NCBI GenBank assembly: GCA_000091205.1
Contig: AP006485.2
Direction: 5' to 3' (one strand)
Origin: Cyanidioschyzon merolae
Lineage: Eukaryota
DNA: 64,000 bases
Below the pieces are notes generated by a model. That model was not told where the DNA came from and did no database searches. It saw nothing but the letters and a program-made list of their open reading frames with translations. Positions 1 to 64,000 of this stretch are shown here, one piece after another; position 1 is the first letter of the stretch; each line of letters starts with the position of its first letter. The position numbers were made by a program, and so were the translations under genes.

Positions 1-1096
1 TCAGAATGGACTTGTGCTCGACCAGCATCACTTGGCCATCGAAGGTCGTTGTCGCTTCAACGGGATCGTTCTCTGCACAGAGCACCTGGCCCGAATGAAT
101 ATCGTCTTCCTCGACGCCTTTCACAAGCAGCTTGACGTTGTCTCCGGGCTCAGCGAGCGGCACCTCCTCGGCATCCATTGTGATGCTCGTGACATGCACG
201 ACAAGTCGCGGTGGCATGAGCAGTAGCCGATCACCGCTGCGAATCGTACCGGCTTCGACTCGGCCTAGGATACAAACGCCCATATCTCGAAATCTGTCCA
301 CGACAGTCATGCGCACCGGCATATCCAGCGGCCGCGGTGGTAGTTTCAGTGCATCGAGCACTTGGAGCAGCGATCCGCCTTTGTACCATGCACACGTGCT
401 TGGATGAACCGGTTCGCGCAAATTCTCACCTGTGAAGCCGCTGACAGGTACCCAGCTGACCTCCTGCGGCCGATATCCAATCTGCTTCAGGAAGGGTGCC
501 AGTTTGTCGCATATCTCCCGAAAGCGCTCCTCGCTCCACTGCACGGTGGGTTCATCCATCTTGTTGATGACGACGATGAGTTGTCGCACACCAGCCGTTT
601 TTGCGAGCATAGCGTGCTCGCGGGTCTGTCCGCCTCGTTCGAAGCCGGCCTCGAACTCTCCCTTGCGGGCCGAAATCACCAGTATAGCCACATCAGCTTG
701 TCCGGTGCCTGAGATCATCGCCGGCACATAGGCCTTGTGGCCAGGCGCATCAATAATCGTGATATGTTTCGTTGCGGTTCGGAATGAAGCTACGCCATAA
801 TCCGTGGTTTTTCCTTTGCTTCGTTCCTGTTCGGTGAGATCGAGCGCCCAAGCGAACTTCCATGACTCGCGACCTTTGCTCTTCGCCTCCTTTTCGTATT
901 TCTCCAACGTGCGCTCGTCGAGGTTGCCAGTCAGGTAGAGCAGGTGGCCGCACAGTGTCGACTTGCCGGCGTCTACGTGTCCGATGAACACAATGTTCAA
1001 GTTTCGGACCCGTTCTGGTGACTCGGATCCTGGTCCTCTGCCGTTGTCGTCGAGGTGCAGCTCCTGCACACGCTCCGCAACTTGAGACGCTGCCAT
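1..1096 (-). CDS. eRF3/HBS1-family translational GTPase (EF-1alpha-like, closest to eRF3); 3' end runs off window
   Basis: Reverse-strand translation from ATG at 1096 reads MAASQVAERVQELHLDDNGRGPGSESPERVRNLNIVFIGHVDAGKSTLCGHLLYLTG...SWKFAWALDLTEQERSKGKT...IIDAPGHKAYVPAMISG...ISARKGEFEAGFERGGQTREHAMLAKTAGV...INKMD, open through position 1. G1/G3/G4 motifs and the GQTREHAMLAKTAGV block match eRF3/GSPT. Not in the ORF track because it has no downstream stop inside the window. Confidence 0.8.
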   Translation of the reverse strand, partial: MAASQVAERVQELHLDDNGRGPGSESPERVRNLNIVFIGHVDAGKSTLCGHLLYLTGNLDERTLEKYEKEAKSKGRESWKFAWALDLTEQERSKGKTTDYGVASFRTATKHITIIDAPGHKAYVPAMISGTGQADVAILVISARKGEFEAGFERGGQTREHAMLAKTAGVRQLIVVINKMDEPTVQWSEERFREICDKLAPFLKQIGYRPQEVSWVPVSGFTGENLREPVHPSTCAWYKGGSLLQVLDALKLPPRPLDMPVRMTVVDRFRDMGVCILGRVEAGTIRSGDRLLLMPPRLVVHVTSITMDAEEVPLAEPGDNVKLLVKGVEEDDIHSGQVLCAENDPVEATTTFDGQVMLVEHKSIL

Positions 1097-1708
1097 AGAT
1101 AGTGCCTTTGAACAAAGCTGCTCTAGTCGAACGGTCAAAATGAGAATCCCGAGCGCTATCCGTACGAGCGCTGCTCTGTGGTCCGACCACGTTCTCTTCC
1201 TTCGCTGCACGGAAGAGTGTCCGGGCACGACGCGAAGCGAGGAATGCTTAAACTTCTAAGCACGGAATTTTCGTCTATTGTAAATAGAAGAGTATTTTAT
1301 AGAGCTACAATTGCGATGTGTAGTCTGGGTTTGAACGCAAAAGCACCGCTCACAGGTGATGCCCTGAGCGAGCCAGCAAGCTCTGATGCGAGCGTCTTCT
1401 TGTTGCTCGGGTCCTCAAAGCCTTGTACTACACTAAGCGTACGTACCAAGCAGTTAGTTCTATACCTGGAGTTCCACAGCAGCGCGAAGCGCTAACAAGA
1501 CCCTGCCGGACAAGAAAGTCGCCTTAATAGGTCGCTGGACAAAGATTGTCGCCGTGGCGAGGCCGCGCGGGTACGCACTCCAACTCCCAACAAAAGCTTT
1601 TATGCCAGTCTCTGTTCAACGGCTGTGTTGCTGCGCTTAAGCCCTAACAGGGATCACTGACTCGTGATCCTGGGTAGACTCCGTTCAAGACGTACCTTGC
1701 CGTGGGGT

Positions 1709-3115
1709 ATGTTTGTGGGACTTCTCACAAGACGCAATCTACGACCCTTGCAGTCACTCGCCCGGAAACAAAGCCAGTTGGACACGTTTCGGAGCCGCAT
1801 GTCTTATTCGACTTTCTCTGGAGTGCCTGAGGCACCAAAGGACCCCATCTTAGGTCTGAATGAGCTTTTCCGTGAGGACCCTTCACCCCTTAAAGTAAAT
1901 CTGGGCGTCGGTGCGTACCGCACGGAAGAGAACAGGCCATACGTGCTCGGTGTTGTGAAACGAGTCGAACAAGAACTAGCAAATAATCCGAATACCCTGC
2001 ACGAGTATTTGCCGATCGAAGGCTTACCTGAATTTCGCTCCCTGTCAGCTCGCCTCGTATTTGGGGAGCGCTCACCGGCGCTCAAAGAGCAGCGAGTTGT
2101 CTCGCTACAAAGCCTGTCGGGAACAGGCTCGCTTCGCCTGGTCGCAGAGTTCCTCAGCAAGTTTTACCAGCGCGGCGCAGTCTGTTATCTGCCGCGCCCG
2201 ACCTGGGGGAACCACTGGAACATATTCCCAGCGGCGGGCATAAAGTGCCGCGAGTACCGGTATTACTCAGACGAGACCCATGAGGTCGACATCATCGGTC
2301 TCCTGGACGACCTAACTGCTGCACCGTCGGGCTCAATCGTGCTCCTTCACGCGTGTGCACATAATCCGACGGGAGCAGACCCTTCCATGACACAGTGGCA
2401 AGAGATCTTGGACGTCATCCGAAAGAAACAACATTTTCCGTTATTTGACTGCGCTTACCAAGGCTTCGCCTCGGGCTCTTTTGAGCGCGATGCGGCAGCT
2501 GTTCGCTTGTTTGAACGCGCTACAGTACCGGCTTCCGAAGCGGATGGTGCCAGAGAGCGACCCATGGAGATGGCGGTGACGCAGTCGTTTGCGAAAAATA
2601 TGGGACTTTACGGAGAGCGCGTCGGCGCAGCTCATATTGTCTGTGCTGCTCCGGCAGTAACGCAAGCCGTGCTCAGCCAAATGAAGCAGATAGCGCGCGG
2701 GCTCTATTCGAGTCCACCGGCACATGGTGCGACGATAGCAGCGAGAATTCTGAAAGATCGTGCGCTTTTTGCGGAATGGGAAACCGAAGTGCATGTGATG
2801 AGTAGTCGTATTCTACGCATGCGTCGTGAGCTCTTTGAGGCGCTGCATGAAAACAAAACGCCCGGAAATTGGGAGCATATTCTCTCCCAAATCGGCATGT
2901 TCAGTTTCCTGGGGCTGAGTGCGGAACAATGCCTTTATCTCCGGGAAAAGTACCATATATATATGACGACGAATGGGAGAATATCAATGGCCGGTCTCAC
3001 TTCAGACAAGGTACAGTACCTAGCGGATGCTATCAGGGATGCAGTCGTGCGTGAGGCCGAAAAGTTTGAGCATCAATCCGGCATTCAAGCTGCGCTAAAC
3101 AGCGGTAAGATATAA
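1709..3115 (+). CDS. aspartate aminotransferase (class I aminotransferase) with ~30-aa Arg-rich presequence
   Basis: Track ORF 1664..3115 starts at GTG; the first in-frame ATG is at 1709 (MFVGLLTRRNLRPLQSLARKQSQLDTFRSR), followed by MSYSTFSGVPEAPKDPILGLNELF...GVGAYRTEENRPYVL...SFAKNMGLYGERVGA, which are hallmark AAT blocks. Continuous ORF with no intron. An alternative start is the ATG at 1799 (cytosolic-type). Confidence 0.9.
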   Translation: MFVGLLTRRNLRPLQSLARKQSQLDTFRSRMSYSTFSGVPEAPKDPILGLNELFREDPSPLKVNLGVGAYRTEENRPYVLGVVKRVEQELANNPNTLHEYLPIEGLPEFRSLSARLVFGERSPALKEQRVVSLQSLSGTGSLRLVAEFLSKFYQRGAVCYLPRPTWGNHWNIFPAAGIKCREYRYYSDETHEVDIIGLLDDLTAAPSGSIVLLHACAHNPTGADPSMTQWQEILDVIRKKQHFPLFDCAYQGFASGSFERDAAAVRLFERATVPASEADGARERPMEMAVTQSFAKNMGLYGERVGAAHIVCAAPAVTQAVLSQMKQIARGLYSSPPAHGATIAARILKDRALFAEWETEVHVMSSRILRMRRELFEALHENKTPGNWEHILSQIGMFSFLGLSAEQCLYLREKYHIYMTTNGRISMAGLTSDKVQYLADAIRDAVVREAEKFEHQSGIQAALNSGKI

Positions 3116-4555
3116 GAGATAAATTTTGGCGGAGTACACACTGGTTTGGTGTTTTGCCACACGGCAACGGAACGAAGCACCGTTCCCGTCACGTCCAGCT
3201 AGACCGATCATCAGGTGCCGTGGAGCCATGATTCGTGAACGGATGCGTCGGTTTTGGTTGCCAGCGTCTACAGCAAAGGCGCGTAACGACGCGAGCGAGA
3301 GCGTCGACCCTGCATCCCGTGTGTGCACGGGACGTCGCGCGCATCTCAGGTGCCCTGTGGCAGCGAGTACCATGTAGTCAACCCCGAGGACTTGCTCCAT
3401 AGATCCTAGCCGGTAACGAATACTGCAGTTAGCGCCTTGCGTGGACCACAGCTCGCGTCTGGGAGAAAAAATCTTTCATGAAAGGTGGTCACAGAAACTA
3501 GACGCTGGTGAGCTTTCTGAATAGTCCACGCCTTTCTTTCATAGAATAGATGCTTCCAGAGAAGCGAATGACTTCTTTTGCTTGCATGCCACCAACAGAG
3601 TTCAATGGATTTTTCGTATGTTTGCAGTGAATCATTACCAACACCAGCGAAAGCACCGCGAGCATCACCATCATCACCCATATTGTAATTATCATCATCA
3701 TCATCATCACCATTAGCAGCAGCAGCAGCATGCACCTTCATTGCAACCAAGGGTGCCCATTGCCTCCAACAGAGCTGCCATTTCTTGCACAGCATGCGTG
3801 ACGCGCATGCGTGGCGGCGCAGCGCTGGCGGATCAGTTGCACGCATGCGATGCGCCATATCGTCGTCAGGGCCCTACATCTCCATCATGGACAAAAAGGT
3901 AAAGCGATACAGTCCAACACCTCCGTCAAGAACAAAAAAGAACGTAAGAATGTGCTGAGCGTTGATGGACGCTCGGTCCGATACCGATGACAATCACGAT
4001 ATCAGGGATCGATGGTCAATGGAAACCTTTTGACATCAGAAAAAAATTGCCTCATCGCCGATTGCGGTGTCGATCGACATCCACTTGTCTTTTTTTTCAA
4101 GATATATACATTTATGTCTAGATAGAAAGTGGCGTTCAGCGGCCGCGTAGCAGGGCGTGCACGCGCGCGCCGGCGCATCCACTCCCGTCGCAGCGATGCA
4201 TCGACGCTGCGGCGCGATGGACGGCATCGCTCGAGAAGCGTCAGTTAAGCGCCGGCTAAGTCCACTGGGCGCTCTGGACCTGAACGCTTCTATGGTCTTT
4301 GTGCCGATCACATCGGTTCAAGAGGCAAAGCATATTTTTCGTCATAGAAATAGCAGATCAACGAGTCAACTTTGTGCTTGTCGGTTCGCCTTGGCTCGGG
4401 CTTTCGTGTCTACGCAAGATAAAACGTGCTTTGTACCTGGTAGACCGTGTGTGCTCAAGGAAAAGTCAGCGCACACCGGCACTCTGAGACGCTCTCGGTT
4501 ACAGCGGGGGTTCTGTTGCGCTCAGGTCGAAGCAACAACGGTACATTCTGATTCG

Positions 4556-6205
4556 ATGAGGAAAACGAACTCAACTTCAGTCATGGGGAACGGCGCTGTC
4601 GGGGCGCTGACGGGGAGAGTTCTCGTTCCCGAGAAGCTCGACAGCGACGGCGTAGCGCTGCTCGAGAGAGCCGGTCTGGAAGTAGTGTGCAAGTACGACT
4701 TGACAGAAGATGAGTTAAGCGCTGTTCTTGGTGACTTTGACGCACTGATCGTTCGATCCGGTACCAAAGTGACGCGTTCCCTTCTCGAGAAAGCGAACGC
4801 TACGCGTCTGCGTGTCATCGGACGGGCCGGCGTTGGTGTCGATAATATCGACCTGGCGGCAGCCTCCGAACGGGGAATCGTTGTTGTGAACGCACCTACG
4901 GGCAACTGTATTGCTGCTGCTGAGCATACGGTTGCGTTGCTTCTGGCGCTGGCCCGCAACATTGCCGCCGCGGACGCTACAATCAAAGGTGATCAGTGGA
5001 ATCGGAATAAATTTGTAGGCGTTTCCCTTGTGGATAAGACCCTTGGTGTATGTGGTTTTGGAAGAATTGGTCGAGAGGTTGCACGTCGCTGTCGGGCGCT
5101 GGGAATGCGTATATTGGCCTACGATCCCTACTGTGCTGTCGAGGTGACACGCGCCGTCGGTGCCGAGCTCTGCAGCTCCCTCGATGAACTTCTTCGTGTT
5201 TCAGACTTTGTTACCGTGCACATGCCCCTGACAGAGTCCACGGAAAATATGATCGATCGGAATGCGCTCTCTAAGTGCAAGGATGGAGTGCGGATTCTGA
5301 ACGTCGCCCGCGGCGGCATCGTCGACGAGGTCGCTCTGTTGGAGGCGCTGGAATCCGGCAAAGTCGCAGGAGCCGCGTTAGACGTTTTTGTTCAGGAGCC
5401 TCCACACAAATATCCCGGAAGTCCATCAGAGAAGGTTGCGAAACATCCCCGGGTGGTCGCGACACCGCACCTGGGAGCCAGCACTGTCGAGGCACAACTC
5501 GATGTGGCCCTTGAAGTAGCCGAGGCGGTCATCACAGCGCTGCGGGGTGACTTTGCGCCAACAACAGTGAATGCTCCATCGCTTCCTTCGGAGATGCTTT
5601 CGACTTTGAAGCCAGTTGCCGAGCTCGCAAAGGACTTGGGAAAGTTGGCGGCTGCCTTTAGTGACCGCATTCACGAAGTGAGCATCACATACGCCTTTCG
5701 TGATGCTGAGAAGCGGAATGCCACTCGCTTTCTGCGCGCTTCTGTGCTTCAAGGCCTCCTTGGGCAGACCTCGGCAGTGCCGATCAATTACGTGAACGCA
5801 GATGTGGTTGCGGAGCGTCGAGGCATCACCTGGACGGAGGTTTTACTCTCCAGCATCGAAACCAGCGATGCAGAGTTTCTGCGTTTGGAAGTGAATCGCC
5901 ATGTCTACGAAGGCCGTGTAACTTCGGGGATGCCTCGGGTAACGCGCATCGACAATTTCGATATTGACATTTGCCTGAACGGCCGTGTACTCGCGTACGA
6001 ACAAATCGATCGACCGGGCATGATCGGTCTCGTAGGCTCTATTCTAGGTGATGCTGGAGTGAACATCAGCTTCATGACACTAGGTCGCGATGACAAAGTC
6101 GGACGGGCGCTGGTCCTCCTCGGGGTGGACTCAGAGCCGGAACCGTCAACGCTCGATGCCATCGCATCCAAAATTGGGTATCGTCCGCGAATGATGTTCT
6201 TCTGA
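4556..6205 (+). CDS. D-3-phosphoglycerate dehydrogenase (2-hydroxyacid dehydrogenase plus C-terminal ACT domain); the ORF is open from 4157, so an N-terminal extension is possible
   Basis: VLVPEKLDSDGVALLE...GRAGVGVDNIDLAAASERGIVVVNAP...GFGRIGREVARRCRALGMRILAYDPY...ATPHLGASTVEAQ, plus a C-terminal ACT-like MIGLVGSILGDAGVNISFMTLGR. The track start at 4157 is GTG; in-frame ATGs lie at 4196, 4217, 4556 and 4583. The enzyme core begins near 4600. The upstream 120 codons are Ser/Arg-rich and low in acidic residues, so they could be an organellar transit peptide. Confidence 0.9.
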   Translation: MRKTNSTSVMGNGAVGALTGRVLVPEKLDSDGVALLERAGLEVVCKYDLTEDELSAVLGDFDALIVRSGTKVTRSLLEKANATRLRVIGRAGVGVDNIDLAAASERGIVVVNAPTGNCIAAAEHTVALLLALARNIAAADATIKGDQWNRNKFVGVSLVDKTLGVCGFGRIGREVARRCRALGMRILAYDPYCAVEVTRAVGAELCSSLDELLRVSDFVTVHMPLTESTENMIDRNALSKCKDGVRILNVARGGIVDEVALLEALESGKVAGAALDVFVQEPPHKYPGSPSEKVAKHPRVVATPHLGASTVEAQLDVALEVAEAVITALRGDFAPTTVNAPSLPSEMLSTLKPVAELAKDLGKLAAAFSDRIHEVSITYAFRDAEKRNATRFLRASVLQGLLGQTSAVPINYVNADVVAERRGITWTEVLLSSIETSDAEFLRLEVNRHVYEGRVTSGMPRVTRIDNFDIDICLNGRVLAYEQIDRPGMIGLVGSILGDAGVNISFMTLGRDDKVGRALVLLGVDSEPEPSTLDAIASKIGYRPRMMFF

Positions 6206-7099
6206 GGTGTTGTATACGTTGCAAAAGATGTAAGTGATGTACCATAGAAGCCGAGATGATCGCCGATTACAAACAAGGGTGTTCCAAACCCAAGGCGATC
6301 ACAAATCGAGATACGATCCATGAATCCAAGGCGAGCTCCATCGTAAATGCACCCGTTTTACAAGTTCATGTACTGGTCGCTCTTGCATTCGCGTGGTGTC
6401 CGAATGCTCTATATTGAGCAACTGCTTTCCTTTCTCTATAATGTTGGAAATGCCTGGATGACCAGATGCTCTGGGTTGCACGGCTGCTGTCGGTAACCGG
6501 TGAGCAGACGCTTGGCCTGGAAGGTGAGCGCTGCGGCCTCGGTGGCAGCGGAGCGCGTTCGCAGGTACAGTGCGAGCCCAGTTGCAAAGAATTCCAGGTT
6601 TTCTTCATGGGAGTCCGATGATCCTAATCGCATTTCCCCCGGTAACGCTCACACTACTGGAACATACGCAGCGGAGCGCCCGCACCGACGGTTCGTCGAC
6701 ATCGTCTTCCAATCAACGACGAGTCTTCAATTTGTCTGCTTTATTTGGGCAAGCAGCCTACCTCTTTCTCGCTAAACATGCTATTAAGAAGTATGCACGT
6801 TGACTTGTCGATCAAAACGACCTGGTTAAAACAACACCCAACCTATTTATGAAAGATGCGAAGCGTTCCGGCACCCGCCGTAAACCGCCAGCCCGGTGAC
6901 CAGCTTCGCTTGCATGGCACCCCCGGTACCAAGACCTTGACTCGACGAGTTCCTACGCCGCATCCCGAGCACCCAGAACGTGCCCTGATCGGTAGCCAGT
7001 GCCTGAGCAGCGACGGAATACACTTGGCACAGCTCCAAACAATCCAAAAGACGAGTCCAGTGCCCGGGGTGCTGCTTCTACGCCTCAGCGCGAACCGCT

Positions 7100-8488
7100 C
7101 TACTTCTGCAAGTCGATACGGCTATAGCGCGCTCCTAATCGTGTGGCTTTCTGATAGAGATCCGCAAAAGCATTCCCGAACCCCTTATCTCCCAAGTTGC
7201 CCAGAGTGTCTACCGCTTTCGTTGCGTCTGCATCTGCAGCGATTGAGAATTCTGTTGCATTCTGTGCTTCGTGCCGATGCAGGCGGCTTGCAAGTTCTCG
7301 CAGAAAACGAGTGCTGAAGCGGTCCTTGCCGAGCGTCAACGAACGCACGGAGGTGTTCACGGCCACTGTCCTCGAGGCAGCAGGATCGCTGCGCGCTCGA
7401 CCGTACGTTACGGTGGCGATGTCCTCTGAGAGAATCGGCCCTGTTGACGAGGAACGCTCACCTCGGGCGGCAGTGCCTCGTGACGGGGCGGACGACCCCA
7501 GCGACTCTTCGAGACGCCTCAGTTCGCCAAGCGCTCCGATTATAAGGAGGCCTGCACGCGTTTGCTGCTCCCTATCATTCCTGGACACAAGGCCGGATCG
7601 CGTCAGAAGCACGCGCATGTCTTCTAGTCCCAGAGCGGCGTCGTTGTCGCTGGCATTGTCCTCGATGCCGTGCAGGAAGCGCCAGTAAGCCGGAACATCC
7701 TGAAGACGCTGCCAAACGAGTTGTTGTCTTTCTGCCGGTGCGTCCTCTCTGCCGTTCTGGACGCGTAATCGCGGACCTCCAGTAAGCTCCATTGCCACGA
7801 CGCCAGCGTAGGCTATGGTATCGGCCCAGGATACCTCTTTTATGAAAGGACGAATAGGCTCCAATGCCTTCAGCGCTTCTTGTAACCCCGATAGACCAGG
7901 TGCGCTGGCAGTCTTCCTAGGGCCGTTCTCTTGCAGCTTCGCCAAAACGTATCGAATAGAGGCGTTGCTACCCCCGACCTGGGTACTTTCGTCGAAGGTG
8001 AAGGCATCGGCAAGCGCCAAGCGTACGAAAGGTTCCAATAAGTGCGGCGACTGGGATAGAACGTTTCTTAAGTTCTGTTTCAGCCGGTTCAGGGTTGAAA
8101 CTCTGATTTCCTTATCTCCGTACCGGTTGACATCAAAGTCCACAAACGCGTGGGCAATCGGAAGCTGTCCGTCCCGAAGCGTCTCGGTTTGCGCGAGAAG
8201 GCAACCAGTGGAGAGCGCAAGCAGCGTGCGCAGGAACGCACGTCGAGAGGGCTCTACTGCAGACCGCCAACACAGACGCTGCGTTTGACGAGTGCCCGTG
8301 AAACGAAGCCGACTCGCACGCCATAGACGTATGCTATTCCGTCCAGTGCCTTGACCAAAGCTTGCTGATGAAGAACCGGTACGGGTCCAGTTACCACATG
8401 TGAACGCAAACGCCGGTTCCTGTGTCCGAAAAAGTGCCTCTTGGTGGCTCACGGCTGACGAGCACTCGAGCGGCGAGGCCTTCTCCAT
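7100..8488 (-). CDS. class-I (APX/CCP-type) peroxidase-fold protein lacking the distal and proximal His; N-terminal region carries a twin-arginine (Tat-like) motif; TL29/APX4-like
   Basis: ATG at 8488 verified. Core ...FVRLALADAFTFDESTQVGGSNASIRYV...LQEALKALEPIRPFIKEVSWADTIAYAGVVAMELTGGPRLRVQNGREDAP... aligns to the APX/CCP blocks (RLAWH.AGT..GG..G; L.P....P.IS.AD...AGV.AVE..GGP.....GR.D). It reads RLALAD instead of RLAWHS and LLTRSGLVS instead of LSGGHTLG. N-term has SRRAFLRTLLALSTGCLLA (S-R-R-x-F-L-K-like plus a hydrophobic stretch) after an S/T-rich region. Confidence 0.6.
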   Translation of the reverse strand: MEKASPLECSSAVSHQEALFRTQEPAFAFTCGNWTRTGSSSASFGQGTGRNSIRLWRASRLRFTGTRQTQRLCWRSAVEPSRRAFLRTLLALSTGCLLAQTETLRDGQLPIAHAFVDFDVNRYGDKEIRVSTLNRLKQNLRNVLSQSPHLLEPFVRLALADAFTFDESTQVGGSNASIRYVLAKLQENGPRKTASAPGLSGLQEALKALEPIRPFIKEVSWADTIAYAGVVAMELTGGPRLRVQNGREDAPAERQQLVWQRLQDVPAYWRFLHGIEDNASDNDAALGLEDMRVLLTRSGLVSRNDREQQTRAGLLIIGALGELRRLEESLGSSAPSRGTAARGERSSSTGPILSEDIATVTYGRARSDPAASRTVAVNTSVRSLTLGKDRFSTRFLRELASRLHRHEAQNATEFSIAADADATKAVDTLGNLGDKGFGNAFADLYQKATRLGARYSRIDLQK

Positions 8489-8958
8489 AGACTCGAACAG
8501 CTCACTCCTTCAGAAGCGACCTGTAGTACCGAACCCTGCCCTGGTTCACTGGTGAAAGAGCACCGCTGTTCCAGAATACCTGAAGGCGCCGCTGCGAAAA
8601 GCGTTCGATGTTGCGTGGTATGCAGTGAACGGCGCGCTCGAGTTCTACAGTGTGTCTGCCGCTTAGCCGCGGTGCAGCGTATGCTCCATAGCGCTCATAC
8701 TTCGCCCAGTATACTTGTAGGAGGTTCAACTGAACCGACCAAGACGCCCTTAACCGGCTGACGTATTCGAAAGCGTTTCCGAGCGTTGCTCCAGAGGTCA
8801 GAGTTGGCTACTGCAGGCTGCGTTGCGATCTGGAAGCAGGGCTGCTTCCAGGTGCCCGAGCTCTTGTGCTTCATTATCTAGCAAGAGCCTTCACTCCGAC
8901 GCATCTTCTACTGTCAAGTAGCTCTGGGGTTTTTGGCAACTGTAGTGCCTCTGTGTCG

Positions 8959-10105
8959 CATGGCGCCTACTGGCTCTCCAAACGAAGTGTGCGCGGGCCT
9001 ACTCGCAGTGCCAAGAACGTTGCCAACGATACCGATAGCGCAAATAGAGCCATTCGAGCTGCCAGGGTTCCGCGTGGGTACCCTGGACTCCCTGCTCGCT
9101 TTATCGGAGACGCTTTGCCGCCACGACAGCGCAGCGTCTCAACTGGCCGTGAAGATCGCGCAGGAGTTCCCAGCCGAGTTCTCGTTATCCACTGATGGCT
9201 TGAGGGTACCACTGCGTGCATACTGTCCCTTCCGCTGGAATCAAGCCAAATACGGCTCAGTCGAACAGTGTCCACTAGCGCAACTATTTCAGTTCGTCTG
9301 GCGACAGGTAGAAGAGCTCGAACAGGGTTTTCGCACCCGCCACGAGCAGTACGCCGCAGCGAAACAGAACTGGCAAGCACTGGAACAAGCTTACTCGGGT
9401 GGACTGAGCTATCGACCGCTGTCAAGTATCGTTAGACCCGAGCAGATACTCGAAACAGAGCACCTCCTGACGGTGTTTCTCCTGCTCAAGGCCCGGGACG
9501 AGGATACGTTTCTGCGCACGTACGAAAGCTCAACACCGCATGTGGTGCCCCGCAGCGCAACCCTGCTTGCCCGCGACGATGAAGAAGTGCTGTATAGCGT
9601 AGTCGTATTCCGAAAAGGCCTCACGGAGTTTGTTCGAGCTGCGCGAGAACGTCGCTATCAAGTACGAGAGTACCAATCTGAGGCAGATTCCACACAGGGC
9701 AGCCTCGAGGAACGGCTTGCAAAGGCACGAATACACTGGCAGCAGCTTGGTCATGCATTCCGGGAATGGATAACAGAAGCGTATGCGGAGTGCATCGACG
9801 CGCTCGTTCACTTGAAGGTGCTGCGTCTGTTCGTAGAGGGTGTTCTTCGGTACGGAGTTCCGGTCTCCTTCGCCGCTGGATGGATTTTGTATGATCGTTC
9901 GAAGATACAAAAAATCCGAAAGACGCTCCAGCAAGCGCTACACACACCCGAGCATCGACAGATTCTGCGACATGTATACCGCGAAGCCGGCGAACAGATA
10001 GAGATGCCGTCGATTCCTGGGCTCTCAGCAGCAGATATGGAACTGCCATACGACGAGGATGCTTTCGTGTGGCTCCCAGTGGACGATGCGATTTTTCGGC
10101 AGTAG
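8959..10105 (+). CDS. V-type H+-ATPase subunit C (Vma5 family)
   Basis: Track start 8933 is TTG; first ATG is 8959. FELPGFRVGTLDSLLALSETL, FRWNQAKYG, VVPRSATLL and VLRLFVEGVLRYGVPVSF match conserved subunit-C blocks (NIP.LRVGTLDSLLALGDDL; F.WD.AKYP; VVPRS; ALRVFVESVLRYGLP). Confidence 0.85.
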
Positions 10106-10302
10106 ACGATCCTATGCCTGAGATGCCTTACGCCAAGCGGGGAGCATCCTTTTAGTTGCAGTGTCGCGCTTTGTCGAAGGCGAGGAGCATTGGACGGCGT
10201 ACTTTTCAGGTTCGGTGGTACGCGAGCATTCCGCTGCATTGCATCTTCTACATTCGTGTTCGAATAAAATGGGACGGACCCTGAACCTGGGCGTAAACGC
10301 TG

Positions 10303-11613
10303 ACGTTTGGATCTCTTCGCACTGCCATCAATAATAGTCTTTGTGGGGTTTTTCTTGCGACTGCTTCTGCTCCCTCTTCCATACCCGACTTTGAACAAGA
10401 TGCTCAATGCTTTCCTGGGAGCTAACTTGTCAACAGGTGAAGGGTGTTTATGGCAGTGTGCAAATCCTGATTTTGCAGCTACAACCTGTTGTCGACGCAG
10501 TCAATACGTAAGTAAAAATTGCGATCGACGTAGCTGTTCCATTGTTGAGCTTGTTTGTACAAAGGCGCTGTGCGACCTTTCCATCAGTCATATCGTGTTA
10601 TGGTCAGGTGTGTCCCTCTATATCCACCTCATTTCCTCCGTGCGCCGCGCTGGGGCGTGGAAACGCTTGCTTCACGCCCCCGTACATGTCCATGACTGCT
10701 ACTGAAGGGTACGCTCCATGCACGCCTCCTTTTTTTTGCAGCGTCAACTGTACCCCACGATCACGGGGCTTGTGCGTGGCAATCCCCTCGGCAAGTACAC
10801 TATTCGATGCATACGAGAGTGCACGCAGTTCCGTTCGATAGCGGATTTGCGAAACGCAATGTTATTGACGATGGAACAATTACCAGAAACAAGATCCAAG
10901 CTGGAAAACGGGTCAAGAAATTTCGGTCTGTCTACGCTCCCTTCGTGCGAAACGGTGACGCACACCCTACTGGAATCGATCGCTCGGATGACTCCAGTTC
11001 TAGTACCGAATCCTTTCCCAAGCAAACAGAAGAGGCGGGAGCCCCGCAAGCAGCGCACCACATCATACGGTACCCTGCTGCTCTGGAATGCCGTCTCGCC
11101 GATGAGCGCGAAGAGACAAGAATTTGTCTTTCGAATGCAATGGACCATTCCAAGCGACAAGTGACGTGAGCAATGGTCATGAGTTTGTGAACGAGTCGTC
11201 CATGGACGACGTCAAGGTTCTGGTATCGCTGGATAATCTAGGGACACAAATCGCTTCGCCCCTAGGGTGCCGTGAGAGAGCAACACTGAAGCGTTGAAGA
11301 GTGCACGATTAACGCGTGCTTCACGTACGGAACTTTAAAGCGTGGGAGCTTGAACCAGTGACTCGGATCATTATATCGAATATTCTACGAATCTTTATTC
11401 GATTGCGTCGTGAATCCCCCCGATCCCTGTAACGTAACAATTTCCAGCGGTACAGCGTCAAAGGAGGCATTCCGCGAAAAAATGGCGACCGATCGACAGC
11501 AAACTACTCATGAATCTACACGCTCCTACCTGCTGCATTTCGCATGTCGAGACTGCGGAACTGCAAGTTCGGATAAATGGAAAAACAGGAACATAGAGAG
11601 CAGTAAAGCACTG
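10303..11613 (+). repeat. dispersed repeat family A, copy 1 (longest copy; true 3' end undetermined)
   Basis: Near-identical (>95% by eye) to 24964..25646 (same strand) and to the reverse complement of 38001..39242. Shared start acgtttggatctcttcgcactg. Embedded track ORFs (for example 10807..11169) recur in all copies only because the DNA is duplicated. Confidence 0.8.
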
Positions 11614-12900
11614 CACCCTAAACCGGTACAAATGGAGCGCCGCGAGCCCTGCCCAGACTCGGAGGCCAACAGGTCGTTCCGATTTGCAGTCAAACCGAAA
11701 CAAGAACCCGCGCCCTGCCACTCACCCCGAACAAGTGCTCTCAACAGCGACGCACAACAGACGCATTCTCAAAGCGTTTTCATTGGTTTTGTGCGACAGC
11801 ACCATTGCCGTGGAACCCTCTATTCGACACCCGCATGCGCCTCTGTATCTACGCATGCAAGCATGCATGGATTAGGGTCAAAGCAGTGACACATGTATGC
11901 ATCTATGTCACTATACGTCTAGGTATATCTAGACATATCCTATTCCTACTGGGGTTCGCAGGTCCGGTGACGATTCCGTCGCTGTAACGCTGCATGCGTA
12001 CATTCCTATGTTTTCCATCTCCCGTTCCACGAGCTGGAATTTGGATTCGTATCGCTCGTCGAGGTCGAATTCGAGCTGCTTGTACCAGCGACTCGCGAAC
12101 AGCGAAGTTCCATTCCATGAAGCAAACGAAACAGGTTCGGCGATAGCCAAGAAGGAATGCTCTCTCGATAAAACGAGTATCTGGTCTTACCCGCGCATAC
12201 CAGACGAGGCCCCTGGGAATAAAAGTGCATCAAGTGTGAAAACTGAGCGTTGTCGATCACCCAACCATTCCTTGTTCTGTGCAGCCTTGGTGGCACTAGA
12301 CTGGAATCTCTTCGCGATGCATGTGCCGCACTTGTCGCCACAGGAGGAGAGCAGACGGCAGCGGCATCGCCAGGCACGTGCAATTCTCGAAACATACGGC
12401 AGCAGTGCGTACAACTGGTACCGATACGACACCAGGAGCGAAAGCCGTAGATGAAGCACCGGATCACCACGACATGTGTAGGCTGTGCTCAGTGTTCCTG
12501 ATTCCGGGATAACGTTCTCGTCCTCGAAGGTCCATCTTGGTGGATATACCATTGCTTCTCTGCTGATTGACAGATTCTGTTGCTTCGCTCATCCTTGCAC
12601 CGGGACATATTTCGCAGTGAACGATACAGCAATCCTTCGCACCGGAGCCATCTTACGGTACGTAAGAGTGTAGAATGCGCTCCTGGAGCGCTTCTCGCAC
12701 GTCCGCTGTTCCCTAGCTACGTGAACCGCTTGCAGACTAGGCAACGTTTCCGGATGCCCGGCTCCGTCTGAGATGTTATCGATGAATCCAAAAACAGAGG
12801 CCAGGGCGGATTGTTTGGAGCGAGCCTGGGCGATCGCTCATGAAGATCTTCCAAGATCCAAGACTGCTCAAGCTAACTGCTTCGACGATGTTCATTCGAG

Positions 12901-13452
12901 TCACTGCACTGCGCTCTGAGGCTGTTTCGCACTCAGTGCTTCTTCTAAAGCAAGCACAGTTGCATCCAGTGGTTCCGTCAGCACCACCACAGGTTGTTCC
13001 AGCAGACTTACAAGCTGTTCGACATATTCACGCGAAGGACGTAGCAGCTCCAGTACCGAGCGTGTCACGACGGGTACAGCACCGATGCGTGCCCCGACCA
13101 GCAGTGCACCTGGAATCGCTTGCTCTGTGTACTTGGTGACTCGGAGCCAGACGTCAGCGTTCTCACCAAAGACGACTAAAGCTGGACCACCTCGAAATAG
13201 CGGCAAAAGCGGTCGCTGGTTAGCACGTTCGAGCGCGATGCGTACCCACTTGGGAACAGCATACCGCACGTCGACTGAGGAGCCAAGCGCCCCGGTACCG
13301 TGCAAGATGCGCAGCCTTTGCTTCGTGCGTCCCCAGGCACTGTTCTGTGTGAGTGCAATCACACTAAAGTAGGTTGACTGGCGGCAAATACTTTCCCAGC
13401 GCTCGATCCAGAGTAGCTTACGTAGTACGCGAACGCTTAACGCACCAGTCAT
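12901..13452 (-). CDS. ribosomal protein uL10-like (probably the mitochondrial L10 homolog)
   Basis: ATG at 13452 verified. RLRILHGTGALGSSVDVRYAVPKWVRIALE...LLPLFRGGPALVVFGENADV...AIPGALLVGARIGAVPVVTRSVLELLRPSREYVEQLVSLLEQP follows the Ribosomal_L10 profile (lR.klre.g.elkv.KNtl.r.Ale; L..ll.Gp.alvf...dp; lkgGvlegk.ls.eev..La.LPsreel.a.l). The N-terminal part of the domain looks short. Confidence 0.5.
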   Translation of the reverse strand: MTGALSVRVLRKLLWIERWESICRQSTYFSVIALTQNSAWGRTKQRLRILHGTGALGSSVDVRYAVPKWVRIALERANQRPLLPLFRGGPALVVFGENADVWLRVTKYTEQAIPGALLVGARIGAVPVVTRSVLELLRPSREYVEQLVSLLEQPVVVLTEPLDATVLALEEALSAKQPQSAVQ

Positions 13453-13817
13453 AGGCGTTCAAGCGTACCTGCGACATACCCGAGAAGCAACAGGCCTGAC
13501 AAGCGCTCCGCTGCAGTGCGTTTCTACGGGCGACGCAGGCGGCGCTGCACGTCGACGGTGGGGTGGCGGCGGTGCTGCAGCGACGGGGAGCACGACACAG
13601 GCCTTGTCTACGCTTGCTTGATGCTTTCAGAGGTTCACAGAACTGGATAGGTCCATAGTCGTGGTGTATATACGGGGCTTTGTTCTGTGGAGGTACCGAC
13701 GTTCCCTTTCTGTGAATCGGCGGGCGTGTATTCGATGTGATCGAATGTTAGACTACGAGTACGGTTGAATCCTCGGACAGAGCGATCGTCTGCGGTGGTT
13801 ATGGATGCGATTCTTTA

Positions 13818-15021
13818 GTCGTTCTGGAATGCGGACTCCTACCATATCCATGACCTACTCTTAAGGGGAGTATCCAATCAATCGACGCTACCCCGGCGGA
13901 TGAATGTTTTCACGACAGGAGTTTTCACGGGTTTCAGCATGATTCGCAGACTAAGCACGAAATCATATTTTAGGAGTTTCGCTCTGTACAAAACTGCTGG
14001 TCGCTCCGCAAGCACGAAACATCTCCCGATATTCATAGAGACTCCGATATTTCGGTGCAGAACGTGCTCGCACCTGTGGCTGCCAGTGGCATCATTCCAA
14101 AGCGTGCCTGTCATTGTCGATTGCCCCGTTATCTGAGGTTCAGTCAGCATCCGCTGTACCATGATGTGCTTCGGTCTCTGCTTTTCGCGCGTCTGCTTCG
14201 CTGTCCGCTTCACCGGGCACCCTGACTCGTGGAGCGCGTACGTCGACCCAGACGCATCGCTGGGAATCGTGCCGCATCCATGTGCATCCACAGTTGTACG
14301 CTCTCGTGGATGGAGCAGGAGTGCAGCCTTGGCATGCTATAGCGCATCGATTGCTCTGTGGTATCACGAAACGACACGATACGAACGATCGAAGGTTTCC
14401 TTCCCCGTCGCATGAAAAGCGTTGGTGAATGCACGCTTGTCGCCTGGGTAGCACTGGAACCGGTGGCGACCCAGCGCTGTCTCATTGACTCTTGCCGGAG
14501 ATCGTCCGTACGCGCCATTTTGGACGTCTCGGGATGCTCTAGGTGAAGCATCCGAAGCACTGGTGTCGGCGCGAGACTGTACGCAGAGCGTCGAGCTGCA
14601 GGATGGGTGGCTAGGGGCTATGGCGCCTCTGCTGCATCTCCTGGTATGCCGCATGGCGTTTATGACGCTCGACTCTCGATGACGGTGCGCTCTGGGAAAC
14701 TCGAGCCGCTTCATCTGCTTTCACCCAGGATGCAAGGCTCTGTCCTTTTGATCAATACCTATGGCGACGGGCACGACACGCCCACACAAGTAGGCATCCA
14801 AAGTCTTTCTCCAGTACTACCTCGAAGGGTGGAACGTGATTCTCGAGTTTCGAGGTAGGCATAGGTTTCAAAAAGGGCATGCACAGGGATATGAGGTCGC
14901 TTTCGATTTTCGATGTAAGCATCTTTCCATTTCCTCCATGTACTCGATAAATCTTACACAAACTCCGCCGACGCTCTTCTGCCGAGCTGCTCGAATGCTT
15001 CGTAGTTGATCGCAGAGACCA
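13818..15021 (+). repeat. dispersed repeat family B, copy A (~1.2 kb)
   Basis: About 98% identical over ~1204 bp to 58408..59612 in the same orientation. Begins ...tg(g/a)aatgcggactcctaccatatccatgacc and ends ...cgtagttgatcgcagagacca. Track ORFs 13878..14291, 14210..14560 and 14364..14714 are duplicated in copy B. Confidence 0.85.
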
Positions 15022-16488
15022 GGTGCTTCTTCGGCACCGACTTGTCTCGGCAAGGTGGCATGGCAGTGGTCGCTATACTTCATGTCCGTGACCTTCGTGG
15101 GATTTCGCACGTCGTGGATGAAGGCTACGACAACAACTCTCCTTTTCTACCTATGTCTAGACGGTTACTCAAGTACCTCTTCGTCACCTTCTCCGTCGCG
15201 AGCATGTCCACGGACTGAAGCTCGCCTTGCCGACCCCGCTTCGCACACGAACACTGAAACAGCACAGCAGTACAGGGCTGGTGAACCTCGAAACGACATG
15301 TCGCTGAATAGTGCCGTAGAGCCGAACGTCCCGTCTATGGATCCGTTCGCTCAAACGGGGCTATTGACAGCAACGCAAGGCGCTTCCTACGGGAAAGAAG
15401 CGGAGAGCACCCGCTTCCACCGCCAGCAGCTCAACGCCAGTCTCAGCTGCGTGCTCCTTCACCGCTTTCGAGTGAAGCAAAGTGACGTTTTCGAAAAACA
15501 GGACAAGAGAATGTACGGAGGCGAATCGAAGACGCATGCTTTCACGAAGAATGACTTGTTGAACGAGCCCATCTGTTTGGCGACCTGTGTGCGACCAAGC
15601 GACTGCATAGCCGGCACCGCTGCTACTATCGGGTGTTCGCTGGTCTCCTCTTGAAGAACTGCGGTTTGCGACTCTTTTTGAGAACCGGTGTCATACAGGT
15701 TTACCAATTTCTTCGACTCAATCCTTATCGAGTGAGCAGAAACTTCGCCCTTGAAATCTATGCACTCTCGTATCCGTCCGGAATCGATCACTCAAGTCGC
15801 TCTATGTGCAGTGCCCTCTCCCGGGGGAGCGCACGTTGCTTGTTGTCAGAGCCTGTCCCTTTATGAAAACTCTTTTCGACGACACAAATGCTCGACACCT
15901 TAATGATACATTGATCATACTCGTTAGACCAGGTGCGGGATCGGAATCGATTGACGTGGACAGAGCCGTCTACGTCGACTTTGTTCAGTTCTGTTTTGCG
16001 ACCGACCAACTTCATGATACGGTCGAGGGAAAGCATGGTTCATCCACCTGCTGCCAATAGAATGACGGACATGTGCGGGGTCGACCATTTATCGCAAGCG
16101 ATCCACACCAGCATCAAGGATTCCGCGCTTTTTTACCAATCCACAGCATTCATTTTTATCGATGAATACCTGCGAGAACAACAAATAGCAGTAAAAGAGC
16201 GTGCTCATCCAACTGTTCCAGAGTTCACTGCTCTAATGATCAAAGACTGACGTCGCGTCACTCGTACAAGCGAAACCGATGTCCTGAGTGGTTACGCAGC
16301 ACCCGTTCAAGCGAACTGGGCGCTCTCCACCATCCCGCCAACGCTTCCATCACGCCCGGGCATTCACACAGGTCTTCGAGAGGCGGAAACAAGGAACCCA
16401 GTGGCTTGCAAACCCTCTCCAGAGCAGCACACGAGTCCGCACAAGCAGTAAGGAGAATGGAGCTCTCCGTCCAGGAGCATACGCTCAT

Positions 16489-18675
16489 CTACGATGGCGT
16501 TCTGTCGCGAGTGGCGGTGTTCGCGCTGGTAGCAGCAGGCGGCACTAGCGGCACCCGATGCGCTTTCGACTTGTCTGCTGAACGCTCCTGCAGCTCATTC
16601 GTCGATAGGAGAGGTACTGGCGCCGGCAAACACGCACTGGATGTATCATTCGCTGCTCCGAGAACATCCACATAACGCTGACGTATGCTACGAGGTCTTG
16701 ACACCTGATTCCGAGTCGTCATCGACATTGTCGTCGTCCCTGGACACGATGCAGCAACTGGCGGCAATGCTCCAGGTAGCGTACGGGTACTTGACTCGGA
16801 GGCTACTGCACCCGACACTTGTTCCTTCGTTGCTGCTGCTGATGTTTCATTGCATCCAGCGGACTTGTGCGCCAGTTCCGCGTCGCTGGGCGGCGGCGCC
16901 AGCACAGCACCCCCTCCAGCGGCATCGACATCATCGGCAGCACATACCCAGCGACCTAGTTTGTCATCATAGTAGAATTTGTTCTCCAGACCCAGATTGG
17001 CCTGCTTACGGGCAAACAGGCCCCCGAGTATGCGCAGGGGTAGCAGACGCGACAAACCCTTCGCTTGTGGTGCCTCTGCTGATGCTGATGCGGCGGGTGG
17101 CTTCGTATCCGTAGCTGCTGGACAAGCAGCACGCTGTGGCACTTCATGGACTGCGACGCGTTCCTGGTGAGGATGCATTGCTGACGCAGGCAGCACCCTT
17201 GACTCGGTATCGGATCGTGACGATGCAGCAGCGGTATCCGTAATGTCTGGTGACGTAGAGGTAGCGCGCGCTGCAGGTGCATTTGCAAGCACTTGTGCGC
17301 GCTGCGAGGTACCAGAGTGTGTCGTGCTTGACCGATTTTCACTGAACGAGGCATTTTCGTTGCCGCCGTAACCAGCGTTCGACGAATGCTCCGCTGCTGG
17401 CGGTCTAGGAGCAGACAACGCTGGCGACGATGCCCATGACTGCGAGCAGGTCTCAGCGTCGGCTTCGACCGGTACCCGCTGCGTATCGCGTGCACTACTC
17501 GAGAACTGCATCTCTGCATCAGGCTCGCCGCAGTTGCTGTTGCTAGCACCGGCGGAATGATAAGACCCCGGATAGGGGCAGGGCTTCCAACGTTCTTGCT
17601 GTTGTTCTTGCTGCTGATCATCGTGCAACCCTGCCGATACGATGCTCAGCTGTTGGAAATCAGCACGTACAGCACGCTGCGGAGAAGCAACAACCTCGTC
17701 GACGCTGCTCGTGAGCCTCGCAGAGGCCGGTGTTGCATCCACGACAAGACGCTGCGTCGTTGCCTCTGCCGCCCTAGGCGAGCAGCGCAGATCCCCGTCA
17801 CCTGTGGCAATCGATCCGCGATGCCCCAGAGACAAGTCGCCATTCCATGTGTGGACTGCATCCAGCGCAGTTGGAGAGAGCTGCAGCGTGGATGCAGGTC
17901 CATGACTCGCAACGCCGCAGGCTGACGACGACGGCGACGACGACGACGACACTCTAACGCTTTGCTCCCTACAAGGTGAAAAGCTTGCAGCTGTCGCCTC
18001 TGCGGTGCTCTTCGCTCGACGCCACGATTGCATCCCAGGGGTTTGCGTCGCGGCTGCCTCGGGTGCAATGCAGTGCTTCCCTGGTATCGGGGTGCGCTCT
18101 TCAGCACTTTCGTTTCCAGCGATCACCGGTATCTGGTAGCGTTGCGCGAGCGCACAACGACCAACATCCTGCAACGCCTCCGCAAGCGACACATGCACCC
18201 AAGCAGTGAAGCGCGTCGAGCGTTCTCGATGCACTGCATCAGCACCAGAGGGGGCTTCTGGATCGAAGCGCTTCGACCAGAGCATCCGGTAAACCTCCCA
18301 GAAAATCAACCGGTACACCGGACAAGGCGCTGGCATCGATATGCGCGCAGCACCCGAGGCACAGGCCGCCAGTGAAGTTCCAGTTGCCTTTTGGTACAAG
18401 TCGCTGGTGCTGGCCTCGTTCAAGTGCTGGTGCAGTGTCGTTGACGTTGACGTTAAGGTTAATGATGAAAGTCTCGTTGCTGGTACCCCCGGTTCGATAC
18501 CCTTCAGAAGCAGGTCACAGAAAGCTGGTGACCAGGGCGACTCTGCGGCGATCATTCGACAGAGCATCTCACGATCTATATCCCAGTCGTGATCAGCAGC
18601 AGTCAGTGTTTCTGCGACGATAGAAAATGCCCTCGACAGTGCCGCTTGATGCCCAGACTCTACAACAGATCCCGA

Positions 18676-18717
<42 letters not shown>

Positions 18718-21700
18718 ACGCCAGGGCGAAAGGATCCAGAGGCAGTCCAAGAGCGCTTGCCAGGGCCATGCACCCCCGGATGGTGCAACCAGGCGCCTTG
18801 TTGCCGACCGAATGAGGTCTTCGTCGGCGATCATCACTGCCAGTAACAGGGCAAGCAAGGAATCGCGTGCGTAACCCGAAAGGAGCAGTTGTCGAATGGT
18901 CTGTACGCGCCAGTGCTGGGGCGCAGGTTCCTCTTCGTCGTCGTCGTCGTCGTCGTCGTCGTTGACGTCGTCGTCGGGAATGCTATGAAGGAGATGCCCG
19001 CTTGTCGCTGTCGAGCGTTCATCCGGTGGCCAGAGTCCGGCTTGCGCTTCGCTGACAAGTAGCGCCAGTGTCCAGTCATTGGCCTGTTGCGCAAGACGGA
19101 TCGCTGTGCGGTACTGACCGAACAGAAGCGCTCGTTCAATCTGTTTGACATGCGACTGGGACGCATCAACGCCCTCATCAGCACCAAGAACAACGACAGA
19201 TGCGGCAGCAGCGTCTACGCGATGCTCCTGCAACATATGGCATAGCGCTGGCGATAGCGGCAACATCGAATGCTTTCGCGATGCGCGATTCGCTCGACTT
19301 GATATCAGTGAGCGCTCACCCGATCCAGATGTAAAAGAAGCGACAGATTGACTATGCGACATTTCCGACACGTGCACGAGGTTGGGGAGCACCTGACAGA
19401 GGAGTCGGCAAAGCAACCGACTTGCCGAATCGTCGTTCTCGTGTCGTTCCCAGGTCGCTTCCAGGCGATCACCGAAACGCTCCAGCACTTGACTCAGCTC
19501 CAGAGGCTCATCCGTTTCCGGCAACCAGTGCACGAGTGCCGTCACGTCCACATCGATACCGTCGAGTTCGGACACCAGTGACCAAGTATGATAGACATGA
19601 ACATCCGTATTGAGCTGTTGCTCAGCTGGATCTGCGTGGTCGCTGCAGGAGCCCCGATCGCTATCGTTCGTCCATGGAGCTGTCCCTGGTATCGAGATCG
19701 GTATCGGTGTCGCTGAAAAGGCATCGTTGGCGCTGGGTAAGCTACAGAGTACGCGTGGCGCCGACAATGCGAAATAGCCCAAGGAGCTGAAGGCCGCGGT
19801 TGGGCACAGCGGTTTCCCAACTGGACTCCAGTTCGCCGCTTGAGAAGCCATCATGGCATTCGTTGCGAATGGCGATACCCCCGAGAACACGCTCGCACCA
19901 GCATCATTTGCAGCAGAAGCTGGTGGCGATGTTGACGTTCGCTGCAGAGACGATATCGCGGTCACCAACTTGTCGTCATTGTCGTCGTCGTGAGTGTGAA
20001 CGTGGTGCAGAGTCCGGGTTGCCTCCCGAGCGTCCCAGCGAGCACCATCGTTCACAGCAGAGTGTGCAGCAGCGTTCCCTGGAGATACTGAAGCTGGCGA
20101 CGCCTTCAACGATGCTACCGCGCTCGCCTGCGACCTGTGCTGCTCCCAGGAAGCTTGTGTCGACCGGCCAGCAAGTGCATCCTCCGTGTTCGCGTCGTCG
20201 ATGAGCCGCTCACGATCATCAGCACTATGAGCATCGGCACCTGGACGCATCACAGGCGCTGCTGCGAACTCGGAATGATGCTTGAGCGGGGGCCCTGCCC
20301 AGACACCCGTCTCGAATGCCGTATCTAGGCGCAGGCCTTGTGTGGAGGTGTCGGGTTGCTCAGCGAAGGCAACCATGGATGTTGTGAATGCTTCCTCACA
20401 AGTCTGCGCATCTGTGTTAGCAGCGGTGTCGCTTGGGGCAAGCGCTTGAAGCATTTGCTGTGGCTGCGCAGCGTCCGGCGCTGAAAAGAAAGCCGCGCCC
20501 TCCGTGATAGTGCCCCAGAGGGCCTGCCTGGTCCCCGGCGTTGCCGTTGCCGCAACATTCGTGGACGCCCAGGGAGCCTCGTGACCCCAGGGATGCTCGG
20601 CAGTCGACTCGCCGTCGTCGTCCGCAGTGCCGTCAACGTCGCTGTCGGCATTGGAGCGTTCACGGCGTTGTACCTGCTGCCTATGGTCCACGTGCACGGG
20701 GTCATCGGTCACCAACTCGGGTGAATACGTCTCCGCGAGGCGCAAACGATGCATTGCTTCAGCGCTGGCGTCATGTTCCGGAGTAGCGAGAGGCAGCTCG
20801 CGTCCATAGCCGGGACTATGTACGCTTGTCGAAGGAGAAGCTCGTGTCTTGTGCTGGGACGGCGTCCAGGAGCGACTCGAATCCTCACGCTGCGATGTCG
20901 GTTGCGGTGGCGTTTCTGCTTGCGGGCAAGTCGCGTGCATTTTCATTGCTGCAGCGCCTCCATCTGAACTCCATGAAAGCGGCAGCTGTGTTGCAGCATT
21001 AGAAGACGTATACAACGGATCATCGGTACTGCGTGGTGCATCAGTGCACGTTTCGGGTGATCTTGGAGAGCGACTCGCTCCGGAATGCTCGTCTGGTGAT
21101 GTGCTGGCGAATGACTGCTTTGCGACTGCTTCATCTGCTCCGGATCGACGATCCGGGGCCTTCGCCTGTGGCAAATATGAGACTTCGAACTGTAATTGGT
21201 GATGCTGAGACACAACGTCAGGGGTCGGGTCTGCAGGCTCGTTATCCGGGAGCGCACCTGAAAAGTCGATCGCACTCTGGTACAGTCGAGGTTGCGACAA
21301 GTTTGCGGGCGCTGTAGTTGCACGCGTTTCAGTATCACCACCAGCCGCAGACGTCCGCAGTGCGATAAACGTGTCCGCCACAGAAACGTTCGCATCCGTC
21401 AGCGACATTCGCGGTGCAACTTCCGTTTCCTGGACTGTCGGCAGCGGTGTCGCTATCGTCCAGGCGCGCAATTCTCCGTCTTTGGAATCGAAAGGATACC
21501 GTTGTTCTGGATCATCAGCATGTCTTTGGTGCGGAGAAGCGCCTCTCGAGCGCACGGGTTCCAGCGACGACAAAACCGGCAGGTGATCGCCTTGCTCACG
21601 CGAGTGGCCTACATGTGGAAGCTCGGAGCGTCGAGCCACAGTCGGATACCCGTGAAGTATCGTCTCAGCTGCCTCCGTTGACTGGTGCTCCCAGGGCGCC

Positions 21701-23448
21701 ATCTCTTCGTGATCAAACTCGTTTGCTCTGTATGCATCCGACGCCATTGTTTGCCGAGCCTCAGTCGCATCTTCCGCTAGCCAAGTGTCGTCGGCATTCT
21801 CCGAGTGCTGCGCAAGCTCTATCGCATCCCAACTGTCTATCGTTTGCATGGTAGCTTGCGCAACAGCAGCAGGATGCGCTCGATGGTGCGATGCTTGGAC
21901 CTGATCCCAGCCCCGATCCGCGTCATGAGGATGCAGCGTCACAGTAAGGGTGCTCTGCTGCTCTCGCGGATGCGGCAAGGAGTCTGAAGCGTCCAGCGGT
22001 GCTCGGTTACTCGCAACGGATTCGGCATCCAGTTCGTTGCGTGACAAAGTCCCGGAATATTCGTGCCCCCCTTGCCGAGGACTCGCTCGCGACTCACGAT
22101 CACGCATCGAATCCATACAGGGGCTCGTTTGTGCCGCTGACTGCACCTGTATAGTACTGCGATCACTTTGCACGCGAGGCAAATCCGGCGAATTCCAAGC
22201 ATCCTTATGTACAAGCGGCATGCTGTACGTACCCGTGCTTTTCTCTGCTGAGCTTCGAGATTCTTGTTCCGCTAGGGCTCGTTGCGGTGGAGACTTCATC
22301 GTCATCGAGGCTTGTGCGCATGCGGCATCGCATTCGTCTCCAATGGACAAGCCTGAATGATGCAAGGGTCCGCACGCGGTCTCGTGGGATGCCATGTGCC
22401 TCAACTGCGGTGATGAGGCACGCTTTTCGGGTCCCGTTAGGTAGCTTGATGAACGTGAGACATTCTGGATCTCGGATCGCGTGCGGCCTGGTTCAGCCTG
22501 GATCGACTCGCTTGCTTGTATTGTGTGAACCGGATTTTCAAGACTATCCGGAGCTCTCGGATACCTCGTCGGGTCTTGCAAGAGATCTCCGTCTCGAGGC
22601 GGATTCAAAACTCGTGTAGCAGGTGGATCCACCGGCCCGCCACTTGCTGCATCGTCCTCTCTGCGCTGCACGTTAGAGTCCTCGGGAGAACGCTCACCTC
22701 TTGTTCCCGATTCGCATTGCAGACGCTCCATGACCGTATGAATCCTTTCAACTACATGAGAGGATGGAGTTAGCGGTCTATCTGTATGCTGCTGCGCTCT
22801 CGCGAGTTGTCCAGCGGCCAGTGCGTTGCGCCCCATAGTTGTATTGTCTTCCGTCGCCGAAGTGGAAAGCGCTTCTACGTGAAAACCCTGCTCTATCCTT
22901 GTTGAAAGATTCTGCGACTCTTCACCAGACCATGATGGACTCATATACGGAGTAGAAGCTGATGCGGTACGGCTGTTAGCTTTGGAACGGAGCCTCCGTT
23001 CGTGCTCCTCTATGAGCCGCTGAGCCTCTGCACGCCTTTGGCGTATTCGCTCGAGAATGGCGGCTCCTCGAGCTGCCAGCGTCTCGCTCGACTCCACAGG
23101 CAAGCGCCCAACTTGGCTCTCTGTCAGCGTACTACTACTACTACTGGAAGCGAAACGCTCCAATGAGGCAGCTCGTCGAGCCGCTGCAATCTGCTCAGCA
23201 CGCCGCATAATAGCGACCGCGTGCGACTCGCGCTCTGTCCGCGCTTCTGGAGCTTCCCTGCCTGAGCTTCGGTGCCCCAGCTCCGAGTCAACGCCCATAG
23301 TTGCCGATGTCGCTACCGTCAGTACCGCTGATGCTCTTTCCTCAACAACAGGGCCACGATCAGTGGTTCTGTCCTGCGCAGGAGCAGGAGCACGCAGCCG
23401 CTGGGCCCCCAGACGAGAGCCTCGAGATTGCCGCGACGTCGTCGTCAT
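16489..23448 (-). CDS. giant (2319 aa) low-complexity protein with a Sec16-like central conserved (ACE1) domain; polyQ14 and polyD/E tracts
   Basis: ATG at 23448 verified. Central block ...VKQIERALLFGQYRTAIRLAQQANDWTLALLVSEAQAG... resembles the Sec16 CCD signature (human [29 protein letters not shown]; yeast ATGNHDDALRLALSKRDYAFALLLGS). The rest is S/A/P/T-rich disorder, as is usual for Sec16. Also contains a run of 14 Q, a DDDVNDDDDDDDDEEE tract, and a C-terminal ...NKFYYDDKLGRWV. Confidence 0.5.
18678..18716. repeat. (GCT)13 microsatellite encoding polyQ on the minus strand within the Sec16-like CDS
   Basis: Perfect gct x13 run; neighbouring (GTC)n at ~18936..18962 encodes polyD. Confidence 0.9.
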
Positions 23449-23646
23449 TCGTTTCTACAGTTGTGTTTCGAGCCCTCTCTGTTCACAACACCAAAATCAG
23501 TGGCCCTGGCACCGGAACACCGCGCAGTACCGAAGCGTTTCAGAATGTTATCGCCAAAGTCGTCGGTTCGCCTTGGCACGCGAATTCCCATGAACGCGCC
23601 GTCCAGCTTTTCAGCATAAACACACGTGACATGTTTGCGTCTCGAT

Positions 23647-24255
23647 GGGGATACACGCTGAGTTTCGCACTCCGGTATACCTAAAATAAGATTGCCTTTT
23701 TGTAGTGGTTTGCTTTTCTTACAGGGTTACACGCTGAGTTTCGCACTCCGGTATACCTGCAATAAGATTGCCTTTTTGTAGTGGTTTGCTTTCCTTACAG
23801 GGATACACGCTGAGTTTCGCACTCCGGTATACCTGCAATAAGATTGCCTTTTTGTAGTGGTTTGCTTTCCTTACAGGGATACACGCTGAGTTTCGCACTC
23901 CGGTATACCTGCAATAAGATTGCCTTTTTGTAGTGGTTTGCTTTCCTTACAGGGATACACGCTGAGTTTCGCACTCCGGTATACCTACAATAAGATTGCC
24001 TTTTTGTAGTGGTTTGCTTTCCTTACAGGGATACACGCTGAGTTTCGCACTCCGGTATACCTGGAATAAGATTGCCTTTTTGTAGTGGTTTGCTTTCCTT
24101 ACAGGGATACACGCTGAGTTTCGCACTCCGGTATACCTGCCATAAGATTGCCTTTTTGTAATGGTTTGCTTTCCTTACAGGGATACACGCTGAGTTTCGC
24201 ACTCCGGTATACCTGGAATAAGATTGCCTTTTTGTACTGGTTTGCTTTCCTTAAA
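23647..24255. repeat. 76-bp tandem array, ~8 units, 0.2-0.8 kb upstream of the Sec16-like start codon
   Basis: Unit gggatacacgctgagtttcgcactccggtatacctNNaataagattgcctttttgtagtggtttgctttccttaca is repeated head-to-tail 8 times. Variation is almost confined to one dinucleotide (aa/gc/gc/gc/ac/gg/gcc/gg) plus a few ends. Confidence 0.9.
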
Positions 24256-24963
24256 GTTGTTCAATGAAAATAGCGTATGATATGCATTCGGGAAAGGTCG
24301 GGAAAAGCGTTTTGTGACGGCAATGGTCGTGTGCGGAAAACGGTCGTACATAGGCAAGTCAGTTCCTACTTCTCCAGAAGGTGCATGAACCGCACTTGTC
24401 GATGTGCATCCATGATAGAACTTGTCGAAATCTATCAACACGAATACTCTTTTGATCACTCCAATTTAGTCCAAACGTTCCCCCAGAAATACGAGGAAAG
24501 AAGCTCCAGGATGTCAAGTGTTCATGCGGTTTAAAAGGTCGGTGCTGAAGCGACTCGGATGGACGGAACAAGAGATCGCTTTCCTTCCACCGTTGAATAT
24601 ACACAATCGATTTCGTAGTGAAACGCGAATACTTTTGACAGAAAGCACAGGTAATCGTCTGATTTGATGATTCTTAATTCGACATGAATTTAGAGACCTG
24701 TACATGGCTGCTCAAAGCGGCGTTAACCATATTTCAAAGGCAAGCAACGAGTGATCATGGTGACAACATGACCCTAAATGGTAATGCAGCCGCGCGGTCC
24801 ATGAAGTATCACGAAAAAAAGCACAGGATGATTTACCATCTTATCATTCGTCGAAGCGCACTTTGAGTCTTGTCCTTGTCATGTGTTATGCTCCTGCTCT
24901 TACAGAGCGCCACTTTTTATCTTACAGAAATGGTCGAGGAGTCCTCCTCTAGGATTGGCGTTT

Positions 24964-25646
24964 TCTACGCTCCCTTCGTGCGAAACGGTGACGCACACCC
25001 TACTGGAATCGATCGCTCGGATGACTCCAGTTCTAGTACCGAATCCTTTCCCAAGCAAACAGAAGAGGCGGGAGCCCCGCAAGCAGCGCACCACATCATA
25101 CGGTACCCTGCTGCTCTGGAATGCCGTCTCGCCGATGAGCGCGAAGAGACAAGCATTTGTCTTTCGAATGCAATGGACCATTCGAAGCGACAAGTGACGT
25201 GAGCAATGGTCATGAGTTTGTGAACGAGTCGTCCATGGACGACGTCAAGGTTCTGGTATTGCTGGATAATCTAGGGACACAAATCGCTTCGCCCCTAGGG
25301 TGCCGTGAGAGAGCAACACTGAAGCGTTGAAGAGTGCACGATTAACGCGTGCTTCACGTACGGAGCTTTAAAGCGTGGGAGCTTGAACCAGTGACTCGGA
25401 TCATTATATCGAATATTCTACGAATCTTTATTCGATTGCGTCGTGAATCCCCCCGATCCCTGTAACGTAACAAATTCCAGCGGTACAGCGTCAAAGGAGG
25501 CATTCCGCGAAAAAATGGCGACCGATCGACAGCAAACTACTCATGAATCTACACGCTCCTGCCTGCTGCATTTCGCATGTCGAGACTGCGGAACTGCAAG
25601 TTCGGATAAATGGAAAAACAGGAACATAGAAAGCAGTAAAGCACTG
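24964..25646 (+). repeat. dispersed repeat family A, copy 2 (truncated at both ends relative to copy 1)
   Basis: Aligns to copy 1 positions 10931..11613 (683 bp) with a few substitutions. Confidence 0.8.
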
Positions 25647-25792
25647 TATGTGAATCTCACCCGTCTCTTTATCACAAGCTCTCAGAATCGGACTCGGTGA
25701 CGTGTCGTGCGGTCCTGTCAGTGACAATCCTGTACCGTCGCTGTCGTCCTCGTCGAGCGACTCCGGTTACGCACCAGGCTTCCTCTGTTCAT

Positions 25793-26998
25793 CTACGCAC
25801 ATATTCCATCGGTAAAGGTCGTTCCTTCAGGGCAGATGCACGTGTCTGTGCCACAAGTCGCCTCAGGCGGGCAGCACAGCAGGCGCTCGAAGCCGTACCA
25901 GAGCGGGGTCGAGAGCTTGCCGCAGTTCTGGTAGCCAGCACGGCAGGCGCAGTTCGTGTTGCTCGGAAGCGTCGTTGGTAGCGGCGTCGCTTCCCAGCTC
26001 TGCCACTGCTTGTTCTTGTTCTGTTGTACCTGCAGCTGAGCCTGGCGGATTGACAACACGCACGTCTGGGTCGGATCACAGCACTCCTGGCCACAGACAG
26101 TCTGGTTGGCGCTCGGGCAGGAGAGCATCGGCTGCTTGTAGTAGCACCATGGGATCTGGCTCAGGGCCTGTGAATCGGCACCCTGGTACGGGTAGATTGG
26201 CTCGAAGCAGCAGCCGCGTTGGAAGCACTCGTGCGACGAGATGCCCGGGAAGCCACAGTTCTGCCGCTCATTCGCATCCACGTAGCACGTTCCGAGCGGC
26301 TCGTAGCATATACCGTTCTGGTTATTCTGATGCTGCTGTTGCAGTTGCGAGGACCAATAGTAATTGGAGTCGAAGCAGCAACCATGGGCAACGCATTCCG
26401 ATTCAGTGACTTGCTGCCTGTTGCCCAGAGCTGCGCAGGGCAGTTGAATGGTGACGTTACAGTTCGGTTGCGGGTACTGCGGCTGATAGACGGGCTCCTG
26501 TCCGGGTTTGTAATAGCAGAAGGGCGCGTACTCGCCGGCTTGCGGCGGCAACCAGCAGCAGCCGTACGATGTACACTCTTGTGGGGTTATTCCAGGCCAA
26601 CCGCAAGCACTGCGGTTCTGAGGCGCCACATCGCAGCTCGGAGCTGGCGTCGGCAACAAGCAGGTGTAGCCGTTCCAGCAGCAACCATACTGAAGACACT
26701 GATCCTGGTTGAGGTTCACACCGCAGATTTCCACCGTATCACACTGCTGTTGCTGGTTGTTCTGGTTCTGGTACTGCTGCTGTTGTGTGAAGATTTGCTG
26801 CTGCTGCTGCTGTTGCTGCGGCTGCTGCTGAATGATGACTTGCTGCTGTTGCTGCGGCTGCAGTTGTTCACCATAGGTGCGCGCCAGCGTCGGCAAGGCC
26901 ACTACCGTCGTGACGGTTCCGCTACCAGCAAACAGGGCTGCCACCGCTGCTGCGAGTAACGTTACCAACAGAATAAATGAGAGGCGGCTGCGTTGCAT
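25793..26998 (-). CDS. secreted Cys-rich protein with 3-4 trefoil (P-type) domains and a Q-rich linker
   Basis: Track start 27007 is TTG; the ATG at 26998 gives MQRSRLSFILLVTLLAAAVAALFAG (signal-peptide-like). After this come Q-rich repeats (QQQQQVIIQQQPQQQQQQQQ). The trefoil units include CDVAPQNRSACGWPGITPQECTSYGCCWLPPQAGEYAPFCYY and RQNCGFPGISSHECFQRGCCFEPIY...PWCYY. Both fit the P-domain consensus R-x-[DN]-C-G-[FY]-P-G-I-[TS]-x2-[EQ]-C-x3-G-C-C-[FW]-x(5-20)-W-C-[FY]. Two further partial matches are present. Confidence 0.65.
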   Translation of the reverse strand: MQRSRLSFILLVTLLAAAVAALFAGSGTVTTVVALPTLARTYGEQLQPQQQQQVIIQQQPQQQQQQQQIFTQQQQYQNQNNQQQQCDTVEICGVNLNQDQCLQYGCCWNGYTCLLPTPAPSCDVAPQNRSACGWPGITPQECTSYGCCWLPPQAGEYAPFCYYKPGQEPVYQPQYPQPNCNVTIQLPCAALGNRQQVTESECVAHGCCFDSNYYWSSQLQQQHQNNQNGICYEPLGTCYVDANERQNCGFPGISSHECFQRGCCFEPIYPYQGADSQALSQIPWCYYKQPMLSCPSANQTVCGQECCDPTQTCVLSIRQAQLQVQQNKNKQWQSWEATPLPTTLPSNTNCACRAGYQNCGKLSTPLWYGFERLLCCPPEATCGTDTCICPEGTTFTDGICA

Positions 26999-28326
26999 CT
27001 TTCGCAATTGAAAATAAATACCAACGCTCGTGAAAACTCAGAAAATTATAAATTGTATCACTTTTGTGAATAATGGTTCGATGAACGCTCCCGTTTTGCT
27101 TCCTGAGCGCCAATGACACACACACACCGATGCGAACGCTTGACACGCTTATGTTCAGCAAAGGACACGGGAGTGAGATGCCTATGTCCAACGTTCGTGC
27201 TCGAAGGAAGATGCCACAACGACAAACAACAGAGTAGTGCTGTGTGCATCGGTAGCGACGCGGCGGGCCGTACACGGAGGCTGGACCCAATGGGTCTACA
27301 ACCGCCACGCCCAGGACCGAGGAGAGAGGCCCTCGCTTTAGGCCCGCGACGTAACGGAATCGCAGCAGTGTACAGGGCGCTGCAGGCATCATACGCGGCG
27401 AATCGGCGGGCCAAATTCCGTTCGCGCCGTCGCTGGCGGTGCGCAAGGCTAGGATCGCCAGCGCGCTAGCCTCGCCACGTGGCGCGCTCTACTGCGGCAT
27501 CAGGTGCGCACGCATGCGCCTTGATCGGTCAGTGCGTCGTGGCGCACCGACGCCGCCGGCTGATGATGACGCTTTGATCGATCCTGCAGCGTTCCGCGTG
27601 GATGCGATCTACACACGAAAACGGGTACACGAGACAGGCACGCTGACGTGCCTCGCCCTGCGTACGGTGTGGTGACGGCTCGGCGCAGTGGCCGGCGGCA
27701 GTGCAATCGCTGCACTGCGCTATGCGAGCTTTCCGTGAAAGTCCAGTGGTTGTTGCGAACCTGGGGCGGTCCGATTGGGGCTCTGCATCCAGGTTGGCAC
27801 GACAACGTGATGGTACAATCATCTATTTTTCGAACAAAAAGCAACTTTTATATCCAGAACGGATCATCGTGTTCAGCGCATCCTCTGAAATCCGAACGCT
27901 CGCCGCCACACCATCCCGCGGACTTGGCATACGCGCACAGCACCCGGATTCCATTCACAACGCGAGGTTGTAATTGTCCATTTATATATATAAAGATGCA
28001 ATTATATCCCATATCCTCTTGAGCCTGTGACGGATTCTCGCGTGATCCGTCGCACGAGACGCCGCAACGGCCACGGGAATTCAAAACGTGAAATGTGACG
28101 CGGCAGCCGTCCAGCGGCGGCGCCAGCCGCGCGCCACCAATGGAGCCGTACAGCGCGTCCGTTCAGGCCATGTTCGCGGCTACCGGGTCGCCAGACGACG
28201 TGACGAGCGTTCAAGCTGCATCAAGACCCGAATAATTGCCCATTCGAACGCTTTCTCTTCAGTCAGGCAGGCAATCGGCGTACGCATCGTCCCGGAGGGA
28301 GTCTAAGAGGCTCCCACTACAGCAAA

Positions 28327-31077
28327 ATGCCCGAGCAGAGTCAACGTATCCGCACAGGGCCGCGCAGCGCAGCTGTACCCACTACAGGTCACGCTCGCCT
28401 AGCTGCTGTGCAGCGAGTATCAGCAGCTACGGGCGAACGACGAGAACGCTTAAAGATAGAGAAAAACGTAACTGAGCGCGAGCCGGCGCAACGTATTGCG
28501 CCTTGTGTGGAGCAGCGACGTGCACGGCACCAGCCGTGGAGCGGGATCTCGCAAACACGGCAAGAGCCTAGCCGCCCCGAGCCTGTGCGCTCCAGTGCAA
28601 GTGCTGCGGGAACGCATGCGACTGCGTCTAGCAGCGGCGTAAACACACCCACAAACTCGGCAGCAGAACGGGTACAAGTTGCGGTGCGCTGTCGCCCTTT
28701 GTCTGTCGAACTGCTGCAGACTGGCGGTGATGCGCCCGTCCAAGCTGTTCGCGTCAATGAGTTATTGCGTGAAGTTCGCGTTCTGCAGCCTACCTATCTG
28801 GCGAGTGCCCATTTGGCTCGGTCAACAAACGCATCAGCGTTGACGGCAGCGGCGCCTGGTGTGCCGCTGCCCGTCTCTGAGGCCGACTTTGATCAGGTGC
28901 CTCCGTATGCGATGCGTTCCTTTACTTTTGACAAGGTTTTCCCCATGAATGCAGGGCAAGAACATGTGTACCAGAGTCTCGTGCAGCCAATCGTGAGCGA
29001 CTCGATCCTCGGCTACAACTGTACGATTTTTGCGTACGGACAAACCGGCACTGGCAAAACGTACACCATGGAGGGCGTGCTGCCAGGACACACCGCTGAG
29101 CCCGGTGCAAGCGGCTGCTCACTCCCGCCAACAGCAGGAATCATTCTTCGAGCCGCAAACCAAATATTTGCCACACTGAAGGATCGCAGCAACGATATCG
29201 AATACACCGTTCGTTGCTCACATCTGGAGCTCTACAATGAGCAGCTTAGCGACTTGCTCGCCGTCGAGGGTGCTGCTCATCCCATGCGCATCCTGCAGGA
29301 TCCCTCAAAAGGCGGTGTTTTCGTTTCCGGACTGGAGGAAATCGTCGTTCGCAACGAGCAGGAGATCATGGCGCTCTTGGAGAAGAGTTCGCAGCGCCGT
29401 CGCACTGCGGAGACAAGCCTCAACCGATACTCTTCCCGGTCACACGCCATTTTCACGATCACGATTCACGTGCGAGAAATGACGCCTGACGGTGAGGATC
29501 TTCTCCGAGTTGGCAAGTTGAATCTCGTGGACCTGGCTGGCTCCGAGAACATTGGGCGCTCGGGTGCAACGCATGAACGAGCACGGGAAGCAGGCTCTAT
29601 TAACCAGTCGCTGCTTACACTGGGTCGCGTCATTAATGCGCTTATCGAAGGTCAGGTCCACATCCCGTATCGCGACAGCAAGTTAACACGGCTACTGCAG
29701 GAGTCTCTGGGCGGCCGCAACAAGACTGCTATCGTTGCCACCATAAGCCCTGCGGCTGCAGATCTCGAGGAGACACTCAATACACTCGATTATGCTTTCA
29801 GGGCGAAGAACATTCGCAATCGACCCACTCTGAATCAAATGCTGATGAAGAAGACGCTGATTCGGGAGTATGCGGAAGAGATCGCACGTCTGCGTCTCGA
29901 GCTCGAGGCAACACGGGCCAAAAACGGCATCTTCGTGCCGCCCGAGCTCTACGCCGAAATGGACGAGGCCCGCCGAACGCACCGTGATCGAATTGCAGCG
30001 CTGGAGCAACGAATCCAGGATCAGGCCCAAGAGCGTGACGTACTCGAGCGAATGCTGGACGAGTCCCGTGACCAGCTGGCACAATCACAGGAGCGGCAGC
30101 AGGTGCTCGAGGGTGAGCTCCGAGCACGAGACGCGGCCATGCACCAGCTACAAGCGCATCTGCACAGACTGGACGCTCAACAGAAAGAAAGCCGCTTCCT
30201 CTTGCGCGAACAAAAGCGAGTGGAAGAACAGCTCGCTTCCGAAGCCCTGTGCCTCATGAACAATCTCACTCAGAGCCTGGTGGATCTCGACACGCTCTAC
30301 GCGAAACTAGAGGAGCGCGATCGCTCGCATAGGGCGTTTTACGGCCACGTGCGTGAACTGGAAACGGTATGCGCAGATACAATGCACCAAATTCGCAGCG
30401 AGATTCACCAGCTGGAGGAACGCATCGAAACCCACGATCATCTCATCCGGGATCGATTCAGTCAGTGCCTGTCATCTTCAATGACGTCGGTGCCGGTGTG
30501 CAAAGCGGACGACGCATACGAACCTGGCGCTGACAAGGAAAATATGAGCGTGTTTGCTAGCGAGCCTCATCTGCAACCATCGACGGATGCGTTACGAGAT
30601 ACGCCAAAGCGGCGCCACTGGAGCTATCCCCGAAAACTGACCCGATCAGCTCCTGAGCACGAACTGCTTGCAGCGTATCGCGGATTGGATGTACATCCCG
30701 CGCGCAGTGATGGGGCAGTAGCAACCATAGAGGCCGCGACGACGACGCTGCCCACCCCGGATGCTGGTTCAGATCAGGGCGAAGCGCCGACATTGCCCTC
30801 GGATGCCACATTCACTCACGATAGGACGCCTTGCGATCCCAGTATCGATGCAATCAAGACGTCGACAAATACAACGGCGACGACTGCATGCGAGCAGGCG
30901 CCACAGCGCGCGGAAACGCTGGACACGATACAGACGCACGATCCTAGCTCGCGGCGTCAGCATCGTCAAACTTGGCCTGGAACTGTCCCGGATGCGAGTC
31001 GTGTGCACCGTCAACCGCCAACGAGCGCCAGCGTCGTTCACCGAGATCGATGTTCAACGCCGGCCCATGTGACGTAA
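28327..31077 (+). CDS. kinesin-5 (BimC/Eg5 family) motor protein
   Basis: ATG at 28327. VQVAVRCRPL...NCTIFAYGQTGTGKTYTMEG...SSRSHAIFTITIHV...LNLVDLAGSENIGRSGA...HIPYRDSKLTRLLQESLGGRNKTAIVATISPA...LNTLDYAFRAKNIRNRP, then a long coiled-coil tail. There is a ~110-aa low-complexity extension before the motor domain. Confidence 0.9.
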   Translation: MPEQSQRIRTGPRSAAVPTTGHARLAAVQRVSAATGERRERLKIEKNVTEREPAQRIAPCVEQRRARHQPWSGISQTRQEPSRPEPVRSSASAAGTHATASSSGVNTPTNSAAERVQVAVRCRPLSVELLQTGGDAPVQAVRVNELLREVRVLQPTYLASAHLARSTNASALTAAAPGVPLPVSEADFDQVPPYAMRSFTFDKVFPMNAGQEHVYQSLVQPIVSDSILGYNCTIFAYGQTGTGKTYTMEGVLPGHTAEPGASGCSLPPTAGIILRAANQIFATLKDRSNDIEYTVRCSHLELYNEQLSDLLAVEGAAHPMRILQDPSKGGVFVSGLEEIVVRNEQEIMALLEKSSQRRRTAETSLNRYSSRSHAIFTITIHVREMTPDGEDLLRVGKLNLVDLAGSENIGRSGATHERAREAGSINQSLLTLGRVINALIEGQVHIPYRDSKLTRLLQESLGGRNKTAIVATISPAAADLEETLNTLDYAFRAKNIRNRPTLNQMLMKKTLIREYAEEIARLRLELEATRAKNGIFVPPELYAEMDEARRTHRDRIAALEQRIQDQAQERDVLERMLDESRDQLAQSQERQQVLEGELRARDAAMHQLQAHLHRLDAQQKESRFLLREQKRVEEQLASEALCLMNNLTQSLVDLDTLYAKLEERDRSHRAFYGHVRELETVCADTMHQIRSEIHQLEERIETHDHLIRDRFSQCLSSSMTSVPVCKADDAYEPGADKENMSVFASEPHLQPSTDALRDTPKRRHWSYPRKLTRSAPEHELLAAYRGLDVHPARSDGAVATIEAATTTLPTPDAGSDQGEAPTLPSDATFTHDRTPCDPSIDAIKTSTNTTATTACEQAPQRAETLDTIQTHDPSSRRQHRQTWPGTVPDASRVHRQPPTSASVVHRDRCSTPAHVT

Positions 31078-31431
31078 TCCCGGGCACGTCTCGGCAACGA
31101 AGGCGACGGCAACGCATCGGTAATCAGCAGCACGGCGACGAGCGGTCGCTCGCTGCGACGCAGTGCCAATGCCGCTCAGCATCGCGACGCCACAGCTCCC
31201 ACAGCGATGTATCGTTGGCGACAGACGCCATGAGGCTGCGGTCGCTTGCTCGACCAAGGCAGTCGCAATGCCGGGTCCCGGCACGCAAGGCCAGGGCACC
31301 GTCCTGGCAATCCTGCGGACACCAGCTCGCTTTCTCTGACGTGCGCGTGCGTCGTGTGCGCTCGCGCAGGCATCGCTGGACCCGCCCGGGAAGCCTTGAC
31401 ACTCCCTGGAAACCCCCAGATGCCGACTTCA

Positions 31432-32538
31432 CTACGCAGCGTTGGTATCCAGACGTCCATCCGCAGATGCTGCTGACCAGATCTTGACGGAGCGATCGCG
31501 TTCGAGGGCGCCACTCGCGATGACGTGATCTGTCGGATGTGCGTCCACTGCCAGCACAACATCGGTGTGCGCCTCAAGGCGCTGGACCATCTTCCGTGTG
31601 TGCAGATTCCACAGGTACACAAACCCGTCTTCGCTACCACTCAGCACATACTTGTGCTCGGGGTGTGTCACCACAAACGTGCTGAATACACAGTAGCGAG
31701 CATTGCAATGTCCCCGCAAAGTCTTGAGCACCCGCCCTTGGCCATCGCGGTAGCTCCATAAACGTATCGTGCTATCTAGGGTATTCGCCAGGATGTAGCC
31801 CCCGTTGGGGGTGAATTTCACAAAGCTCACAGGCAAGCTTTCCTCTCCAACGATCGTATATAAACAACGGCCATCAGGCACGTCCCATATCCTACAAAGC
31901 CCATCATACGACGAAGATACCAACAGGGTTCCGTCGCGATTGAAATGCACCGCACTCACCGGTTCCGAGTGCGCCGGCAGCGTCCGTAGACATCGACGCA
32001 TTCGCACGTCCCAAAAACAAATGGTTTCATCGAACGATCCCGAGGCCAAAACATTACCCTGGGGATTAAAGTTGCAGCAGAAGACATAATTGGAGTGTCC
32101 TTCGAAACGGTGCACGGCGACGCCCCGCTCCACATCCCAGAGCCGCAGCGTGCGATCATCGGACGCGGAGGCGAGCCAGCGCGACAGGCTCGCCGAACGA
32201 CTCGCCCCGCTGCCAGCTGCTGCTGCTGCGGACGCTGCACCAGCCCAGGCTACGTCGCTGATGCCTTGCGCGTGTCCCTCGAGAACGCCCACTAGTCTGC
32301 CATCTGCGACTGACCATAGCCGAACCGTCTTGTCTGCAGAAGAAGACGCCAACAGACGACCGTCAGGAGAGAACTTCACAGAGGAGATGGCCTTTCGGTG
32401 ACCCTCGAGCGTGTACTGCAACACGAACTGCAAGTCAGGCGAGGTCTCCTGCTCTTTGCGAGCGCTTCCAGCAAACTCGTGCACAGGCGCACAGGTGCCC
32501 TCACAGCACTCTGGTCCTCGCTCTACGCCGCTGGACAT
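31432..32538 (-). CDS. WDR5: WDR5-like WD40 repeat protein
   Basis: Track start 32559 is GTG; the first ATG is 32538 (MSSGVERG...). LEGHRKAISSVKFSPDGRLLASSSADKTVRLW...GHSNYVFCCNFNPQGNVLASGSFDETICFWDV...LPAHSEPVSAVHFNRDGTLLVSSSYDGLCRIWD...VSFVKFTPNGGYILANTLDSTIRLW is near-collinear with human WDR5. An Ala-rich insertion (AWAGAASAAAAAGSGASRSASLSRW) sits in one blade. Confidence 0.9.
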   Translation of the reverse strand: MSSGVERGPECCEGTCAPVHEFAGSARKEQETSPDLQFVLQYTLEGHRKAISSVKFSPDGRLLASSSADKTVRLWSVADGRLVGVLEGHAQGISDVAWAGAASAAAAAGSGASRSASLSRWLASASDDRTLRLWDVERGVAVHRFEGHSNYVFCCNFNPQGNVLASGSFDETICFWDVRMRRCLRTLPAHSEPVSAVHFNRDGTLLVSSSYDGLCRIWDVPDGRCLYTIVGEESLPVSFVKFTPNGGYILANTLDSTIRLWSYRDGQGRVLKTLRGHCNARYCVFSTFVVTHPEHKYVLSGSEDGFVYLWNLHTRKMVQRLEAHTDVVLAVDAHPTDHVIASGALERDRSVKIWSAASADGRLDTNAA

Positions 32539-32915
32539 GATGCGGATTCTTGCAGTCACCGCCCCAGCTCACGGTTGCTTTCGAGAGCACCCAACCGTCT
32601 CAATCAGAACGCTACCGCGCTACAGGCTGCTGCTCGGCCGGTGAACCGAAGCACCGCACCAGAAGACGTACAGCAGCAGCAGCAGCAGCAACTACTATTA
32701 TCGACTACCAACCAATCAACCAACCACCAGCTGCTGGGCGTCCACAGTTCTTCGACACAGCGCGGACCTGTGGCGCTTGTTAAATAAAGTCCCTGTCAAC
32801 GTTAGAAGCGTTCCCCTCGAAAGCCGCCTCTGGAATGATATGCAACGACGTCGTGTTGCCGTCGTATGGCGCCCTGTGAGGCGCGCACGGATATGTGTGC
32901 AACGCATTGATCCGT

Positions 32916-32961
32916 GACGCGCACGCACGCACGCATGCGTGCGTGTATGCGTGCGTGCGCG
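32916..32961. promoter_or_regulatory. alternating purine-pyrimidine imperfect palindrome (Z-DNA/cruciform-prone) in the divergent WDR5 / carrier intergenic region
   Basis: gacgcgcacgcacgcacgcatgcgtgcgtg(tatg)cgtgcgtgcgcga. The arms are reverse complements apart from a 4-nt insertion. It is followed by ttgccgcg direct repeats at 32964..32995. The regulatory role is speculative. Confidence 0.3.
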
Positions 32962-33266
32962 ATGTTGCCGCGTTGCCGCGTTGCCGCCGCCGCCGTCGTT
33001 GTCGGTGCCACGCGATGTGTGACACCGATCCGGGTAGCCCGTTCGGCATGCAGCCGATGGCGAATACGCCGTCGTTGTCTACCCCGCGAGCACCCAATGC
33101 TCTATGTGATCAGTGACACGATAAATGCGCTACGACCCTGACAGGTGTATATATCTATCGATGGACAGGCGCCTCTTGGTCTTGTTTGACCGACTTTGTG
33201 CTATCGGCTGCAGCTTCTCGTTGTGCACTTCGAGCATCAGAGGGTGCCTCACAACGTAGGTTCGCC

Positions 33267-33870
33267 TCAGCTTCGCGGGTCTCTGCTCTTCAGCACCACC
33301 CATCGTCCGATACTCATGGCGGTGTTTAAGTCTCTGTTCAAGAATTTCATAGGTTTATTGCCGCTGGGTGGTTTCAGCAATGCAAGGATTCCTAGTGGTC
33401 GCACGCTATGCGCTATTAGAGTCTCGTCGACGTCCTGTCGGGGAAACATCTTTTCTCGACTATCCCCCTTCTTCTTCTTCTCTTCAATGGTCATGAATCA
33501 TGGATAGTATGGAGGAAAGGAAAGCAGCTCTATCCCGATAGATTCGGCAAAAGCCTGGACGCATGGGGAATGGTGAGATGCAACGTTGTCCGGTAGAAGG
33601 ACGCCGCCATTCGTCAGATGATTCTTCAGTGATTCGATAACGTGGTTGGTGCTCTTGTATGAGCCTTCTCTACGACCCCAAGCTGAAGCCGCCAAATGAA
33701 TCCACTGCAGCTGGAACAGATGATGGTGTCCTCGTTCTCTTCGAATTCGATCCTGAATTCCACGGACGCCCTCTATGCCAGTACGCGTGAAAGCTCCGAC
33801 AATTTCGTCTGAAAAAAAAAAGTCCCTTGCACTCAGAAAAGGATTCAAAATCCTTGTGCATCATACCAAT
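33267..33870 (-). mobile_element. decayed Tc1/mariner-superfamily DDE transposase remnant
   Basis: Track ORF 33498..33848 (-) reads ...FFFSDEIVGAFTRTG...GGVLLPDNVASHHSPCVQAFAESIGIELLSFPPYYP. This matches the Tc1 second-D region (FQQDNAPCH...EWF...I.VLPWP.QSPDLNP) with the upstream FSDE motif, then a stop. The adjacent ORF 33267..33494 continues in another frame. No intact ORF. The surrounding 33.1-34.2 kb is AT-richer than the flanks. Confidence 0.5.
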
Positions 33871-34658
33871 CGCTGAGTTCCAGGAACGAATTCGTTACTT
33901 TTTCGGTAGAAAATTGCTATGCATGAACTGGAACTATTTTTGCGAATGTATACCGCTGTTTTCAGGACAACCCGAACAAGCCATTAAGCAACAGAGACGC
34001 CTCTGGTGGCTAGGATCATTGCGTTTGCTTTCCATAGGGTCATCAACGCGCTTTTTTCTACCACAGTCCATAAGCAATCTCTAAATATATCGGGTTTTGG
34101 CACGGAATGCATATGCTTCCTTCTTTCAATATGTATGAACCATCTGAGTTCTAACGTATGACTGACCTGAAGGACGCATGCAATGCTCCCCGCACTTTTC
34201 AGTAAAGAATCTCTACCCTACATTCAATTCGTCTACGATATATGCAAAAAATGCCTAGTGATTCCGACCTCCCGCTACATACCGCGAAAACGCATTCCAA
34301 GAAATTCAGCAAGGGTGCAACACAATTGAGTTGAAAGACTATAAGGTGCAACGGGTGCACGCCCGGATACCCAGCGCCGCGGCACGGCCGATGCCTTACG
34401 TTGAGGCATTGCCTGCTGCGCAGTGCAACCTTATAGTTCGAGACTTCTGGTACTAGCTTTTTGCAGAAACTTGTCTGGGATACCATACACAAACAGATAA
34501 ACTTGGGACACGATTGCACCCGGCTGCGCGTCGTGCAGGAGCTCGAAAACGTGGTTGCAACGCCACCGCACGCTGAACCTGCGGAGCGTTCTTGGCGAAC
34601 AGGACGCGACTGGGAGTCCCATTTACTGTTGGCTGGATCAACGTGACTCACGCTTATC

Positions 34659-35612
34659 ATGAGCGCTCAAGAAGCGGTGCAACGACCGCTTCCTAACTAT
34701 CTGCAGTTCGTTTTCGGCGGACTGGCAGGCATGGGTGCGACGCTTCTGGTGCAGCCGTTCGACGTCGTGAAAACACGCATGCAGTTGACGCAATCAGTCC
34801 AAGGCGCTCAGGCTCCAGGTCCGCTGTACGTGCTCCGCGCGATTGTTGTCCAGGAGGGCGCCTCAAAACTCTATGCGGGCTTATCAGCGGGGCTGTTCCG
34901 CCAGATCACTTACACGACGACGCGTCTCGGGGTATACGGTGTTCTTCTCGAAGAACTCACCCGTATTCGAAAAGCCCAGCAGGCGAGCTCGGCTCACGAC
35001 GGCGAGTCCCAGCGGCAGGGCGTTGCACTGCCCTTCAGCTGGAAAGCTGGCGCTGGACTCACCGCTGGTACTATTGGAGCATTGGTCGGCACGCCTGCGG
35101 AGGTGGCGCTCATTCGGATGATGGCAGACGGACGACTGCCCCCAGAGCGACGACGAAACTATCGGTCTGTCTTCGATGCCCTGATTCGCATCGTACGCGA
35201 AGAAGGCATTATGACACTGTGGCGGGGAGCTTTGCCGACGGTAGGGCGCGCAGCGCTGCTCAATATGGCGCAACTCGGTACGTATTCCCAGGCGAAGGAG
35301 ATGATTTTGAGCACTGGGCTCGTTGGGGATCATCTCGGAACCCATGTCTTGGCATCGACGTGTAGCGGCTTTGCAGCTACGTGTATTTCCTTGCCTCTCG
35401 ATAACGCTAAGACGAAGCTGCAGCATATGCGGGATCGTGAGTACGCCGGAATGCTGGATGCGCTGTTGAAGACTTCACGTTCTGAGGGCATTCCTGCGCT
35501 TTGGAGGGGGTTCATGCCCTACTTTTTGCGTTTAACACCGCACACCATTGGAGCATTCGTCTTACTCGAGCAGTTGAAGAAGCTCTATTTTACGTGGCGC
35601 CAAGTGTTGTAG
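34659..35612 (+). CDS. mitochondrial carrier family protein, 2-oxoglutarate/malate (or dicarboxylate) carrier-like
   Basis: ATG at 34659. FVFGGLAGMGATLLVQPFDVVKTRMQL...YAGLSAGLFRQITYTTTRLGVY...GTPAEVALIRMMADGRLPPERRRNYRSVFDALIRIVREEGIMTLWRG...LPLDNAKTK...WRGFMPYFLRLTPHTIGAFVLLEQ is near-collinear with SLC25A11. Three carrier repeats are present. Confidence 0.9.
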   Translation: MSAQEAVQRPLPNYLQFVFGGLAGMGATLLVQPFDVVKTRMQLTQSVQGAQAPGPLYVLRAIVVQEGASKLYAGLSAGLFRQITYTTTRLGVYGVLLEELTRIRKAQQASSAHDGESQRQGVALPFSWKAGAGLTAGTIGALVGTPAEVALIRMMADGRLPPERRRNYRSVFDALIRIVREEGIMTLWRGALPTVGRAALLNMAQLGTYSQAKEMILSTGLVGDHLGTHVLASTCSGFAATCISLPLDNAKTKLQHMRDREYAGMLDALLKTSRSEGIPALWRGFMPYFLRLTPHTIGAFVLLEQLKKLYFTWRQVL

Positions 35613-36448
35613 CAAAAAATAGAATCTACACGGGGCGTATGATGAACCGAATCTCGGTCCAAGTTTTCCGGGGCAGGACAAAGACCAGACGCTTTGGACG
35701 GATTCTGCTCGCCAGAGTCGCGCATGTGAGGCTTGCGTACATTGCGCTTTGTTTTTTGCTCGCGTTAATGCCACCTGGGTGCACCGGCTCATGCGCAAAC
35801 TACATGTCGCTGGCATTCGCGTCGGCACGCTCCGCAGCGATGCTAGTCGTACGAAGGCGCTAACGCAACGCGAGTATGATATGAACGTCATACGAGGTTT
35901 TTTGATCACGTGTTGCAACGATACGTTCGCAACAGAAGCGAGCATGTCCAGGGACAGCTCGAATGAACAAAATGCGCATTCTACTGGCAACTAGAATGCA
36001 GAGGTTCCAGGTTTTATAGGTGCCGGTGCTGGTCGCTTGCAGCTGCGTCAAGTCATCGCTGCAATCAATGCAGTGCCGGGCACTTATTCCCCAAAATGCC
36101 GTGACGATATGCTCGTTTCATTAGATGGCTGATAATTGAGACCGTCGCGATGGAAGCGGCCCCCAAAATCAAACACAACGCTCTGTAATGGGCCGCATTC
36201 CAGGCTTGGTTCGCCTCATGAGGTAGTGTTGCCGCTTGCCATACAGCGCGACGCTGCAGTAGCGTCACAGCCGTCCTGTTTCGGGGCTCGAGGCTTTCCT
36301 TGGTATCAGCTGCGCATGCGATGATGTGGACACCCGCAAAAACGTGCGCGGTGCCGCCTCCACAATGAAGAAGCAACGCACCGAAACGCCGCGCATGTGC
36401 ACAGGCTCTCGAAGCACCGGGAGTCTTGCGAGTGAGAGTCTCACTCAG

Positions 36449-37684
36449 TCAGCGCTTGGTCGCATGCGCGGGTGCACCATTCCCCGCGGAGTCGGTCTGG
36501 TCGAGCGCCAGAGCGGCTCGTAGCATCTCGTGCAATGCATCTCCACCGTCAAGGACACTCTCTGCGTCACTGCAGGTGAGGCCCGTGCGCAAGTCTTTCA
36601 CCAAGGTAAACGGACTCAGAATATAGGAACGAACGAGGCGATCTGCACTGCCAAAGCCGGCGCTACCGCCGTGATGTGTCATTGACGCCTGTCGTTGCCT
36701 TCTTTCCTGCAGATAGCGCTCACGGAGTTTCGATCGGAGCACATATAGCGCTCGAGCCTTGTTCTGGTGCTGCGAACGCTCGCTCCGACAGGTTACCACG
36801 ATGCCACTCGGTCGATGGGTGATTCGCACTGCAGAGTCCGTCTTATTCACGTGTTGGCCACCGGCGCCCGAGGAGCGCATCGTCTCGATGAGCAAATCGT
36901 CGGGATGAATGTTGAGCGCTTGTAACGCTTCTGATGCGACTTCTTCTTCATCCAGTAGCGGTATGATCGACACACTTGCAAAGCTCGTGTGACGCCTCTG
37001 GGACGCGTCAAAAGGCGAATGACGAACCAGGCGGTGAATACCGGCCTCGCCACGGAGCCAAGCGGTAGCCCAGGCGAGTCCATCGGTGCCGCTGCGTACA
37101 AAGAGGGCAGCATAGCGAAGTCCGGCGACTTCACCCGGGCTCGAGTCCGTGAGCTTCACTTCTTGGAAACGCAGGGATCGACTCGCCGCCGCAGACTCTG
37201 CCCATCTCTGGTACATGCGAACGAGCATACTACACCAGTCCATGGCCTCAGTACCACCTGCACCTGCCCGGACCTCAACCAGGCAAGAGCGGTGGAGGTC
37301 GGAGGGTTCATCGGCGCTTTCGCTCCGCGTACTCGCCCCATGAAGAAGCGCCATTGCTTCAATTCGCTGCGATCTAAGACGCAGTGCCTCTATCTCATCA
37401 CGAAAGAGAGCACCAGAGTCCGTTGTCGCACTCCCTTCCTCTGAGCAGAGCGTCAAACAGGCCTGAACTTCTGCAGAAAGCGTATCGACTTCGGAAACGA
37501 GGCGCTGTAGCTCAGCTCTTTCGCGAAGCAGCAAAGCACCCTGCTTCGCAGCGCGGGCTGTACTCCAGGTGCCTGGTTGGAGGCATGCGTTTTCGAGCTC
37601 GCGTAGGCGACGAACCAACTGCGGATAGCGCAGGCGCTGACGAACGAGCGCTAAGGAGCGCTGTATGGCTTCTAGGTCCCGCAC
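36449..37684 (-). CDS. organellar (bacterial-type) peptide chain release factor 2 (prfB-like); 5' end unresolved
   Basis: RF2-specific SPF tripeptide (VRHSPFDASQRRHTSFASV), GGQ motif (RSSGAGGQHVNKTDSAVRITH), and AGAGGTEAMDWCSMLVRMYQRWAE. The N-terminal helical domain aligns from the first codon. The track start is GTG and is preceded in frame by TGA. No in-frame ATG exists before residue ~113. Confidence 0.85.
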   Translation of the reverse strand: MRDLEAIQRSLALVRQRLRYPQLVRRLRELENACLQPGTWSTARAAKQGALLLRERAELQRLVSEVDTLSAEVQACLTLCSEEGSATTDSGALFRDEIEALRLRSQRIEAMALLHGASTRSESADEPSDLHRSCLVEVRAGAGGTEAMDWCSMLVRMYQRWAESAAASRSLRFQEVKLTDSSPGEVAGLRYAALFVRSGTDGLAWATAWLRGEAGIHRLVRHSPFDASQRRHTSFASVSIIPLLDEEEVASEALQALNIHPDDLLIETMRSSGAGGQHVNKTDSAVRITHRPSGIVVTCRSERSQHQNKARALYVLRSKLRERYLQERRQRQASMTHHGGSAGFGSADRLVRSYILSPFTLVKDLRTGLTCSDAESVLDGGDALHEMLRAALALDQTDSAGNGAPAHATKR

Positions 37685-37751
37685 CTCGACTGCTGAAGCG
37701 CAACGTGCGCGTCAAGCGCTGTATCACGAAAAAGAATCACAGCTTGATGCT

Positions 37752-37877
37752 TCAAAAAGAGGCGCCAACCGTCACCACGAAACGTAACCTGTTGTTTTTC
37801 CAACGCGGCATCCAGCGCGTGCGGTACAGTTCGACGCTGCCGAACGCTGTACGCGGAGCGTCAACGTGGACGTTCAT
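37752..37877 (-). other. 41-codon ATG-initiated upstream ORF in the +1 frame relative to the RF2 body, ending in UGA
   Basis: ATGAACGTCCACGTTGACGCTCCGCGTACAGCGTTCGGCAGCGTCGAACTGTACCGCACGCGCTGGATGCCGCGTTGGAAAAACAACAGGTTACGTTTCGTGGTGACGGTTGGCGCCTCTTTTTGA translates to MNVHVDAPRTAFGSVELYRTRWMPRWKNNRLRFVVTVGASF. It is basic with no acidic run and has presequence-like character. Confidence 0.4.
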
Positions 37878-38000
37878 GGAACTTGCGGAGAAAGCATTGG
37901 GAAACTCCAACTTTATCAGATTAGAATTGAGGCCTGAGCTCGTCTTTCTGTTCTTGTGTTGTAATTTTTTTCTTTACTTGTTCAGATGTACAGCGATGAG

Positions 38001-39242
38001 ATGCGAAATGCAGCAGGTAGGAGCGTGTAGATTCATGAGTAGTTTTCTGTCGATCGGTCGCCATTTTTTCGCGGAATGCCTCCTTTGACGCTGTACCGCT
38101 GGAATTTGTTACGTTACAGGGATCGAGGGGATTCACGACGCAATCGAATAAAGATTCGTAGAATATTCGATATAATGATCCGAGTCACTGGTTCAAGCTC
38201 CCACGCTTTAAAGTTCCGTACGTGAAGCACGCGTTAATCGTGCACTCTTCAACGCTTCAGTGTTGCTCTCTCACGGCACCCTAGGGGCGAAGCGATTCGT
38301 GTCGCTAGATTATCGAGCAATACCAGAACCCTGACGTCGTCCATGGACGACTCGTTCACAAACTCATGACCATTGCTCACGTCACTTGTCGCTTCGAATG
38401 GTCCATTGCATTCGAAAGACAAATGCTTGTCTCTTCGCGCTCATCGGCGAGACGGCATTCCAGAGCAGCAGGGTACCGTATGATGTGGTGCGCTGCTTGC
38501 GGGGCTCCCGCCTCTTCTGTTTGCTTGGGAAAGGATTCGGTACTAGAACTGGAGTCATCCGAGCGATCGATTCCAGTAGGGTGTGCGTCACCGTTTCGCA
38601 CGAAGGGAGCGTAGACAGACCGAAATTTCTTGACCCGTTTTCCAGCTTGGATCTTGTTTCTGGTAATTGTTCCATCGTCAATAACATTGCGTTTCGCAAA
38701 TCCGCTATCGAACGGAACTGCGTTCACTCTCGTATGCATCGAATAGTGTACTTGCCGAGGGGATTGCCACGCACAAGCCCCGTGATCGTGGGGTACAGTT
38801 GACGCTGCAAAAAAAAGGAGGCGTGCATGGAGCGTACCCTTCAGTAGCAGTCATGGACATGTACGGGGGCGTGAAGCAAGCGTTTCCACGCCCCAGCGCG
38901 GCGCACGGAGGAAATGAGGTGGATATAGAGGGACACACCTGACCATAACACGATATGACTGATGGAAAGGTCGCACAGCGCCTTTGTACAAACAAGCTCA
39001 ACAATGGAACAGCTACGTCGATCGCAATTTTTACTTACGTATTGACTGCGTCGACAACAGGTTGAAGCTGCAAAATCAGGATTTGCACACTGCCATAAAC
39101 ACCCTTCACCTGTTGACAAGTTAGCTCCCAGGAAAGCATTGAGCATCTTGTTCAAAGTCGGTATGGAAGAGGAAGCAGAAGCAGTCGCAAGAGAAACCCC
39201 ACCAAGACTATTATTGATGACAGTGCGAAGAGATCCAAACGT
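38001..39242 (-). repeat. dispersed repeat family A, copy 3 (inverted; ~1.24 kb)
   Basis: The reverse complement aligns to copy 1 at 10303..11545. Its 3' end (element sense) stops 68 bp before the end of copy 2. It lies ~320 bp upstream of the RF2 body. Confidence 0.8.
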
Positions 39243-40587
39243 TATTCTTTGTGCCGTATTAGATGACTCGTTCCATTATATTCTGACGTGGGGGAACGCA
39301 GAGAGATTCGCATGAAGCTGCATCATGGTGAGCGCTGGCGAAAACACGGGACCAAGCATGACGCTATCCGCAGAGCGCCCCCGCTGCGCTGAAATACTAA
39401 CGCTTTGCTGTGTTCGTGCCGCGCTTGGATCTCCGGGGCGCCTTTGCAGTATAACGGCAGCAGAAACGCGTACGTCATGCACTGGGGACGCGCTCAGGTT
39501 GCTGGCGTCTGTTCAAAAGCTGGTTCTTAATCAACGTTCTTTGGTGTCAGCGTCTAACTGAAGCTAAACGCTGCGCTGGTGCAACTTGAGCGCTGCCAGT
39601 ATTTTTCTGGAAATCGTAAAAGCCATCACTCTCATTCAAATAAGCTAAAGAACGCTGTCCAACCAGAGCGAACGTCTCGTGGCGCTAGCGTACATCTGGG
39701 TTCGAGGTCAGAGCTCCGAACTACTGCTTGAACGAACTGGAAGTTTCTGTCGTAGGCGCCTGATGACGGCTCTCATTCGATTGCAACCGGGTGCCTAGGC
39801 GGTGACCTGGATTCAGTGTTTTGGTCCCTGAAAACGCCAGGGTCGCTCCAAAGGTAAGCAAAGATAGAGATCATTCACGTGCAATACATCGCCTCAATAG
39901 CGGATCCGATCCAGTGTTCCGCTCTCCAAGTCGCAAACGATAGAGGTGCAGTGACCCATCAGACTCCCTGCTGCAGAATGAACACACATACGCACATACA
40001 CAGACAAACAGCGCTGGACACGAGACTCATTCCATGTCGGAATCGATCGGAATGTGCTGTTTCCATTATTGGCGTCGGCGTTCTATGGTCAACCTCATTC
40101 AAAGACTCGTCTCTCTATGACGTGTCGTCATACAGCTCTACCACGGGCCGTTGCGGGTATCGAAGTTTTGACTTTGCATCGGCGACGAGGTGGTTTCAGG
40201 AAACAGGTCTCATTCGGACCGTCTCCAGCGAACGGCAGGTTTGACGCTTCCGCTTTACATCAAAAGAAATCAGACAGAGGCTAGCAGGTACGCCAAAGCA
40301 CGCACCTCAAGGCATACGCTGAGCGTGCTTATGAGGAACCACACTCGATGAACGGGTCAAAGACTAGTGCGCTCGGATGTACGCGTGTCCAGCCATGACG
40401 AATTTTCCGCCAGCAGATGCGTCCATCGACATGCTTCCGCCCAGCCGAGCAGGTCTCGTCGAGAAGCCGCCGTTCTGAGCACTACGCCTTGGATATGGCG
40501 AGCATCTGCCAGAGACCACGCTCATCAGCTGCCGAGAAACCATGGACATCATAAACAGAGGCTCGGTGCTGCGGTGAAACGAGAACG

Positions 40588-41811
40588 CTAACTCCGTCGG
40601 AGTATTGACGTAACGGCGGCTACGCAAGCGTCTTGGTTCTCGTTACGATAGGGCTGACCCCCGTGCACCATTGCAGTGAAAGGGCTCGTCTTGGAGACCA
40701 GTTCAGGGCACCACGCTCGACTTCCATAGTTCTGTATCCAGTCCGTGTACACGAACAGATGCGCATAGACGCGCCACCAGCTATCGTGTGCCGTCGCCAT
40801 ACGCCAGCGCTGCATGGCACTATCGAAGGGCTCATCAGGAAAGCGAGTCGCCATCCCTCGCAGCACAGTATGGGTGAAGCACGGATCACCCAGTCGATAC
40901 ACAGCATTGCCGTTCAGATGGTGATCATGAGGCCAGGTCACGCACCAACGATGTCGCTGGTAGAGGGGCGCACTCCCCATGACCCAGAAAGGGTGCCGCT
41001 TCGCCACAGATCGATGAAGCATAGGTAGAAAGCACGGACGAAGCGCGTATACGTCGGGTTCAAGCCAAACAAAGTAGTCGTACTGAAGCGCGAGCCCCAT
41101 CGGGTGGATCCTGTGCTCCTCGTGGCGACTCGTGCTCCCGGGTACGTGGTATAGGTCAAAAAGCGCATAGAATAGATTCGCTGTCCCACGAGAAATATGC
41201 CGCCTACGCCAGCGACTGAAATAGTAGGCGTCGGCGTAGTCGCTGAGGTTCGCGAACCGAAGCAGCACCCGCGAGAAAACTTGCTCTGAACGAAACGTCT
41301 CGTTTCGGACAGAGTCCAAGACTAGTTGCACTTGTTCCCGCTGGAGGCAATTAGTCTCTGCTCGACTACAGAACAGCAGCAGGTCGGACGCATAAGCGGT
41401 TTCCGCGCAAGCGCTCGCTTGGCGAAGCCACTGCCGCAGCGTCTCCAGTACCTGTGGTGCCTGCTTGGGCGGGTACGGCACGACGAGCAGCACGTTCGGC
41501 CGCGACGACCTGTTCGTCGTCAAGAGTGTTGTGCGCGGAACACAGCGTGCATAGAGCGCACCGCTCTGGTTATCTAGCCAGGGAGCATCGCTGCCGGAGG
41601 CCGTCGTGCGCGCGCCCCAGTCTCCCATACGAAGACGTGGAAACGTGCCGTCATACCAGCACAGCACTTGTACAACGAGCAGAAACCAGACAATCACTCC
41701 CCATAGACTACCTATGAACTGGGTCAAATGTCGTCGCTCAGTAGTCCGTCGGAAGCGTGACTCTTTGGCGCTGCGAAGGGACGCTCGCGACAACGCCGGT
41801 GCTCGACGCAT
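40588..41811 (-). CDS. type II membrane protein with a luminal glycosyltransferase-like domain (family unassigned)
   Basis: Track start 41883 is TTG; the first ATG (41811) gives MRRAPALSRASLRS..., then a single TM (LWGVIVWFLLVVQVLCWY), then a ~330-aa domain with W/H/Y-rich motifs (DYFVWLEPDV, HPFWVMG). No confident family match was made by eye. Confidence 0.3.
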   Translation of the reverse strand: MRRAPALSRASLRSAKESRFRRTTERRHLTQFIGSLWGVIVWFLLVVQVLCWYDGTFPRLRMGDWGARTTASGSDAPWLDNQSGALYARCVPRTTLLTTNRSSRPNVLLVVPYPPKQAPQVLETLRQWLRQASACAETAYASDLLLFCSRAETNCLQREQVQLVLDSVRNETFRSEQVFSRVLLRFANLSDYADAYYFSRWRRRHISRGTANLFYALFDLYHVPGSTSRHEEHRIHPMGLALQYDYFVWLEPDVYALRPCFLPMLHRSVAKRHPFWVMGSAPLYQRHRWCVTWPHDHHLNGNAVYRLGDPCFTHTVLRGMATRFPDEPFDSAMQRWRMATAHDSWWRVYAHLFVYTDWIQNYGSRAWCPELVSKTSPFTAMVHGGQPYRNENQDACVAAVTSILRRS

Positions 41812-42073
41812 GCACAGGACGCAGCGCGCGTTCCCCAGAGACAAGACACACAAACTGTCCACGGGACGAAAGAAGTTAGACAATATTTTTATAGAGTCTC
41901 AAGAAGCGCAAGGATCGTGTCATGGTGTCCGCCTGCTCCCTTGGGTAACCGTAGACACGCGCGAGCGCTGAGCGATAACGGTGCGCAGGGAGCGCCGGCC
42001 GGCAGGCAGCATATTCGCCCATCAGCGTTCGACAACGCCCGAGCACGTTGATTGCTTCTTCTGTGCGGTGTCT

Positions 42074-43507
42074 ATGTTCGTGGAGCCGGAGTTTCTTTGC
42101 TCTGGTCGTATCTGGAGCTGGGATTCGGCGACAGCGTCAGTGGGAAGACCACGAAGCTGTTGCCGGTGGCTCACTTCACGGAAACAGAGCCAGTTCGAGG
42201 GTGTCGGTTGCCAGCCGTGTCGAACGCGGTCTCGTAGGGTGTTCCACGACTCGCGGTGCTGCTGCTGCTGCTGCTGGGCCGTGGGGTTGCGACCAGGCTA
42301 CCGAAAGTGGTCTGATCCGGATCGTCAGCACAGTGCTCGCCTCGAACGTCGTTTCGAGTTGGTTGCTGTTGTGGATAAGGACGCGGGTAGTTCGGAGCGT
42401 CCAGTACGCTGGAACCTCAGCGGTATTCCGCCACCACCGCCAGCCGCTCGCCAATGGATTGCGCAACCAAAACCATCAAGTGCTGAAAGCGACTACATCA
42501 ATCGGGCACCGCTCTTTTCTAAAGTACTTCGCACGCACTGTTTCGCGCTACCGTGGTCTGCTCTCGTGGAGCTGCGTGCGCGTGCCGCCGACGACATCGA
42601 CATCGACAACGCGGCACGCCTGGCAGCAACGGCTTCGACCAGTGTGCATGCTACCCTGTACCAGGGCAGTGTACCAACTGAGCCATATCCGCGGACTTTT
42701 ACAAGAAGCGGGCTCGTGTTGGAGGCCGGTAACGCCGGCACCCTCAAAAGGCGCCGAAACGCCCCGCAAGTGCCGGCACTGGTGACCGCGGAGCGCCAAC
42801 TGCCGCTTGGCGTGCTCATTGATCCTAACGCTGATGATCCTGCTATTGCAGTTTTCATAGCAGCTCGGCAACCGCGCTTTGGTAAGGAGCAAAATCGTCA
42901 AAAGCCGGCAGTGATCGCTGTAGCTGCGGTTGCCGCATCACCTCTTGGTATCGCGAATGGCGTCCTTGATGCTACCGTCGATGCACTCGTGGACATCGTT
43001 CGACGTCTGGATCCCTCGTTGCCGTCGACATCGGTTCATGAGCGAGCGATTCGAAGGTCTATGGTTGCAGCGATAGGGCCGAACCCTGCGACTGCAGATT
43101 ACGGGTTCGTCACGGTTCGTTCGGATGTGCTGAATGCGATCTTCTTGCCGTGGGAGGATCGCCCGCATGTCGGCCTGTCACGCCGCTGCTATTTCGTTCA
43201 CGATATTCAAAACGATGTGCATTCAGTGATCTGTCGGAGCCGACGTACGCGTCTATCCTTTACGTTTCTGGCGCAGCGTCTGACGGGGCGTCACCGGAGC
43301 CTGGCGAACCCGTTACCAGCGACAAGCGAGTCGCATGGTATCCAGTTCCCGTTGCAAGAGTGGTATCTTCGACTCGCGCCGCTTGTTTACGAACGATTGC
43401 GCTGCATTGGCGTTGGACAAGTTGAGCTGACGCGCGTGCTTTTGCCGCGCGTGCCGATCACATCTCGCGAGGATACGCGTCATTTTTCCTACATCGTTTT
43501 GGAGTGA
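42074..43507 (+). CDS. hypothetical protein (no recognisable domain)
   Basis: Long ORF (track 41981..43507 starts at GTG; first ATG 42074). A (CTG)n tract gives CCCCCC and there is a PPPPP run. Coding status is unsupported beyond its length. Confidence 0.25.
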   Translation: MFVEPEFLCSGRIWSWDSATASVGRPRSCCRWLTSRKQSQFEGVGCQPCRTRSRRVFHDSRCCCCCCWAVGLRPGYRKWSDPDRQHSARLERRFELVAVVDKDAGSSERPVRWNLSGIPPPPPAARQWIAQPKPSSAESDYINRAPLFSKVLRTHCFALPWSALVELRARAADDIDIDNAARLAATASTSVHATLYQGSVPTEPYPRTFTRSGLVLEAGNAGTLKRRRNAPQVPALVTAERQLPLGVLIDPNADDPAIAVFIAARQPRFGKEQNRQKPAVIAVAAVAASPLGIANGVLDATVDALVDIVRRLDPSLPSTSVHERAIRRSMVAAIGPNPATADYGFVTVRSDVLNAIFLPWEDRPHVGLSRRCYFVHDIQNDVHSVICRSRRTRLSFTFLAQRLTGRHRSLANPLPATSESHGIQFPLQEWYLRLAPLVYERLRCIGVGQVELTRVLLPRVPITSREDTRHFSYIVLE

Positions 43508-44674
43508 TTGAGAGTGTGGGCGTTGTCTGATGCAATGCAGACCGGGGGTTTCCCCAGCCCTAGTGTGCAACGCGTTCCAAAAGACGTGTTCTGCTTGATG
43601 GATACTGAGCGTTTTGATCAGCGGCCGACTTGTTGCATCGTACGCGAGTCCCGATGCCAGAGCGGAGGCAGCCTTTTCCGCCAGCCTGTGTCAATGGAGA
43701 TGTACATTCGCGGGCTCGCGTCTGCTGACCTTGATTCCAGTTTAGTGCGCTTTCGGCATGAGTCTGTGAGCAATTCATCACCGGACGAGATCAAGTGTTT
43801 CCCCTGCCTATCCAGCGCTGCGAGTGATTGCGTGCGCATGTTGCCTCGCGATAGAACAATTGGCAACTTGAAGAACGTCTGCTTCGAGCTTGCGACATGG
43901 AAGGGAAACGCAAGAATCGGGGCCTGTACATATGAATGGGTTTTCATTTTGATTACTGTACGAAGCCTTGCACGAGGGCATCGCTCATCTTCATCATGAT
44001 AGCAATCACGTAACGTTTCCCAGTGACACAGCGTCTAAGGAGCCACTCGGAAAAATCGGTCTAGCATCGTAGAACTAGGCGTGAATCCGTAAATCCTAAC
44101 TGCCGCACTTGGATTGTCAAGGCTGTCTGTGTATAAAAATAAGGTCCGAACATCAACGAAAAGCAGGTGTAGAACGAGCAGTCCCGTTTTCTCGTTTTAC
44201 CGGACCCGCGCGCATGGCGGATGTGCTTCTGCAGCGTGTTTGCGTTCGGTGCCGTTGGCGCGCGTTGCGAGGCTTGCGTTCTTATTTTATGAAAGCTGGT
44301 GGTTCTCAGGTTATTGTGGATACGTTTGTGGTGGCTTGTCTCGGTCTTGCGGGAGCCATTATTGGTCTGGAGTACGCTTTGGACGGTGACGAAGCCGCCT
44401 ACAGCGAACTCACCAACGGCAAGGACGAGGTTGCCGGCGATGCCGTTCGGGCACACGTACGTGCAACGTGGCGCAGCGCTGCACTTTCGCGGGTAGCGCA
44501 AGTGCCTGGCGGGACCTGAAACTGGTTTTTGACGAGCACGTCGCACCGGAGCTACCCAAGATGTTCCGTTTGATCGGACAGCAGTGGCTGACCCCGAAAA
44601 CTGCCTGGTTGTGGTCCGTGGTAAGCAGCTGGTGGGCAATCGCCTGAAAGGATGCGTGGTTCGTGCAGCGAGGC

Positions 44675-44678
44675 AAAA
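44675..44678 (-). terminator. T4 run immediately 3' of the tRNA (Pol III terminator-like)
   Basis: Minus strand reads ...CTGCCGCA GCTTTTGCC. Confidence 0.4.
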
Positions 44679-44680
44679 GC

Positions 44681-44803
44681 TGCGGCAGGTGAGACTCGAA
44701 CTCACGACCTTAGGATAGCTTTCTTGGGCTCGTGTTATGAGACCTACGCGCTGTGGCACTGAAACTGAACTGGACAAAGTTTAACCAACTGCGCTACTGC
44801 CGC
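44681..44803 (-). tRNA. elongator tRNA-Met (anticodon CAU) with a 19-nt intron at the canonical 37/38 position and an additional ~30-nt insertion in the D-loop
   Basis: Minus-strand sequence reads GCGGCAG TA GCGC AGTTGGTTA[AACTTTGTCCAGTTCAGTTTCAGTGCCACA] GCGC G TAGGT CTCATA[ACACGAGCCCAAGAAAGCT]A TCCTA AGGTC GTGAG TTCGAGT CTCAC CTGCCGC A. The 7-bp acceptor stem is perfect, with G1:C72. The D-loop is canonical (A14 G15 ... G18 G19 ... A21). U33 and A37 are present and the T-loop is TTCGAGT. The stem/loop arrangement is collinear with human elongator tRNA-Met, including the 31-39 U:U. Confidence 0.6.
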
Positions 44804-46750
44804 TGATGGGAAATGCTTGCGATAATCTAGATATAAAGCCCATTGCGCCCAGGTTCGTTGCACCGACGGCGCGTGCGTTTGTTCGTGCTCGATTCTGTGC
44901 GCTAGGTTTCACCAACCGTTTCAGCATGATGTCCCTTGTATGGTGCAACTTGATTGAATTCGCACCACTTTGGACAGGTTCGGCCTCGGTGCGCACCTTG
45001 TTGCGCAGATGGGATGCTTGCTTCATGACGTCAGTGCTATGATCCCCTGTCGTGAGGTACAGATGCGCATGAAGCGATAGCGCCCTTTTGCGGGTGCACG
45101 GCTGGTGTGCCGGAATGTGCACTCATCTGGTCAGCGTAAATTTATCATGCGGCATGCTTGCACCCAAGTCGACGTATACACGGACGAGCACGACCTTGCG
45201 TCAGTTATTTTTGGGGTACGGAGTAGGGCGCTGCATGATCGTGTAGACGAACCGGGGGATTCCCGATTGCGCCATGGTTATCGGTATCCGCGAAAGCGTT
45301 CATCATTCTGCACGGGACCGCTGCGTTTCAGGAGCCAATGCCGATAACTTCTTTTCGGAATTAGGGTTTGTTCGTCCAATTTTCCTGGTGCCGAGCGCCT
45401 GCCGTGTGCGCCCACTAGGTTGCCACTAGCGTCGATATGGTTATCGCATGGCAACGGAGCGGCTTTTCCATACCATGATTGAAGAAAGCTCGAGGCATCA
45501 GCCTGCGTGTACACGCCCGCGGGCTCGCGGAACGCGTCTCTCACGGACGACTCGGATATGCACTGGCACCGGAGCTGCTGTATTTGCAGCTGCATACCAA
45601 ATCGATGCTCCTTCGCCTACGAGCTGGTGCGTCACATAAAAAGCAAACGAAATTCCTAGGTACCGTCATATCTTCGGGACGGCACAGCGTTGCAGGTTGG
45701 TCGAGCAGTCGCCCAAACTTTGGTTTGAGGCGACGCGGGTCGACGGACAACATAATGGTAACGCCCGACATGCGGCGGTTCCTGGAGGGTTTCGCCGTTT
45801 TCCTGGACGGCGTAACAGGGAGCACTCGTGATTCAAGCTGACACCGAGACAGCGGCCCCAGGCGGTCACTTTTAGACGTCCATGGTAAGTGCCATAAAAC
45901 AGTGCGAGGCTCTCACGCAGATCCGTGTCGATGATGCTACCAGATACGTTTGCTCATCAGCTTGGCCGCTCTTTCCGACGTTTCCGTGGCCGTATCCACC
46001 TATTCGATGTCCATTGGCAAGCACATTTGGTCATAGAGCACTCGCTAGCAAACAGCATAGCACAGCACTGCAGATCCTCGGCAGTTCCTGGTGCACCGCT
46101 CACACCGGTGACGCATCGCGAGTGCGCACCGCATCCTGTGCCTCGTGCTGAACTAGGTCCGTTTGATCGCATGGCATTCGCGAAAGACGCATGCAGATGG
46201 TGTGTATCGCGTTTGGCAGAGGGCTATGTTATTCAAACCAGTGAACCTGAAACAGTCTGTCATTGAGATGTTTATCGACAAACGCGTGGATGCGGCATCC
46301 TATCGTTCGCGGAGCGTCCTGTCATAGTGCCAGCGAAGAGTCGGAACTCTTACGCGAGCAGAGCTGCATTCGTTTTATTTTGCAAGCAGCCCCGGACCGT
46401 GCAGCTGCTTGCATTCTTCTGCAGATTTACATCCATCGAGGAGCGTCAAATCGTTCCGGCTGAAGCGCACAGAAACGTCGCGCGAAAGCATGTATCCGAG
46501 GATGTCGGGTGACTCCAACGGCGAACAACATCCCAGCCATTGCCGCCTACGATACGATTTGGGTAAGGCGCTTATGGAAACAGGTCGGGCCGATGCAGCC
46601 CATTTATGCACAGGCACTTGCTCTTCGTTGTATTGACCTATAGTGCAGTCCACTGCTATTGCAATGTTCATGTACACATGCTCTAGATTATCTACCGAGA
46701 TCATGCGGGTAGGCCGCAGCGTAGTCTCCAGAAAGCTCATGGAAACAGTT

Positions 46751-48115
46751 TCATGGATGAATAGTATCTTTGAATTCAAAGAACGAGTCATGCATGCGAA
46801 TGAAAGAGTACTCCTCGCATGACCCACAACACCAGTATAAATTAGGTTCTTTGTGAAAGATAGCGAACCCGGCGTGCATAAAACCTCGGAAAAACTCATC
46901 CAATTCTGGGATAGAGGCGAAACCCGCGTGCACTTCGATAAGGACTTGATTCACGTGCCGCAGCGCGTGCCAGGTTCTCAAGGCATATTGCTCTTCAGAG
47001 CTGAGTTCACGTTGGCTCCGTCCTTGGCGAAGGAGCTTGTCGGCTGCCCGGAACGCTCCCAAGAAAGAGGTGAACTCACCACCCTCGATATCGATCTTGA
47101 GCACCTCGACGACGTTTGGCAGCTCCAGGTGACCCAATCCAGACATGATCTCCGCCAGCGAATTGTTGCTCTCAGCCGGGCCAAGCGGCCGGCGAAAAAA
47201 ACGAACGCGTTCCAGAAAGCTCTCGGAGTGCATCGCAGATGGTGGCGATGATGTTGGGTCAAAGACGAAAAAATCGCAGTCCGGCAAGCGTTCATGAAGC
47301 TTCGTTTCGAAACTGAAATCGTCGTTGCTACCAAAACTGTAAACAATGCAGCGATACGGGAGCCTGAGCTGCTCACGAAACAGCCGTCCCCGGTTCAGGA
47401 TAGCAGGTGGGTCGCACACCCATTTGCCACCGTCTCCGTTGTTACCGATCCGTTCCTCTAAGGTACAGCCGATATCCGGTTCCCAGTTATTGTAGAAAAA
47501 AACCGACGGGTTTGGTTCGAGGGTAACGGTCTGGCGCTTTCGCTGACGTTGTGACCGAATCCTCCGTTGGGCCCAGAGCGCGTCCGACTCGCACCAGAAG
47601 CCGAGCGACTCTTTCAGTGCTCGCGTGTCCTTCGAAGTCACTGGTAGGGTCCGGTCCCAAATCTCCGTCAGGGTTTTCGCGTTGCGCAAAGAGCTCCCAC
47701 GACGAAGAGCCCTCGACACGGAGCGAACGCAGCTGTCATCCACGGCGGGAAGATCCGCGCGCTGGACACCACTAGAGCGTCCGTTGAGAACACTAGTAGC
47801 GCGGTATATTACGATAAGAGCATAAATAAGAAAAGTCAAAGCCCCTGAAGCGATGCACGGTTTTCGCCACGTCATGCCGGCCACTGAAAACAAACGTCTT
47901 TCAAAAGAAAAACGTTGCCGCCAACGGTGTACAGTAGTGACGGGAAACGCGCCGTAAGCAAATCGTCTCCAGCTGAGGTGCAGACGCATCCCAGTCTTTT
48001 TCGACCGTCCACCTACTACGTCTTTCATTTTCTTCTCATATAATTCCACTTTGAGAGGTCGCCCCACAGGTTCTCTCGTGTCGAATCTGGAGGTCTTTTC
48101 TCCAGCACCGCACAT
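46751..48115 (-). CDS. type II membrane protein with an FkbM-family (Methyltransf_21) methyltransferase-like domain
   Basis: ATG at 48115 verified. TM ALTFLIYALIVIY. Motifs CIVYSFGSNDDFSFE (GxG-like), CDFFVFDPTSSP (FkbM ...afEPnp-like) and LKIDIEGGEF (FkbM lKiDvEGaE). Confidence 0.55.
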   Translation of the reverse strand: MCGAGEKTSRFDTREPVGRPLKVELYEKKMKDVVGGRSKKTGMRLHLSWRRFAYGAFPVTTVHRWRQRFSFERRLFSVAGMTWRKPCIASGALTFLIYALIVIYRATSVLNGRSSGVQRADLPAVDDSCVRSVSRALRRGSSLRNAKTLTEIWDRTLPVTSKDTRALKESLGFWCESDALWAQRRIRSQRQRKRQTVTLEPNPSVFFYNNWEPDIGCTLEERIGNNGDGGKWVCDPPAILNRGRLFREQLRLPYRCIVYSFGSNDDFSFETKLHERLPDCDFFVFDPTSSPPSAMHSESFLERVRFFRRPLGPAESNNSLAEIMSGLGHLELPNVVEVLKIDIEGGEFTSFLGAFRAADKLLRQGRSQRELSSEEQYALRTWHALRHVNQVLIEVHAGFASIPELDEFFRGFMHAGFAIFHKEPNLYWCCGSCEEYSFIRMHDSFFEFKDTIHP

Positions 48116-48119
48116 CTCC

Positions 48120-50300
48120 TGATATTGATAGCGACATTAAAGTCTCGGTTCACAAACTCCATGCGTTTCTTGCCATCTTTGGTTGTACTTACTAATACAA
48201 GTAGCCCACGAACGTTCGCCCTCCTTTCCATTTGCTCCTCCGTCAGCGGTCCGTACTTTGCTATTTCGTCGGGGCTCCTCTGGCACTTTTCCATCTCGAT
48301 CCTTTGAAGTGTACAACACAGTTCATGGTGTGTATACGATGTTCGGAACTCATCTACAGGTATTGTAACTAACCGGTCTGCACACCCCTTGTACGTTCTT
48401 GTCGTTGGAGCTGGTGTACACTCTTTTTCAGACGCCTAGCGCCCTGCTCCGTATGCTACTACCAGCCTTTGACTTTCATCCTCTTTGAAGGCACTCAGCT
48501 GATTGAAAAAGTTCGCGAACGCACACTGCTTGCCAACGTATAGATTCATACGCAATCGAGACCACCGGGGCTTTGTATACTCTTTCCACAGTGCCTCCCA
48601 ATGACCAACGCGAACTTTCATGAACTCCCGAAAAGCTTGAAAGTCGGCTCCGCGGCTCGTCACCTCGCCCAAAGCTTCCAGGTGCTCTTTCATTCCTGCA
48701 TTCCATGTCTCGATTTCCTTCCACGCATTCTTTATACCGGATTCTCGATAGTATCTCGCTCTCGAGAACCTCAAAAGACGCATGTCTTTCTGAATGAAGT
48801 TGCCGTCTGGACCATCTTCCGCACGCCTGGGTACAGCGATGGCTGTGACATTCGTATTCCCAGGGTCCGCGCCCACGACAAAGTCGTTATACTTCCTTTT
48901 CTGTGTGGCACAATCCGCCTCCTTCTCATCTTCATACCTCGTCACGTCAACGACAACGTCGTCATCCTGCACTTCCTGTGTCGCAGGATCCGTCTCTTTG
49001 TTTTCTTCATGCTTCGTCATGGGCGAAGCCGAAGGCTCGATAGGACGATACGCCCTCAAGCGCTTGCAGTCTACACAAATGGATACTCCATCGGTTTCGA
49101 TCATCCCCGTGAATACCCTCTGCTTGCTAATTTTGAGACGTTTGAAACTGAAGATATTCTTCCAGTACGTCTCCCGGTTTTCACCGGAGAATTCCTCCCT
49201 GCTGGCATTGAACTCGGGACTGATCTACTTCATGATGCCGTAGACGACTCTGGAGCCGATATAAACAAAATGGGGCTGTATGTTCCATAACGGGATGACG
49301 TAGAAGCGCTTCACCATTAGGAAAGCCCTCGGTCTCTCGCGCTCTTCATTTTTTCCTCACTCAGCTTCATCTCCGTCTTGCGTTCGAGTTTTCGGTCCAG
49401 AAACACGAAATACCGCAGAATGAGGCGATAGTGTCTTTCCATATCTTTTTTCAACTCTGGTACCTTTTCTGCTGGATTCGCCAGCCCAAAAACTGCATGG
49501 TGCTCTTGTATTGCCGCACGGATTACAGAAGCTTCATTCGTGCTCCTGCGTGGCGCCTTCTTGTCACCAAATTCGACCTCATCTTCATGCTTACGATCAT
49601 TCGTGATGCCTTGAAAATCGCACATTTTCCATCGCGAGATAGACCCGGGTAGAGTGCAAACACGGCGCGTATCATGAAACGTTCGAGGTTCACTGTCAAA
49701 TGGTGTTTCAGGTCCGTGATTTACTTCATCGCCCCGTATATGTAGATATTTCCGTCACCGCTGTATCGATTACCCTCGAAGGGGAATTCCACGAAGATTT
49801 CGTGGAGAGCATGCACTAGCTCATTTTCCCTCCGCATACCCCCTGTACCAAGCATCAGTTGACGAATAAACGTCTTGTCGAAAAACTCGTCCGAAACCTC
49901 GACTCTTTCCATGTGCGTCACATCGCGATGCATCGCCCTCACCAAATGCATTAGCCCTGACGATGCGTTTATAATACTTTTGGAGTACGAATCGACACAT
50001 GGTCTCTGATAGCGTCTCGCAAATTTTGCTTGTACTGATCCTTGGTATGTCAAAGAAGACCAGCTTTCACCACCATCTCGTCGCACAGGTGTCTTTTTCG
50101 CCGCCTTCGACGTTGGACCTCCCCTTTCGGTCCTTTTTCTTCTCTTCATTTTCTTCTGGACTCGGTACTGTTTTTTATTTTTTTCTGGCAGCCTGCGACA
50201 CTGGGCCTCCAGGATTATGTACTTGCTTTTTCATAACTTTGCTTTTTTAGTTTTTTTAAGAAGAAAGCCCTTTGAACGCTTCTGGTACACACTGCGAAAA
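48120..50300 (-). other. AT-rich island (~2.2 kb) with three co-oriented minus-strand ORFs of no clear homology
   Basis: Base composition is visibly lower in GC than the flanking sequence. ORFs 50149..49721, 49625..49317 and 49104..48436 lie head-to-tail on the minus strand. Confidence 0.5.
48436..49104 (-). CDS. ORF with a RuvC/YqgF/A22-type RNase-H-fold N-terminal motif (G-x-D-P-G-x-x-N...A)
   Basis: ...[21 protein letters not shown]... compared with E. coli RuvC MAIILGIDPGSRVTGYGVI. Downstream acidic catalytic residues could not be assigned by eye. The ORF ends ...LVVAYGAGR*. Confidence 0.3.
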
Positions 50301-51921
50301 AATTTGAGTAGACTTGTTTGAAGTTTGAAACACAAATGCAACCGAAAAACTGTACTTGGCTATGAACTCAACGAAAATACAACTTTTACATCAGAGCGAC
50401 ACGCTAGAGATCAAGATCACGTTTCCAGTCATCGTCGGCGATATGCGTCATGTCTCAAGCCTGTCTGATCTCCCAGCTGCGCTCGCTGTGCGCGATGCGT
50501 GCACCGCGCGAGACGCCTCACCGATCGATGAAGGACACGTGTCCGACACCCCGCCGTGGCACATGCGTGTTCGCATCGCACTGCAGCTGAAATAAAGTCT
50601 CGTAGATCGGAAACTCACGTGGAACGATCTCTTGCTATAGGCTATGTCGCTGATGCACATCGCAGTACGGACCTGACATACAAGGAGATGCAGGGGCCTG
50701 GCACGATTGCCCGCGATGCTTCTATCAAAGGCGTAGTCACTGTAGCACCTTACGCTTGTGCGAGTGAGGTATGCATCACCCTACTGAATAGGAGTTTCGT
50801 TCGTTTTATTGATCGTGAAAAAACTGTGTGCCGTAGTCTTCCCGACTACGGATATACGTTTATTCCCGTTTCTTGCAGTCCATTCCGCTCAGACGCTGGA
50901 ATGAGAAACTGGTTTGAATTGTGTTTCTATCCGGCGCCAGGCCAGCAAGTGTCGAGCAACCCACCGCAAATTCGTTCTGATCGATGGAATGTGCTTACGG
51001 CTCAATGATCCGAGAATTCACGACGAGTACCGACACCCGGGAAATCTGCCGCCATTGCGCACCAGCTCTGCGATTTCCACCAGTCACATCGCGTGCCTCA
51101 TCTCCGACATTCTGCTTTTCCGACGTTCCATTGTGCCCTGCGACTGCCGTGAGCGTTCGAAACAGCGCCCAAACCGCTGGATCGGGCGTAGCACAGAGAC
51201 CGACAGACATACCCCCTACTGGATTGGAGCCGGGAGCCATCGCTCACACGTAGCACTGCTCATTGCCGATCTCATCTGAATACTCCGTGACCACATTATA
51301 GTGATGGAAAGCGGCAACGTCTAAGGCCAGTGAAGAAGAACGTGCAACGAATAGGTCGCAAAACGTGATTCCCCGCAGCATGCGATGTTGGACGATTAGA
51401 CAATTCTCGGCGATGTATAAGTGACTACATAACCGAGTCGTAGCCAGGGCTAATAGTACCGACAGCCCCGCTGCTTTTTTTCTATGAACAGCAGTTTGCC
51501 CCCGTTTTGAATTATCCATATACAAATCTACCAAGTCTACCGAATAAAGTCTCATAAATTGAGACGGCAAAATGCCCCTGGTGGAAGAAACTTTCTCGTT
51601 GCAGTGCGAAATCGATCGTGCGCTGTTCAAGGTGCTGCAGCTACAAGTAGTAGCCTGCCATCTTCTTCGTTCACTCGTGTCGCTTCACCGCAATTTGTAT
51701 CAACCGTTCGAAAACCTCTCATCCAGCGGCTTCTTTGGAGGTACGTCATGGATATCATCCGGGCTGAAATACATGAAAGACGGGACGCTCATGTAGAGAG
51801 CTTTTGAAACTTGCTGTGGTCGGTGCAAGTCGTTCAAGGAACGGACTACGAGAGGGGTACCTCATACGTCTGCTGTCCGCACTATGTCTGGTCTGGACAA
51901 GTAAAGGCGTTTTGCTCCGAA

Positions 51922-51943
51922 GCCAGCCAGCCAGCCAGCCAGC
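51922..51943. repeat. (CCAG)5 microsatellite
   Basis: gccagccagccagccagccagc. Confidence 0.9.
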
Positions 51944-53307
51944 ATAAAGTCATCTCGCGACCTTTCACCGATCTACAATGTACAATCCACGTTTTGAATA
52001 CCTGTGCGAAAAACAAACAATTACACGTTTAGCGTGTTGATACATGTTCTTGCAAGTGCGCTGCTCTGAGTAAAAAGTCTCGTGATCGGTAGGAAGCATT
52101 CAAGATTTTTAACTTCTGAACCGCAACCTCGTGAGAAATTGCCGAGGCGCGGGTACGGCACCCTCCACTAGCGGGAATACGGTCTGTCTGGGAACCTCGT
52201 TCCTCTCTGGTACCGCAGGTGTGCAGTAGTGCATCCCGGATGCGTCCTGATCCTTCGCCCAAAAGACCTGCCGAGTGTGGCACTGCCGATCGCGAGTCTA
52301 AAACTGCTGTCGCTAAGAGCGATACGCAGGGTTCGCTCAGCAAGCACTGGTTGCCCCAGCAAGCGCTTGGGCTGGTATGCACGCCGCTGCAGTGACCCCA
52401 CGTTTGTCTCTTGGTGCTTTTCGTCATGGCTTTTATTCCGAATGATTGAGCATTCACTCAATACCCCAGAGAAAGACCGGGCGGATGGAGGATGATCGTG
52501 ATTGGCTCACGTCCTCCTCGCACGCATTGCTTCTTCGACAGACTCCCCTGACGCGAAATCTAGTCCATGGTCAGGAATCCCGTCTTGCTTGGCTGGTTGT
52601 ATTGATGACGCATCATGCGCATTGCGTGAACGCTTTCAGCTTGCGCTCACAAAGCCGACGGTCTGTAGCCAAATGATGAGGAGGCAGAATCGAGAACGGA
52701 ATACGCTGTCATTTTGGAGCGTCGCACGGAACGCATGCTCTCTATGAAGACCGCGATACTACGCAGGTATCTCGCTAATGATAGGTCGCGTACGAGGCGC
52801 TTGTGCATAGCTGCAACCTGTTACGTGTGCGGAAAGCTGAATGAATGCATCCAAGTGCCGTCTCTGGTTGCGTTTTTGAAAAGAGGGTCCAAACAAAGCC
52901 CCTGTTGTGTGGTCCCGCCCCGATGACTTTGCAAGCCATGCTGTCGGTAGATTCCCTTCGAAAAGAGCTCAACAGCTCGAGCACGATGCTTACGTATGTC
53001 CAGTGATTCAGAGGCGCCTTGCCAGCTGCTAGGAGCAATGCCGGTTGGATCCATGACACACGTCTCGCAGATGCGTCGAGAATGTTGAATGCCCGCAGGG
53101 CCCCGAGTCGAGCGATCAGGGAAGCGCATGCTCGAGGAGCCACACACGCGCCTGACGACCCGCTGATACTCTAGCATATAGACACACAGATCTCAAGACA
53201 CACAAATAAAGAGCCGCAGATATGCGATACACTCACAAGCCAGCGACCTGCACCGCACAGATCTGGCTTCGTGTGTGAAGAGCGCCTCGCCTGTTCATCT
53301 CCGGGGT

Positions 53308-54953
53308 TCACGATGACGTGGAAAATTCAAAGTCTTCGAGATCCGCATCAGCTGCGACGTTCTCAACCGCAGCACCAGGAGAGAGCGGCAAAGCAAATGC
53401 TTGCCTTTCTCTCCGAGTTTTATGCTTCCAGACATGGAACACGACTTCATCGTCAACATCAGCGACCGATAGCGGGGCAGCGTCGGTAGCAGGATTCTCA
53501 TCCATCACAACTTCTTCTGCGCTCGGTGAAGGCTCGCAGACATCAAGATCAAAAGCGTTATCCCAGTTTGAAACGATCTGGGCTCCAAGCTGCTGCGACG
53601 AAGGCAGTCCAACGTGCTTCGGCCACGTATAGTATGGGATTCTGCCAGTTGCCCAATCTTGCACCAGGACTCGAGCTGCTGCTTCGAGATCAAGAACTCC
53701 CGCTTTGCGTAACAACCCACGCCTTTTTGCAAGCAGTGCCAAGAACTGCGTGGCAAAAGATTCCTCTCGAGTAGCTTCGTTTGCAGCAACCATATCGCAC
53801 ATCGAAAATGCAGGCATTTCGTAGAGTAGAGAGAGCGCTCCATCCGCGTTATACTGACATCGTTCGAGTACCAGGCGAGCCGCAGCCACCGGATCGCTGA
53901 GCTCCTCAACAGCGAGAAATCCAGCGAGCGCCATTCGACTTTCGTCTCGAGAGCCAGATGTCGCATTGGCAACTGGCTCGGGTGAGCCCGCGGCTTTCGT
54001 CTGCTCCACCTCCACCACGGGTGCTGGATCGATTTCCTGCACATCGTCCAGCACAACACCAGGCGAGTCCAGCAACCGGATGTTGCTATCAAGCCGAACC
54101 TCCTGCAGTGTTTTGGTGATACCCGGACGGGCGCCAGTCGCCACAGCACCTTGTTCACGGCAGAGGGCGTTCAGTAGACTTGACTTGCCCACATTCGGTT
54201 TGCCGACGATGCCTACAGTGATGGTGCTGCTGGATGATTGCTTGTCCGCACGCCGTTTCGCATAGAGCTTGAGCAGCTGCACCAGCTGCGAGAGCTGTTT
54301 TGGTTGTACTGCGCTACCTGGCTGCCGCGGGCCCCGGTGCTGACCAGTCTGATCGAGGCCTTCATGCATCGCCAATGTCGGGTACTCGGCCCGAAGTCGA
54401 CACAGCCAGGCCTGGAGAGCTTCACGTGGAACCAGGTCCGCTTTGCTGAGCACCAATATCAGCCGTTTCCCGCCAGCAGCTCGCGCACCCTCGTGACGTA
54501 CCAGCAGCTCGAGCGCTGAAGATCGGCTCTCCAGCGGGTTCCGGGCGTCGAGCACCTCGACAACGACATCCGAAAACTCCACGACACGACGAAGCGCTGC
54601 AGCAAAAGACCGCCTCGAGCGCGCAACTTCGCGGAACACCGGAGTCTTCTCGAGTGCATTCGCACCGGATAACGCAGGAGCGGACACGGGCGACTCGCCC
54701 AAGGAGCCCGCTTCTGCCGTCACCGTCGATCGCAGGGCCAGTCGTCGCGCTGCCTGCTCCAGCAACTGCTCCTTTTAGGGTTGAGGTTCGGTACACCGAG
54801 CTCGCGCTGGGCCTTGCGCTGCCCTTTAATCATACCTTCTTGTCGTTGCTTGCGAACCAGGCGCCGCATTCGTCGATTGTGCTCCGCCACTTTCCGCTGC
54901 ACTTTGTACTTGTGCTTTAGCGTTTCTCGTTTGCTATGGCGATGTGGTGCCAT
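53308..54953 (-). CDS. GNL3/nucleostemin/Nug1-like circularly permuted nucleolar GTPase; reading frame is interrupted at a homopolymer (frameshift)
   Basis: N-terminal ORF 54953..54720 (ATG verified) reads MAPHRHSKRETLKHKYKVQRKVAEHNRRMRRLVRKQRQEGMIKGQRKAQRELGVPNLNPK, matching GNL3 (CHKRYKIQKKVREHHRKLRKEAKK...GVPNSAPFKEE). The body ORF 54765..53308 is in a different frame: ...FSDVVVEVLDARNPLESRS...ILVLSKADLVPRE...GIVGKPNVGKSSLLNAL...DSPGVV (G5-G4-G1-G2-G3 order, DARxP). The two frames join if the T4 run at 54774..54777 (A4 on the coding strand) were one base longer, giving ...VPNLNPKKEQLLEQAARRLAL.... Confidence 0.75.
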
Positions 54954-55685
54954 ATCGCCGTCTTCTCAGAGCACGATTCGAGATTCCAGACGCACCTCTT
55001 TGGAAAAAGACCAATGCTGTACCGAGTCGGTGAAAATGCAAGCAACCGAGAAGCGCTGATAAAGGGATCGCAGCTGAGCAGTCCGCGACGCGAGGCCTAT
55101 CGTACATATGTGTCCATAAAAATACGTAAATGTACCTGTTATAACGAGTCCACACACCACCAATCGTGCGAGGGCGGATGCGCATTGCGTCATCCGCAAT
55201 GGCAACAGCGTTTGGCAAGCTGTCCCTTATATTCATTAAAATACATAAAGATACAGATAGGAACCACAGCGTCCAGGTTCATTTGTGGGAGCGCCCAGGG
55301 CGAAGCTCGCTTGACTCGAACTACGTTCTTCATACACTCCAGCATCGTACCAACTTGGCGGTGAAGGTGTATCCAGTACGCCCCGGTCCCTGCATCGGGC
55401 GAGCACTTTGATCCAGGATTTTTCAGCTCAAAGCCCTCGTTGTTGGACAGCTGTCACGCGCTTCAAGGAGGAGACACTGCTCCCGCAACGCTACTTGCAC
55501 TGATCACCTGGGTAAACGCCGCCTGTTGTGCTGCGCAGCCTCGACGCACCTGTGGCGGTGTTTGTCTAGTCCTTTTCCATTCGACATTGACTGAAACGGA
55601 CTTTCGCTCTGCCCAAATCGCCTACCGTGTTCGTGGAAACAAGTCTCTTCGTCGACACGAGGCTCTGACTGCGTCGCACGCTTCC

Positions 55686-58295
55686 ATGCCGTGCGACGCA
55701 CAAGCGGGCCAGCGGCTTGTTCGGGCCCTGTCGCGAGCAGAGACTTGGGATACTCGGCGGGCTCTGCTGCAGACGCTGGTCTCTGAGCTTCGAGATACCG
55801 AGAGTGTCACTTTTTTCCTACAGGAAACGAAACTTCGCTCGGTGCTCGGCCAGCTAATCGAAAGGGCCTTGCGGGCAGCGCAGCCACACATCGTCGACCT
55901 ACTGGACCTGACGATGCAGGTGATTAAGTGCCTTGTCAAGTCGATGCAGAGAGAGGATGTGGTCGATTTTCTGGAGGAAAGCAAGTCTCTCGTTCACGGC
56001 CTTAAAGCGCTTCGAAAATTAGGACGCAGCAAAGGCGTTTCTGCGGAGAATTTCGTCGCTGACGCATCCGAAAAAGCCTGGGGCGAGCGACTTGCGACCT
56101 TGCGTGAGCAGGCTGCGAATATAATCGCTGAAATGGAACAGGTAGCTGGCCGAGAAAAACCCTCGACGCCATCAGCGCCCGAAGAAACACCAGAGGCAGG
56201 TGAGAGTCGTTCGCTACCGGTAGCCGTGCATGCACCAGTCCAAACAACCGATTCCAGTCACCCTGGTACCACTGAAGCATCTATTCACGCGAATGCAGAT
56301 GCGAGTAACGCTTCTGCAAAGGCCGCTGCATCCCAGGATGATACATCAGAGCCAGCACAGTCGACTGTTGGGGAACACGAAACGCCTCTGGCGGTCGGGG
56401 CGCTTTCGAGTTTCGCCTCGGCAGACGCGTCGATGAAAACGGGACGTAAGCGACCGCGTCCACGACCAGAACGTGACACAGCTTTGCCGGCTTTTACAAG
56501 CTCCTCTGATGAAGCTTCCCAAAGTGTTTCTGCTCGAGCTACGGAATCTGTAGGTACGCAGCCGACCGTCGACGTTAGTGACGCAGATGCGTCGCTCTTG
56601 CCACAACAAGCTTCAGCACACGTAACAGCAGCTCGAGCGGAGCGAATGCATCACTCCGATGCCCTCGAGACAACGTCACCACCTGGAGCAACAATACCCG
56701 AGCGATGTGCGAACGAAGCAACGCATCATGTACCTACACCTACCGTGCGCGATGCAGGTCACACCGGCGATATCGCCGAAAAGGAAGCATCATCAGCCGA
56801 ATCAACATCATTCGTAGCACCAGAAGAGGCAGCAGCAACTTGTGCGATAACCAATCGATCTGCGAAGCGAGCGAAAATGGAGGCTCCGCGTCCAGCCCTT
56901 CGGATCCGAACATCCGCTGACGCATCATCGACGAAACTTGCTCGAAAACCTGCATCAAAGCGTGTTCATTTCGCCCCAGAGCCTGTGCTTGTGCAAGTCT
57001 ATGCCTTTGAATATATTCCCGACGAGCGCACGCATGCCCCTGTGAACCTCGCTGGCATCGTGTCTGATACCGATGAACCGGCATTGGACGGGGAATCAGG
57101 TGCGACGAGTGCGACCAAAGAGCGATCGACGCACGCTCCAGGCAATGGATTCTCAGAGGTCGTAGAGGAGGGTCGTCTCATGCAAAAGAAACGCCAACAT
57201 CGCCAGAAAGTTCTTGCTGAAATGCGGGAGGATGCGACATTCTACCCGCCGCCACATGTCGAGAGTTCCTGTCCGCTGGGAGCAGCTGGCGAATGCGAGC
57301 AGCTGTCCGACGTTCTCGCCAACGGCTCTACTGTTGGATGCGTTCCACGCAACGCGGACAGTCATCAAAGCGGTACCATTGGAGTCGTTTCGCCTGGGTC
57401 GCTATCGTCCGGTGTGCCCGACGAACCGATGCCGCCGTCGCCACCTCGTGAGCGCTCGCTCGACAGGCAGACACCACCACCGAGCCTGCGGGTGATTCCA
57501 GAGTATCGCGTGGAGCATCCAGCTCCAACCTCGTTTTCCTACACACCGGCAGGGGCGCTTGCACCGGCGGGAACACCAGAAGCGACCGTATCTGCACCAG
57601 CGGCTGCCACGACTGCAAACCTATTGACATCGTTCCACGGGACACGAGGCCCAAGTACGCTGGATCCAACGCGATTGCAAACGAAGCCCTCGGATCGGAT
57701 ACAGCCGCCTCACCTGGAGACCAGCCTCTGGTCAGCGATTCCACCGAATACGAGCGGCACGCCTGTTTCGGCTACATCGCAAGGCCAGCATACCGACCTA
57801 TTGCAGCGCAATCAGATAGATGAGGCTATCTTGCAGCATTTCCTGCTCGTGAAAGACGAAGAGACCCGTTTACAATTACTTTGTGATGAAAATGTCCTGC
57901 GAGTAGTCCAAAAGTACGCGGAAGAGAAACAGCGAGAGGCGGCTTTGCAGCACGCACATGGCTACCGCCATGCGAACGCAGCACCCGGTAACCAGTGGAG
58001 CGGTTATCCAGCACCGGCACCGGCACCAGCACCAGCACCACTAGCGGCAGCGTTTCCTGCACTGACTCCTCAACAGGCTCCGTTCCCGGTGTTGAATGGC
58101 ATGCCATCGGACCCGATCGGCTATCACGGATTCGTTTCGCCAGCGCTGCGAAGAGAGACCGCCAGCTCCGCTGCGTACGCTCAAGCGACTGGGGTGAACA
58201 ACGACTCCGCACCTATTTGCAAGTACCACTTGCGCGGTTATTGCAGACGCGGTAAGTGGTGTCGCTTCCGGCATATATCGCCGGACAAGCCATAG
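55686..58295 (+). CDS. PNUTS (PPP1R10)-like protein: N-terminal TFIIS-N-like helical domain, RVxF PP1-docking motif, C-terminal CCCH zinc finger
   Basis: Track start 55440 is TTG; first ATG is 55686. KRVHFAPEPVLVQVYAFEYIPDERTH parallels PNUTS [23 protein letters not shown]. The C-terminus has CKYHLRGYCRRGKWCRFRH (C-x8-C-x5-C-x3-H). The N-terminal helical block (ALLQTLVSELRDTESVTFFLQETKLRSVLGQLIERAL...VDLLDLTMQVIKCLVKS) is TFIIS-N-like. The middle is disordered. Confidence 0.45.
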   Translation: MPCDAQAGQRLVRALSRAETWDTRRALLQTLVSELRDTESVTFFLQETKLRSVLGQLIERALRAAQPHIVDLLDLTMQVIKCLVKSMQREDVVDFLEESKSLVHGLKALRKLGRSKGVSAENFVADASEKAWGERLATLREQAANIIAEMEQVAGREKPSTPSAPEETPEAGESRSLPVAVHAPVQTTDSSHPGTTEASIHANADASNASAKAAASQDDTSEPAQSTVGEHETPLAVGALSSFASADASMKTGRKRPRPRPERDTALPAFTSSSDEASQSVSARATESVGTQPTVDVSDADASLLPQQASAHVTAARAERMHHSDALETTSPPGATIPERCANEATHHVPTPTVRDAGHTGDIAEKEASSAESTSFVAPEEAAATCAITNRSAKRAKMEAPRPALRIRTSADASSTKLARKPASKRVHFAPEPVLVQVYAFEYIPDERTHAPVNLAGIVSDTDEPALDGESGATSATKERSTHAPGNGFSEVVEEGRLMQKKRQHRQKVLAEMREDATFYPPPHVESSCPLGAAGECEQLSDVLANGSTVGCVPRNADSHQSGTIGVVSPGSLSSGVPDEPMPPSPPRERSLDRQTPPPSLRVIPEYRVEHPAPTSFSYTPAGALAPAGTPEATVSAPAAATTANLLTSFHGTRGPSTLDPTRLQTKPSDRIQPPHLETSLWSAIPPNTSGTPVSATSQGQHTDLLQRNQIDEAILQHFLLVKDEETRLQLLCDENVLRVVQKYAEEKQREAALQHAHGYRHANAAPGNQWSGYPAPAPAPAPAPLAAAFPALTPQQAPFPVLNGMPSDPIGYHGFVSPALRRETASSAAYAQATGVNNDSAPICKYHLRGYCRRGKWCRFRHISPDKP

Positions 58296-58407
58296 GCGAG
58301 CAAGGCATGAGCTTCCCCACAGACGCGGCGATTTCGAACCATGGAATATCTTTATCGTTCAACGCCTGCCCGCGAGCACCGTTCCCAGTATGTATATTTG
58401 GCGGTCC

Positions 58408-59612
58408 AGTGTTTCTGAAATGCGGACTCCTACCATATCCATGACCTACTCTTAAGGGGAGTATCCAATCAATCGACGCTACCCCGGCGGATGAATGTTT
58501 TCACGACAGGAGTTTTCACGGGTTTCAGCATGATTCGCAGACTAAGCACGAAATCATATGTTAGGAGTTTCGCTCTGTACAAAACTGCTGGTCGCTCCGC
58601 ACGCACGAAACATCTCCAGATATTCATAGAGACTCCGATATTTCGGTGCAGAACGTGCTCGCACCTGTGGCTGCCAGTGGCATCATTCCAAAGCGTGCCT
58701 GTCATTGTCGATTGCCCCGTTATCTGAGGTTCAGTCAGCATCCGCTGTACCATGATGTGCTTCGGTCTCTGCTTCTCGCGCGTCTGCTTCGCTGTCCGCT
58801 TCACCGGGCACCCTGACTCGTGAAGCGCGTACGTCGACCCAGACGCATCGCTGGGAATCGTGCCGCATCCATGTGCATCCACAGTTGTACGCTCTCGTGG
58901 ATGGAGCAGGAGTGCAGCCTTGGCATGCTATAGCGCATCGATTGCTCTGTGGTATCACGAAACGACACGATACGAACGATCGAAGGTTTCCTTTCCCGTC
59001 GCATGAAAAGTGTTGGTGAATGCACGCTTGTCGCCTGGGTAGAACTGGAACCGGTGGCGACCCAGCGCTGTCTCATTGACTCTTGCCGGAGATCGTCCGT
59101 ATGCGCCATTTTGGACGTCTCGGGATGCTCTAGGTGAAGCATCCGAAGCACTGGTGTCGGCGCGAGACTGTACGCAGAGCGTCGAGCTGCAGGATGGGTG
59201 GCTAGGGGCTATGGCGCCTCTGCTGCATCTCCTGGTATGCCGCATGGCGTTTATGACGCTCGACTCTCGATGACGGTGCGCTCTGGGAAACTCGAGCCGC
59301 TTCATCTGCTTTCACCCAGGATGCAAGGCTCTGTCCTTTTGATCAATACCTATGGCGACGGGCACGACACGCCCACACAAGTAGGCATCCAAAGTCCTTC
59401 TCCAGTACTACCTCGAAGGGTGGAACGTGATTCTCGAGTTTCGATGTAGGCATAGGTTTCAAAAAGGGCATGCACAGGGATATGAGGTCGCTTTCGATTT
59501 TCGATGTAAGCATCTTTCCATTTCCTCCATGTACTCGATAAATCTTACACAAACTCCGCCGACGCTCTTCTGCCGAGTTGCTCGAATGCTTCGTAGTTGA
59601 TCGCAGAGACCA
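58408..59612 (+). repeat. dispersed repeat family B, copy B
   Basis: See 13818..15021. Begins 113 bp after the PNUTS-like stop codon. Confidence 0.85.
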
Positions 59613-62332
59613 ACCGGCGCTCTCTGTGGAAGCCATGCACGACATACTTCTCTTTCATGATGAAATGGGCTTTGCTGTTACGCATGGGGATCACGTCGAA
59701 TAGAAGCTTGCAGAGGCGAGCACGATTGGATTCGGAGGAAGGGTCTTTTGCAGACTGCCCTGTTCAGTACATTCTTGTGGCGCAAGATTTAAGTCTTGGT
59801 TGCATCACGTCTCAACCATCATACAGGCATGACGTCGATCGGTCCGAGTCAGAGAGCAGCACGATGAGCCTGGACGATCTAAGGTTGCATTCGCGCTCTT
59901 GCTGCTGCATCTCTTCCGAACTGGCTGGCAACTCGAGCTCGGTCGCTGCCAGCTCGTCGGTTGTCTTCATGGATATCAATTAGGAACCCGTTGGATCTGT
60001 TCCCAGTTTTCTGGACCAGTGAGGTTAGGGCACCAGGTTCCAGTTCGCGATTCATGAAGCAGTCGAGACTGATCTGCACGAGATGTTTAAGACTTATTTG
60101 GTACTTATCGGGTGCCGCGCTCCCGCGTACATTCGAATCAACGAAACGGAGCACCGATGCACCAAGATACCACCGGGAACCTGCACCCATATGTCTGATC
60201 CGAGAACCAGGCCGTGCTGCATCTTCTGTCCCGAATATCCGTTTTCTCTGGGTGCGAATATTTGATCGAAACATTCCCGAGGGATATGAATAGCTGGCAG
60301 CCCTGCGTCCCGAATGCTTACGACCATTTTTGCCCGACGAGAAGCGTGCAGCCGGCAGCAGCTCAACGAGACATCCACAAGTACGATTCCATGCGATCGT
60401 TCATGGCGCTCGACATCCTCGGTTATCATCGAAGCGAGCGGCTCGTCAATTGATCAGTACGCATCAAAATAGCGTTTGACACCAAAGGAGACGCCGCCGG
60501 CAATTATGACCTAGGAAGCACATGGTGGTACGGGTCGCAGCTCAACACCAATATCCGTTGTGTCATCTTGGAACGTTTTAGAGGAGTCCGAAAAGACGTT
60601 GTGCAAGAGCCGGAGAAGAGAATCTGGTGATTTCACGTATCGAAGTGTCCTTCGACATAGGATACGACGTTGAATGATCCTGTCGATCCAGCAGTTGCAG
60701 GTGAATGCTTCATGGTGTCGCCGCCAGCGCAAATGTTGTCGACATGCCCGCTGCCCTCTTGTCTACGAACTGCAGTCTGGCCCTTCTTTGATGATCCATG
60801 TACAAGTCTAGCATTTGTCCCAAATGAAATCACATCGAATGAGACGGTGATTCATCCGTCCCGTTCAAAGCGCTCGCGTATCAGTCCTCGGTCGATGGTG
60901 CACTGTTCATGATGCAGCGGTTTCGAGTAGTGGCGTGCCCTCTTCTTCTTTGCCTCGTATCTCTTCATCACCTTTCGTATCAACAGTACGTGAACTTGAT
61001 ATTCTGTGCCTTTATTGGCAGTGTTTCGTCGCGATCATGTAGAAACCGGATACTCCGTGATTGTGACAATCGTCTAGCTATATTCTCAAGAGTTCTCTCG
61101 GGGATACACGACATTCGGAATACGGACAACGGTATATACGGTTCGTCCAGGTGCTCGGCGTCGAGCAATGGACTTGTACATCCAAGACGATTTCTAGCAA
61201 GCTAATTGTGATAGTAGAAGACTGCTCGCGACTTTTCACCAATTTACAGGGTATATTCCCCTTTATTGGATACCTACGAGAGGAACAAATAGTTACACGT
61301 TTCGCGTACTGGTACAGAAATTCCAGAACTCAATGCTCCGCGTACCATACGATCCCGAGCAGAGCCCGACAGGTATCAAGAAGCTCAGACTCGACGTACT
61401 TCAAAGCGTGCGCCTTTCAAGAGGCTGCTGAGCATGACATCGAGGCGTCTGAGCACCACAATGCGCGCTGGTCGCCAAGCAAAAGCGCTGCGCTTCAGCG
61501 ACGCAGCACCTATGTTGCGTCGTTGCAAGCCAGCTACCCGCTGAGGCATTGCTTCGACATGCAAAGATTTCGATCGATCTGTACAACTGAGAAAACACGC
61601 AATCCATCGACGCGTGTCTTTTGGATGTGCTCGAAAACGTGCTCGTTCTTTTGCGAGTCGCAAATGAGTGCATCGATGCTCCAGCGCAGATTAGCACCCA
61701 TAACCGATAGTCATCCACTTGATCTAGTCGGATCGCGTGCACCTAACGGATACGCCATTTGAAGCATGCGCTGTGCGCGCTCTTCCATGCCGGCAGTTGC
61801 TGCGCGCTTTTATAGTAGGGCGGCTCGCGTGCACGGACACGGGGGCACTTGCGCGACACTCGGTACGCCTGGAAGCAACCCCTCTAGTGTCAACGTATAT
61901 CCCTGTGCGGAGTGTGCTTTCGTCGTGGCGCTTCTGGCGGGGCAAGCGCAGCGAATTCACGAGCTCGGGTCGTGTACAGGCGCCGCCTCGCGCACTTCAA
62001 ACGAAGCTTCGTGTTTGAACTTGTATGCATGTGCTGTCTCGGCGACGGAGACGATACTGCAACGCAGCAATCTGGCTTCACGAGGAGTTTCTTCGTGGCA
62101 TCCAGCGGAGTACTGAGTGGGCTTTGCGCTTCACTCGATGCACAGGGCATCAGTTCGCGTGCACACGCCCCTCAGCCTTCACATTCGAGCGTGCGTTTCA
62201 TCAACGACACGCGTTCAAGAAGTACCAATGCCCGTGTGCTGTGTAGATTTTCGCAAGGTTCAAACACGGAAATTCCGTGACGATTTCGACACTATTGTCC
62301 ACATGGCAAGCATACTGGCACTCTGCATGCTT

Positions 62333-64000
62333 CTAAAGAATTGAATCTTGATCATTTTGCAGCTGTAGCTGCCGTTGCTGCTTCAGGCGACGAGCTTCCT
62401 GTCGAGCCTGGCGACGTAGTTGTTCAGATCGCATTCCCGGGCGCCGGCTCTTTCTCGAAACGCTGGTTCCCGAGGAAAGCGCCAGCTCATTACTGTTTGC
62501 CACCAGCGGGCTAGCATCCCTGCTAGTCGACTGCGCGCTCCCCATAAACGCTAACCCAAACAAATCCCGGAGGAACGGGTTGCCCTCAAGCTGGACAGTC
62601 AGTGCTCGCCCACATGCTCGACGCAGAGCATCTAACTGCCGTCGTTGCGCCCAAGTCCTGGCTTGCAGACGTTCCTGCGCTCGTCCGCGGCGAAGCGAAA
62701 GCGTCTCTATTCCAGAACGTTGCGTTGCAGCGCGTTCAACCAGACGCAGCAGTGAGCGGTTGCGCTTCCCAAGCCGATAGCGCTGGGCACCAACCGTGAA
62801 TGCGACGCGTTCCAGAGCCCTGTCAAGCTTGTCGATACCCGCGGAAGTTATCGTCGACGACGACGACGAAGAAGAAGAAGAAGAAGAAGAAGATGATGAT
62901 GATGACGAAGAACAAGGTGGTGAATCCCGGCATTCCGAAGATGCTGACGATTCGCCCGCCTGGAAAGAGCCCTCGGCTGCATCGACATGGAGACGCGCTT
63001 CTCGATCTGCCTCAGCGAATGCAGCCACAGCATCAACATCATCGTCTGTGTGATCGTTGTCCATATGATGAGCAGGTATATTGGATCCAAATACCCCGGA
63101 ATCGGTTCCTTGAGAGTGCTCCAACAACAACGCTATGGCTTCTGTTGCCGCTAAACAGGTCTCCTTCGGTGTGGATGTGCTTTTCCAGTCACCTTGGACG
63201 GCGTGCAACTCGAGCCACTGGCGTAACGGACGCGCTTTTAACTGGGTCCGTATCACCTCCGATGGACAGGCACTCGCTAACAGTGACCATCCCCGAATAG
63301 CGGCCGCTACAACCTGGTCGAACGCGCTCGACTCGCCAAGACGCTGTTTCGTTTCACCAGTTGACAGGTCGCTCGGCGACGTATCCTGCCCGAACCAGCT
63401 TTCTAAACGCTGCATCAGCGCTACCAATGCAACTGAATCAGATGAAGCCAAAAAACGCAACAGACTCACCGTCTCTATGACACAGACTTGCCACTGAACC
63501 CACTCGGGGTCCGGTCGAGGCGCACTGCGTTCACTCGCTTCGAGCAAGACCTGCTCGAAACGTGTTCGCTGCAGGAGCGCCTCAACTGTTTCAGTGTCAG
63601 TGGTGCTTGCCACAAGCGTCAATACGCTTGTACCAATGAGTCGACAGACTTCGCGTTTCTCCCAGAGCGACCCTCGTCGCAGCGGGCCTCGCAAGGCCTG
63701 CTCCACGAGCTGCTCACAGCGTGTCTCCGACCAGAGGTCGGTACGGAGTCCCAGGTCCGTCAGCTGCCGTGCCCTATGGAGCGCTGCTTCTCGTAGCCAG
63801 CGCCGTTTGTCCGTTAGACTGTCAATGCACTCGTCTAGGGCTTCAGACTCGCTCGTCAGCACGCAGCCTCGGTCGAGGATGCTTACCAGCATGTTTTCAG
63901 AGGTGCCAGTGCCCCTGAGAGACGACGCCGAGGCGTTGCTCGAATAGGAGGCGTTCCAGGAGTCACTTGAGCAGTCCAGTGGTGTTTCCTCGCCATTCGT
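62333..64000 (-). CDS. IFRD (interferon-related developmental regulator/Tis7)-like protein with an 18-Ser tract; 5' end runs off window
   Basis: ALDECIDSLTDKRRWLREAALHRARQLTD parallels the IFRD N-terminal block IDLLTDKRAKTREGALQAL. There are ARM-like helical repeats. The C-terminal LEGNPFLRDLFGLAFMG is IFRD_C-like. The reading frame is open from the track ATG (63892) upstream to the window end (...LDCSSDSWNASYSSNASASSLRGTGTSENM...), so the true start may lie outside the window. Confidence 0.5.
   Translation of the reverse strand, partial: TNGEETPLDCSSDSWNASYSSNASASSLRGTGTSENMLVSILDRGCVLTSESEALDECIDSLTDKRRWLREAALHRARQLTDLGLRTDLWSETRCEQLVEQALRGPLRRGSLWEKREVCRLIGTSVLTLVASTTDTETVEALLQRTRFEQVLLEASERSAPRPDPEWVQWQVCVIETVSLLRFLASSDSVALVALMQRLESWFGQDTSPSDLSTGETKQRLGESSAFDQVVAAAIRGWSLLASACPSEVIRTQLKARPLRQWLELHAVQGDWKSTSTPKETCLAATEAIALLLEHSQGTDSGVFGSNIPAHHMDNDHTDDDVDAVAAFAEADREARLHVDAAEGSFQAGESSASSECRDSPPCSSSSSSSSSSSSSSSSSSSTITSAGIDKLDRALERVAFTVGAQRYRLGKRNRSLLRLVERAATQRSGIETLSLRRGRAQERLQARTWAQRRQLDALRRACGRALTVQLEGNPFLRDLFGLAFMGSAQSTSRDASPLVANSNELALSSGTSVSRKSRRPGMRSEQLRRQARQEARRLKQQRQLQLQNDQDSIL
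62855..62915. repeat. (GAA)n(GAT)n purine tract encoding poly-Ser on the minus strand
   Basis: gacgacgacgaagaagaagaagaagaagaagaagatgatgatgatgacgaagaa. Confidence 0.9.

Follow-up and report, generated by a model that had tools for sequence, protein, structure and literature searches.

A family of old relics probably homogenised and rearranged by recombination

The window analysed here, a stretch of 64,000 nucleotides from Cyanidioschyzon merolae 10D chromosome 3, contains four members of an ancient dispersed family of ~1.39 kb with terminal inverted repeats (TIRs), which we refer to as family A and in which no coding signal was found (Table 1). A bacterial origin of the window is ruled out by its kinesin, mitochondrial carrier and trefoil domains and by exact matches to the C. 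merolae 10D proteins BAM79079 and BAM79081. Three of these copies have near-identical interiors, which in the two complete ones are enclosed by strongly diverged termini, and contigs from related environmental strains connect the sequences flanking copies 2 and 3 in an alternative order. We consider it probable, from these sequence comparisons taken together, that the copies are old non-coding TIR relics, that copies 1-3 have undergone gene conversion among themselves, and that a crossover between copies 2 and 3 inverted the segment between them.

Table 1. Family A copies and associated features in the window
Feature	Coordinates	Strand	Evidence
Copy 1, complete element, ~1.39 kb	10248..11638	+	nhmmer profile match 10254-11642, model 2-1390 of 1393
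Copy 1, high-identity (putative conversion) tract	10303-11613	+	self-BLAST, MAFFT
Copy 1, 5' TIR, degenerate, CTACATTCGTGTTCGAATAAAATGGGAC	10248..10275	+	5' ends aligned with reverse-complemented 3' ends
Copy 1, 3' TIR, strongly degenerate, approximate coordinates	11611..11638	+	end alignments
Copy 2, 5'-truncated, 3' end kept	24961..25666	+	profile, model 676-1381
Copy 2, high-identity tract	24964-25646	+	self-BLAST, MAFFT
Copy 3, complete element	37900..39297	-	profile match 39291-37900, model 2-1390
Copy 3, high-identity tract	37998-39242	-	self-BLAST, MAFFT
Copy 3, diverged 5' terminus, including TIR 39270-39297 (motif match 39270-39289)	39243-39297	-	
Copy 3, diverged 3' terminus	37900-37997	-	
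Copy 4, old, 5'-truncated, not homogenised	43737..44214	+	model 905-1384; ~60% identical to copies 1-3
Inverted tract, left arm, putative recombination substrate of copies 2/3, 618 bp	24964..25581	+	
Inverted tract, right arm, 618 bp	37998..38615	-	
Putative inverted segment, 12,351 bp, five genes (trefoil-domain protein, BimC kinesin, WD40 protein, mitochondrial carrier, organellar RF2)	25647..37997	.	contig-to-window BLAST, flank and SNP table
Family A TIR sequence, CTACGCCCATGTCAGAATAAAATGGAAC			

Near-identical copies in the window

A first-pass annotation of this DNA had described three near-identical copies, and self-BLAST and MAFFT placed them within 3 bp of its coordinates. Positions 10303-11548 aligned with 39242-37998 at 98.56% identity over 1246 columns (17 mismatches, 1 gap), and 10931-11613 aligned with 24964-25646 at 98.98% over 683 bp. 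The near-identity given earlier was thus real, but its range of 95-99% was too wide, as the measured values span 98.5-99.0%. Repeat finding and MAFFT agreed with the self-BLAST pairs, and the similarity was far beyond chance. Also as annotated, copy 1 lies ~200 bp downstream of the stop codon of V-ATPase C, and copy 3 adjoins RF2, lying 314 bp upstream of its start. What had been overlooked was copy 4, together with the outer ends of copies 1 and 3, which extend ~50 bp and ~90 bp past the high-identity tract in diverged form and carry degenerate inverted repeats.

Family A is an ancient dispersed family with degenerate terminal inverted repeats

An nhmmer profile search found full-length family A members in five of five unrelated loci of C. 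merolae-like metagenomes (L026, L027, L028, L030 and L040). With the four copies of the window, this gave 10 members in ~151 kb from six independent regions. Unlinked members were 54-60% identical to each other and 74-78% identical to the consensus, with lengths of 1354-1381. Since copies 1 and 3 match the profile almost from end to end, and homology past ~1.39 kb was absent from all 10 members, the copies are not, as had been proposed, fragments of a longer element that was not captured. Most sampled members were full length; two of the 10 (copies 2 and 4) were 5'-truncated with an intact 3' end. The copy density of ~1 per 15 kb suggests a genome total of hundreds of copies or more, an estimate that is biased because the loci were chosen beside Fanzor-type repeats.

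The first-pass annotation had seen no obvious TIR; degenerate ones are present just outside its coordinates. The consensus 5' end matched the reverse-complemented 3' end at 22 of 28 positions, which ranked first among 6612 offsets (z=6.1). These repeats of ~28 bp sit exactly at the conservation boundaries, although they are degenerate in individual copies. Because the local alignment alone was equalled in 35 of 1000 shuffles, the strength of the TIR support comes from their position at the boundaries and from the offset scan. Target-site duplications, which had been proposed as a second feature to look for at the termini, were not recognisable: flanks did not match in W_c1, W_c3, L028 or L040, where short duplications would be erased in copies ~25% diverged from consensus. 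Across the window and metagenome loci examined, the TIR motif was confined to the ends of family A members, and no autonomous partner sharing it was detected. A TIR-like motif inside the unrelated repeat CMe-1A (L027 6347-6366) belongs to the coding end of Fanzor and was a chance match. The most likely identity of family A is that of a non-autonomous class II transposon, an assignment carried by the degenerate TIRs since neither a target-site duplication nor an autonomous partner was seen.

Family A lacks coding and RNA signals

In agreement with the first-pass annotation, which had found no transposase, reverse transcriptase (RT) or protein homology, Pfam at E<=1 returned nothing in the repeat, and protein searches returned no family outside the same loci. 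The longest frame (157 aa) was compared with 5.8 billion proteins and retrieved only these loci, and a search with the copy 4 ORF returned nothing. A period-3 conservation signal was likewise absent across family members, and on these results taken together a protein-coding repeat was rejected. An RNA gene was rejected for the lack of Rfam matches, both at the gathering threshold and at E<=1.

We also considered whether a function might maintain family A, for example as a gene for a non-coding RNA or an intergenic module acting in cis, in which case its members would not be decaying relics. The length of its members is very uniform (1354-1381 bp) despite ~25% divergence from consensus, and the predominance of full-length members would fit such a role. 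However, the element was conserved to a similar degree over its whole length (0.5-0.65) and lacked a strongly conserved core, its members were not consistently placed or oriented with respect to adjacent genes, and copies 2 and 4 are truncated. Together with the Rfam result, this leaves a functional role with scarcely any probability.

Diverged termini surround near-identical interiors

At their termini, copies 1 and 3 were identical at only 30/52 and 56/99 positions (57-58%), compared with 98.6% in their interiors, and these termini were as diverged as any two unlinked members. Near-identical interiors within diverged termini point to a conversion tract between resident copies rather than to a new insertion. 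Furthermore, divergence between strains in metagenome contigs was 1.0-1.85% inside the tract versus ~0.45% in the flanks, and variant blocks at 11215/11231/11242/11248 and 11025/11060 occupied paralogous sites that varied from source to source. Only ~2 of 618 positions distinguish the two inverted copies in the metagenome strains. Such near-identical inverted copies are hard for short-read assemblers to cross, and the contigs may be mosaics, which weakens the evidence from shared polymorphism and, to a lesser degree, that for the inversion.

These patterns are consistent with a model in which an ancient burst of a ~1.39 kb non-coding TIR element would have left relics scattered in C. merolae intergenic DNA, and the neighbouring copies 1, 2 and 3 would have swapped sequence by non-allelic gene conversion, making their interiors 98.5-99% alike. 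The end points previously taken as truncations can then be read differently: 10303, 11548 and 11613 would be conversion-tract edges, and 10931 would mark the point at which copy 2 was truncated at its 5' side long ago. Conversion at the present ~57% identity would be inefficient, and the model needs exchange that began in young copies and has continued since.

The first-pass annotation had favoured recent activity or local duplication, neither of which accounts for the diverged termini. A recently active element, with three fresh and variously truncated insertions of a longer master element elsewhere, could explain the 98.5-99% identity, the dispersal of the family and the loss of the 5' part, but not of the 3' end, in two of the four copies in the window. 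A fresh insertion, however, would have copied the termini too, and homology ends at ~1.39 kb in every member. Moreover, collinearity between the metagenome contigs and the window extended across each of the copies, which thus occupy matching locations in related strains, with no presence/absence difference and no insertion polymorphism, and a 26-mer scan of these contigs found only the same three loci and no other at 98% or more. The lack of an RT, a transposase or a poly(A) tail further argues against fresh insertion, which is largely refuted and, in our estimate, highly improbable.

Another explanation is plain local segmental duplication, in which pieces of copy 1, as unique intergenic DNA without transposon ancestry, were copied nearby by repair synthesis. 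The high-identity copies are all confined to 29 kb and were not seen elsewhere, and the edges of copy 2 are sharp, with no homology found left of 24964. Against this, full-length homologues of 54-60% identity occur at five unrelated loci, and copies 2 and 3 run into family-type 3' ends unlike that of copy 1, which shows that old members were already resident at those sites. Nor are these the only copies, or parts of a tandem segmental duplication with conserved flanks: diverged members are dispersed, and the window copies lie 12-26 kb apart, one of them inverted, with unrelated flanks outside the element ends. We therefore regard a duplication of unique DNA as improbable and favour gene conversion between resident relics.

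An alternative order of the segment between copies 2 and 3

Copies 2 and 3 share a tract in inverted orientation (24964-25581 versus 38615-37998; 98.54% over 618 bp by self-BLAST), with 12,416 bp separating the arms. Seven contigs from six assemblies cross this tract; all showed the alternative order and none the reference order. Both reciprocal junctions were present: L005, L011, L023 and L024 had the order [..24963][tract][37997..], and L006, L007/L025 and L009 had the order [..25647][tract][38616/39243..]. L025 spans 36.4 kb, of which >10 kb lie on either side of the junction. In the public short-read assemblies consulted for the 10D arrangement, every contig stops in or at the repeat. As in an NAHR inversion, the repeats are inverted, both breakpoints lie inside them and reciprocal junctions were observed, the 10D order being that of the reference assembly.

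The reversed joining of flanks in seven contigs points to an inversion of 25647-37997 via the 618-bp inverted tract. This segment has probably been flipped by recombination, with one orientation in the 10D reference and the other in the related environmental contigs. A crossover inside the 618 bp shared by copies 2 and 3 would have turned the 12.35-kb five-gene segment around and, in the same event, traded one end point between the two copies, so that their present ends would be recombinant. The end points were also considered as a guide to the ancestral orientation and rejected, because both arrangements need equal numbers of events and the weak flank homology is that of the element termini.

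Alternatively, the junctions might be assembly artefacts, either of the metagenome contigs or of the 10D reference, in which case the repeat family and its conversion would still be real. The tract is near-identical in the metagenome strains, so that short reads can hardly bridge it, the repeat is where many contigs terminate, and the 2007 finishing paper described earlier misassembly amounting to >20 kb and gaps 99.4-100% identical to other regions (PMC1955436). However, random assembly paths would give a mixture of orders, whereas all seven crossing contigs agree across six assemblies, and one of them is 36 kb long. The reference, in turn, was finished with Sanger reads and BACs, which are expected to span a 618-bp repeat. 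An artefact thus appears unlikely, though with a real share of the probability, and we retain the inversion as the preferred explanation.

Comparison with known elements and systems

Family A resembles non-autonomous TIR (class II) transposons, in particular long MITE-like elements, in being non-coding, dispersed and uniform in length, with imperfect ~28-bp TIRs and a star-like divergence from one old burst. Unlike typical MITEs, it is longer (1.39 kb) and has neither a recognisable target-site duplication nor a transposase-bearing partner with the same TIR among the loci searched. The P-MITE survey reports MITEs in every plant species it covered except C. merolae (PMC3964958).

A second repeat of the same genome is CMe-1A / TE-N2_CMe, a Fanzor1-bearing interspersed repeat (Bao & Jurka 2013, PMC3627910), which we infer to be the 253-copy WSV486-like element reported in C. 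merolae (Nozaki et al. 2007, PMC1955436). It shares with family A the intergenic habitat, a similar age (~75-80% to consensus) and the lack of classification, and it often lies within a few kb of A members. Both families also have pairs with long 98.9-99% tracts in the window, where CMe-1A relics are present as well. In contrast to family A, however, CMe-1A is ~3 kb long, bears remnants of TnpB/Fanzor ORFs and has been reported to be without TIRs. Searching the window by nhmmer with a 3.3-kb CMe-1A copy gave matches at 47929-50493 and in five weaker places, none of them in family A, and neither BLAST between loci nor ORF comparison found any similarity between the two. We therefore rejected the assignment of family A to the 253-copy/CMe-1A family.

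The 24-kb 'flip/flop' of Saccharomyces chromosome XIV (PMC9731477) likewise has conversion-homogenised inverted repeats around a multi-gene segment that occurs in two orientations, with breakpoints inside the repeats. Here, by contrast, the repeats are transposon relics rather than genes, the segment is 12.35 kb, and one orientation is documented per source.

C. merolae also has 26 non-LTR copies (PMC1955436), and the two 5'-truncated members with intact 3' ends are reminiscent of non-LTR or SINE-like elements. Unlike these, family A has no poly(A) or simple-repeat tail (its 3' ends align to ...TTAATCTGACACGGATGCAG), no RT domain by Pfam, mostly full-length members and TIRs, and the LINE/SINE reading was rejected.

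Implications for genome structure in Cyanidioschyzon

C. merolae serves as a model of a 'minimal' eukaryote, and its genome is commonly portrayed as containing hardly any mobile DNA, with only 0.7% transposons. A far-reaching version of our findings, which we regard as speculative and rather unlikely to hold in full, is that family A is an individually undescribed major TIR family of hundreds to about a thousand copies, making up several per cent of the genome, and that exchange between its relics, by conversion and inversion, may be a main source of structural variation between Cyanidioschyzon strains; bolder still, its uniform full-length retention would reflect function. More modestly, this is ordinary repeat biology with some new detail, and the general understanding of transposons and recombination is unchanged.

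A repeat that had been taken for recently active would thus be an old, decayed TIR family whose copies were kept locally identical by recombination, and near-identity in the C. merolae genome is not evidence of mobility. That 10D and its environmental relatives probably differ by a 12-kb five-gene inversion has consequences for comparing strains, for mapping reads and for the design of gene-targeting constructs whose homology arms lie near these repeats.

Family A is an old dispersed family, present in full in the window

Self-comparison of the window recovered, almost to the base, the three near-identical copies marked in the first-pass annotation: 10303-11548 aligned with 39242-37998 (98.56% over 1246 columns), 10931-11613 with 24964-25646 (98.98% over 683 bp), and 24964-25581 with 38615-37998 (98.54% over 618 bp). 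Unrelated loci were fetched from C. merolae-like metagenome contigs via the TnpB/Fanzor-type motifs of a second repeat family, which had turned up during a check of other intergenic ORFs, and 5/5 of these independent loci contained a family A member. A profile built from members at metagenome loci resolved the window copies (Table). Unlinked members are 54-60% identical pairwise and 74-78% identical to the consensus, with lengths of 1354-1381 bp. Ten members in ~151 kb, a sample biased to repeat-rich places, point to about one member every 15 kb. Family A is an old dispersed family whose full element is present in the window: copies 1 and 3, previously taken for pieces of a longer, uncaptured element, cover the model almost end to end. 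Short-read public assemblies of C. merolae-like genomes systematically break at family A and CMe-1A copies (L012-L021 and L026-L029 ends), and several 100-kb contigs stop within a few kb of either element.

Homology among members begins and ends at common points. At 22/28 positions, the 5' consensus end, CTACGCCCATGTCAGAATAAAATGGAAC, agrees with the reverse complement of the 3' consensus end, CTGCATCCGTGTCAGATTAAAATGGAGC. Of 6612 offset comparisons this one ranked first (z = 6.1), and it lies exactly at both boundaries; the motif was absent outside family A ends in the window and the fetched metagenome loci. Because 35/1000 shuffles reached the local-alignment score, these degenerate TIRs are considered probable, not certain. 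No obvious TIR had been seen by eye; inspection of the termini adds probable TIRs, with no target-site duplication recognisable at the ends inspected.

There was no evidence that family A is coding or a known RNA. None of ten stop-to-stop frames of the unit matched Pfam even at E<=1, and the unit had no Rfam match at E<=1. No ORF from inside the repeat was present in an exact-sequence lookup in the protein collection, and the longest frame matched three clusters among 5.8 billion proteins; the three all trace to the same loci of C. merolae-like metagenomes, which bears out the earlier description of the embedded ORFs as lacking homology. An alignment of six diverged members showed no period-3 conservation (phase means 0.559, 0.587 and 0.590) and unremarkable conservation power at 1/3.

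Table. Family A members and other features. Coordinates refer to the window unless a metagenome locus (L-number) is given.
Feature	Location	Strand	Detail
Family A copy 1	10254-11642	+	profile search; model 2-1390 of 1393
Family A copy 2	24961-25666	+	profile search; model 676-1381
Family A copy 3	39291-37900	-	profile search; model 2-1390
Family A copy 4	43737-44214	+	profile search; model 905-1384; ~60% identical
Family A member	L026 4541-5902		essentially whole profile
Family A member	L027 1567-2943		essentially whole profile
Family A member	L028 9380-10769		essentially whole profile
Family A member	L030 14439-15749		profile 74-1386 only
Family A member	L040 17383-18752		essentially whole profile
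Family B	13822-15021 and 58413-59612		direct, 44.6 kb apart; 98.9% over 1200 bp
TnpB/Fanzor-type ORF	13881-14336	-
TnpB/Fanzor-type ORF	58472-58927	-
TnpB/Fanzor-type ORF	48028-48435	-
TnpB/Fanzor-type ORF	33270-33497	-
CMe-1A (Fanzor1) relic	47929-50493	-	2.6 kb; 76-82% identical to copies at other loci
TE-N2_CMe-like fragment	45242-45501	+	matches only CMe-1A 5' region
TE-N2_CMe-like fragment	51087-51208	+	matches only CMe-1A 5' region
Distant Fanzor-like remnant	13953-14537
Distant Fanzor-like remnant	58554-59140
Distant Fanzor-like remnant	33138-33546
RF2	36449-37684	-	single unbroken 411-aa ORF; PCRF + RF-1 domains; PCRF match from residue 25
tRNA	44681-44803	-	Rfam match 48.4 bits, 123 nt; missed by ARAGORN in bacterial mode
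76-bp tandem array	23648-24253		8.0 copies; immediately upstream of 2319-aa ORF; unit no multiple of 3

Copies 1-3 were probably kept alike by gene conversion

Between their ends, copies 1 and 3 are 98.6% identical over 1246 bp; the first ~50 bp (30/52) and last ~95 bp (56/99) are identical at the level seen between unlinked members. A new insertion would carry copied termini as well, and gene conversion between two resident copies yields an abrupt internal identity switch. Since their diverged termini switch abruptly to a near-identical interior, copies 1 and 3 fit conversion between residents. Past 25646, copy 2 continues into a family-type 3' end unlike that of copy 1; left of 24964 it shows no homology, and 10931 is therefore an old truncation point.

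All copies lie at the same places in related strains. Metagenome contigs align collinearly with the window across copy 1 (L008, L010), copy 4 and the other copies. When the metagenome collection was scanned for an invariant 26-mer of the tract, the high-identity part common to copies 1-3, seven contigs matched, each from one of these three loci. The window diverges from those seven by ~0.45% in the flanks and 1.0-1.85% in the tract, in which the same variant blocks (11215/11231/11242/11248 and 11025/11060) occupy differing paralogous positions across sources, although, for the blocks, short-read contigs can be paralogue mosaics. The diverged termini around a 98.6% interior and the shared positions in related strains do not support the recent activity proposed in the first-pass annotation. 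The data are best explained by an ancient family of non-coding repeats with TIRs, neighbouring members of which would have been homogenised by gene conversion.

A probable inversion between copies 2 and 3

Six assemblies supplied seven contigs that cross the copies, and 7/7 differ from the reference in the same manner; other contigs just end inside the repeat. The order in L005, L011, L023 and L024 is copy 2 left flank, tract and copy 3 RF2-side flank, and in L006, L007/L025 and L009 it is copy 2 trefoil-side flank, tract, and the remainder of copy 3 with its outer flank. The 36.4-kb contig L025 runs 49137->39243, then through a full 1.3-kb unit, then 25647->35194. These junctions match exactly an inversion of 25647-37997 through the 618-bp inverted tract, within which a crossover would have taken place. 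The contigs would then carry one complete unit plus a fragment of 618 bp, and in 10D copies 2 and 3 (683 and 1245 bp) would be the two reciprocal products of recombination. An assembly artefact is a live rival explanation of the alternative junctions because the two arms differ at only ~2 of 618 positions in the metagenome strains, but random path choice is disfavoured by all seven contigs taking one path. We consider it probable that 10D and the environmental strains differ by an inversion mediated by the repeats.

Genes and other repeats in the window

The window is not bacterial. Its long ORFs code for a BimC kinesin, a mitochondrial carrier, an organellar-type RF2, V-ATPase subunit C and a trefoil-domain protein; the kinesin and carrier are identical to C. 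merolae 10D BAM79079 and BAM79081. The 5' end of RF2 had been called anomalous, but its intact ORF makes a frameshift unnecessary. RF2 here is a nuclear-encoded organellar release factor in a red alga, which probably accounts for the apparent anomaly. A paralogue (L026 10764-12059; 431 aa, PCRF + RF-1) starts directly after a CMe-1A copy and is in part ~70% identical to window 36750-36902. The tRNA lies ~470 bp from copy 4 of family A and is presumably encoded by a nuclear gene with an intron. The 76-bp array has 3.9 copies in a related metagenome strain (L011 4888-5186) versus 8.0 in the window, and its copy number is thus variable.

Family B, a second high-identity pair, is located in relics of a TnpB/Fanzor-type element and may be a further conversion tract between old copies. 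The four TnpB/Fanzor-type ORFs contain RuvC-II, zinc-finger and RuvC-III-like motifs (TIPVDEFRTSYTHHELCC..., NRDFNVAINIRRC), and their profile matched 222 metagenome protein clusters. ORFs of 631-723 aa that lie immediately upstream of a C-terminal Fanzor fragment (L030 7979-9874 and L037 994-3165; weak DUF8286 match) may represent a Fanzor1 gene that is still intact, or almost so, in C. merolae-like strains from the environment. There is also a third dispersed family (window 33155-34345, L027 8076-8910 and L027 13588-14966; 67-69% identity between loci); given a weak DDE_3 transposase Pfam match in the copy at L027 8597-9013, it may be the relic of a class II transposase.

The elements reported in C. 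merolae comprise just 26 non-LTR and 8 class II ones, along with an interspersed 3.2-kb element that carries a WSV486-like ORF and is present in 253 copies (PMC1955436). Bao and Jurka described the Fanzor1 element CMe-1A (~150 copies) and TE-N2_CMe (~70 copies), and also list a Fanzor1 of white spot syndrome virus (PMC3627910); we infer that the 253-copy element belongs to the same family. Family A has no sequence in common with the CMe-1A-type relics. Among the papers covered by our literature search, none describes family A individually. Cho et al. (PMC9812998) report that repeats account for 12.7% of the C. merolae genome and for the length of its intergenic regions, and family A is probably included, in aggregate, in that total.

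Follow-up and report, generated by a model that had tools for sequence, protein, structure and literature searches.

Introns have been described in 27 of the 43 nuclear tRNA genes of Cyanidioschyzon merolae, amounting to 42 introns of 11-69 bp, 17 of them located at the canonical position 37/38 and 14 in the D-loop, with nine genes carrying two introns (Soma et al. 2013, Sci Rep 3:2321, PMC3728597). The genes, which were searched for with SPLITS/SPLITSX, have intron junctions that fold independently into strict or relaxed bulge-helix-bulge (BHB) motifs, designated hBHBh', hBH, HBh' and 'no H' (PMC3728597). Northern blot and RT-PCR evidence of splicing in this source covers the tRNAs for Asn, Phe, Ile and Gly(CCC), and RT-PCR on tRNA-Phe and tRNA-Ile places the removal of D-arm and T-arm introns before that of the 37/38 intron (PMC3728597). 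Elongator tRNA-Met (eMet) is listed in the anticodon table of the article, and the legend of its Figure 1 names eMet, with intron numbers given in parentheses (PMC3728597). A 2014 review and a 2026 genomics paper on Cyanidiophyceae hold neither text on eMet as an individual gene nor a comparative analysis of tRNA introns.

Here we analyze an eMet gene located in a 64,000-nt stretch of the C. merolae genome (the window). Six ORFs of the window are exact C. merolae 10D proteins in the range BAM79079-BAM79086 (tags CMC162C, CMC163C and CMC168C) from the 481,791-bp chromosome (chromosome 3), and the ORFs neighboring the tRNA gene are eukaryotic, encoding a kinesin, an IFRD protein and a release factor. 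The gene has CMC163C on one side and a Methyltransf_22 gene on the other, within a spacer of 3.2 kb. Its two introns, of 30 nt at position 21/22 and 19 nt at position 37/38, have the properties that delimit the published class, namely a non-canonical or multiple arrangement and a length within 11-69 bp, and the gene is a member of C. merolae's known set of BHB-disrupted tRNA genes, already known in kind from that study. We hold it to be highly probable that the locus is a functional nuclear elongator tRNA-Met(CAU) gene of C. merolae 10D, counted among the published 'highly disrupted' tRNA genes and spliced following a BHB scheme. Its elements are the following:

44782..44803, minus strand: exon 1, 22 nt, tRNA positions 1-21; acceptor 5' strand GCGGCAG, U8 A9, D-stem 5' strand GCGC and D-loop AGUUGGUUA
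44752..44781, minus strand: intron 1, 30 nt, AACTTTGTCCAGTTCAGTTTCAGTGCCACA; ectopic, where the D-loop meets the D-stem (after A21 and before G22)
44736..44751, minus strand: exon 2, 16 nt; D-stem 3' strand GCGC, G26, anticodon-stem 5' strand UAGGU and loop nucleotides C32 U33 C34 A35 U36 A37, with anticodon CAU
44717..44735, minus strand: intron 2, 19 nt, ACACGAGCCCAAGAAAGCT; at the canonical 37/38 position
44681..44716, minus strand: exon 3, 36 nt; A38, anticodon-stem 3' strand UCCUA, variable loop AGGUC, T-arm GUGAG-UUCGAGU-CUCAC, acceptor 3' strand CUGCCGC and discriminator A73
44831..44837, minus strand: TTTATAT, a TATA-like element read from the sequence and spanning -34..-28 relative to the tRNA 5' end
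44675..44678, minus strand: T4 run, 2 nt after the discriminator, with GC preceding TTTT

Divided into exon 1, intron 1, exon 2, intron 2 and exon 3, the minus strand from 44803 to 44681 is GCGGCAGTAGCGCAGTTGGTTA / aactttgtccagttcagtttcagtgccaca / GCGCGTAGGTCTCATA / acacgagcccaagaaagct / ATCCTAAGGTCGTGAGTTCGAGTCTCACCTGCCGCA. It is matched as a full-length tRNA by Rfam model RF00005 (model positions 1-71 of 71), with 48.4 bits against a gathering score of 29 and an E-value of 2.7e-07, and the alignment contains two large insertions, one in the D-loop and the other in the anticodon loop. In silico removal of both insertions yields a 74-nt RNA whose minimum free energy (MFE) fold is a cloverleaf (-27.1 kcal/mol). 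ARAGORN calls no tRNA on the native gene or in the window, because D-loop introns are outside its model; upon deletion of the 30-nt D-loop segment in silico it reports a tRNA-Met(cat) with a 19-nt intron, and upon deletion of both segments a plain tRNA-Met(cat). Together with the conservation of the exons described below, the ARAGORN call, the cloverleaf MFE fold and the Rfam match argue that the window copy is functional. When the entire window was searched with Rfam at a relaxed threshold to detect permuted or half tRNAs, nothing came up beyond the tRNA-Met gene and chance-level matches. CCA is not encoded in the gene.

The minus-strand elongator tRNA-Met(CAU) gene put forward in the first-pass annotation is upheld by the Rfam match, the cloverleaf and the ARAGORN call on the spliced form, and its 19-nt insertion at 37/38 coincides with the intron reported by ARAGORN. 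The second insertion, which it had placed between the D-loop and the 3' strand of the D-stem with a length of about 30 nt, is exactly 30 nt long (44781-44752) and follows A21. The mature length of 73 nt given there has to be corrected to 74 nt, because the D-loop has 9 nt. The complete cloverleaf also stands, except that the innermost anticodon-stem pair (31-39), listed there as part of the anticodon stem, is a U.U flagged by Rfam and not a Watson-Crick pair. A U.U at 31-39 is typical of eukaryotic elongator tRNA-Met, as in yeast and human. The accompanying remark that ectopic or multiple BHB-processed tRNA introns occur in a few intron-poor algae agrees with what has been published for C. merolae (PMC3728597).

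To describe the intron junctions we applied the BHB rule, under which a 4-bp helix (H) is followed by a 3-nt bulge on each strand and cleavage takes place after the second bulge nucleotide. For intron 1, the register was derived from the 10D sequence alone, before any comparison with relatives. All four pairs of helix H form between U17-G18-G19-U20 (44787-44784) and the intron segment GCCA (44757-44754; intron nucleotides 25-28), the 5' bulge has 3 nt (U20a A21 | N), and a 3-bp inner helix (h') joins intron nucleotides 2-4 (ACU) with nucleotides 22-24 (AGU). The 3' cut (CA|G22) falls in an asymmetric 3x2 internal loop between H and the D-stem, and not in a strict 3-nt bulge. The predicted motif is a relaxed BHB of the HBh' type. 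This fold comes within about 1 kcal/mol of the MFE computed locally for the D-arm, and RNAalifold, applied across relatives, gives it as the consensus, with one compensatory change (U-A to A-U). Shuffled introns give the intron-1 register in 0.2-0.3% of cases; covariation taken alone is weak, since a single compensatory pair in three lineages is reached by 58 of 500 shuffles and is not significant.

In intron 2, C32 pairs with intron G(-3), forming the anticodon-intron pair, and U33 pairs with A(-4); the 3' bulge has 3 nt (CU|A38) and adjoins the anticodon stem, while the central helix H has two of its four pairs, the other two being mismatched. As modeled, the motif is relaxed and hBH-like, and it falls within the 'hBH / no H' range given for 37/38 introns by Soma et al. 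(2013; PMC3728597). For the anticodon arm, RNAalifold predicts pairing of 60-64 with 94-98, which is in competition with the cloverleaf; we set this prediction aside. The BHB (3-4-3) motif that the first-pass annotation proposed to look for around each insertion is found in relaxed form, HBh' in intron 1 and hBH-like in intron 2, but neither intron adopts the strict symmetric hBHBh' with two 3-nt bulges; relaxed types suffice for membership in the class of Soma et al. (2013). Comparison among relatives points to the cleavage registers that we infer: the cut would follow A21, leaving it in the exon, because intron 1 of Cyanidiococcus ends in G, and the second cut would follow A37, because intron 2 starts with G in one C. 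merolae-like contig (L022, A69G) and with T in lineage X and Cyanidiococcus.

Set against the 'highly disrupted' tRNA genes of the same genome, as portrayed in PMC3728597, the tRNA-Met gene shows the same combination of un-nested D-loop and 37/38 introns with relaxed HBh' and hBH motifs, and it shares with them the upstream TATA-like box and the downstream T-stretch, so that no difference in kind emerges. As in Archaea (Thermoproteales and other Crenarchaeota, in the BHB classification of Marck and Grosjean), several introns are present and lie outside 37/38, a 4-bp helix is flanked by 3-nt bulges, and the endonuclease belongs to the Sen2/Sen34 family. Unlike the archaeal systems, the gene is a eukaryotic nuclear one that leaves CCA unencoded, would be transcribed by Pol III from a putative TATA-like box and would be cut by an endonuclease of the eukaryotic Sen2/Sen34/Sen54 type; Soma et al. 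report that the disrupted tRNAs of C. merolae have no sequence similarity to disrupted tRNAs of archaea (PMC3728597). With canonical eukaryotic 37/38 introns, processed by the yeast or vertebrate Sen complex, intron 2 has in common its position, its shortness (19 nt), the C32:G(-3) pair and the 3-nt 3' bulge. Intron 1 departs from them in being located in the D-arm, where a Sen54 ruler measuring from the mature domain cannot apply, which implies recognition of the BHB alone. The nucleomorph of Guillardia theta, another eukaryote-derived genome, likewise has tRNA introns outside 37/38; unlike those, the introns of the C. merolae tRNA-Met gene have H and h' helices, and these are conserved.

Relatives of the locus were found through homologs of the flanking methyltransferase and the contigs that carry them. 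In these relatives the gene order is IFRD, zf-CCCH, GTPase, methyltransferase and tRNA, with the kinesin further on, and an orthologous tRNA gene occupies the syntenic site in a 98%-identical strain (L001), in a lineage designated X (L002-L004) and in Cyanidiococcus yangmingshanensis (L007 and L008). The last of these is NCBI assembly GCA_026122185.1, contig JANCYV010000012.1, with the gene at 12673-12795. The methyltransferase of lineage X is 54% identical to that of C. merolae and 66% identical to that of Cyanidiococcus. An Rfam scan of the Cyanidiococcus locus at the gathering threshold gave no match, and the gene was located there by its exon pattern, which differs at two exon positions from the detected orthologs. 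The methyltransferase locus of Cyanidium caldarium (L006) is non-syntenic and contains no tRNA, and the introns can for this reason be dated no further than the group formed by Cyanidioschyzon and Cyanidiococcus. Metagenome contigs yielded no exact match to the 29-nt 3' exon, as is to be expected from the U47C change carried by the relatives and from a collection evidently without the newer JGI samples. A scan with the invariant 26-nt 3' end hit two bacterial-type tRNAs, Ser(gct) and Asn(gtt), on AT-rich contigs, which are not orthologs.

The layout of 22, 30, 16, 19 and 36 nt is the same in all intact orthologs. Exons are invariant at 72 of 74 positions, the exceptions being U16C and U47C: exon 1 is identical among intact orthologs save for U16C in Cyanidiococcus, exon 2 does not vary in any of them, and U47C, in the variable loop, is the sole substitution of exon 3 in relatives. 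Introns, in turn, are invariant at 17 of 49 positions (p = 7e-15 versus exons), and between C. merolae and lineage X the identity drops to 13/30 in intron 1 and 7/19 in intron 2. Invariant exons combined with scrambled intron interiors are the pattern of a functional, spliced gene. Within intron 1, eight of the ten structural nucleotides are invariant and the other two covary (U-A to A-U), against three invariant positions among the remaining 20 (Fisher p = 0.001). The nucleotides of intron 2 that are invariant in the three lineages (C2, G13, A15, A16 and G17) correspond to the anticodon-intron pair, its neighbor and a C2:G13 pair at the h' position, a structural set that was partly picked after its conservation had been seen. 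Purifying selection on the exons and on the nucleotides of the splice motifs lends indirect support to splicing of the precursor in vivo. The fixed position and length of the introns, together with putative selection on the nucleotides forming the BHB, would argue that these ectopic introns may be maintained and may not be transient neutral insertions.

The TATA-like element TTTATAT upstream of the gene is a probable TFIIIC-independent Pol III promoter, and the T4 run at 44678-44675 its probable terminator. In lineage X, TTTATA is kept unchanged at -34..-29, and in Cyanidiococcus at -37..-32, within a flank that is otherwise barely alignable, and the T4 run noted past the 3' end in the first-pass annotation is matched by a run of 4-5 T kept at the same downstream place in all lineages. 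Inside the gene the longest T run is TTT, and neither a promoter nor a terminator occurs between exons. This arrangement is congruent with the TATA-like sequence described upstream of most C. merolae tRNA genes, with a T-stretch nearby, and with the statement that homologs of the A/B-box-binding TFIIIC subunits are not recognizable in this organism (Soma et al. 2013, PMC3728597).

Further C. merolae-like contigs were reached through alleles of the methyltransferase and of CMC163C, and they fall into two types. In the A-type (10D, L001, L022, L023 and L026) the gene is intact, and all four polymorphic sites lie in introns. In the B-type both insertions are kept and the gene is broken. The B-type copies are located as follows:

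L011, 8314-8436, minus strand of the locus: B-type copy
L012, 3312-3434, minus strand of the locus: B-type copy
L013, 3304-3426, minus strand of the locus: B-type copy
L019, 5469-5591, minus strand of the locus: B-type copy

Their acceptor strands read GATGTAG/TTGCCGC and their T-stem strands GTGAC/CTAAT, with loss of G53:C61; A21 has changed to C, G(-3) of intron 2 to A, abolishing the anticodon-intron pair, and the TATA region is scrambled, destroying the TATA-like element. Comparison with outgroups shows that the decayed form derives from an ancestral state in which the gene was intact. The contig that carries the L011 copy is 36 kb long and matches the window at about 99.5% identity except for a patch at approximately 43500-44950 (about 1.4 kb) containing 48 differences in a single 250-nt bin, and the identity of its flanks puts the B-type in a chromosome-3 context in those assemblies. 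The Methyltransf_22 gene flanking the locus (BAM79085.1, window 46751-48115, minus strand) has a 98%-identical paralog in 10D, BAM82952.1, on the 1,282,939-bp chromosome, and CMC162C, CMC163C and CMC168C are without a second copy in 10D. Judged from eight diagnostic residues, methyltransferase alleles from the environment combine the two paralog types in a mosaic fashion, which suggests gene conversion or recombination. The B-type could have originated by gene conversion from a decayed paralogous copy, could reflect chimeric assembly across the duplicated segment, or could be a true dead allele in strains with eMet elsewhere.

The joint proposition that both eMet introns are ancient and fixed at 30 and 19 nt across Cyanidioschyzon, Cyanidiococcus and lineage X, with selection acting on BHB nucleotides only, and that the decayed C. 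merolae-like version of a gene supposed to be essential and single-copy implies a second, so far unrecognized eMet gene, is put forward tentatively, and we lean somewhat against it as a whole. If it were true, the second eMet gene might sit beside the BAM82952.1 paralog, with reciprocal loss or gene conversion having taken place between the duplicates. The cross-genus conservation of both introns and the decayed copy in natural populations are new relative to the literature searched.

The decayed copies bear directly on whether the window copy might itself be a tRNA pseudogene or a tRNA-derived repeat, with 'introns' that are junk and no functional tRNA product. The copies in L011, L012, L013 and L019 share the unit with two insertions, lack a TATA box and have disrupted acceptor and T stems, and the native gene goes unrecognized by ARAGORN; yet this miss is due solely to the unmodeled D-loop intron, every stem of the window copy is intact, and its exons have remained nearly unchanged in three lineages in which the flanks can barely be aligned and the intron interiors have been scrambled. 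The window contains no other tRNA-like sequence, at odds with a dispersed repeat, and the ancestral state inferred from outgroups is the intact one. The first-pass annotation had taken decayed relatives, combined with the lack of a detectable mature spliced tRNA, as a sign of a pseudogene or tRNA-derived repeat; some environmental contigs do carry such relatives, but these derive from an intact ancestral gene, and we consider it very improbable that the window copy is non-functional. For the same annotation, absence of the D-loop insertion from other assemblies would have pointed to an artefact of assembly or sequencing. We found no point in favor of this explanation, and the insertion recurs at the same position and length in more than eight independent assemblies from three lineages: the 30-nt segment is present in 10D, in the independent JGI and Logan assemblies of L001, L022, L023 and L026 and in the decayed copies, and two other lineages, one of them represented by the NCBI assembly of Cyanidiococcus, have a diverged segment of equal length at this site. 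The probability that the segment is an artefact is accordingly close to nil.

Retention of the 30-nt segment in the mature tRNA as an enlarged D-arm, with removal of the 37/38 intron only, would fit the 3' junction of intron 1, at which a strict BHB bulge is absent. Internally, however, the segment evolves freely (the 13/30 identity given above), and conservation is limited to the nucleotides near the splice sites that build H and h', which is the signature of a processing signal and not of a structural part of the tRNA; an insert of 30 nt between A21 and G22 would moreover disrupt the tertiary core formed by the D-loop and T-loop, and comparable D-arm introns of C. merolae tRNA-Phe and tRNA-Ile are removed according to the RT-PCR evidence (PMC3728597). 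We consider an enlarged D-arm very improbable. As regards identity, the CAU anticodon alone does not discriminate an elongator from an initiator tRNA-Met or from a tRNA-Ile whose anticodon is modified. Initiator and elongator are told apart by the 1:72 pair, by the nucleotides at 54 and 60 and by a run of G:C pairs at G29-G31/C39-C41. Read from its sequence, the gene has G1:C72, U54 and U60, while the base of its anticodon stem shows no run of three G:C pairs, and it is thus without the marks of a eukaryotic initiator, a role that in C. merolae belongs to a separate permuted gene elsewhere. Ile tRNAs of the lysidine or agmatidine type are bacterial, organellar or archaeal. AUA is read in C. 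merolae by tRNA-Ile(UAU) (PMC3728597). We give practically no weight to a CAU tRNA of another identity, and retain that of an elongator tRNA-Met.

For this two-intron elongator gene, the splicing of the class being documented in the literature, the following course of expression may be proposed. Pol III would start about 30 nt downstream of the TATA-like box, independently of TFIIIC, and stop at the T4 run, giving a linear precursor with two introns in which each junction would fold on its own into a BHB-type motif. The 30-nt intron would be presented by the 4-bp helix of U17-U20 with GCCA, the 3-nt 5' bulge and the internal helix (HBh'), and the 19-nt intron by a relaxed motif in the eukaryotic style, with the C32:G(-3) pair and the 3-nt 3' bulge. 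Cleavage, on both sides behind the second nucleotide of the bulge, would be the work of the tRNA-splicing endonuclease (cmSen2/cmSen34, with or without cmSen54); a ligase would join the exons, and end processing and CCA addition would then lead to a tRNA body of 74 nt in the normal cloverleaf form. The two- and three-intron genes tested by Soma et al. suggest by analogy that excision probably begins with the D-arm intron and ends with the one at 37/38.

Nuclear tRNA introns that are ectopic or multiple break the rule restricting such introns to 37/38 and imply an endonuclease that recognizes the BHB alone, as in archaea. This point was made for C. merolae in 2013, and the tRNA-Met locus adds an example to it and not a principle. 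What the comparative data contribute is a natural 'mutagenesis', according to which the endonuclease would need the GCCA strand and the AC/GU inner helix in intron 1, and G(-3), A(-4) and G(-7) in the 37/38 intron, and they indicate that the introns have persisted across genera. The B-type contigs, in turn, indicate that some genomes can lose the locus. No copy of the two-intron tRNA-Met gene is recognized by ARAGORN, and genes of this kind are likely to be under-annotated in Cyanidiophyceae assemblies.

Several other features of the window were recorded. At 23648-24253, a 76-bp unit occurs eight times in tandem (97% matches, score 1142), and this array adjoins a 2319-aa ORF (16489-23448, minus strand). 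The segment at 32919-32960 is a self-complementary, low-complexity (CGCA)n...(TGCG)n sequence; matches to mir-3149 on both of its strands reach 28 and 25 bits, far short of the gathering score of 100, and were rejected as chance. A nucleolar-GTPase-like ORF (53308-54765, minus strand) spans 485 aa from a TTG codon and 353 aa from the first ATG and has no GN3L_Grn1 domain, while its orthologs in relatives have 545-557 aa with an N-terminal GN3L_Grn1; in C. merolae, a different frame or exon may encode the 5' part of the gene. Between the methyltransferase and this GTPase, a 5-kb spacer without long ORFs, which in lineage X measures only about 2.4 kb, contains a stretch of about 2.5 kb (48000-50500) with a pyrimidine-rich plus strand, GC content of 0.45-0.51, GC skew down to -0.24 and AT skew down to -0.27, inside of which a 75-bp unit is repeated 1.9 times (48875-49019).

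Follow-up and report, generated by a model that had tools for sequence, protein, structure and literature searches.

The 64-kb stretch of Cyanidioschyzon merolae 10D DNA analysed here (the window), three ORFs of which match 10D proteins exactly, contains, at positions 48120–50300, an AT-rich island with several minus-strand open reading frames, and the question is whether these represent foreign genes, a mobile element or an ordinary host gene. An earlier note had read the island as three orphan genes, one bearing a RuvC-type G-x-D-P-G motif, and had proposed a mobile insertion or a giant-virus (NCLDV) or organellar origin. The results presented below indicate that the island is almost certainly a single CMe-1 transposable element (CMe-1A-type), an old copy that has been inactivated. 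The observation holds but is nothing out of the ordinary: a 2013 publication already described this family of elements, the Fanzor1 protein it encodes and how abundant it is in the genome.

Composition and identity of the island

The GC content at positions 48120–50300 is 0.482, compared with a mean of 0.548 (sd 0.028) for segments of the same size, only 1.1% of which are lower. For the whole repeat (47882–50940) it is 0.487, the minimum among all 3059-bp segments. The dip is genuine and modest in size; an AT-rich island had thus been correctly recognised, but the abrupt change from about 57% GC had not, since the background is about 55% and the GC profile along the window shifts gradually at the island. 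The lower GC is the intrinsic composition of the CMe-1 element and should not be taken for a viral or organellar transfer.

CMe-1 was described in 2013 (Bao & Jurka 2013, Mobile DNA 4:12; PMC3627910) as an element of about 3 kb without terminal inverted repeats (TIRs), present in C. merolae in about 150 copies with about 80% identity to the consensus, and was counted as Fanzor1 in that defining paper. The CMe-1A consensus (Additional file 2) and the CMe-1 protein were taken from its supplements. A blastn comparison of the consensus with the window gave two matches, one of 1531 nt at 83.1% identity and one of 1053 nt at 87.2%, and a global alignment gave 85.5% across 2502 nt, which bears out the suggestion of a mobile insertion. 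The repeat exceeds the interval given in the earlier note at both ends, comprising the core and a further repeated 5′ segment extending to about 50940 (Table 1). Neither TIRs nor a target-site duplication were found at the element, no inverted or direct repeat joins its two ends, and no further copies or fragments occur elsewhere within the 64-kb window. In metagenome contigs, 334 relatives of the family were found beside differing genes; the core block is common to 82 metagenome loci with 77–83% identity. An open frame of at least 650 codons is retained in only 3 of these 82 fetched loci, and decay is therefore typical of the CMe-1 family.

Table 1. Features of the island and the adjacent host gene (window coordinates).
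Feature	Position	Strand	Evidence or remark
Methyltransf_22 host gene, 374 aa, BAM79085.1	46751..47875	-	exact-sequence look-up; Pfam PF13383, E 9e-33
Terminal 10-bp hairpin AACGTTTTTC-TTTT-GAAAGACGTT	47916-47893	-	intact in the window copy
CMe-1 core	47895..50470	-	homologous to nt 671-3169 of the 3169-bp CMe-1A consensus
3′-terminal module	47895..48010	-	GCGTCT..AGACG hairpin at 47987-47964; conserved CACTACTGTACAC at 47939-47927
Degenerate Fanzor1 CDS	47954..50234	-	consensus of 734 codons; frame from the CMe-1A alignment
Fourth fragment, 89 aa	48025-48294	-	RuvC-III motif NRDFNVAINI; absent from the earlier note
RuvC-III Asp codon (GAC), in NRDFNVAINI	48142..48144	-	R657, D658 and N660 invariant in 68 relatives
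RuvC-II Glu codon (GAG), in VDEFRTS	48349..48351	-	E591 invariant in 68 relatives
ORF, 222 aa	48436-49104	-	ORF list; carries the G-x-D-P-G motif
RuvC-I Asp codon (GAC), in GADPGNTN	48865..48867	-	column invariant in 68 relatives, D420 (P0044 numbering)
75-bp tandem repeat, 1.9 units	48875..49019	-	TRF; acidic 25-aa unit between WED-like strands and RuvC-I
ORF, 102 aa	49317-49625	-	ORF list
ORF, 142 aa	49721-50149	-	ORF list; starts MKRRKRTERGG
Class A head, repeated 5′ segment	50471..50940	-	stands where the consensus begins with ~670 nt resembling TE-N2_CMe

The 5′ part of the locus deserves separate description. The first 635 bp of CMe-1A are shared with TE-N2_CMe (PMC3627910), and nucleotides 1–670 of the consensus had no blastn match at the locus. 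The segment found there instead, termed the class A head, also lies upstream of the core at about 10 other loci, with homology extending to about position 50940 of the window. Comparison of the copies revealed at least four different repeated heads that meet the core at one identical point; with the copies divided among four or more classes of upstream sequence, this comparison does not define a single 5′ terminus. Compared with the CMe-1A consensus, the window copy belongs to the same genome, encodes the same motifs and likewise lacks TIRs, and copies resemble one another at ~80% identity, whereas the window copy differs in having another repeated segment of 470 bp instead of the first ~670 nt, one additional 75-bp repeat unit, five stops and five frameshifts. 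Judged by these alignments, the most fitting description of the locus is a CMe-1 core whose 5′ region is not of the CMe-1A type, rather than a textbook CMe-1A copy. Genome annotations should treat it as a CMe-1 pseudogene and mask it.

One gene interrupted by stops and frameshifts

The minus-strand ORFs of 142, 102 and 222 aa are present exactly as previously listed, and a fourth fragment of 89 aa follows them. All of them are spanned by one continuous homology to intact relatives with 65–76% amino acid identity, and a tblastn alignment of the intact relative P0001 runs through frames -1/-3/-2/-1/-3. In the alignment to the consensus, the ancestral ATG lies at 50234–50232, while the ancestral stop at 47956–47954 has mutated from TAG to TAC. 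Five premature stops (CGA to TAA at 50177, GGA to TGA at 50052, TAC to TAA at 49723, GAG to TAG at 49227, and TGG to TAG at 48438) and five frameshifts (-1 at 50123, +2 at 50000, -1 at 49610, -1 at 49354, and -1 at 48069) interrupt the reading frame, and a Fanzor protein therefore cannot be made from this copy.

Read against the consensus, the four ORFs are the output of a mechanical ORF finder between the lesions of one gene, and the three orphan genes of the earlier note dissolve into pieces of one pseudogene colinear with the consensus CDS. The strongly basic ORF reported there does begin with MKRRKRTERGG; however, the initial ~50 residues of the 142-aa ORF (50149–50000) lie outside the ancestral reading frame, which makes the basic stretch an artefact of translating the wrong frame. 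Similarly, a 454-aa ORF starting at 48115 is the element tail reading through into the methyltransferase gene. Neither this ORF nor the 142-, 102-, 222- and 89-aa ORFs should be annotated as genes. Pfam searches yielded no significant match for the individual ORFs, the stitched protein or the intact relatives.

The catalytic codons have survived this decay. The Asp/Glu/Asp triad is invariant across the clade, as judged from 68 diverse relatives, and all three codons are retained in the window copy, the first of them within the G-x-D-P-G motif that had been correctly located in the 222-aa ORF. In the profile alignment, the RuvC-I segment corresponds to ViDPnkrDILYC of SpuFz1; the RuvC-II segment aligns with LDEYKTSS of SpuFz1 and IDEFRTSS of PpFz1, and the RuvC-III segment with WNRD of both proteins. 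The triad of SpuFz1 is D383/E541/D606 (PMC11423790), and the motif order and spacing published for Fanzor1 is D-X(125,275)-[TS][TS]-...-RD (PMC3627910); all 68 relatives share the corresponding D, E-F-R-T-S and N-R-D without exception, in agreement with the Asp...Glu...Asp arrangement that defines the RuvC domain of Fanzor1. Upstream of RuvC-I, the window copy carries a 75-nt insertion at 48965 relative to the consensus. This tandem repeat comprises 1 to about 5 units in relatives and is disordered in the AlphaFold2 (AF2) model (residues 379–470, pLDDT < 50).

Relationship to Fanzor1 and the missing zinc finger

A profile built from the 68 relatives (alignment A5) and searched against PDB sequences matched 9cf0 (1.7e-23), 8gkh (1.3e-15) and 9cer (2.5e-12), with no other match having E < 0.4. 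The matched proteins are the solved Fanzor1 proteins from Parasitella, Spizellomyces and Guillardia. A shallow 12-sequence profile found no PDB relative; only the 68-sequence profile, made after an exhaustive search for representatives, reached the Fanzor1 structures. In addition, PF07282 (Cas12f1-like TNB domain) was matched by 16 of the 68 relatives. The AF2 model of P0001 (pLDDT 80.3, pTM 0.77) was compared with the PDB using Foldseek, and the best seven matches were all Fanzor1, with E-values of 1e-12 to 2.4e-15 and target-normalised TM-scores of 0.52–0.70. They were followed by Cas12, Fanzor2 and TnpB, the next match being Cas12o with an E-value of 2e-3. Both the sequence and the predicted fold are nearer to characterised Fanzor1 proteins than to any other family, which places the CMe-1 gene in Fanzor1.

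The predicted model shares its overall fold with SpuFz1 (8gkh, 9ceu-9cez), GtFz1 (9cer-9cet) and PpFz1 (9cf0-9cf3), and the CMe-1 clade agrees with these proteins in domain order, in the D/E/D triad and in having a [TS][TS] pair that follows the Glu. On the other hand, identity to them is only 12–16%, the CxxC...CxxxxC zinc finger that is canonical for their TNB/NUC domain is missing from the clade, and CMe-1 carries an acidic tandem-repeat insertion ahead of RuvC-I that they do not have. A RuvC core and a TNB region are also common to CMe-1 and TnpB (ISDra2, 8h1j), Cas12f and Fanzor2 (9b0l), to all of which there are also weak fold matches (E 0.05–0.09), but these proteins are far smaller, lack the Fanzor1-type N-terminal REC expansion of CMe-1 and accompany IS200/IS605 or IS607 transposases, none of which occurs at the CMe-1 locus. 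One of the options listed in the earlier note, a TnpB/Fanzor-type RuvC-I segment, is the correct one, as the sequence profile, the fold and the published consensus alignment show.

The RuvC/YqgF/A22 resolvase proposed as another candidate fared differently. RuvC, YqgF, Ydc2 and poxvirus A22 have in common with CMe-1 an RNase-H-like fold in which the first Asp ends strand 1 and a hydrophobic-G-x-D-x-G motif. However, they are dimeric junction resolvases of about 150–250 aa, whereas CMe-1 is of the 700-aa, single-chain RNA-guided-nuclease type, and no resolvase appeared among its Pfam, PDB-sequence or Foldseek matches. The earlier note had named as evidence against its own reading a single-copy region without an RNase-H fold, conserved in position in relatives and spliced into an ordinary host gene. 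The island is indeed single-copy within the window, and a related strain carries it at the corresponding site; the remaining features were not found, the predicted fold being of the RNase-H/RuvC type and the family comprising the 334 metagenome relatives and the ~150 genomic copies (PMC3627910) mentioned above.

A C4 zinc finger (OrfB_Zn_ribbon/TNB) located after the Glu and before the final Asp has been described as ‘strictly conserved’ (PMC3627910) and is given elsewhere as a conserved CCCC motif (PMC10432273). Inspection of the 68 diverse relatives showed that its canonical form is absent from the CMe-1 clade. The first position is occupied by H, Y, F or D (Cys in 6 of 68) and the second by D or T (Cys in 2 of 68); Cys is found at the third position in 45 of the 68 relatives and at the fourth in none. 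In the window's subclade the region reads TSYTHHELGC...EKC...RGLLVLVSTT. The proposed membership in Fanzor1 thus depends on homology and on the listing of CMe-1 in the defining paper, not on the C4 motif, and the biochemistry of the clade could differ from that of SpuFz1, given the missing zinc finger.

The clade is large, comprising 3028 clusters at 50% identity (E < 1e-3), and its only Pfam tag is PF26935/DUF8286. The invariant RuvC triad is kept in this branch, and intact 700-aa frames occur in rare copies. One could tentatively hypothesise, at rather less than even odds, that this large uncharacterised branch represents a guided-nuclease variant with a remodelled TNB domain, for which decayed copies, among them the one described here with its end 19 nt from a host start codon, could supply guide RNAs in trans. 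Should its proteins have remained nucleases guided by omega-RNA, they would constitute a zinc-finger-less variant of Fanzor1; the clade without the zinc finger may be of interest for studies of Fanzor diversity. The discovery value of the locus itself is small, since Fanzor1 biochemistry and structures appeared in 2023–2024, after the 2013 element paper.

The 3′ end, the flanking genes and alternative readings

An intact CMe-1 is a non-autonomous DNA element of about 2.5–3.2 kb without TIRs, carrying one gene for a 734-aa Fanzor1. By homology with SpuFz1, GtFz1 and PpFz1, its protein would be a RuvC-domain endonuclease; it would take up an omega-RNA made from the 3′ end of the element and cut guide-matching DNA beside a short adjacent motif. 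The 3′ module is the best-conserved non-coding end in 37 non-redundant copies, and we infer that it is a candidate omega-RNA or right-end region. Among the copies, the terminal hairpin occurs in two versions, CGTTCGA-CTT-TCGAACG or AACGTTTTTC-TTTT-GAAAGACGTT. The last ~130 nt of the element also terminate a non-Fanzor repeat at two loci (L020 and L067).

The copy sits in the 5′ flank of the methyltransferase gene, whose ATG, at 47875 on the same strand, lies 19 nt beyond the point where the element finishes at its 3′ side. The possibility that the methyltransferase is element cargo was considered and rejected, as the neighbours of other copies are unrelated.

Of the alternatives to a simply inactive copy, an improbable one, though the best of those considered, is that the gene is dead while the locus still acts as a ‘ghost’, either supplying omega-RNA in trans to intact CMe-1 Fanzors or serving as promoter or 5′ UTR of the methyltransferase gene. 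Ghost loci with the omega-RNA region alone have been mentioned for S. punctatus (PMC10432273), and the proximity of the host ATG on the same strand, the intact terminal hairpin and the better preservation of the 3′ kilobase (it matches the consensus at 87%, the remainder at 83%) are in line with such a role. However, RNAalifold, applied to the 3′ 315 nt of the 37 non-redundant copies, reached -3.5 kcal/mol and detected no covariation, Rfam contained no match for the 3′ module, and the z-score of a single-sequence fold of the 3′ region was only -1.8; moreover, the preserved 3′ end may simply mirror the recombinant history of the copy.

It is highly improbable that the locus is a domesticated Fanzor host gene, in which the stops and frame changes are removed by splicing of introns. 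In favour of this reading, the catalytic codons are intact, and the copy in the related strain shows 99% identity over the 3′ third of the element. Neutral flanks, however, are identical to the same degree, and the identity therefore reflects recent shared ancestry, not constraint. The five stops and five 1–2-nt indels fall in conserved coding blocks (e.g., TGG to TAG in GAGRW), and the locus aligns base for base to the uninterrupted consensus CDS without extra intron-like sequence; introns as the source of the frame changes were rejected on the basis of indel size. In addition, the 10D proteome has no annotated protein here, and the family matches included no NCBI protein.

There is practically no chance that three or four separate small foreign genes, one of them encoding a RuvC/YqgF/A22 resolvase, arrived via a giant virus or an organelle: the ORFs do exist without individual Pfam matches, GxDPG resembles RuvC motif I and the GC content is low, but this reading is refuted by the colinearity of the fragments with single 600–750-aa proteins and one published consensus CDS, and it is further contradicted by folds of Fanzor1, Cas12 and TnpB without any resolvase, by the match of the island from end to end to one nuclear transposable element with about 150 genomic copies (PMC3627910), and by flanks consisting of ordinary C. 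merolae nuclear genes with no viral or organellar gene adjacent.

The related strain (contig Ga0078972_1001951, locus L023) was found to carry a recombinant version of the window copy: identity between the two switches from 99% to 78% at 48.9–49.0 kb, and the upstream flank is unrelated, which may reflect a chromosomal rearrangement between two element copies. Recombination between element copies that distinguishes strains could be of interest for studies of genome evolution in Cyanidiales.

A degraded copy of the CMe-1 element

The composition profile revealed a GC dip at ~47.8-50.4 kb, from ~0.55-0.58 to 0.47-0.52. The GC content of 48120-50300 is 0.482, against a mean of 0.548 (sd 0.028) in windows of the same size, 1.1% of which are lower still; the AT-rich island proposed in the earlier note therefore stands, with a moderate drop from a background of 55% rather than 57%. 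Its three minus-strand ORFs agree exactly with the ORF list, including the RuvC-type motif in the longest, and the observation is real. The sole other stretch of the window matching the element in AT-richness (~23400-25800, GC ~0.47) is flanked by two long ORFs and has only short ORFs of its own (no ORF over 130 aa starts within it); no similarity to the element was found.

Three window ORFs are identical to the C. merolae 10D proteins BAM79074, BAM79079 and BAM79081, encoded on a chromosome of 481,791 bp. A Fanzor1 element of this species, CMe-1A, was described by Bao & Jurka 2013 (PMC3627910), with ~150 genomic copies that each share ~80% identity with the consensus, some of them still intact. 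The consensus of ~3 kb (3169 bp) has no TIRs, the TSD was not determined, and the 5' 635 bp are common to the short element TE-N2_CMe (PMC3627910). Alignment of this consensus (Additional file 2 of PMC3627910) to the window gave two blocks with 83.1% and 87.2% identity, and a global alignment gave 85.5% over 2502 nt. The island is a dead CMe-1 copy, belonging to a Fanzor1 transposable element already described; the mobile insertion suspected earlier is thereby borne out, and the viral or organellar origin is discarded.

The three ORFs, taken in the earlier note for orphan genes, are one gene split by stops and frameshifts. When the minus strand is translated in three frames, the 222-aa ORF is seen to run on in its own frame past a single TAG to ...VRGLLVLVSTT...EFVNRDFNVAINIRRC. 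The motifs are arranged as is classical for TnpB/Fanzor: first RuvC-I Asp, next RuvC-II Glu with Thr-Ser after it, and last RuvC-III Arg-Asp. The stitched conceptual protein of 707 aa matched 45 proteins, all metagenomic, of up to 752 aa with 51-76% identity and a best query coverage of 98%. Five successive frames were needed to align the intact relative P0001 with the window by tblastn. Lesions, scored by global alignment against the 734-codon consensus reading frame, comprise five premature stops, five frameshifting indels, a mutated ancestral stop, and two in-frame insertions, one of +3 and one of +75 that adds a single repeat unit. The reported strongly basic ORF dissolves as well: in the 142-aa ORF, the opening ~50 residues, MKRRKRTERGG...KAAKK among them, lie outside the ancestral frame. 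An open frame of at least 650 codons is kept in 3 of the 82 metagenome loci fetched.

Features of the element and its surroundings (window positions unless a metagenome locus is named)
Feature	Position	Strand	Remarks
142-aa ORF	49721-50149	minus	ORF list
102-aa ORF	49317-49625	minus	ORF list
222-aa ORF	48436-49104	minus	ORF list; RuvC-type motif segment
Head	50471-50940		differs from TE-N2_CMe head
Core	50470-47895	minus	consensus nt 671-3169
Consensus nt 671-2193	50470-48945		83.1% identity
Consensus nt 2117-3169	48946-47895		87.2% identity
Ancestral ATG	50234		Fanzor1 frame
Premature stops	50177, 50052, 49723, 49227, 48438		n=5
Frameshifting indels	50123 (-1), 50000 (+2), 49610 (-1), 49354 (-1), 48069 (-1)		n=5
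75-bp tandem repeat	48875-49019
Codon equivalent to D383	48867-48865		SpuFz1 numbering
Codon equivalent to E541	48351-48349		SpuFz1 numbering
Zinc-finger region	48340-48150		canonical motif missing
Codon equivalent to D606	48144-48142		SpuFz1 numbering
Mutated ancestral stop	47956-47954		TAG to TAC
CACTACTGTACAC	47939-47927		conserved
454-aa ORF	46751-48115	minus	artefact
Annotated ATG of BAM79085.1	47875	minus	19 nt past element end
3' module on non-Fanzor repeat	L020 ~300-480; L067 ~1790-1970

Fanzor1 relationship and zinc finger

Neither the single ORFs nor even intact relatives had a match in the Pfam copy searched, and a shallow profile found no PDB relative. A 16-sequence profile, searched exhaustively, retrieved 3028 clusters with E < 1e-3, 392 of them with E < 1e-30. 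In an alignment of 68 diverse, full-length members, the Asp, Glu and Arg-Asp-x-Asn of RuvC show no variation, and 16 of these members matched PF07282 (Cas12f1-like TNB domain). The profile of the 68 matched three solved Fanzor1 proteins with the catalytic segments aligned: 9cf0 of Parasitella parasitica (E 1.7e-23), 8gkh of Spizellomyces punctatus (SpuFz1, E 1.3e-15) and 9cer of Guillardia theta (E 2.5e-12); besides solved Fanzor1, no PDB match was below E 0.4. The SpuFz1 catalytic triad is D383/E541/D606 (PMC11423790), and the equivalent window codons were located.

The AlphaFold model of P0001 (76-sequence alignment) has pLDDT 80.3 and pTM 0.77, with disorder confined to the acidic repeat region. 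When Foldseek compared it with the PDB, the best seven matches were Fanzor1 structures without exception (target-normalised TM 0.52-0.70, E 2.4e-15 to 1e-12), and Cas12 variants, Fanzor2, Cas12f and TnpB came next. Of the readings offered earlier for the RuvC motif, profile and fold matches thus uphold TnpB/Fanzor, and the resolvase is rejected, no RuvC-type resolvase being among these matches.

A C4 zinc finger is part of the motif defining Fanzor1 (PMC3627910) and is conserved in SpuFz1 and ISDra2 TnpB (PMC10432273), whereas the canonical CxxC...CxxC is missing across the 68 relatives, in which the RuvC triad is invariant. Positions 1 and 2 are mostly H/Y/F and D/T, and Cys occupies position 3 in 45/68 and position 4 in 0/68. 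The CMe-1 subclade reads TSYTHHELGC-x10-C ... RGLLALVSTT in this region, with H-H-x4-C-x10-C in place of the canonical finger. Assignment to Fanzor1 is accordingly based on homology, together with the inclusion of CMe-1 by the defining paper, rather than on this motif. A non-exhaustive literature search found no discussion of zinc-finger loss in this clade.

Element ends and the conserved 3' module

Metagenome contigs contained 334 relatives, and the core is common to the 82 fetched loci with 77-83% identity. The 3' end is well defined: the conserved CACTACTGTACAC is followed by a 10-bp terminal hairpin, present in two sequence versions among copies, and a short G/T-rich tail, and the published consensus terminates at 47895. 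The 5' side varies, since at least four classes of repeated head, including the TE-N2_CMe head of published CMe-1A, meet the core at one junction (consensus nt ~640-670); therefore, no single left end can be defined. The window head also occurs in ~10 other loci (including L002, L021, L057 and L074). Near the core start lies a palindrome, GCGCTCAGTGAGCGC, degenerate in the window. No TIR or TSD was detectable at the window element, and no further copies or fragments of it were found in the window. A weak match of 3963-4037 to consensus nt 2-76, within the TE-N2_CMe part (76% over 76 nt, E 2e-7), may represent a fragment of that short element.

In characterised Fanzor systems, the region at the transposon end gives rise to the omega-RNA, which may overlap with the last part of the gene (PMC10432273). 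The last ~130 nt are the best-conserved non-coding part of the element, and this module (a GCGTCT..AGACG hairpin, CACTACTGTACAC and the terminal hairpin) also ends an unrelated non-Fanzor repeat, which fits a cis-acting or RNA-level role. RNAalifold detected no covariation in the 3' region, Rfam gave no match, and the stability of the single-sequence fold barely exceeds that of shuffled sequences (z = -1.8). By homology, the 3' end may be the source of an omega-RNA.

Neighbouring gene and related strain

Immediately past the element lies BAM79085.1 (374 aa, Methyltransf_22). The 454-aa ORF was rejected as a gene: it is the C-terminal tail of the element read through into BAM79085.1, via the -1 frameshift at 48069 and then the mutated stop. 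Prokaryote-style gene callers report this 454-aa version in metagenomes. A paralogue of BAM79085.1 on another C. merolae chromosome (1,282,939 bp), BAM82952.1, differs from it at 8 of 374 aa (97.9% identity), which points to a recent duplication.

The metagenome contig L023 (Ga0078972_1001951) carries the corresponding locus of a related strain. Its identity to the window is 99% from 45061 to ~48600, 92-97% to ~49000, and then ~78%, as is ordinary between element copies, up to 50470, beyond which it is unrelated; its head is of the published TE-N2_CMe type, not that of the window. The stop at 48438 is the only one in common. The identity switch falls in the 75-bp tandem repeat, which suggests that different element copies underwent ectopic recombination or conversion in one lineage.

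What the first reader, a model, noticed from the sequence alone, without database searches (positions are those of the whole stretch)
54720..54790. GNL3/nucleostemin-like GTPase gene is split between two frames at a T4/A4 homopolymer
The basic N-terminal segment (MAPHRHSKRETLKHKYKVQRKVAEHNRR...GVPNLNPK) and the GTPase body (LEQAARRLAL...DARNP...GKPNVGKSS) are both clearly GNL3/Nug1-like but lie in different frames that overlap by ~45 nt. Adding one A to the A4 run (coding strand; T4 at 54774..54777 on the + strand) yields a seamless ...VPNLNPKKEQLLEQAARR..., which parallels human ...VPNSAPFKEEVLREAEQRK.... This is either a homopolymer indel in the assembly, a recent pseudogenising mutation in an essential ribosome-biogenesis gene, or a slippage site.
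Basis: seen in the sequence. Interest (0 to 1): 0.5.

Follow-up and report, generated by a model that had tools for sequence, protein, structure and literature searches.

The report
Dead duplicate of a ribosome-assembly GTPase gene

Summary
The split is real. On the minus strand a 77-codon N-terminal ORF (54953..54720, GN3L_Grn1 domain) and a 485-codon GTPase ORF (54765..53308) lie in different frames.

It is not an A4/A5 homopolymer slip. Against 11 near-identical intact sequences, the window has three substitutions plus a 1-nt deletion inside 15 nt (TACCCCTACAAGAAG -> AACCCTAAAAGGAG). This puts a TAA stop in the body frame where relatives have Tyr. The rest of the gene differs by only 0.3-1.1%.

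The same lesion occurs in four independent metagenome/SRA contigs that differ from the window elsewhere, so it is not an assembly error.

The window is C. merolae 10D chromosome 3: seven of its proteins are exact matches to BAM79072-79086. The intact 10D Nug1-family protein (BAM83069.1, probably CMT043C) lies on the 1.62-Mb chromosome 20, two genes from CMT041C.

Synteny with Cyanidiococcus shows the window locus is the ancestral position, so the original copy decayed and the relocated duplicate survives.

I found no frameshifting signal. Wild contigs carry further disabling variants (E350*, a 49-codon deletion).

Verdict: a duplicate-gene pseudogene, of low interest.

The parts
54720..54953 (-). 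N-terminal fragment of the Nug1/GNL3-type gene. Codons 1-57 match the intact protein and codons 58-60 lie inside the lesion block (homologous positions, residues altered); together these span the basic GN3L_Grn1 domain. They are followed by 17 out-of-frame codons and a TGA stop.
   Evidence: ORF list. Pfam PF08701, E 2.5e-8. DNA differs from intact relatives at only a few sites up to the lesion.
54769..54783 (-). Lesion block. Ancestral TACCCCTACAAGAAG has become AACCCTAAAAGGAG: three substitutions and a 1-nt deletion. This destroys the conserved L-[YW]-P-[YF]-K motif and shifts the frame.
   Evidence: Alignments. Four differences inside the block against 0.3-1.1% elsewhere in the gene. The 14-mer is unique in the window.
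54775..54777 (-). TAA stop codon in the GTPase-body frame, at the position of a Tyr codon (TAC) in all intact relatives.
   Evidence: Three-frame translation, DNA alignment, codon table (codon 60).
53308..54774 (-). GTPase body (codons 61-548 and the stop) of the disabled copy, still an open frame in strain 10D. It is a circularly permuted G domain (DARNP, SKAD, GKPNVGKSS, DSPG) with the C-terminal region.
   Evidence: ORF 53308..54765. Pfam MMR_HSR1, E 7e-16. Alignment with orthologues. The first in-frame ATG is at 54369, downstream of the G4 motif.
48327..58040 (.). Minimum extent of the segment that also exists, about 99% identical, in the chromosome-20-type context (next to CMT041C). The left limit is unknown, but lies right of 43,507.
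   Evidence: L005, L004 and L002 are colinear with the window up to 58,040 and then run into a CMT041C orthologue. The clusters for CMC162C, CMC163C and RF-2 each contain only one 10D protein.
58011..58040 (+). (GCACCR)n hexanucleotide microsatellite inside CMC168C. This is where the chromosome-3 and chromosome-20-type contexts diverge.
   Evidence: Sequence comparison of the window and L003 against L002, L004 and L005.
55686..58295 (+). CMC168C (BAM79086.1), the divergently oriented neighbour, with a C-terminal CCCH zinc finger. The chromosome-20-type copy loses the last ~85 codons and the finger.
   Evidence: Exact protein match. Pfam zf-CCCH weak hits in the window protein only. The Cyanidiococcus neighbour also has zf-CCCH.

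Best explanation
The window is chromosome 3 of Cyanidioschyzon merolae 10D. The split gene is the ancestral-locus copy of the Nug1/Grn1/GNL3-type ribosome-biogenesis GTPase, and it has been inactivated.

A segment of about 10 kb or more was copied to chromosome 20, next to CMT041C. It carried this gene and most of the neighbouring CMC168C. Which chromosome received the copy is inferred from synteny and from the truncated CMC168C copy.

The chromosome-20 copy (BAM83069.1, most likely CMT043C) kept an intact 548-codon frame and presumably supplies the essential function (inferred).

The chromosome-3 copy then suffered a clustered mutation: three substitutions and a 1-nt deletion in 15 nt. This destroys a conserved aromatic motif, puts a TAA in the body frame and separates the N-terminal domain from the GTPase. 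A single complex mutational event is the most likely cause (inferred).

Ordinary scanning translation would give only a 77-residue peptide. The next in-frame AUG of the body lies beyond the G4 motif, so no functional GTPase is expected.

The lesion is old enough to be shared with wild relatives that are about 1% divergent.
For: Identity of the window:
- Seven window ORFs are exact matches to 10D proteins BAM79072/75/78-81/86, on a 481,791-nt contig.
- Three more are exact matches: BAM79082-84.

Intact paralogue:
- It reads ...NLYPYKKQLL... and differs from the window translation at 8 further residues, so it cannot be encoded by the window.
- CMT041C = BAM83067.1 is on the same 1,621,617-nt contig.
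- Orthologues of CMT041C lie two genes from the Nug1 gene in L002, L004 and L005.

The lesion is real:
- The identical 14-mer occurs in L004, L006, L007 and L008, from other samples. Each has 27-73 mismatches to the window elsewhere.

Clustering:
- Four differences in 15 nt against 0.3-1.1% in the rest of the gene.

Ancestral position:
- Cyanidiococcus has CMC169C - CMC168C(CCCH) - Nug1 - CMC165C - CMC163C - CMC162C, in the window's order.
- In PMC13353863 supplement 6, the only C. merolae orthologue at that syntenic slot is CMT043C.
- Its supplement 10 lists chromosome-3 proteins as CMC163C, CMC165C, CMC168C, CMC169C, with nothing for this locus.

Decay:
- Further disabling variants occur in wild contigs: GAG->TAG at codon 350 (L004; P0124 and P0127 end at residue 349) and a 147-nt deletion (L002).
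Against: - I could not read the chromosome-20 DNA of 10D. Neither P0123 nor CMC168C is in the contig index. The paralogue therefore rests on accession order, contig length and neighbouring-gene evidence.
- BAM83069.1 = CMT043C is inferred, not read.
- The body ORF of the chromosome-3 copy is still open in 10D.
- Polymorphism across all 16 sequences gives 15 non-synonymous to 17 synonymous sites. That does not look fully neutral, although intact and dead copies are mixed in this count.
- Metagenome contigs do not sort cleanly. L003 has the chromosome-3 context with an intact gene, and L004 has a CMT041C flank with the lesion. Either short-read assemblies of two 99% paralogues are chimeric, or the lesion is polymorphic at one or both loci.
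- Expression of the chromosome-3 copy is untested.
Confidence: 0.85

Rival explanations
1. Sequencing or assembly error at a homopolymer: the real genome has an intact gene here and the frame break is an artefact of the reference sequence.
For: The break sits next to short homopolymers (A4 and C3 on the coding strand). A single added A restores a 548-codon frame.
Against: - The identical lesion, including its three substitutions, is in four independent assemblies from other samples that differ from the window at 27-73 other sites.
- Intact relatives do not have A5 here but a different 15-mer.
- The repaired protein lacks the two conserved aromatic residues.
Confidence: 0.02
2. Programmed -1 ribosomal frameshifting (or transcriptional slippage) at CCU AAA A joins the two frames, so the chromosome-3 copy still makes a full-length GTPase.
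For: - The two ORFs overlap by 46 nt.
- A -1 shift anywhere between the TAA and the TGA would join them.
- The body ORF is still open in 10D and in three of the four lesion-bearing wild contigs.
Against: - There is no X_XXY_YYZ slippery heptamer. After a -1 slip, tRNA-Lys on AAA would have to pair with UAA.
- An A4 run is far too short for transcriptional slippage.
- The 121 nt downstream fold no better than shuffles (z -0.54; 56 of 200 shuffles fold as well).
- All orthologues use a single frame.
- One lesion-bearing contig also carries a nonsense codon at position 350.
- An intact paralogue removes any need for recoding.
Confidence: 0.03
3. In wild populations the lesion is mainly an allelic null polymorphism at one locus, sheltered in heterozygous diploids, rather than a fixed difference between two paralogues. 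10D happens to carry the null at chromosome 3.
For: - Lesion and intact forms occur on mosaic flanking haplotypes.
- L003 shows the chromosome-3 context with an intact gene, and L004 and L005 are colinear over 11.4 kb but differ at the lesion.
- C. merolae has a diploid phase. The wild strain MS1 is a heterozygous diploid with 0.57% haplotype divergence (PMC13353863).
Against: - Short-read metagenome assemblies of two 99%-identical paralogues from mixed strains are expected to be mosaic, so linkage over 3 kb is unreliable.
- This does not change what the window holds. 10D is haploid and has the intact copy on another chromosome.
Confidence: 0.1

Closest known systems
Nug1 (S. cerevisiae) / Grn1 (S. 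pombe) / GNL3 nucleostemin and GNL3L (human): nucleolar, circularly permuted YlqF/YawG-type GTPases of pre-60S ribosome assembly
   Same: - N-terminal basic GN3L_Grn1 domain plus MMR_HSR1 G domain with order G5-G4-G1-G2-G3.
- The intact paralogue's best solved relatives are Grn1 (8esq_s, 1.5e-49), Nug1 (3jct_s, 1e-39) and human GNL3 (8fkp_NB, 1.2e-39).
- The motif G-[VI]-P-N-x-[YWF]-P-[YF]-K is shared.
   Different: The window copy is interrupted. The motif is destroyed, a stop lies in the body frame, and the two domains are in different frames.
[quoted passage not shown]
   Same: 98% identical in protein (537 of 548 positions against the one-base repaired translation). It has the same neighbour type: a CMC168C-like gene in divergent orientation, as inferred from the class II contigs.
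   Different: - It is intact and lies at a derived position next to CMT041C.
- Its CMC168C-like neighbour is truncated at a microsatellite and lacks the zinc finger.
- The equation with the locus tag CMT043C is inferred from accession order and from the orthogroup table in PMC13353863.
Non-processed (duplicated) pseudogenes, and gene relocation by duplication followed by loss of the parental copy
   Same: A near-identical paralogue elsewhere in the genome, disabling lesions, and further independent disabling variants in the population.
   Different: - The copy at the ancestral, syntenic locus is the one that died.
- The genome is noted for very low redundancy (my own knowledge of the C. merolae genome papers; the 2007 paper's text has no occurrence of 'pseudogene').
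Programmed -1 ribosomal frameshift sites
   Same: Two overlapping ORFs related by a -1 shift.
   Different: No slippery heptamer, no stimulatory structure, and not conserved in orthologues.

Membership tests
GNL3/Nug1/Grn1 subfamily of circularly permuted (YlqF/YawG) GTPases | N-terminal basic GN3L_Grn1 domain (PF08701) | tested here: met
   E 2.5e-8 (34.4 bits; cutoff 22.3) on the 77-aa fragment, and 6.2e-11 on the one-base repaired protein.
GNL3/Nug1/Grn1 subfamily of circularly permuted (YlqF/YawG) GTPases | G domain with permuted motif order G5-G4-G1-G2-G3 | tested here: met
   DARNP (136-140), SKAD (170-173), GKPNVGKS (251-258), T280 and DSPG (296-299) occur in that order. All are invariant in the alignment. 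MMR_HSR1 E 7e-16.
GNL3/Nug1/Grn1 subfamily of circularly permuted (YlqF/YawG) GTPases | Closest relatives are Nug1/Grn1/GNL3 rather than Nog2/GNL2 or Lsg1 | tested here: met
   PDB search with the intact paralogue: Grn1 1.5e-49, Nug1 1e-39, GNL3 1.2e-39, against Nog2/GNL2 about 1e-27 and Lsg1 about 1e-18.
GNL3/Nug1/Grn1 subfamily of circularly permuted (YlqF/YawG) GTPases | One continuous reading frame encoding both domains (a functional member) | tested here: not met
   Frame break and in-frame TAA at 54775..54777. The locus is a family relic, not a functional member.
Duplicated (non-processed) pseudogene | Disabling lesion relative to close functional homologues | tested here: met
   A 1-nt deletion plus a TAA stop, relative to 11 intact sequences.
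Duplicated (non-processed) pseudogene | Intact paralogue in the same genome | tested here: met
   BAM83069.1 of strain 10D lies on the 1,621,617-nt contig, while the window's genes lie on the 481,791-nt contig. This is indirect, because the chromosome-20 DNA itself was not retrievable.
Duplicated (non-processed) pseudogene | Flanking DNA duplicated with the gene (not a retrocopy) | tested here: met
   Contigs with the CMT041C (chromosome-20-type) flank are colinear with the window from at least 48,327 to 58,040, including intergenic DNA and most of CMC168C.
Duplicated (non-processed) pseudogene | Relaxed selective constraint | tested here: inconclusive
   - 15 non-synonymous against 17 synonymous polymorphic sites over all 16 sequences.
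- Changes seen only in lesion-bearing sequences: 4 non-synonymous (including one nonsense) against 2 synonymous. These numbers are too few, and the contigs may be mosaic.
Duplicated (non-processed) pseudogene | No functional product (no translation of a full-length protein) | not testable with these tools
   This needs RNA-seq, Ribo-seq or proteomics of 10D that can tell the two 98-99% identical copies apart.
Programmed -1 ribosomal frameshift signal | Slippery heptamer X_XXY_YYZ in the overlap | tested here: not met
   The 0-frame reads AAC CCT AAA AGG AGC AGT TGC TGG ... CGG TGA. I saw no heptamer of that form when reading it.
Programmed -1 ribosomal frameshift signal | Stable downstream stimulatory structure | tested here: not met
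   MFE -52.8 against a shuffle mean of -50.8 kcal/mol, z -0.54.
Programmed -1 ribosomal frameshift signal | Frameshift architecture conserved in orthologues | tested here: not met
   Cyanidiococcus, Cyanidium and all other homologues, as well as the 10D paralogue, use a single frame.

The most novel reading that the evidence does not exclude
The two copies (chromosome 3 and chromosome 20) of this essential ribosome-biogenesis GTPase may be silenced differently in different wild C. merolae lineages.
- One contig has the chromosome-3 context with an intact gene (L003).
- Another has the CMT041C (chromosome-20) flank with the frameshift and a nonsense codon (L004).

If those contigs are not assembly chimeras, crosses between such lineages would produce haploid segregants with no working copy. 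That would be a naturally segregating 'divergent resolution' incompatibility, in an alga whose sexual cycle has only just become tractable.
Probability: 0.1. Interest if true: 0.55.

Novelty: new member of a known kind. Interest (0 to 1): 0.2.

Why it matters
Mainly as housekeeping:
- The frame break is genuine and should not be 'repaired' in the reference sequence.
- The locus should be labelled as a pseudogene.
- Orthology tables should note that CMT043C is a relocated copy of a gene whose ancestral slot on chromosome 3 (between CMC165C and CMC168C) is now dead.

It is also a small, clean example of gene relocation by duplication and parental-copy loss, in a genome famous for minimal redundancy.

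It flags an inter-chromosomal duplication of about 10 kb at about 99% identity. Such a repeat can confuse short-read assemblies and read mapping, and it could mediate rearrangements.

Tried and rejected
- **Mini-intron.** A 23-nt GT..AG stretch (GTACCGAACCTCAACCCTAAAAG) would restore the frame. It would also remove the conserved VPN..P.K motif and is far below spliceosomal intron size. All relatives are colinear through it. Rejected.
- **Second copy inside the window.** tblastn of the repaired protein finds only this locus.
- **Donor for the lesion sequence.** The 14-mer, with up to one mismatch, occurs nowhere else in the window.
- **Chromosome-20 locus of 10D.** P0123 and CMC168C are not in the contig index, so the 10D paralogue's DNA could not be read.
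- **Literature.** No paper in the library names CMT041C-043C or CMC166C-168C. In the 2007 complete-genome paper, 'pseudogene' does not occur, and the only non-reference hit among my search terms concerns subtelomeric elements.
- **Assigning each wild contig to a copy.** Flanking haplotypes are mosaic and the contexts do not sort with the lesion. This is left unresolved.
- **Selection analysis.** The dN/dS-style count is uninformative at this divergence.

Full report
**The observation**

On the minus strand, an ATG at 54953 opens a 77-codon ORF ending at 54720. A second ORF runs from 54765 to 53308 in another frame.

- The first ORF encodes the basic N-terminus MAPHRHSKRETLKHKYKVQRK...GVPNLNPK. 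It hits Pfam GN3L_Grn1 (E 2.5e-8).
- The second hits MMR_HSR1 (E 7e-16). It has the permuted motif order DARNP / SKAD / GKPNVGKSS / DSPG.
- Adding one A to the A4 run gives a continuous 548-aa product.

So the split is real.

**What the lesion actually is**

A protein search found 98-99% identical full-length proteins of exactly 548 aa. Their DNA (L001, L002) aligns with the window without gaps except at one spot.

- Relatives read CTC TAC CCC TAC AAG AAG CAG.
- The window reads CTC AAC CC- TAA AAG GAG CAG.

That is three substitutions and a 1-nt deletion within 15 nt (54769..54783).

- The deletion is best placed in the C run or just before it. Placing it in the A run costs five substitutions.
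- In the GTPase frame, the Tyr codon TAC has become TAA (54777..54775).
- Outside this block, the window differs from the 15 related sequences at only 0.3-1.1% of sites.
- Four changes in one 15-16-nt block is therefore very unlikely under independent mutation. The Poisson probability is about 3e-6 to 5e-5 per block, and below 0.005 after allowing for about 100 blocks.
- A single complex mutational event is the likeliest origin. This is an inference.

The block hits the motif G-[VI]-P-N-x-[YWF]-P-[YF]-K. That motif is conserved from Cyanidiales to Dictyostelia and fission yeast.

**Not an assembly artefact**

I searched JGI metagenome contigs with a pattern spanning the site. I also inspected the contigs behind three 471-aa gene calls in the same 90% cluster. 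Together these gave four further sequences with exactly AACCCTAAAAGGAG:

- L004 (Ga0080006_1176537)
- L006 (Ga0506614_02356)
- L007 (Logan SRR6207159)
- L008 (Ga0506617_00925)

Each is about 99% identical to the window but has 27-73 mismatches elsewhere. Eleven other contigs carry the intact 15-mer.

**Where the window comes from, and the second copy**

Ten window ORFs are exact matches to C. merolae 10D proteins BAM79072-BAM79086 (CMC15x-CMC168C), all on a 481,791-nt contig, which is chromosome 3.

- It reads NLYPYKKQLL.
- It differs from the window translation at eight further residues.
- It is therefore a different gene.

Three wild contigs (L002, L004, L005) leave colinearity with the window at about 58,040. 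This point is exactly at a (GCACCR)n microsatellite, 85 codons before the end of CMC168C. They continue into a 697-aa gene. The 10D orthologue of that gene is CMT041C = BAM83067.1, on the same 1,621,617-nt contig and two accession numbers before the Nug1 protein.

So strain 10D has two arrangements:

- CMT041C - truncated CMC168C copy - intact Nug1, on chromosome 20.
- Frameshifted Nug1 - full CMC168C with CCCH finger, on chromosome 3.

The shared block spans at least window 48,327..58,040. It does not reach CMC163C (43,507), because the clusters for CMC162C, CMC163C and RF-2 each hold only one 10D protein.

**Which copy is ancestral**

In Cyanidiococcus yangmingshanensis (L016), the orthologue is flanked by orthologues of CMC169C and CMC168C (with zf-CCCH) on one side. 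On the other side are CMC165C (Methyltransf_22), CMC163C and CMC162C. This is the window's gene order.

The orthogroup table of PMC13353863 (supplement 6) shows CMT043C as the only C. merolae gene in that slot, between CMC157C and CMC169C. Its 10D protein list jumps from CMC165C to CMC168C.

The window locus is therefore the ancestral position. The chromosome-20 gene is the relocated duplicate, and it is now the annotated functional gene.

**Consequences for function**

- Scanning ribosomes starting at 54953 would terminate at 54720 after 77 residues.
- The first in-frame ATG of the body (54369) lies downstream of DARNP and SKAD, so a truncated product would lack G5 and G4.
- I looked for recoding and found none. 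There is no X_XXY_YYZ heptamer, the A run is only four bases, and the 121 nt downstream fold no better than shuffles (z -0.54). No orthologue has a two-frame layout.
- A 23-nt GT..AG 'intron' would restore the frame. It would also delete the conserved motif, and it is implausibly short.

**Population picture and open points**

Other disabling variants exist in wild contigs:

- GAG->TAG at codon 350 in L004. The 349-aa proteins P0124 and P0127 end exactly there.
- A 147-nt in-frame deletion in L002.

Flanking SNP haplotypes are mosaic, and context does not sort with lesion state:

- L003 follows chromosome 3 beyond 58,040 but is intact.
- L004 has the CMT041C flank but carries the lesion. Its 36.4-kb contig apparently also holds chromosome-3-only genes (kinesin, RF-2).

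There are three possible reasons: chimeric short-read assembly across a 99% repeat in mixed strains, gene conversion, or real polymorphism or rearrangement.

PMC13353863 reports that C. merolae is haplodiplontic and that wild strain MS1 is a heterozygous diploid. It also reports that 10D and MS1 Ha3 differ by 0.71%, one inversion and one reciprocal translocation. Its Figure S3 legend highlights chromosomes 3 and 19.

I could not resolve this with the tools available. It does not affect the reading of the window itself.

**Comparison with known things**

- The gene belongs to the Nug1/Grn1/GNL3 subfamily of permuted GTPases.
- The locus is a duplicated, non-processed pseudogene.
- The only mildly unusual aspects are three: the parental copy is the dead one, the lesion is a tight multi-change cluster, and it occurs in a genome known for minimal redundancy.

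I found no paper describing it.

**Verdict**

The finding is real, and it is explained as an ordinary pseudogene with an intact paralogue. Interest is low.

Noticed in passing
window 58011-58040: A (GCACCR)n hexanucleotide microsatellite inside CMC168C is exactly where the chromosome-3 context (window, L003) and the CMT041C/chromosome-20-type context (L002, L004, L005) diverge. Repeat number also varies between contigs.
   Followed up: partly
window 13822-15021 and 58413-59612; also 10303-11548, 37998-39242 (inverted) and 24964-25646: There are two families of interspersed repeats of about 1.2 kb, with copies 98.5-99% identical within the window. One copy lies just beyond CMC168C. I did not characterise what they are.
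   Followed up: no
window 23648-24253: A tandem array of about eight 76-nt units at 94-98% identity, seen in the window self-comparison.
   Followed up: no
window 36449-37900, minus strand: The mitochondrial RF-2 gene is annotated as 301 aa from its first ATG (BAM79082.1). The frame stays open for about 115 codons upstream with no in-frame ATG. Gene calls on wild contigs give 411 aa (P0378, 51 contigs). The true start (non-ATG, an upstream exon, or another shift) is unclear.
   Followed up: partly
window 47972-49196; L005 12767-13918: An element with ORFs of 222 and 229 aa and no Pfam hit has a paralogue of about 76% identity beyond CMT041C in the chromosome-20-type contigs. Together with a 142-aa ORF (49721-50149), it has no tblastn match in the Cyanidiococcus locus L016, where the CMC165C-Nug1 gap is about 1.7 kb against 5.2 kb in the window.
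   Followed up: partly
L004 (contig Ga0080006_1176537, 36.4 kb): One wild contig apparently joins genes that are chromosome-3-only in 10D (kinesin P0200, RF-2 P0378) to a CMT041C orthologue (P0345), through the duplicated block. I matched those proteins to this contig only by its length (36,401 nt). It is either a chimeric assembly or a recombinant/translocated arrangement. PMC13353863 reports a reciprocal translocation between 10D and the Yellowstone strain MS1 Ha3.
   Followed up: partly
L004 codon 350 (window about 53904-53906); L002 (window 53834-53979 missing): Further disabling variants of this gene occur in wild contigs. One is a GAG->TAG nonsense codon, also implied by the 349-aa proteins P0124 and P0127, which have an intact N-terminus. 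The other is a 147-nt in-frame deletion.
   Followed up: partly
L011, L012, L014, L015 (window about 55059-53044): Four Logan contigs of about 2 kb carry the intact form. Two of them share the same 3' end at window 53044. They look like transcripts, which suggests mRNA ends near 55059/55011 and 53044. No transcript-like contig with the lesion was seen.
   Followed up: no
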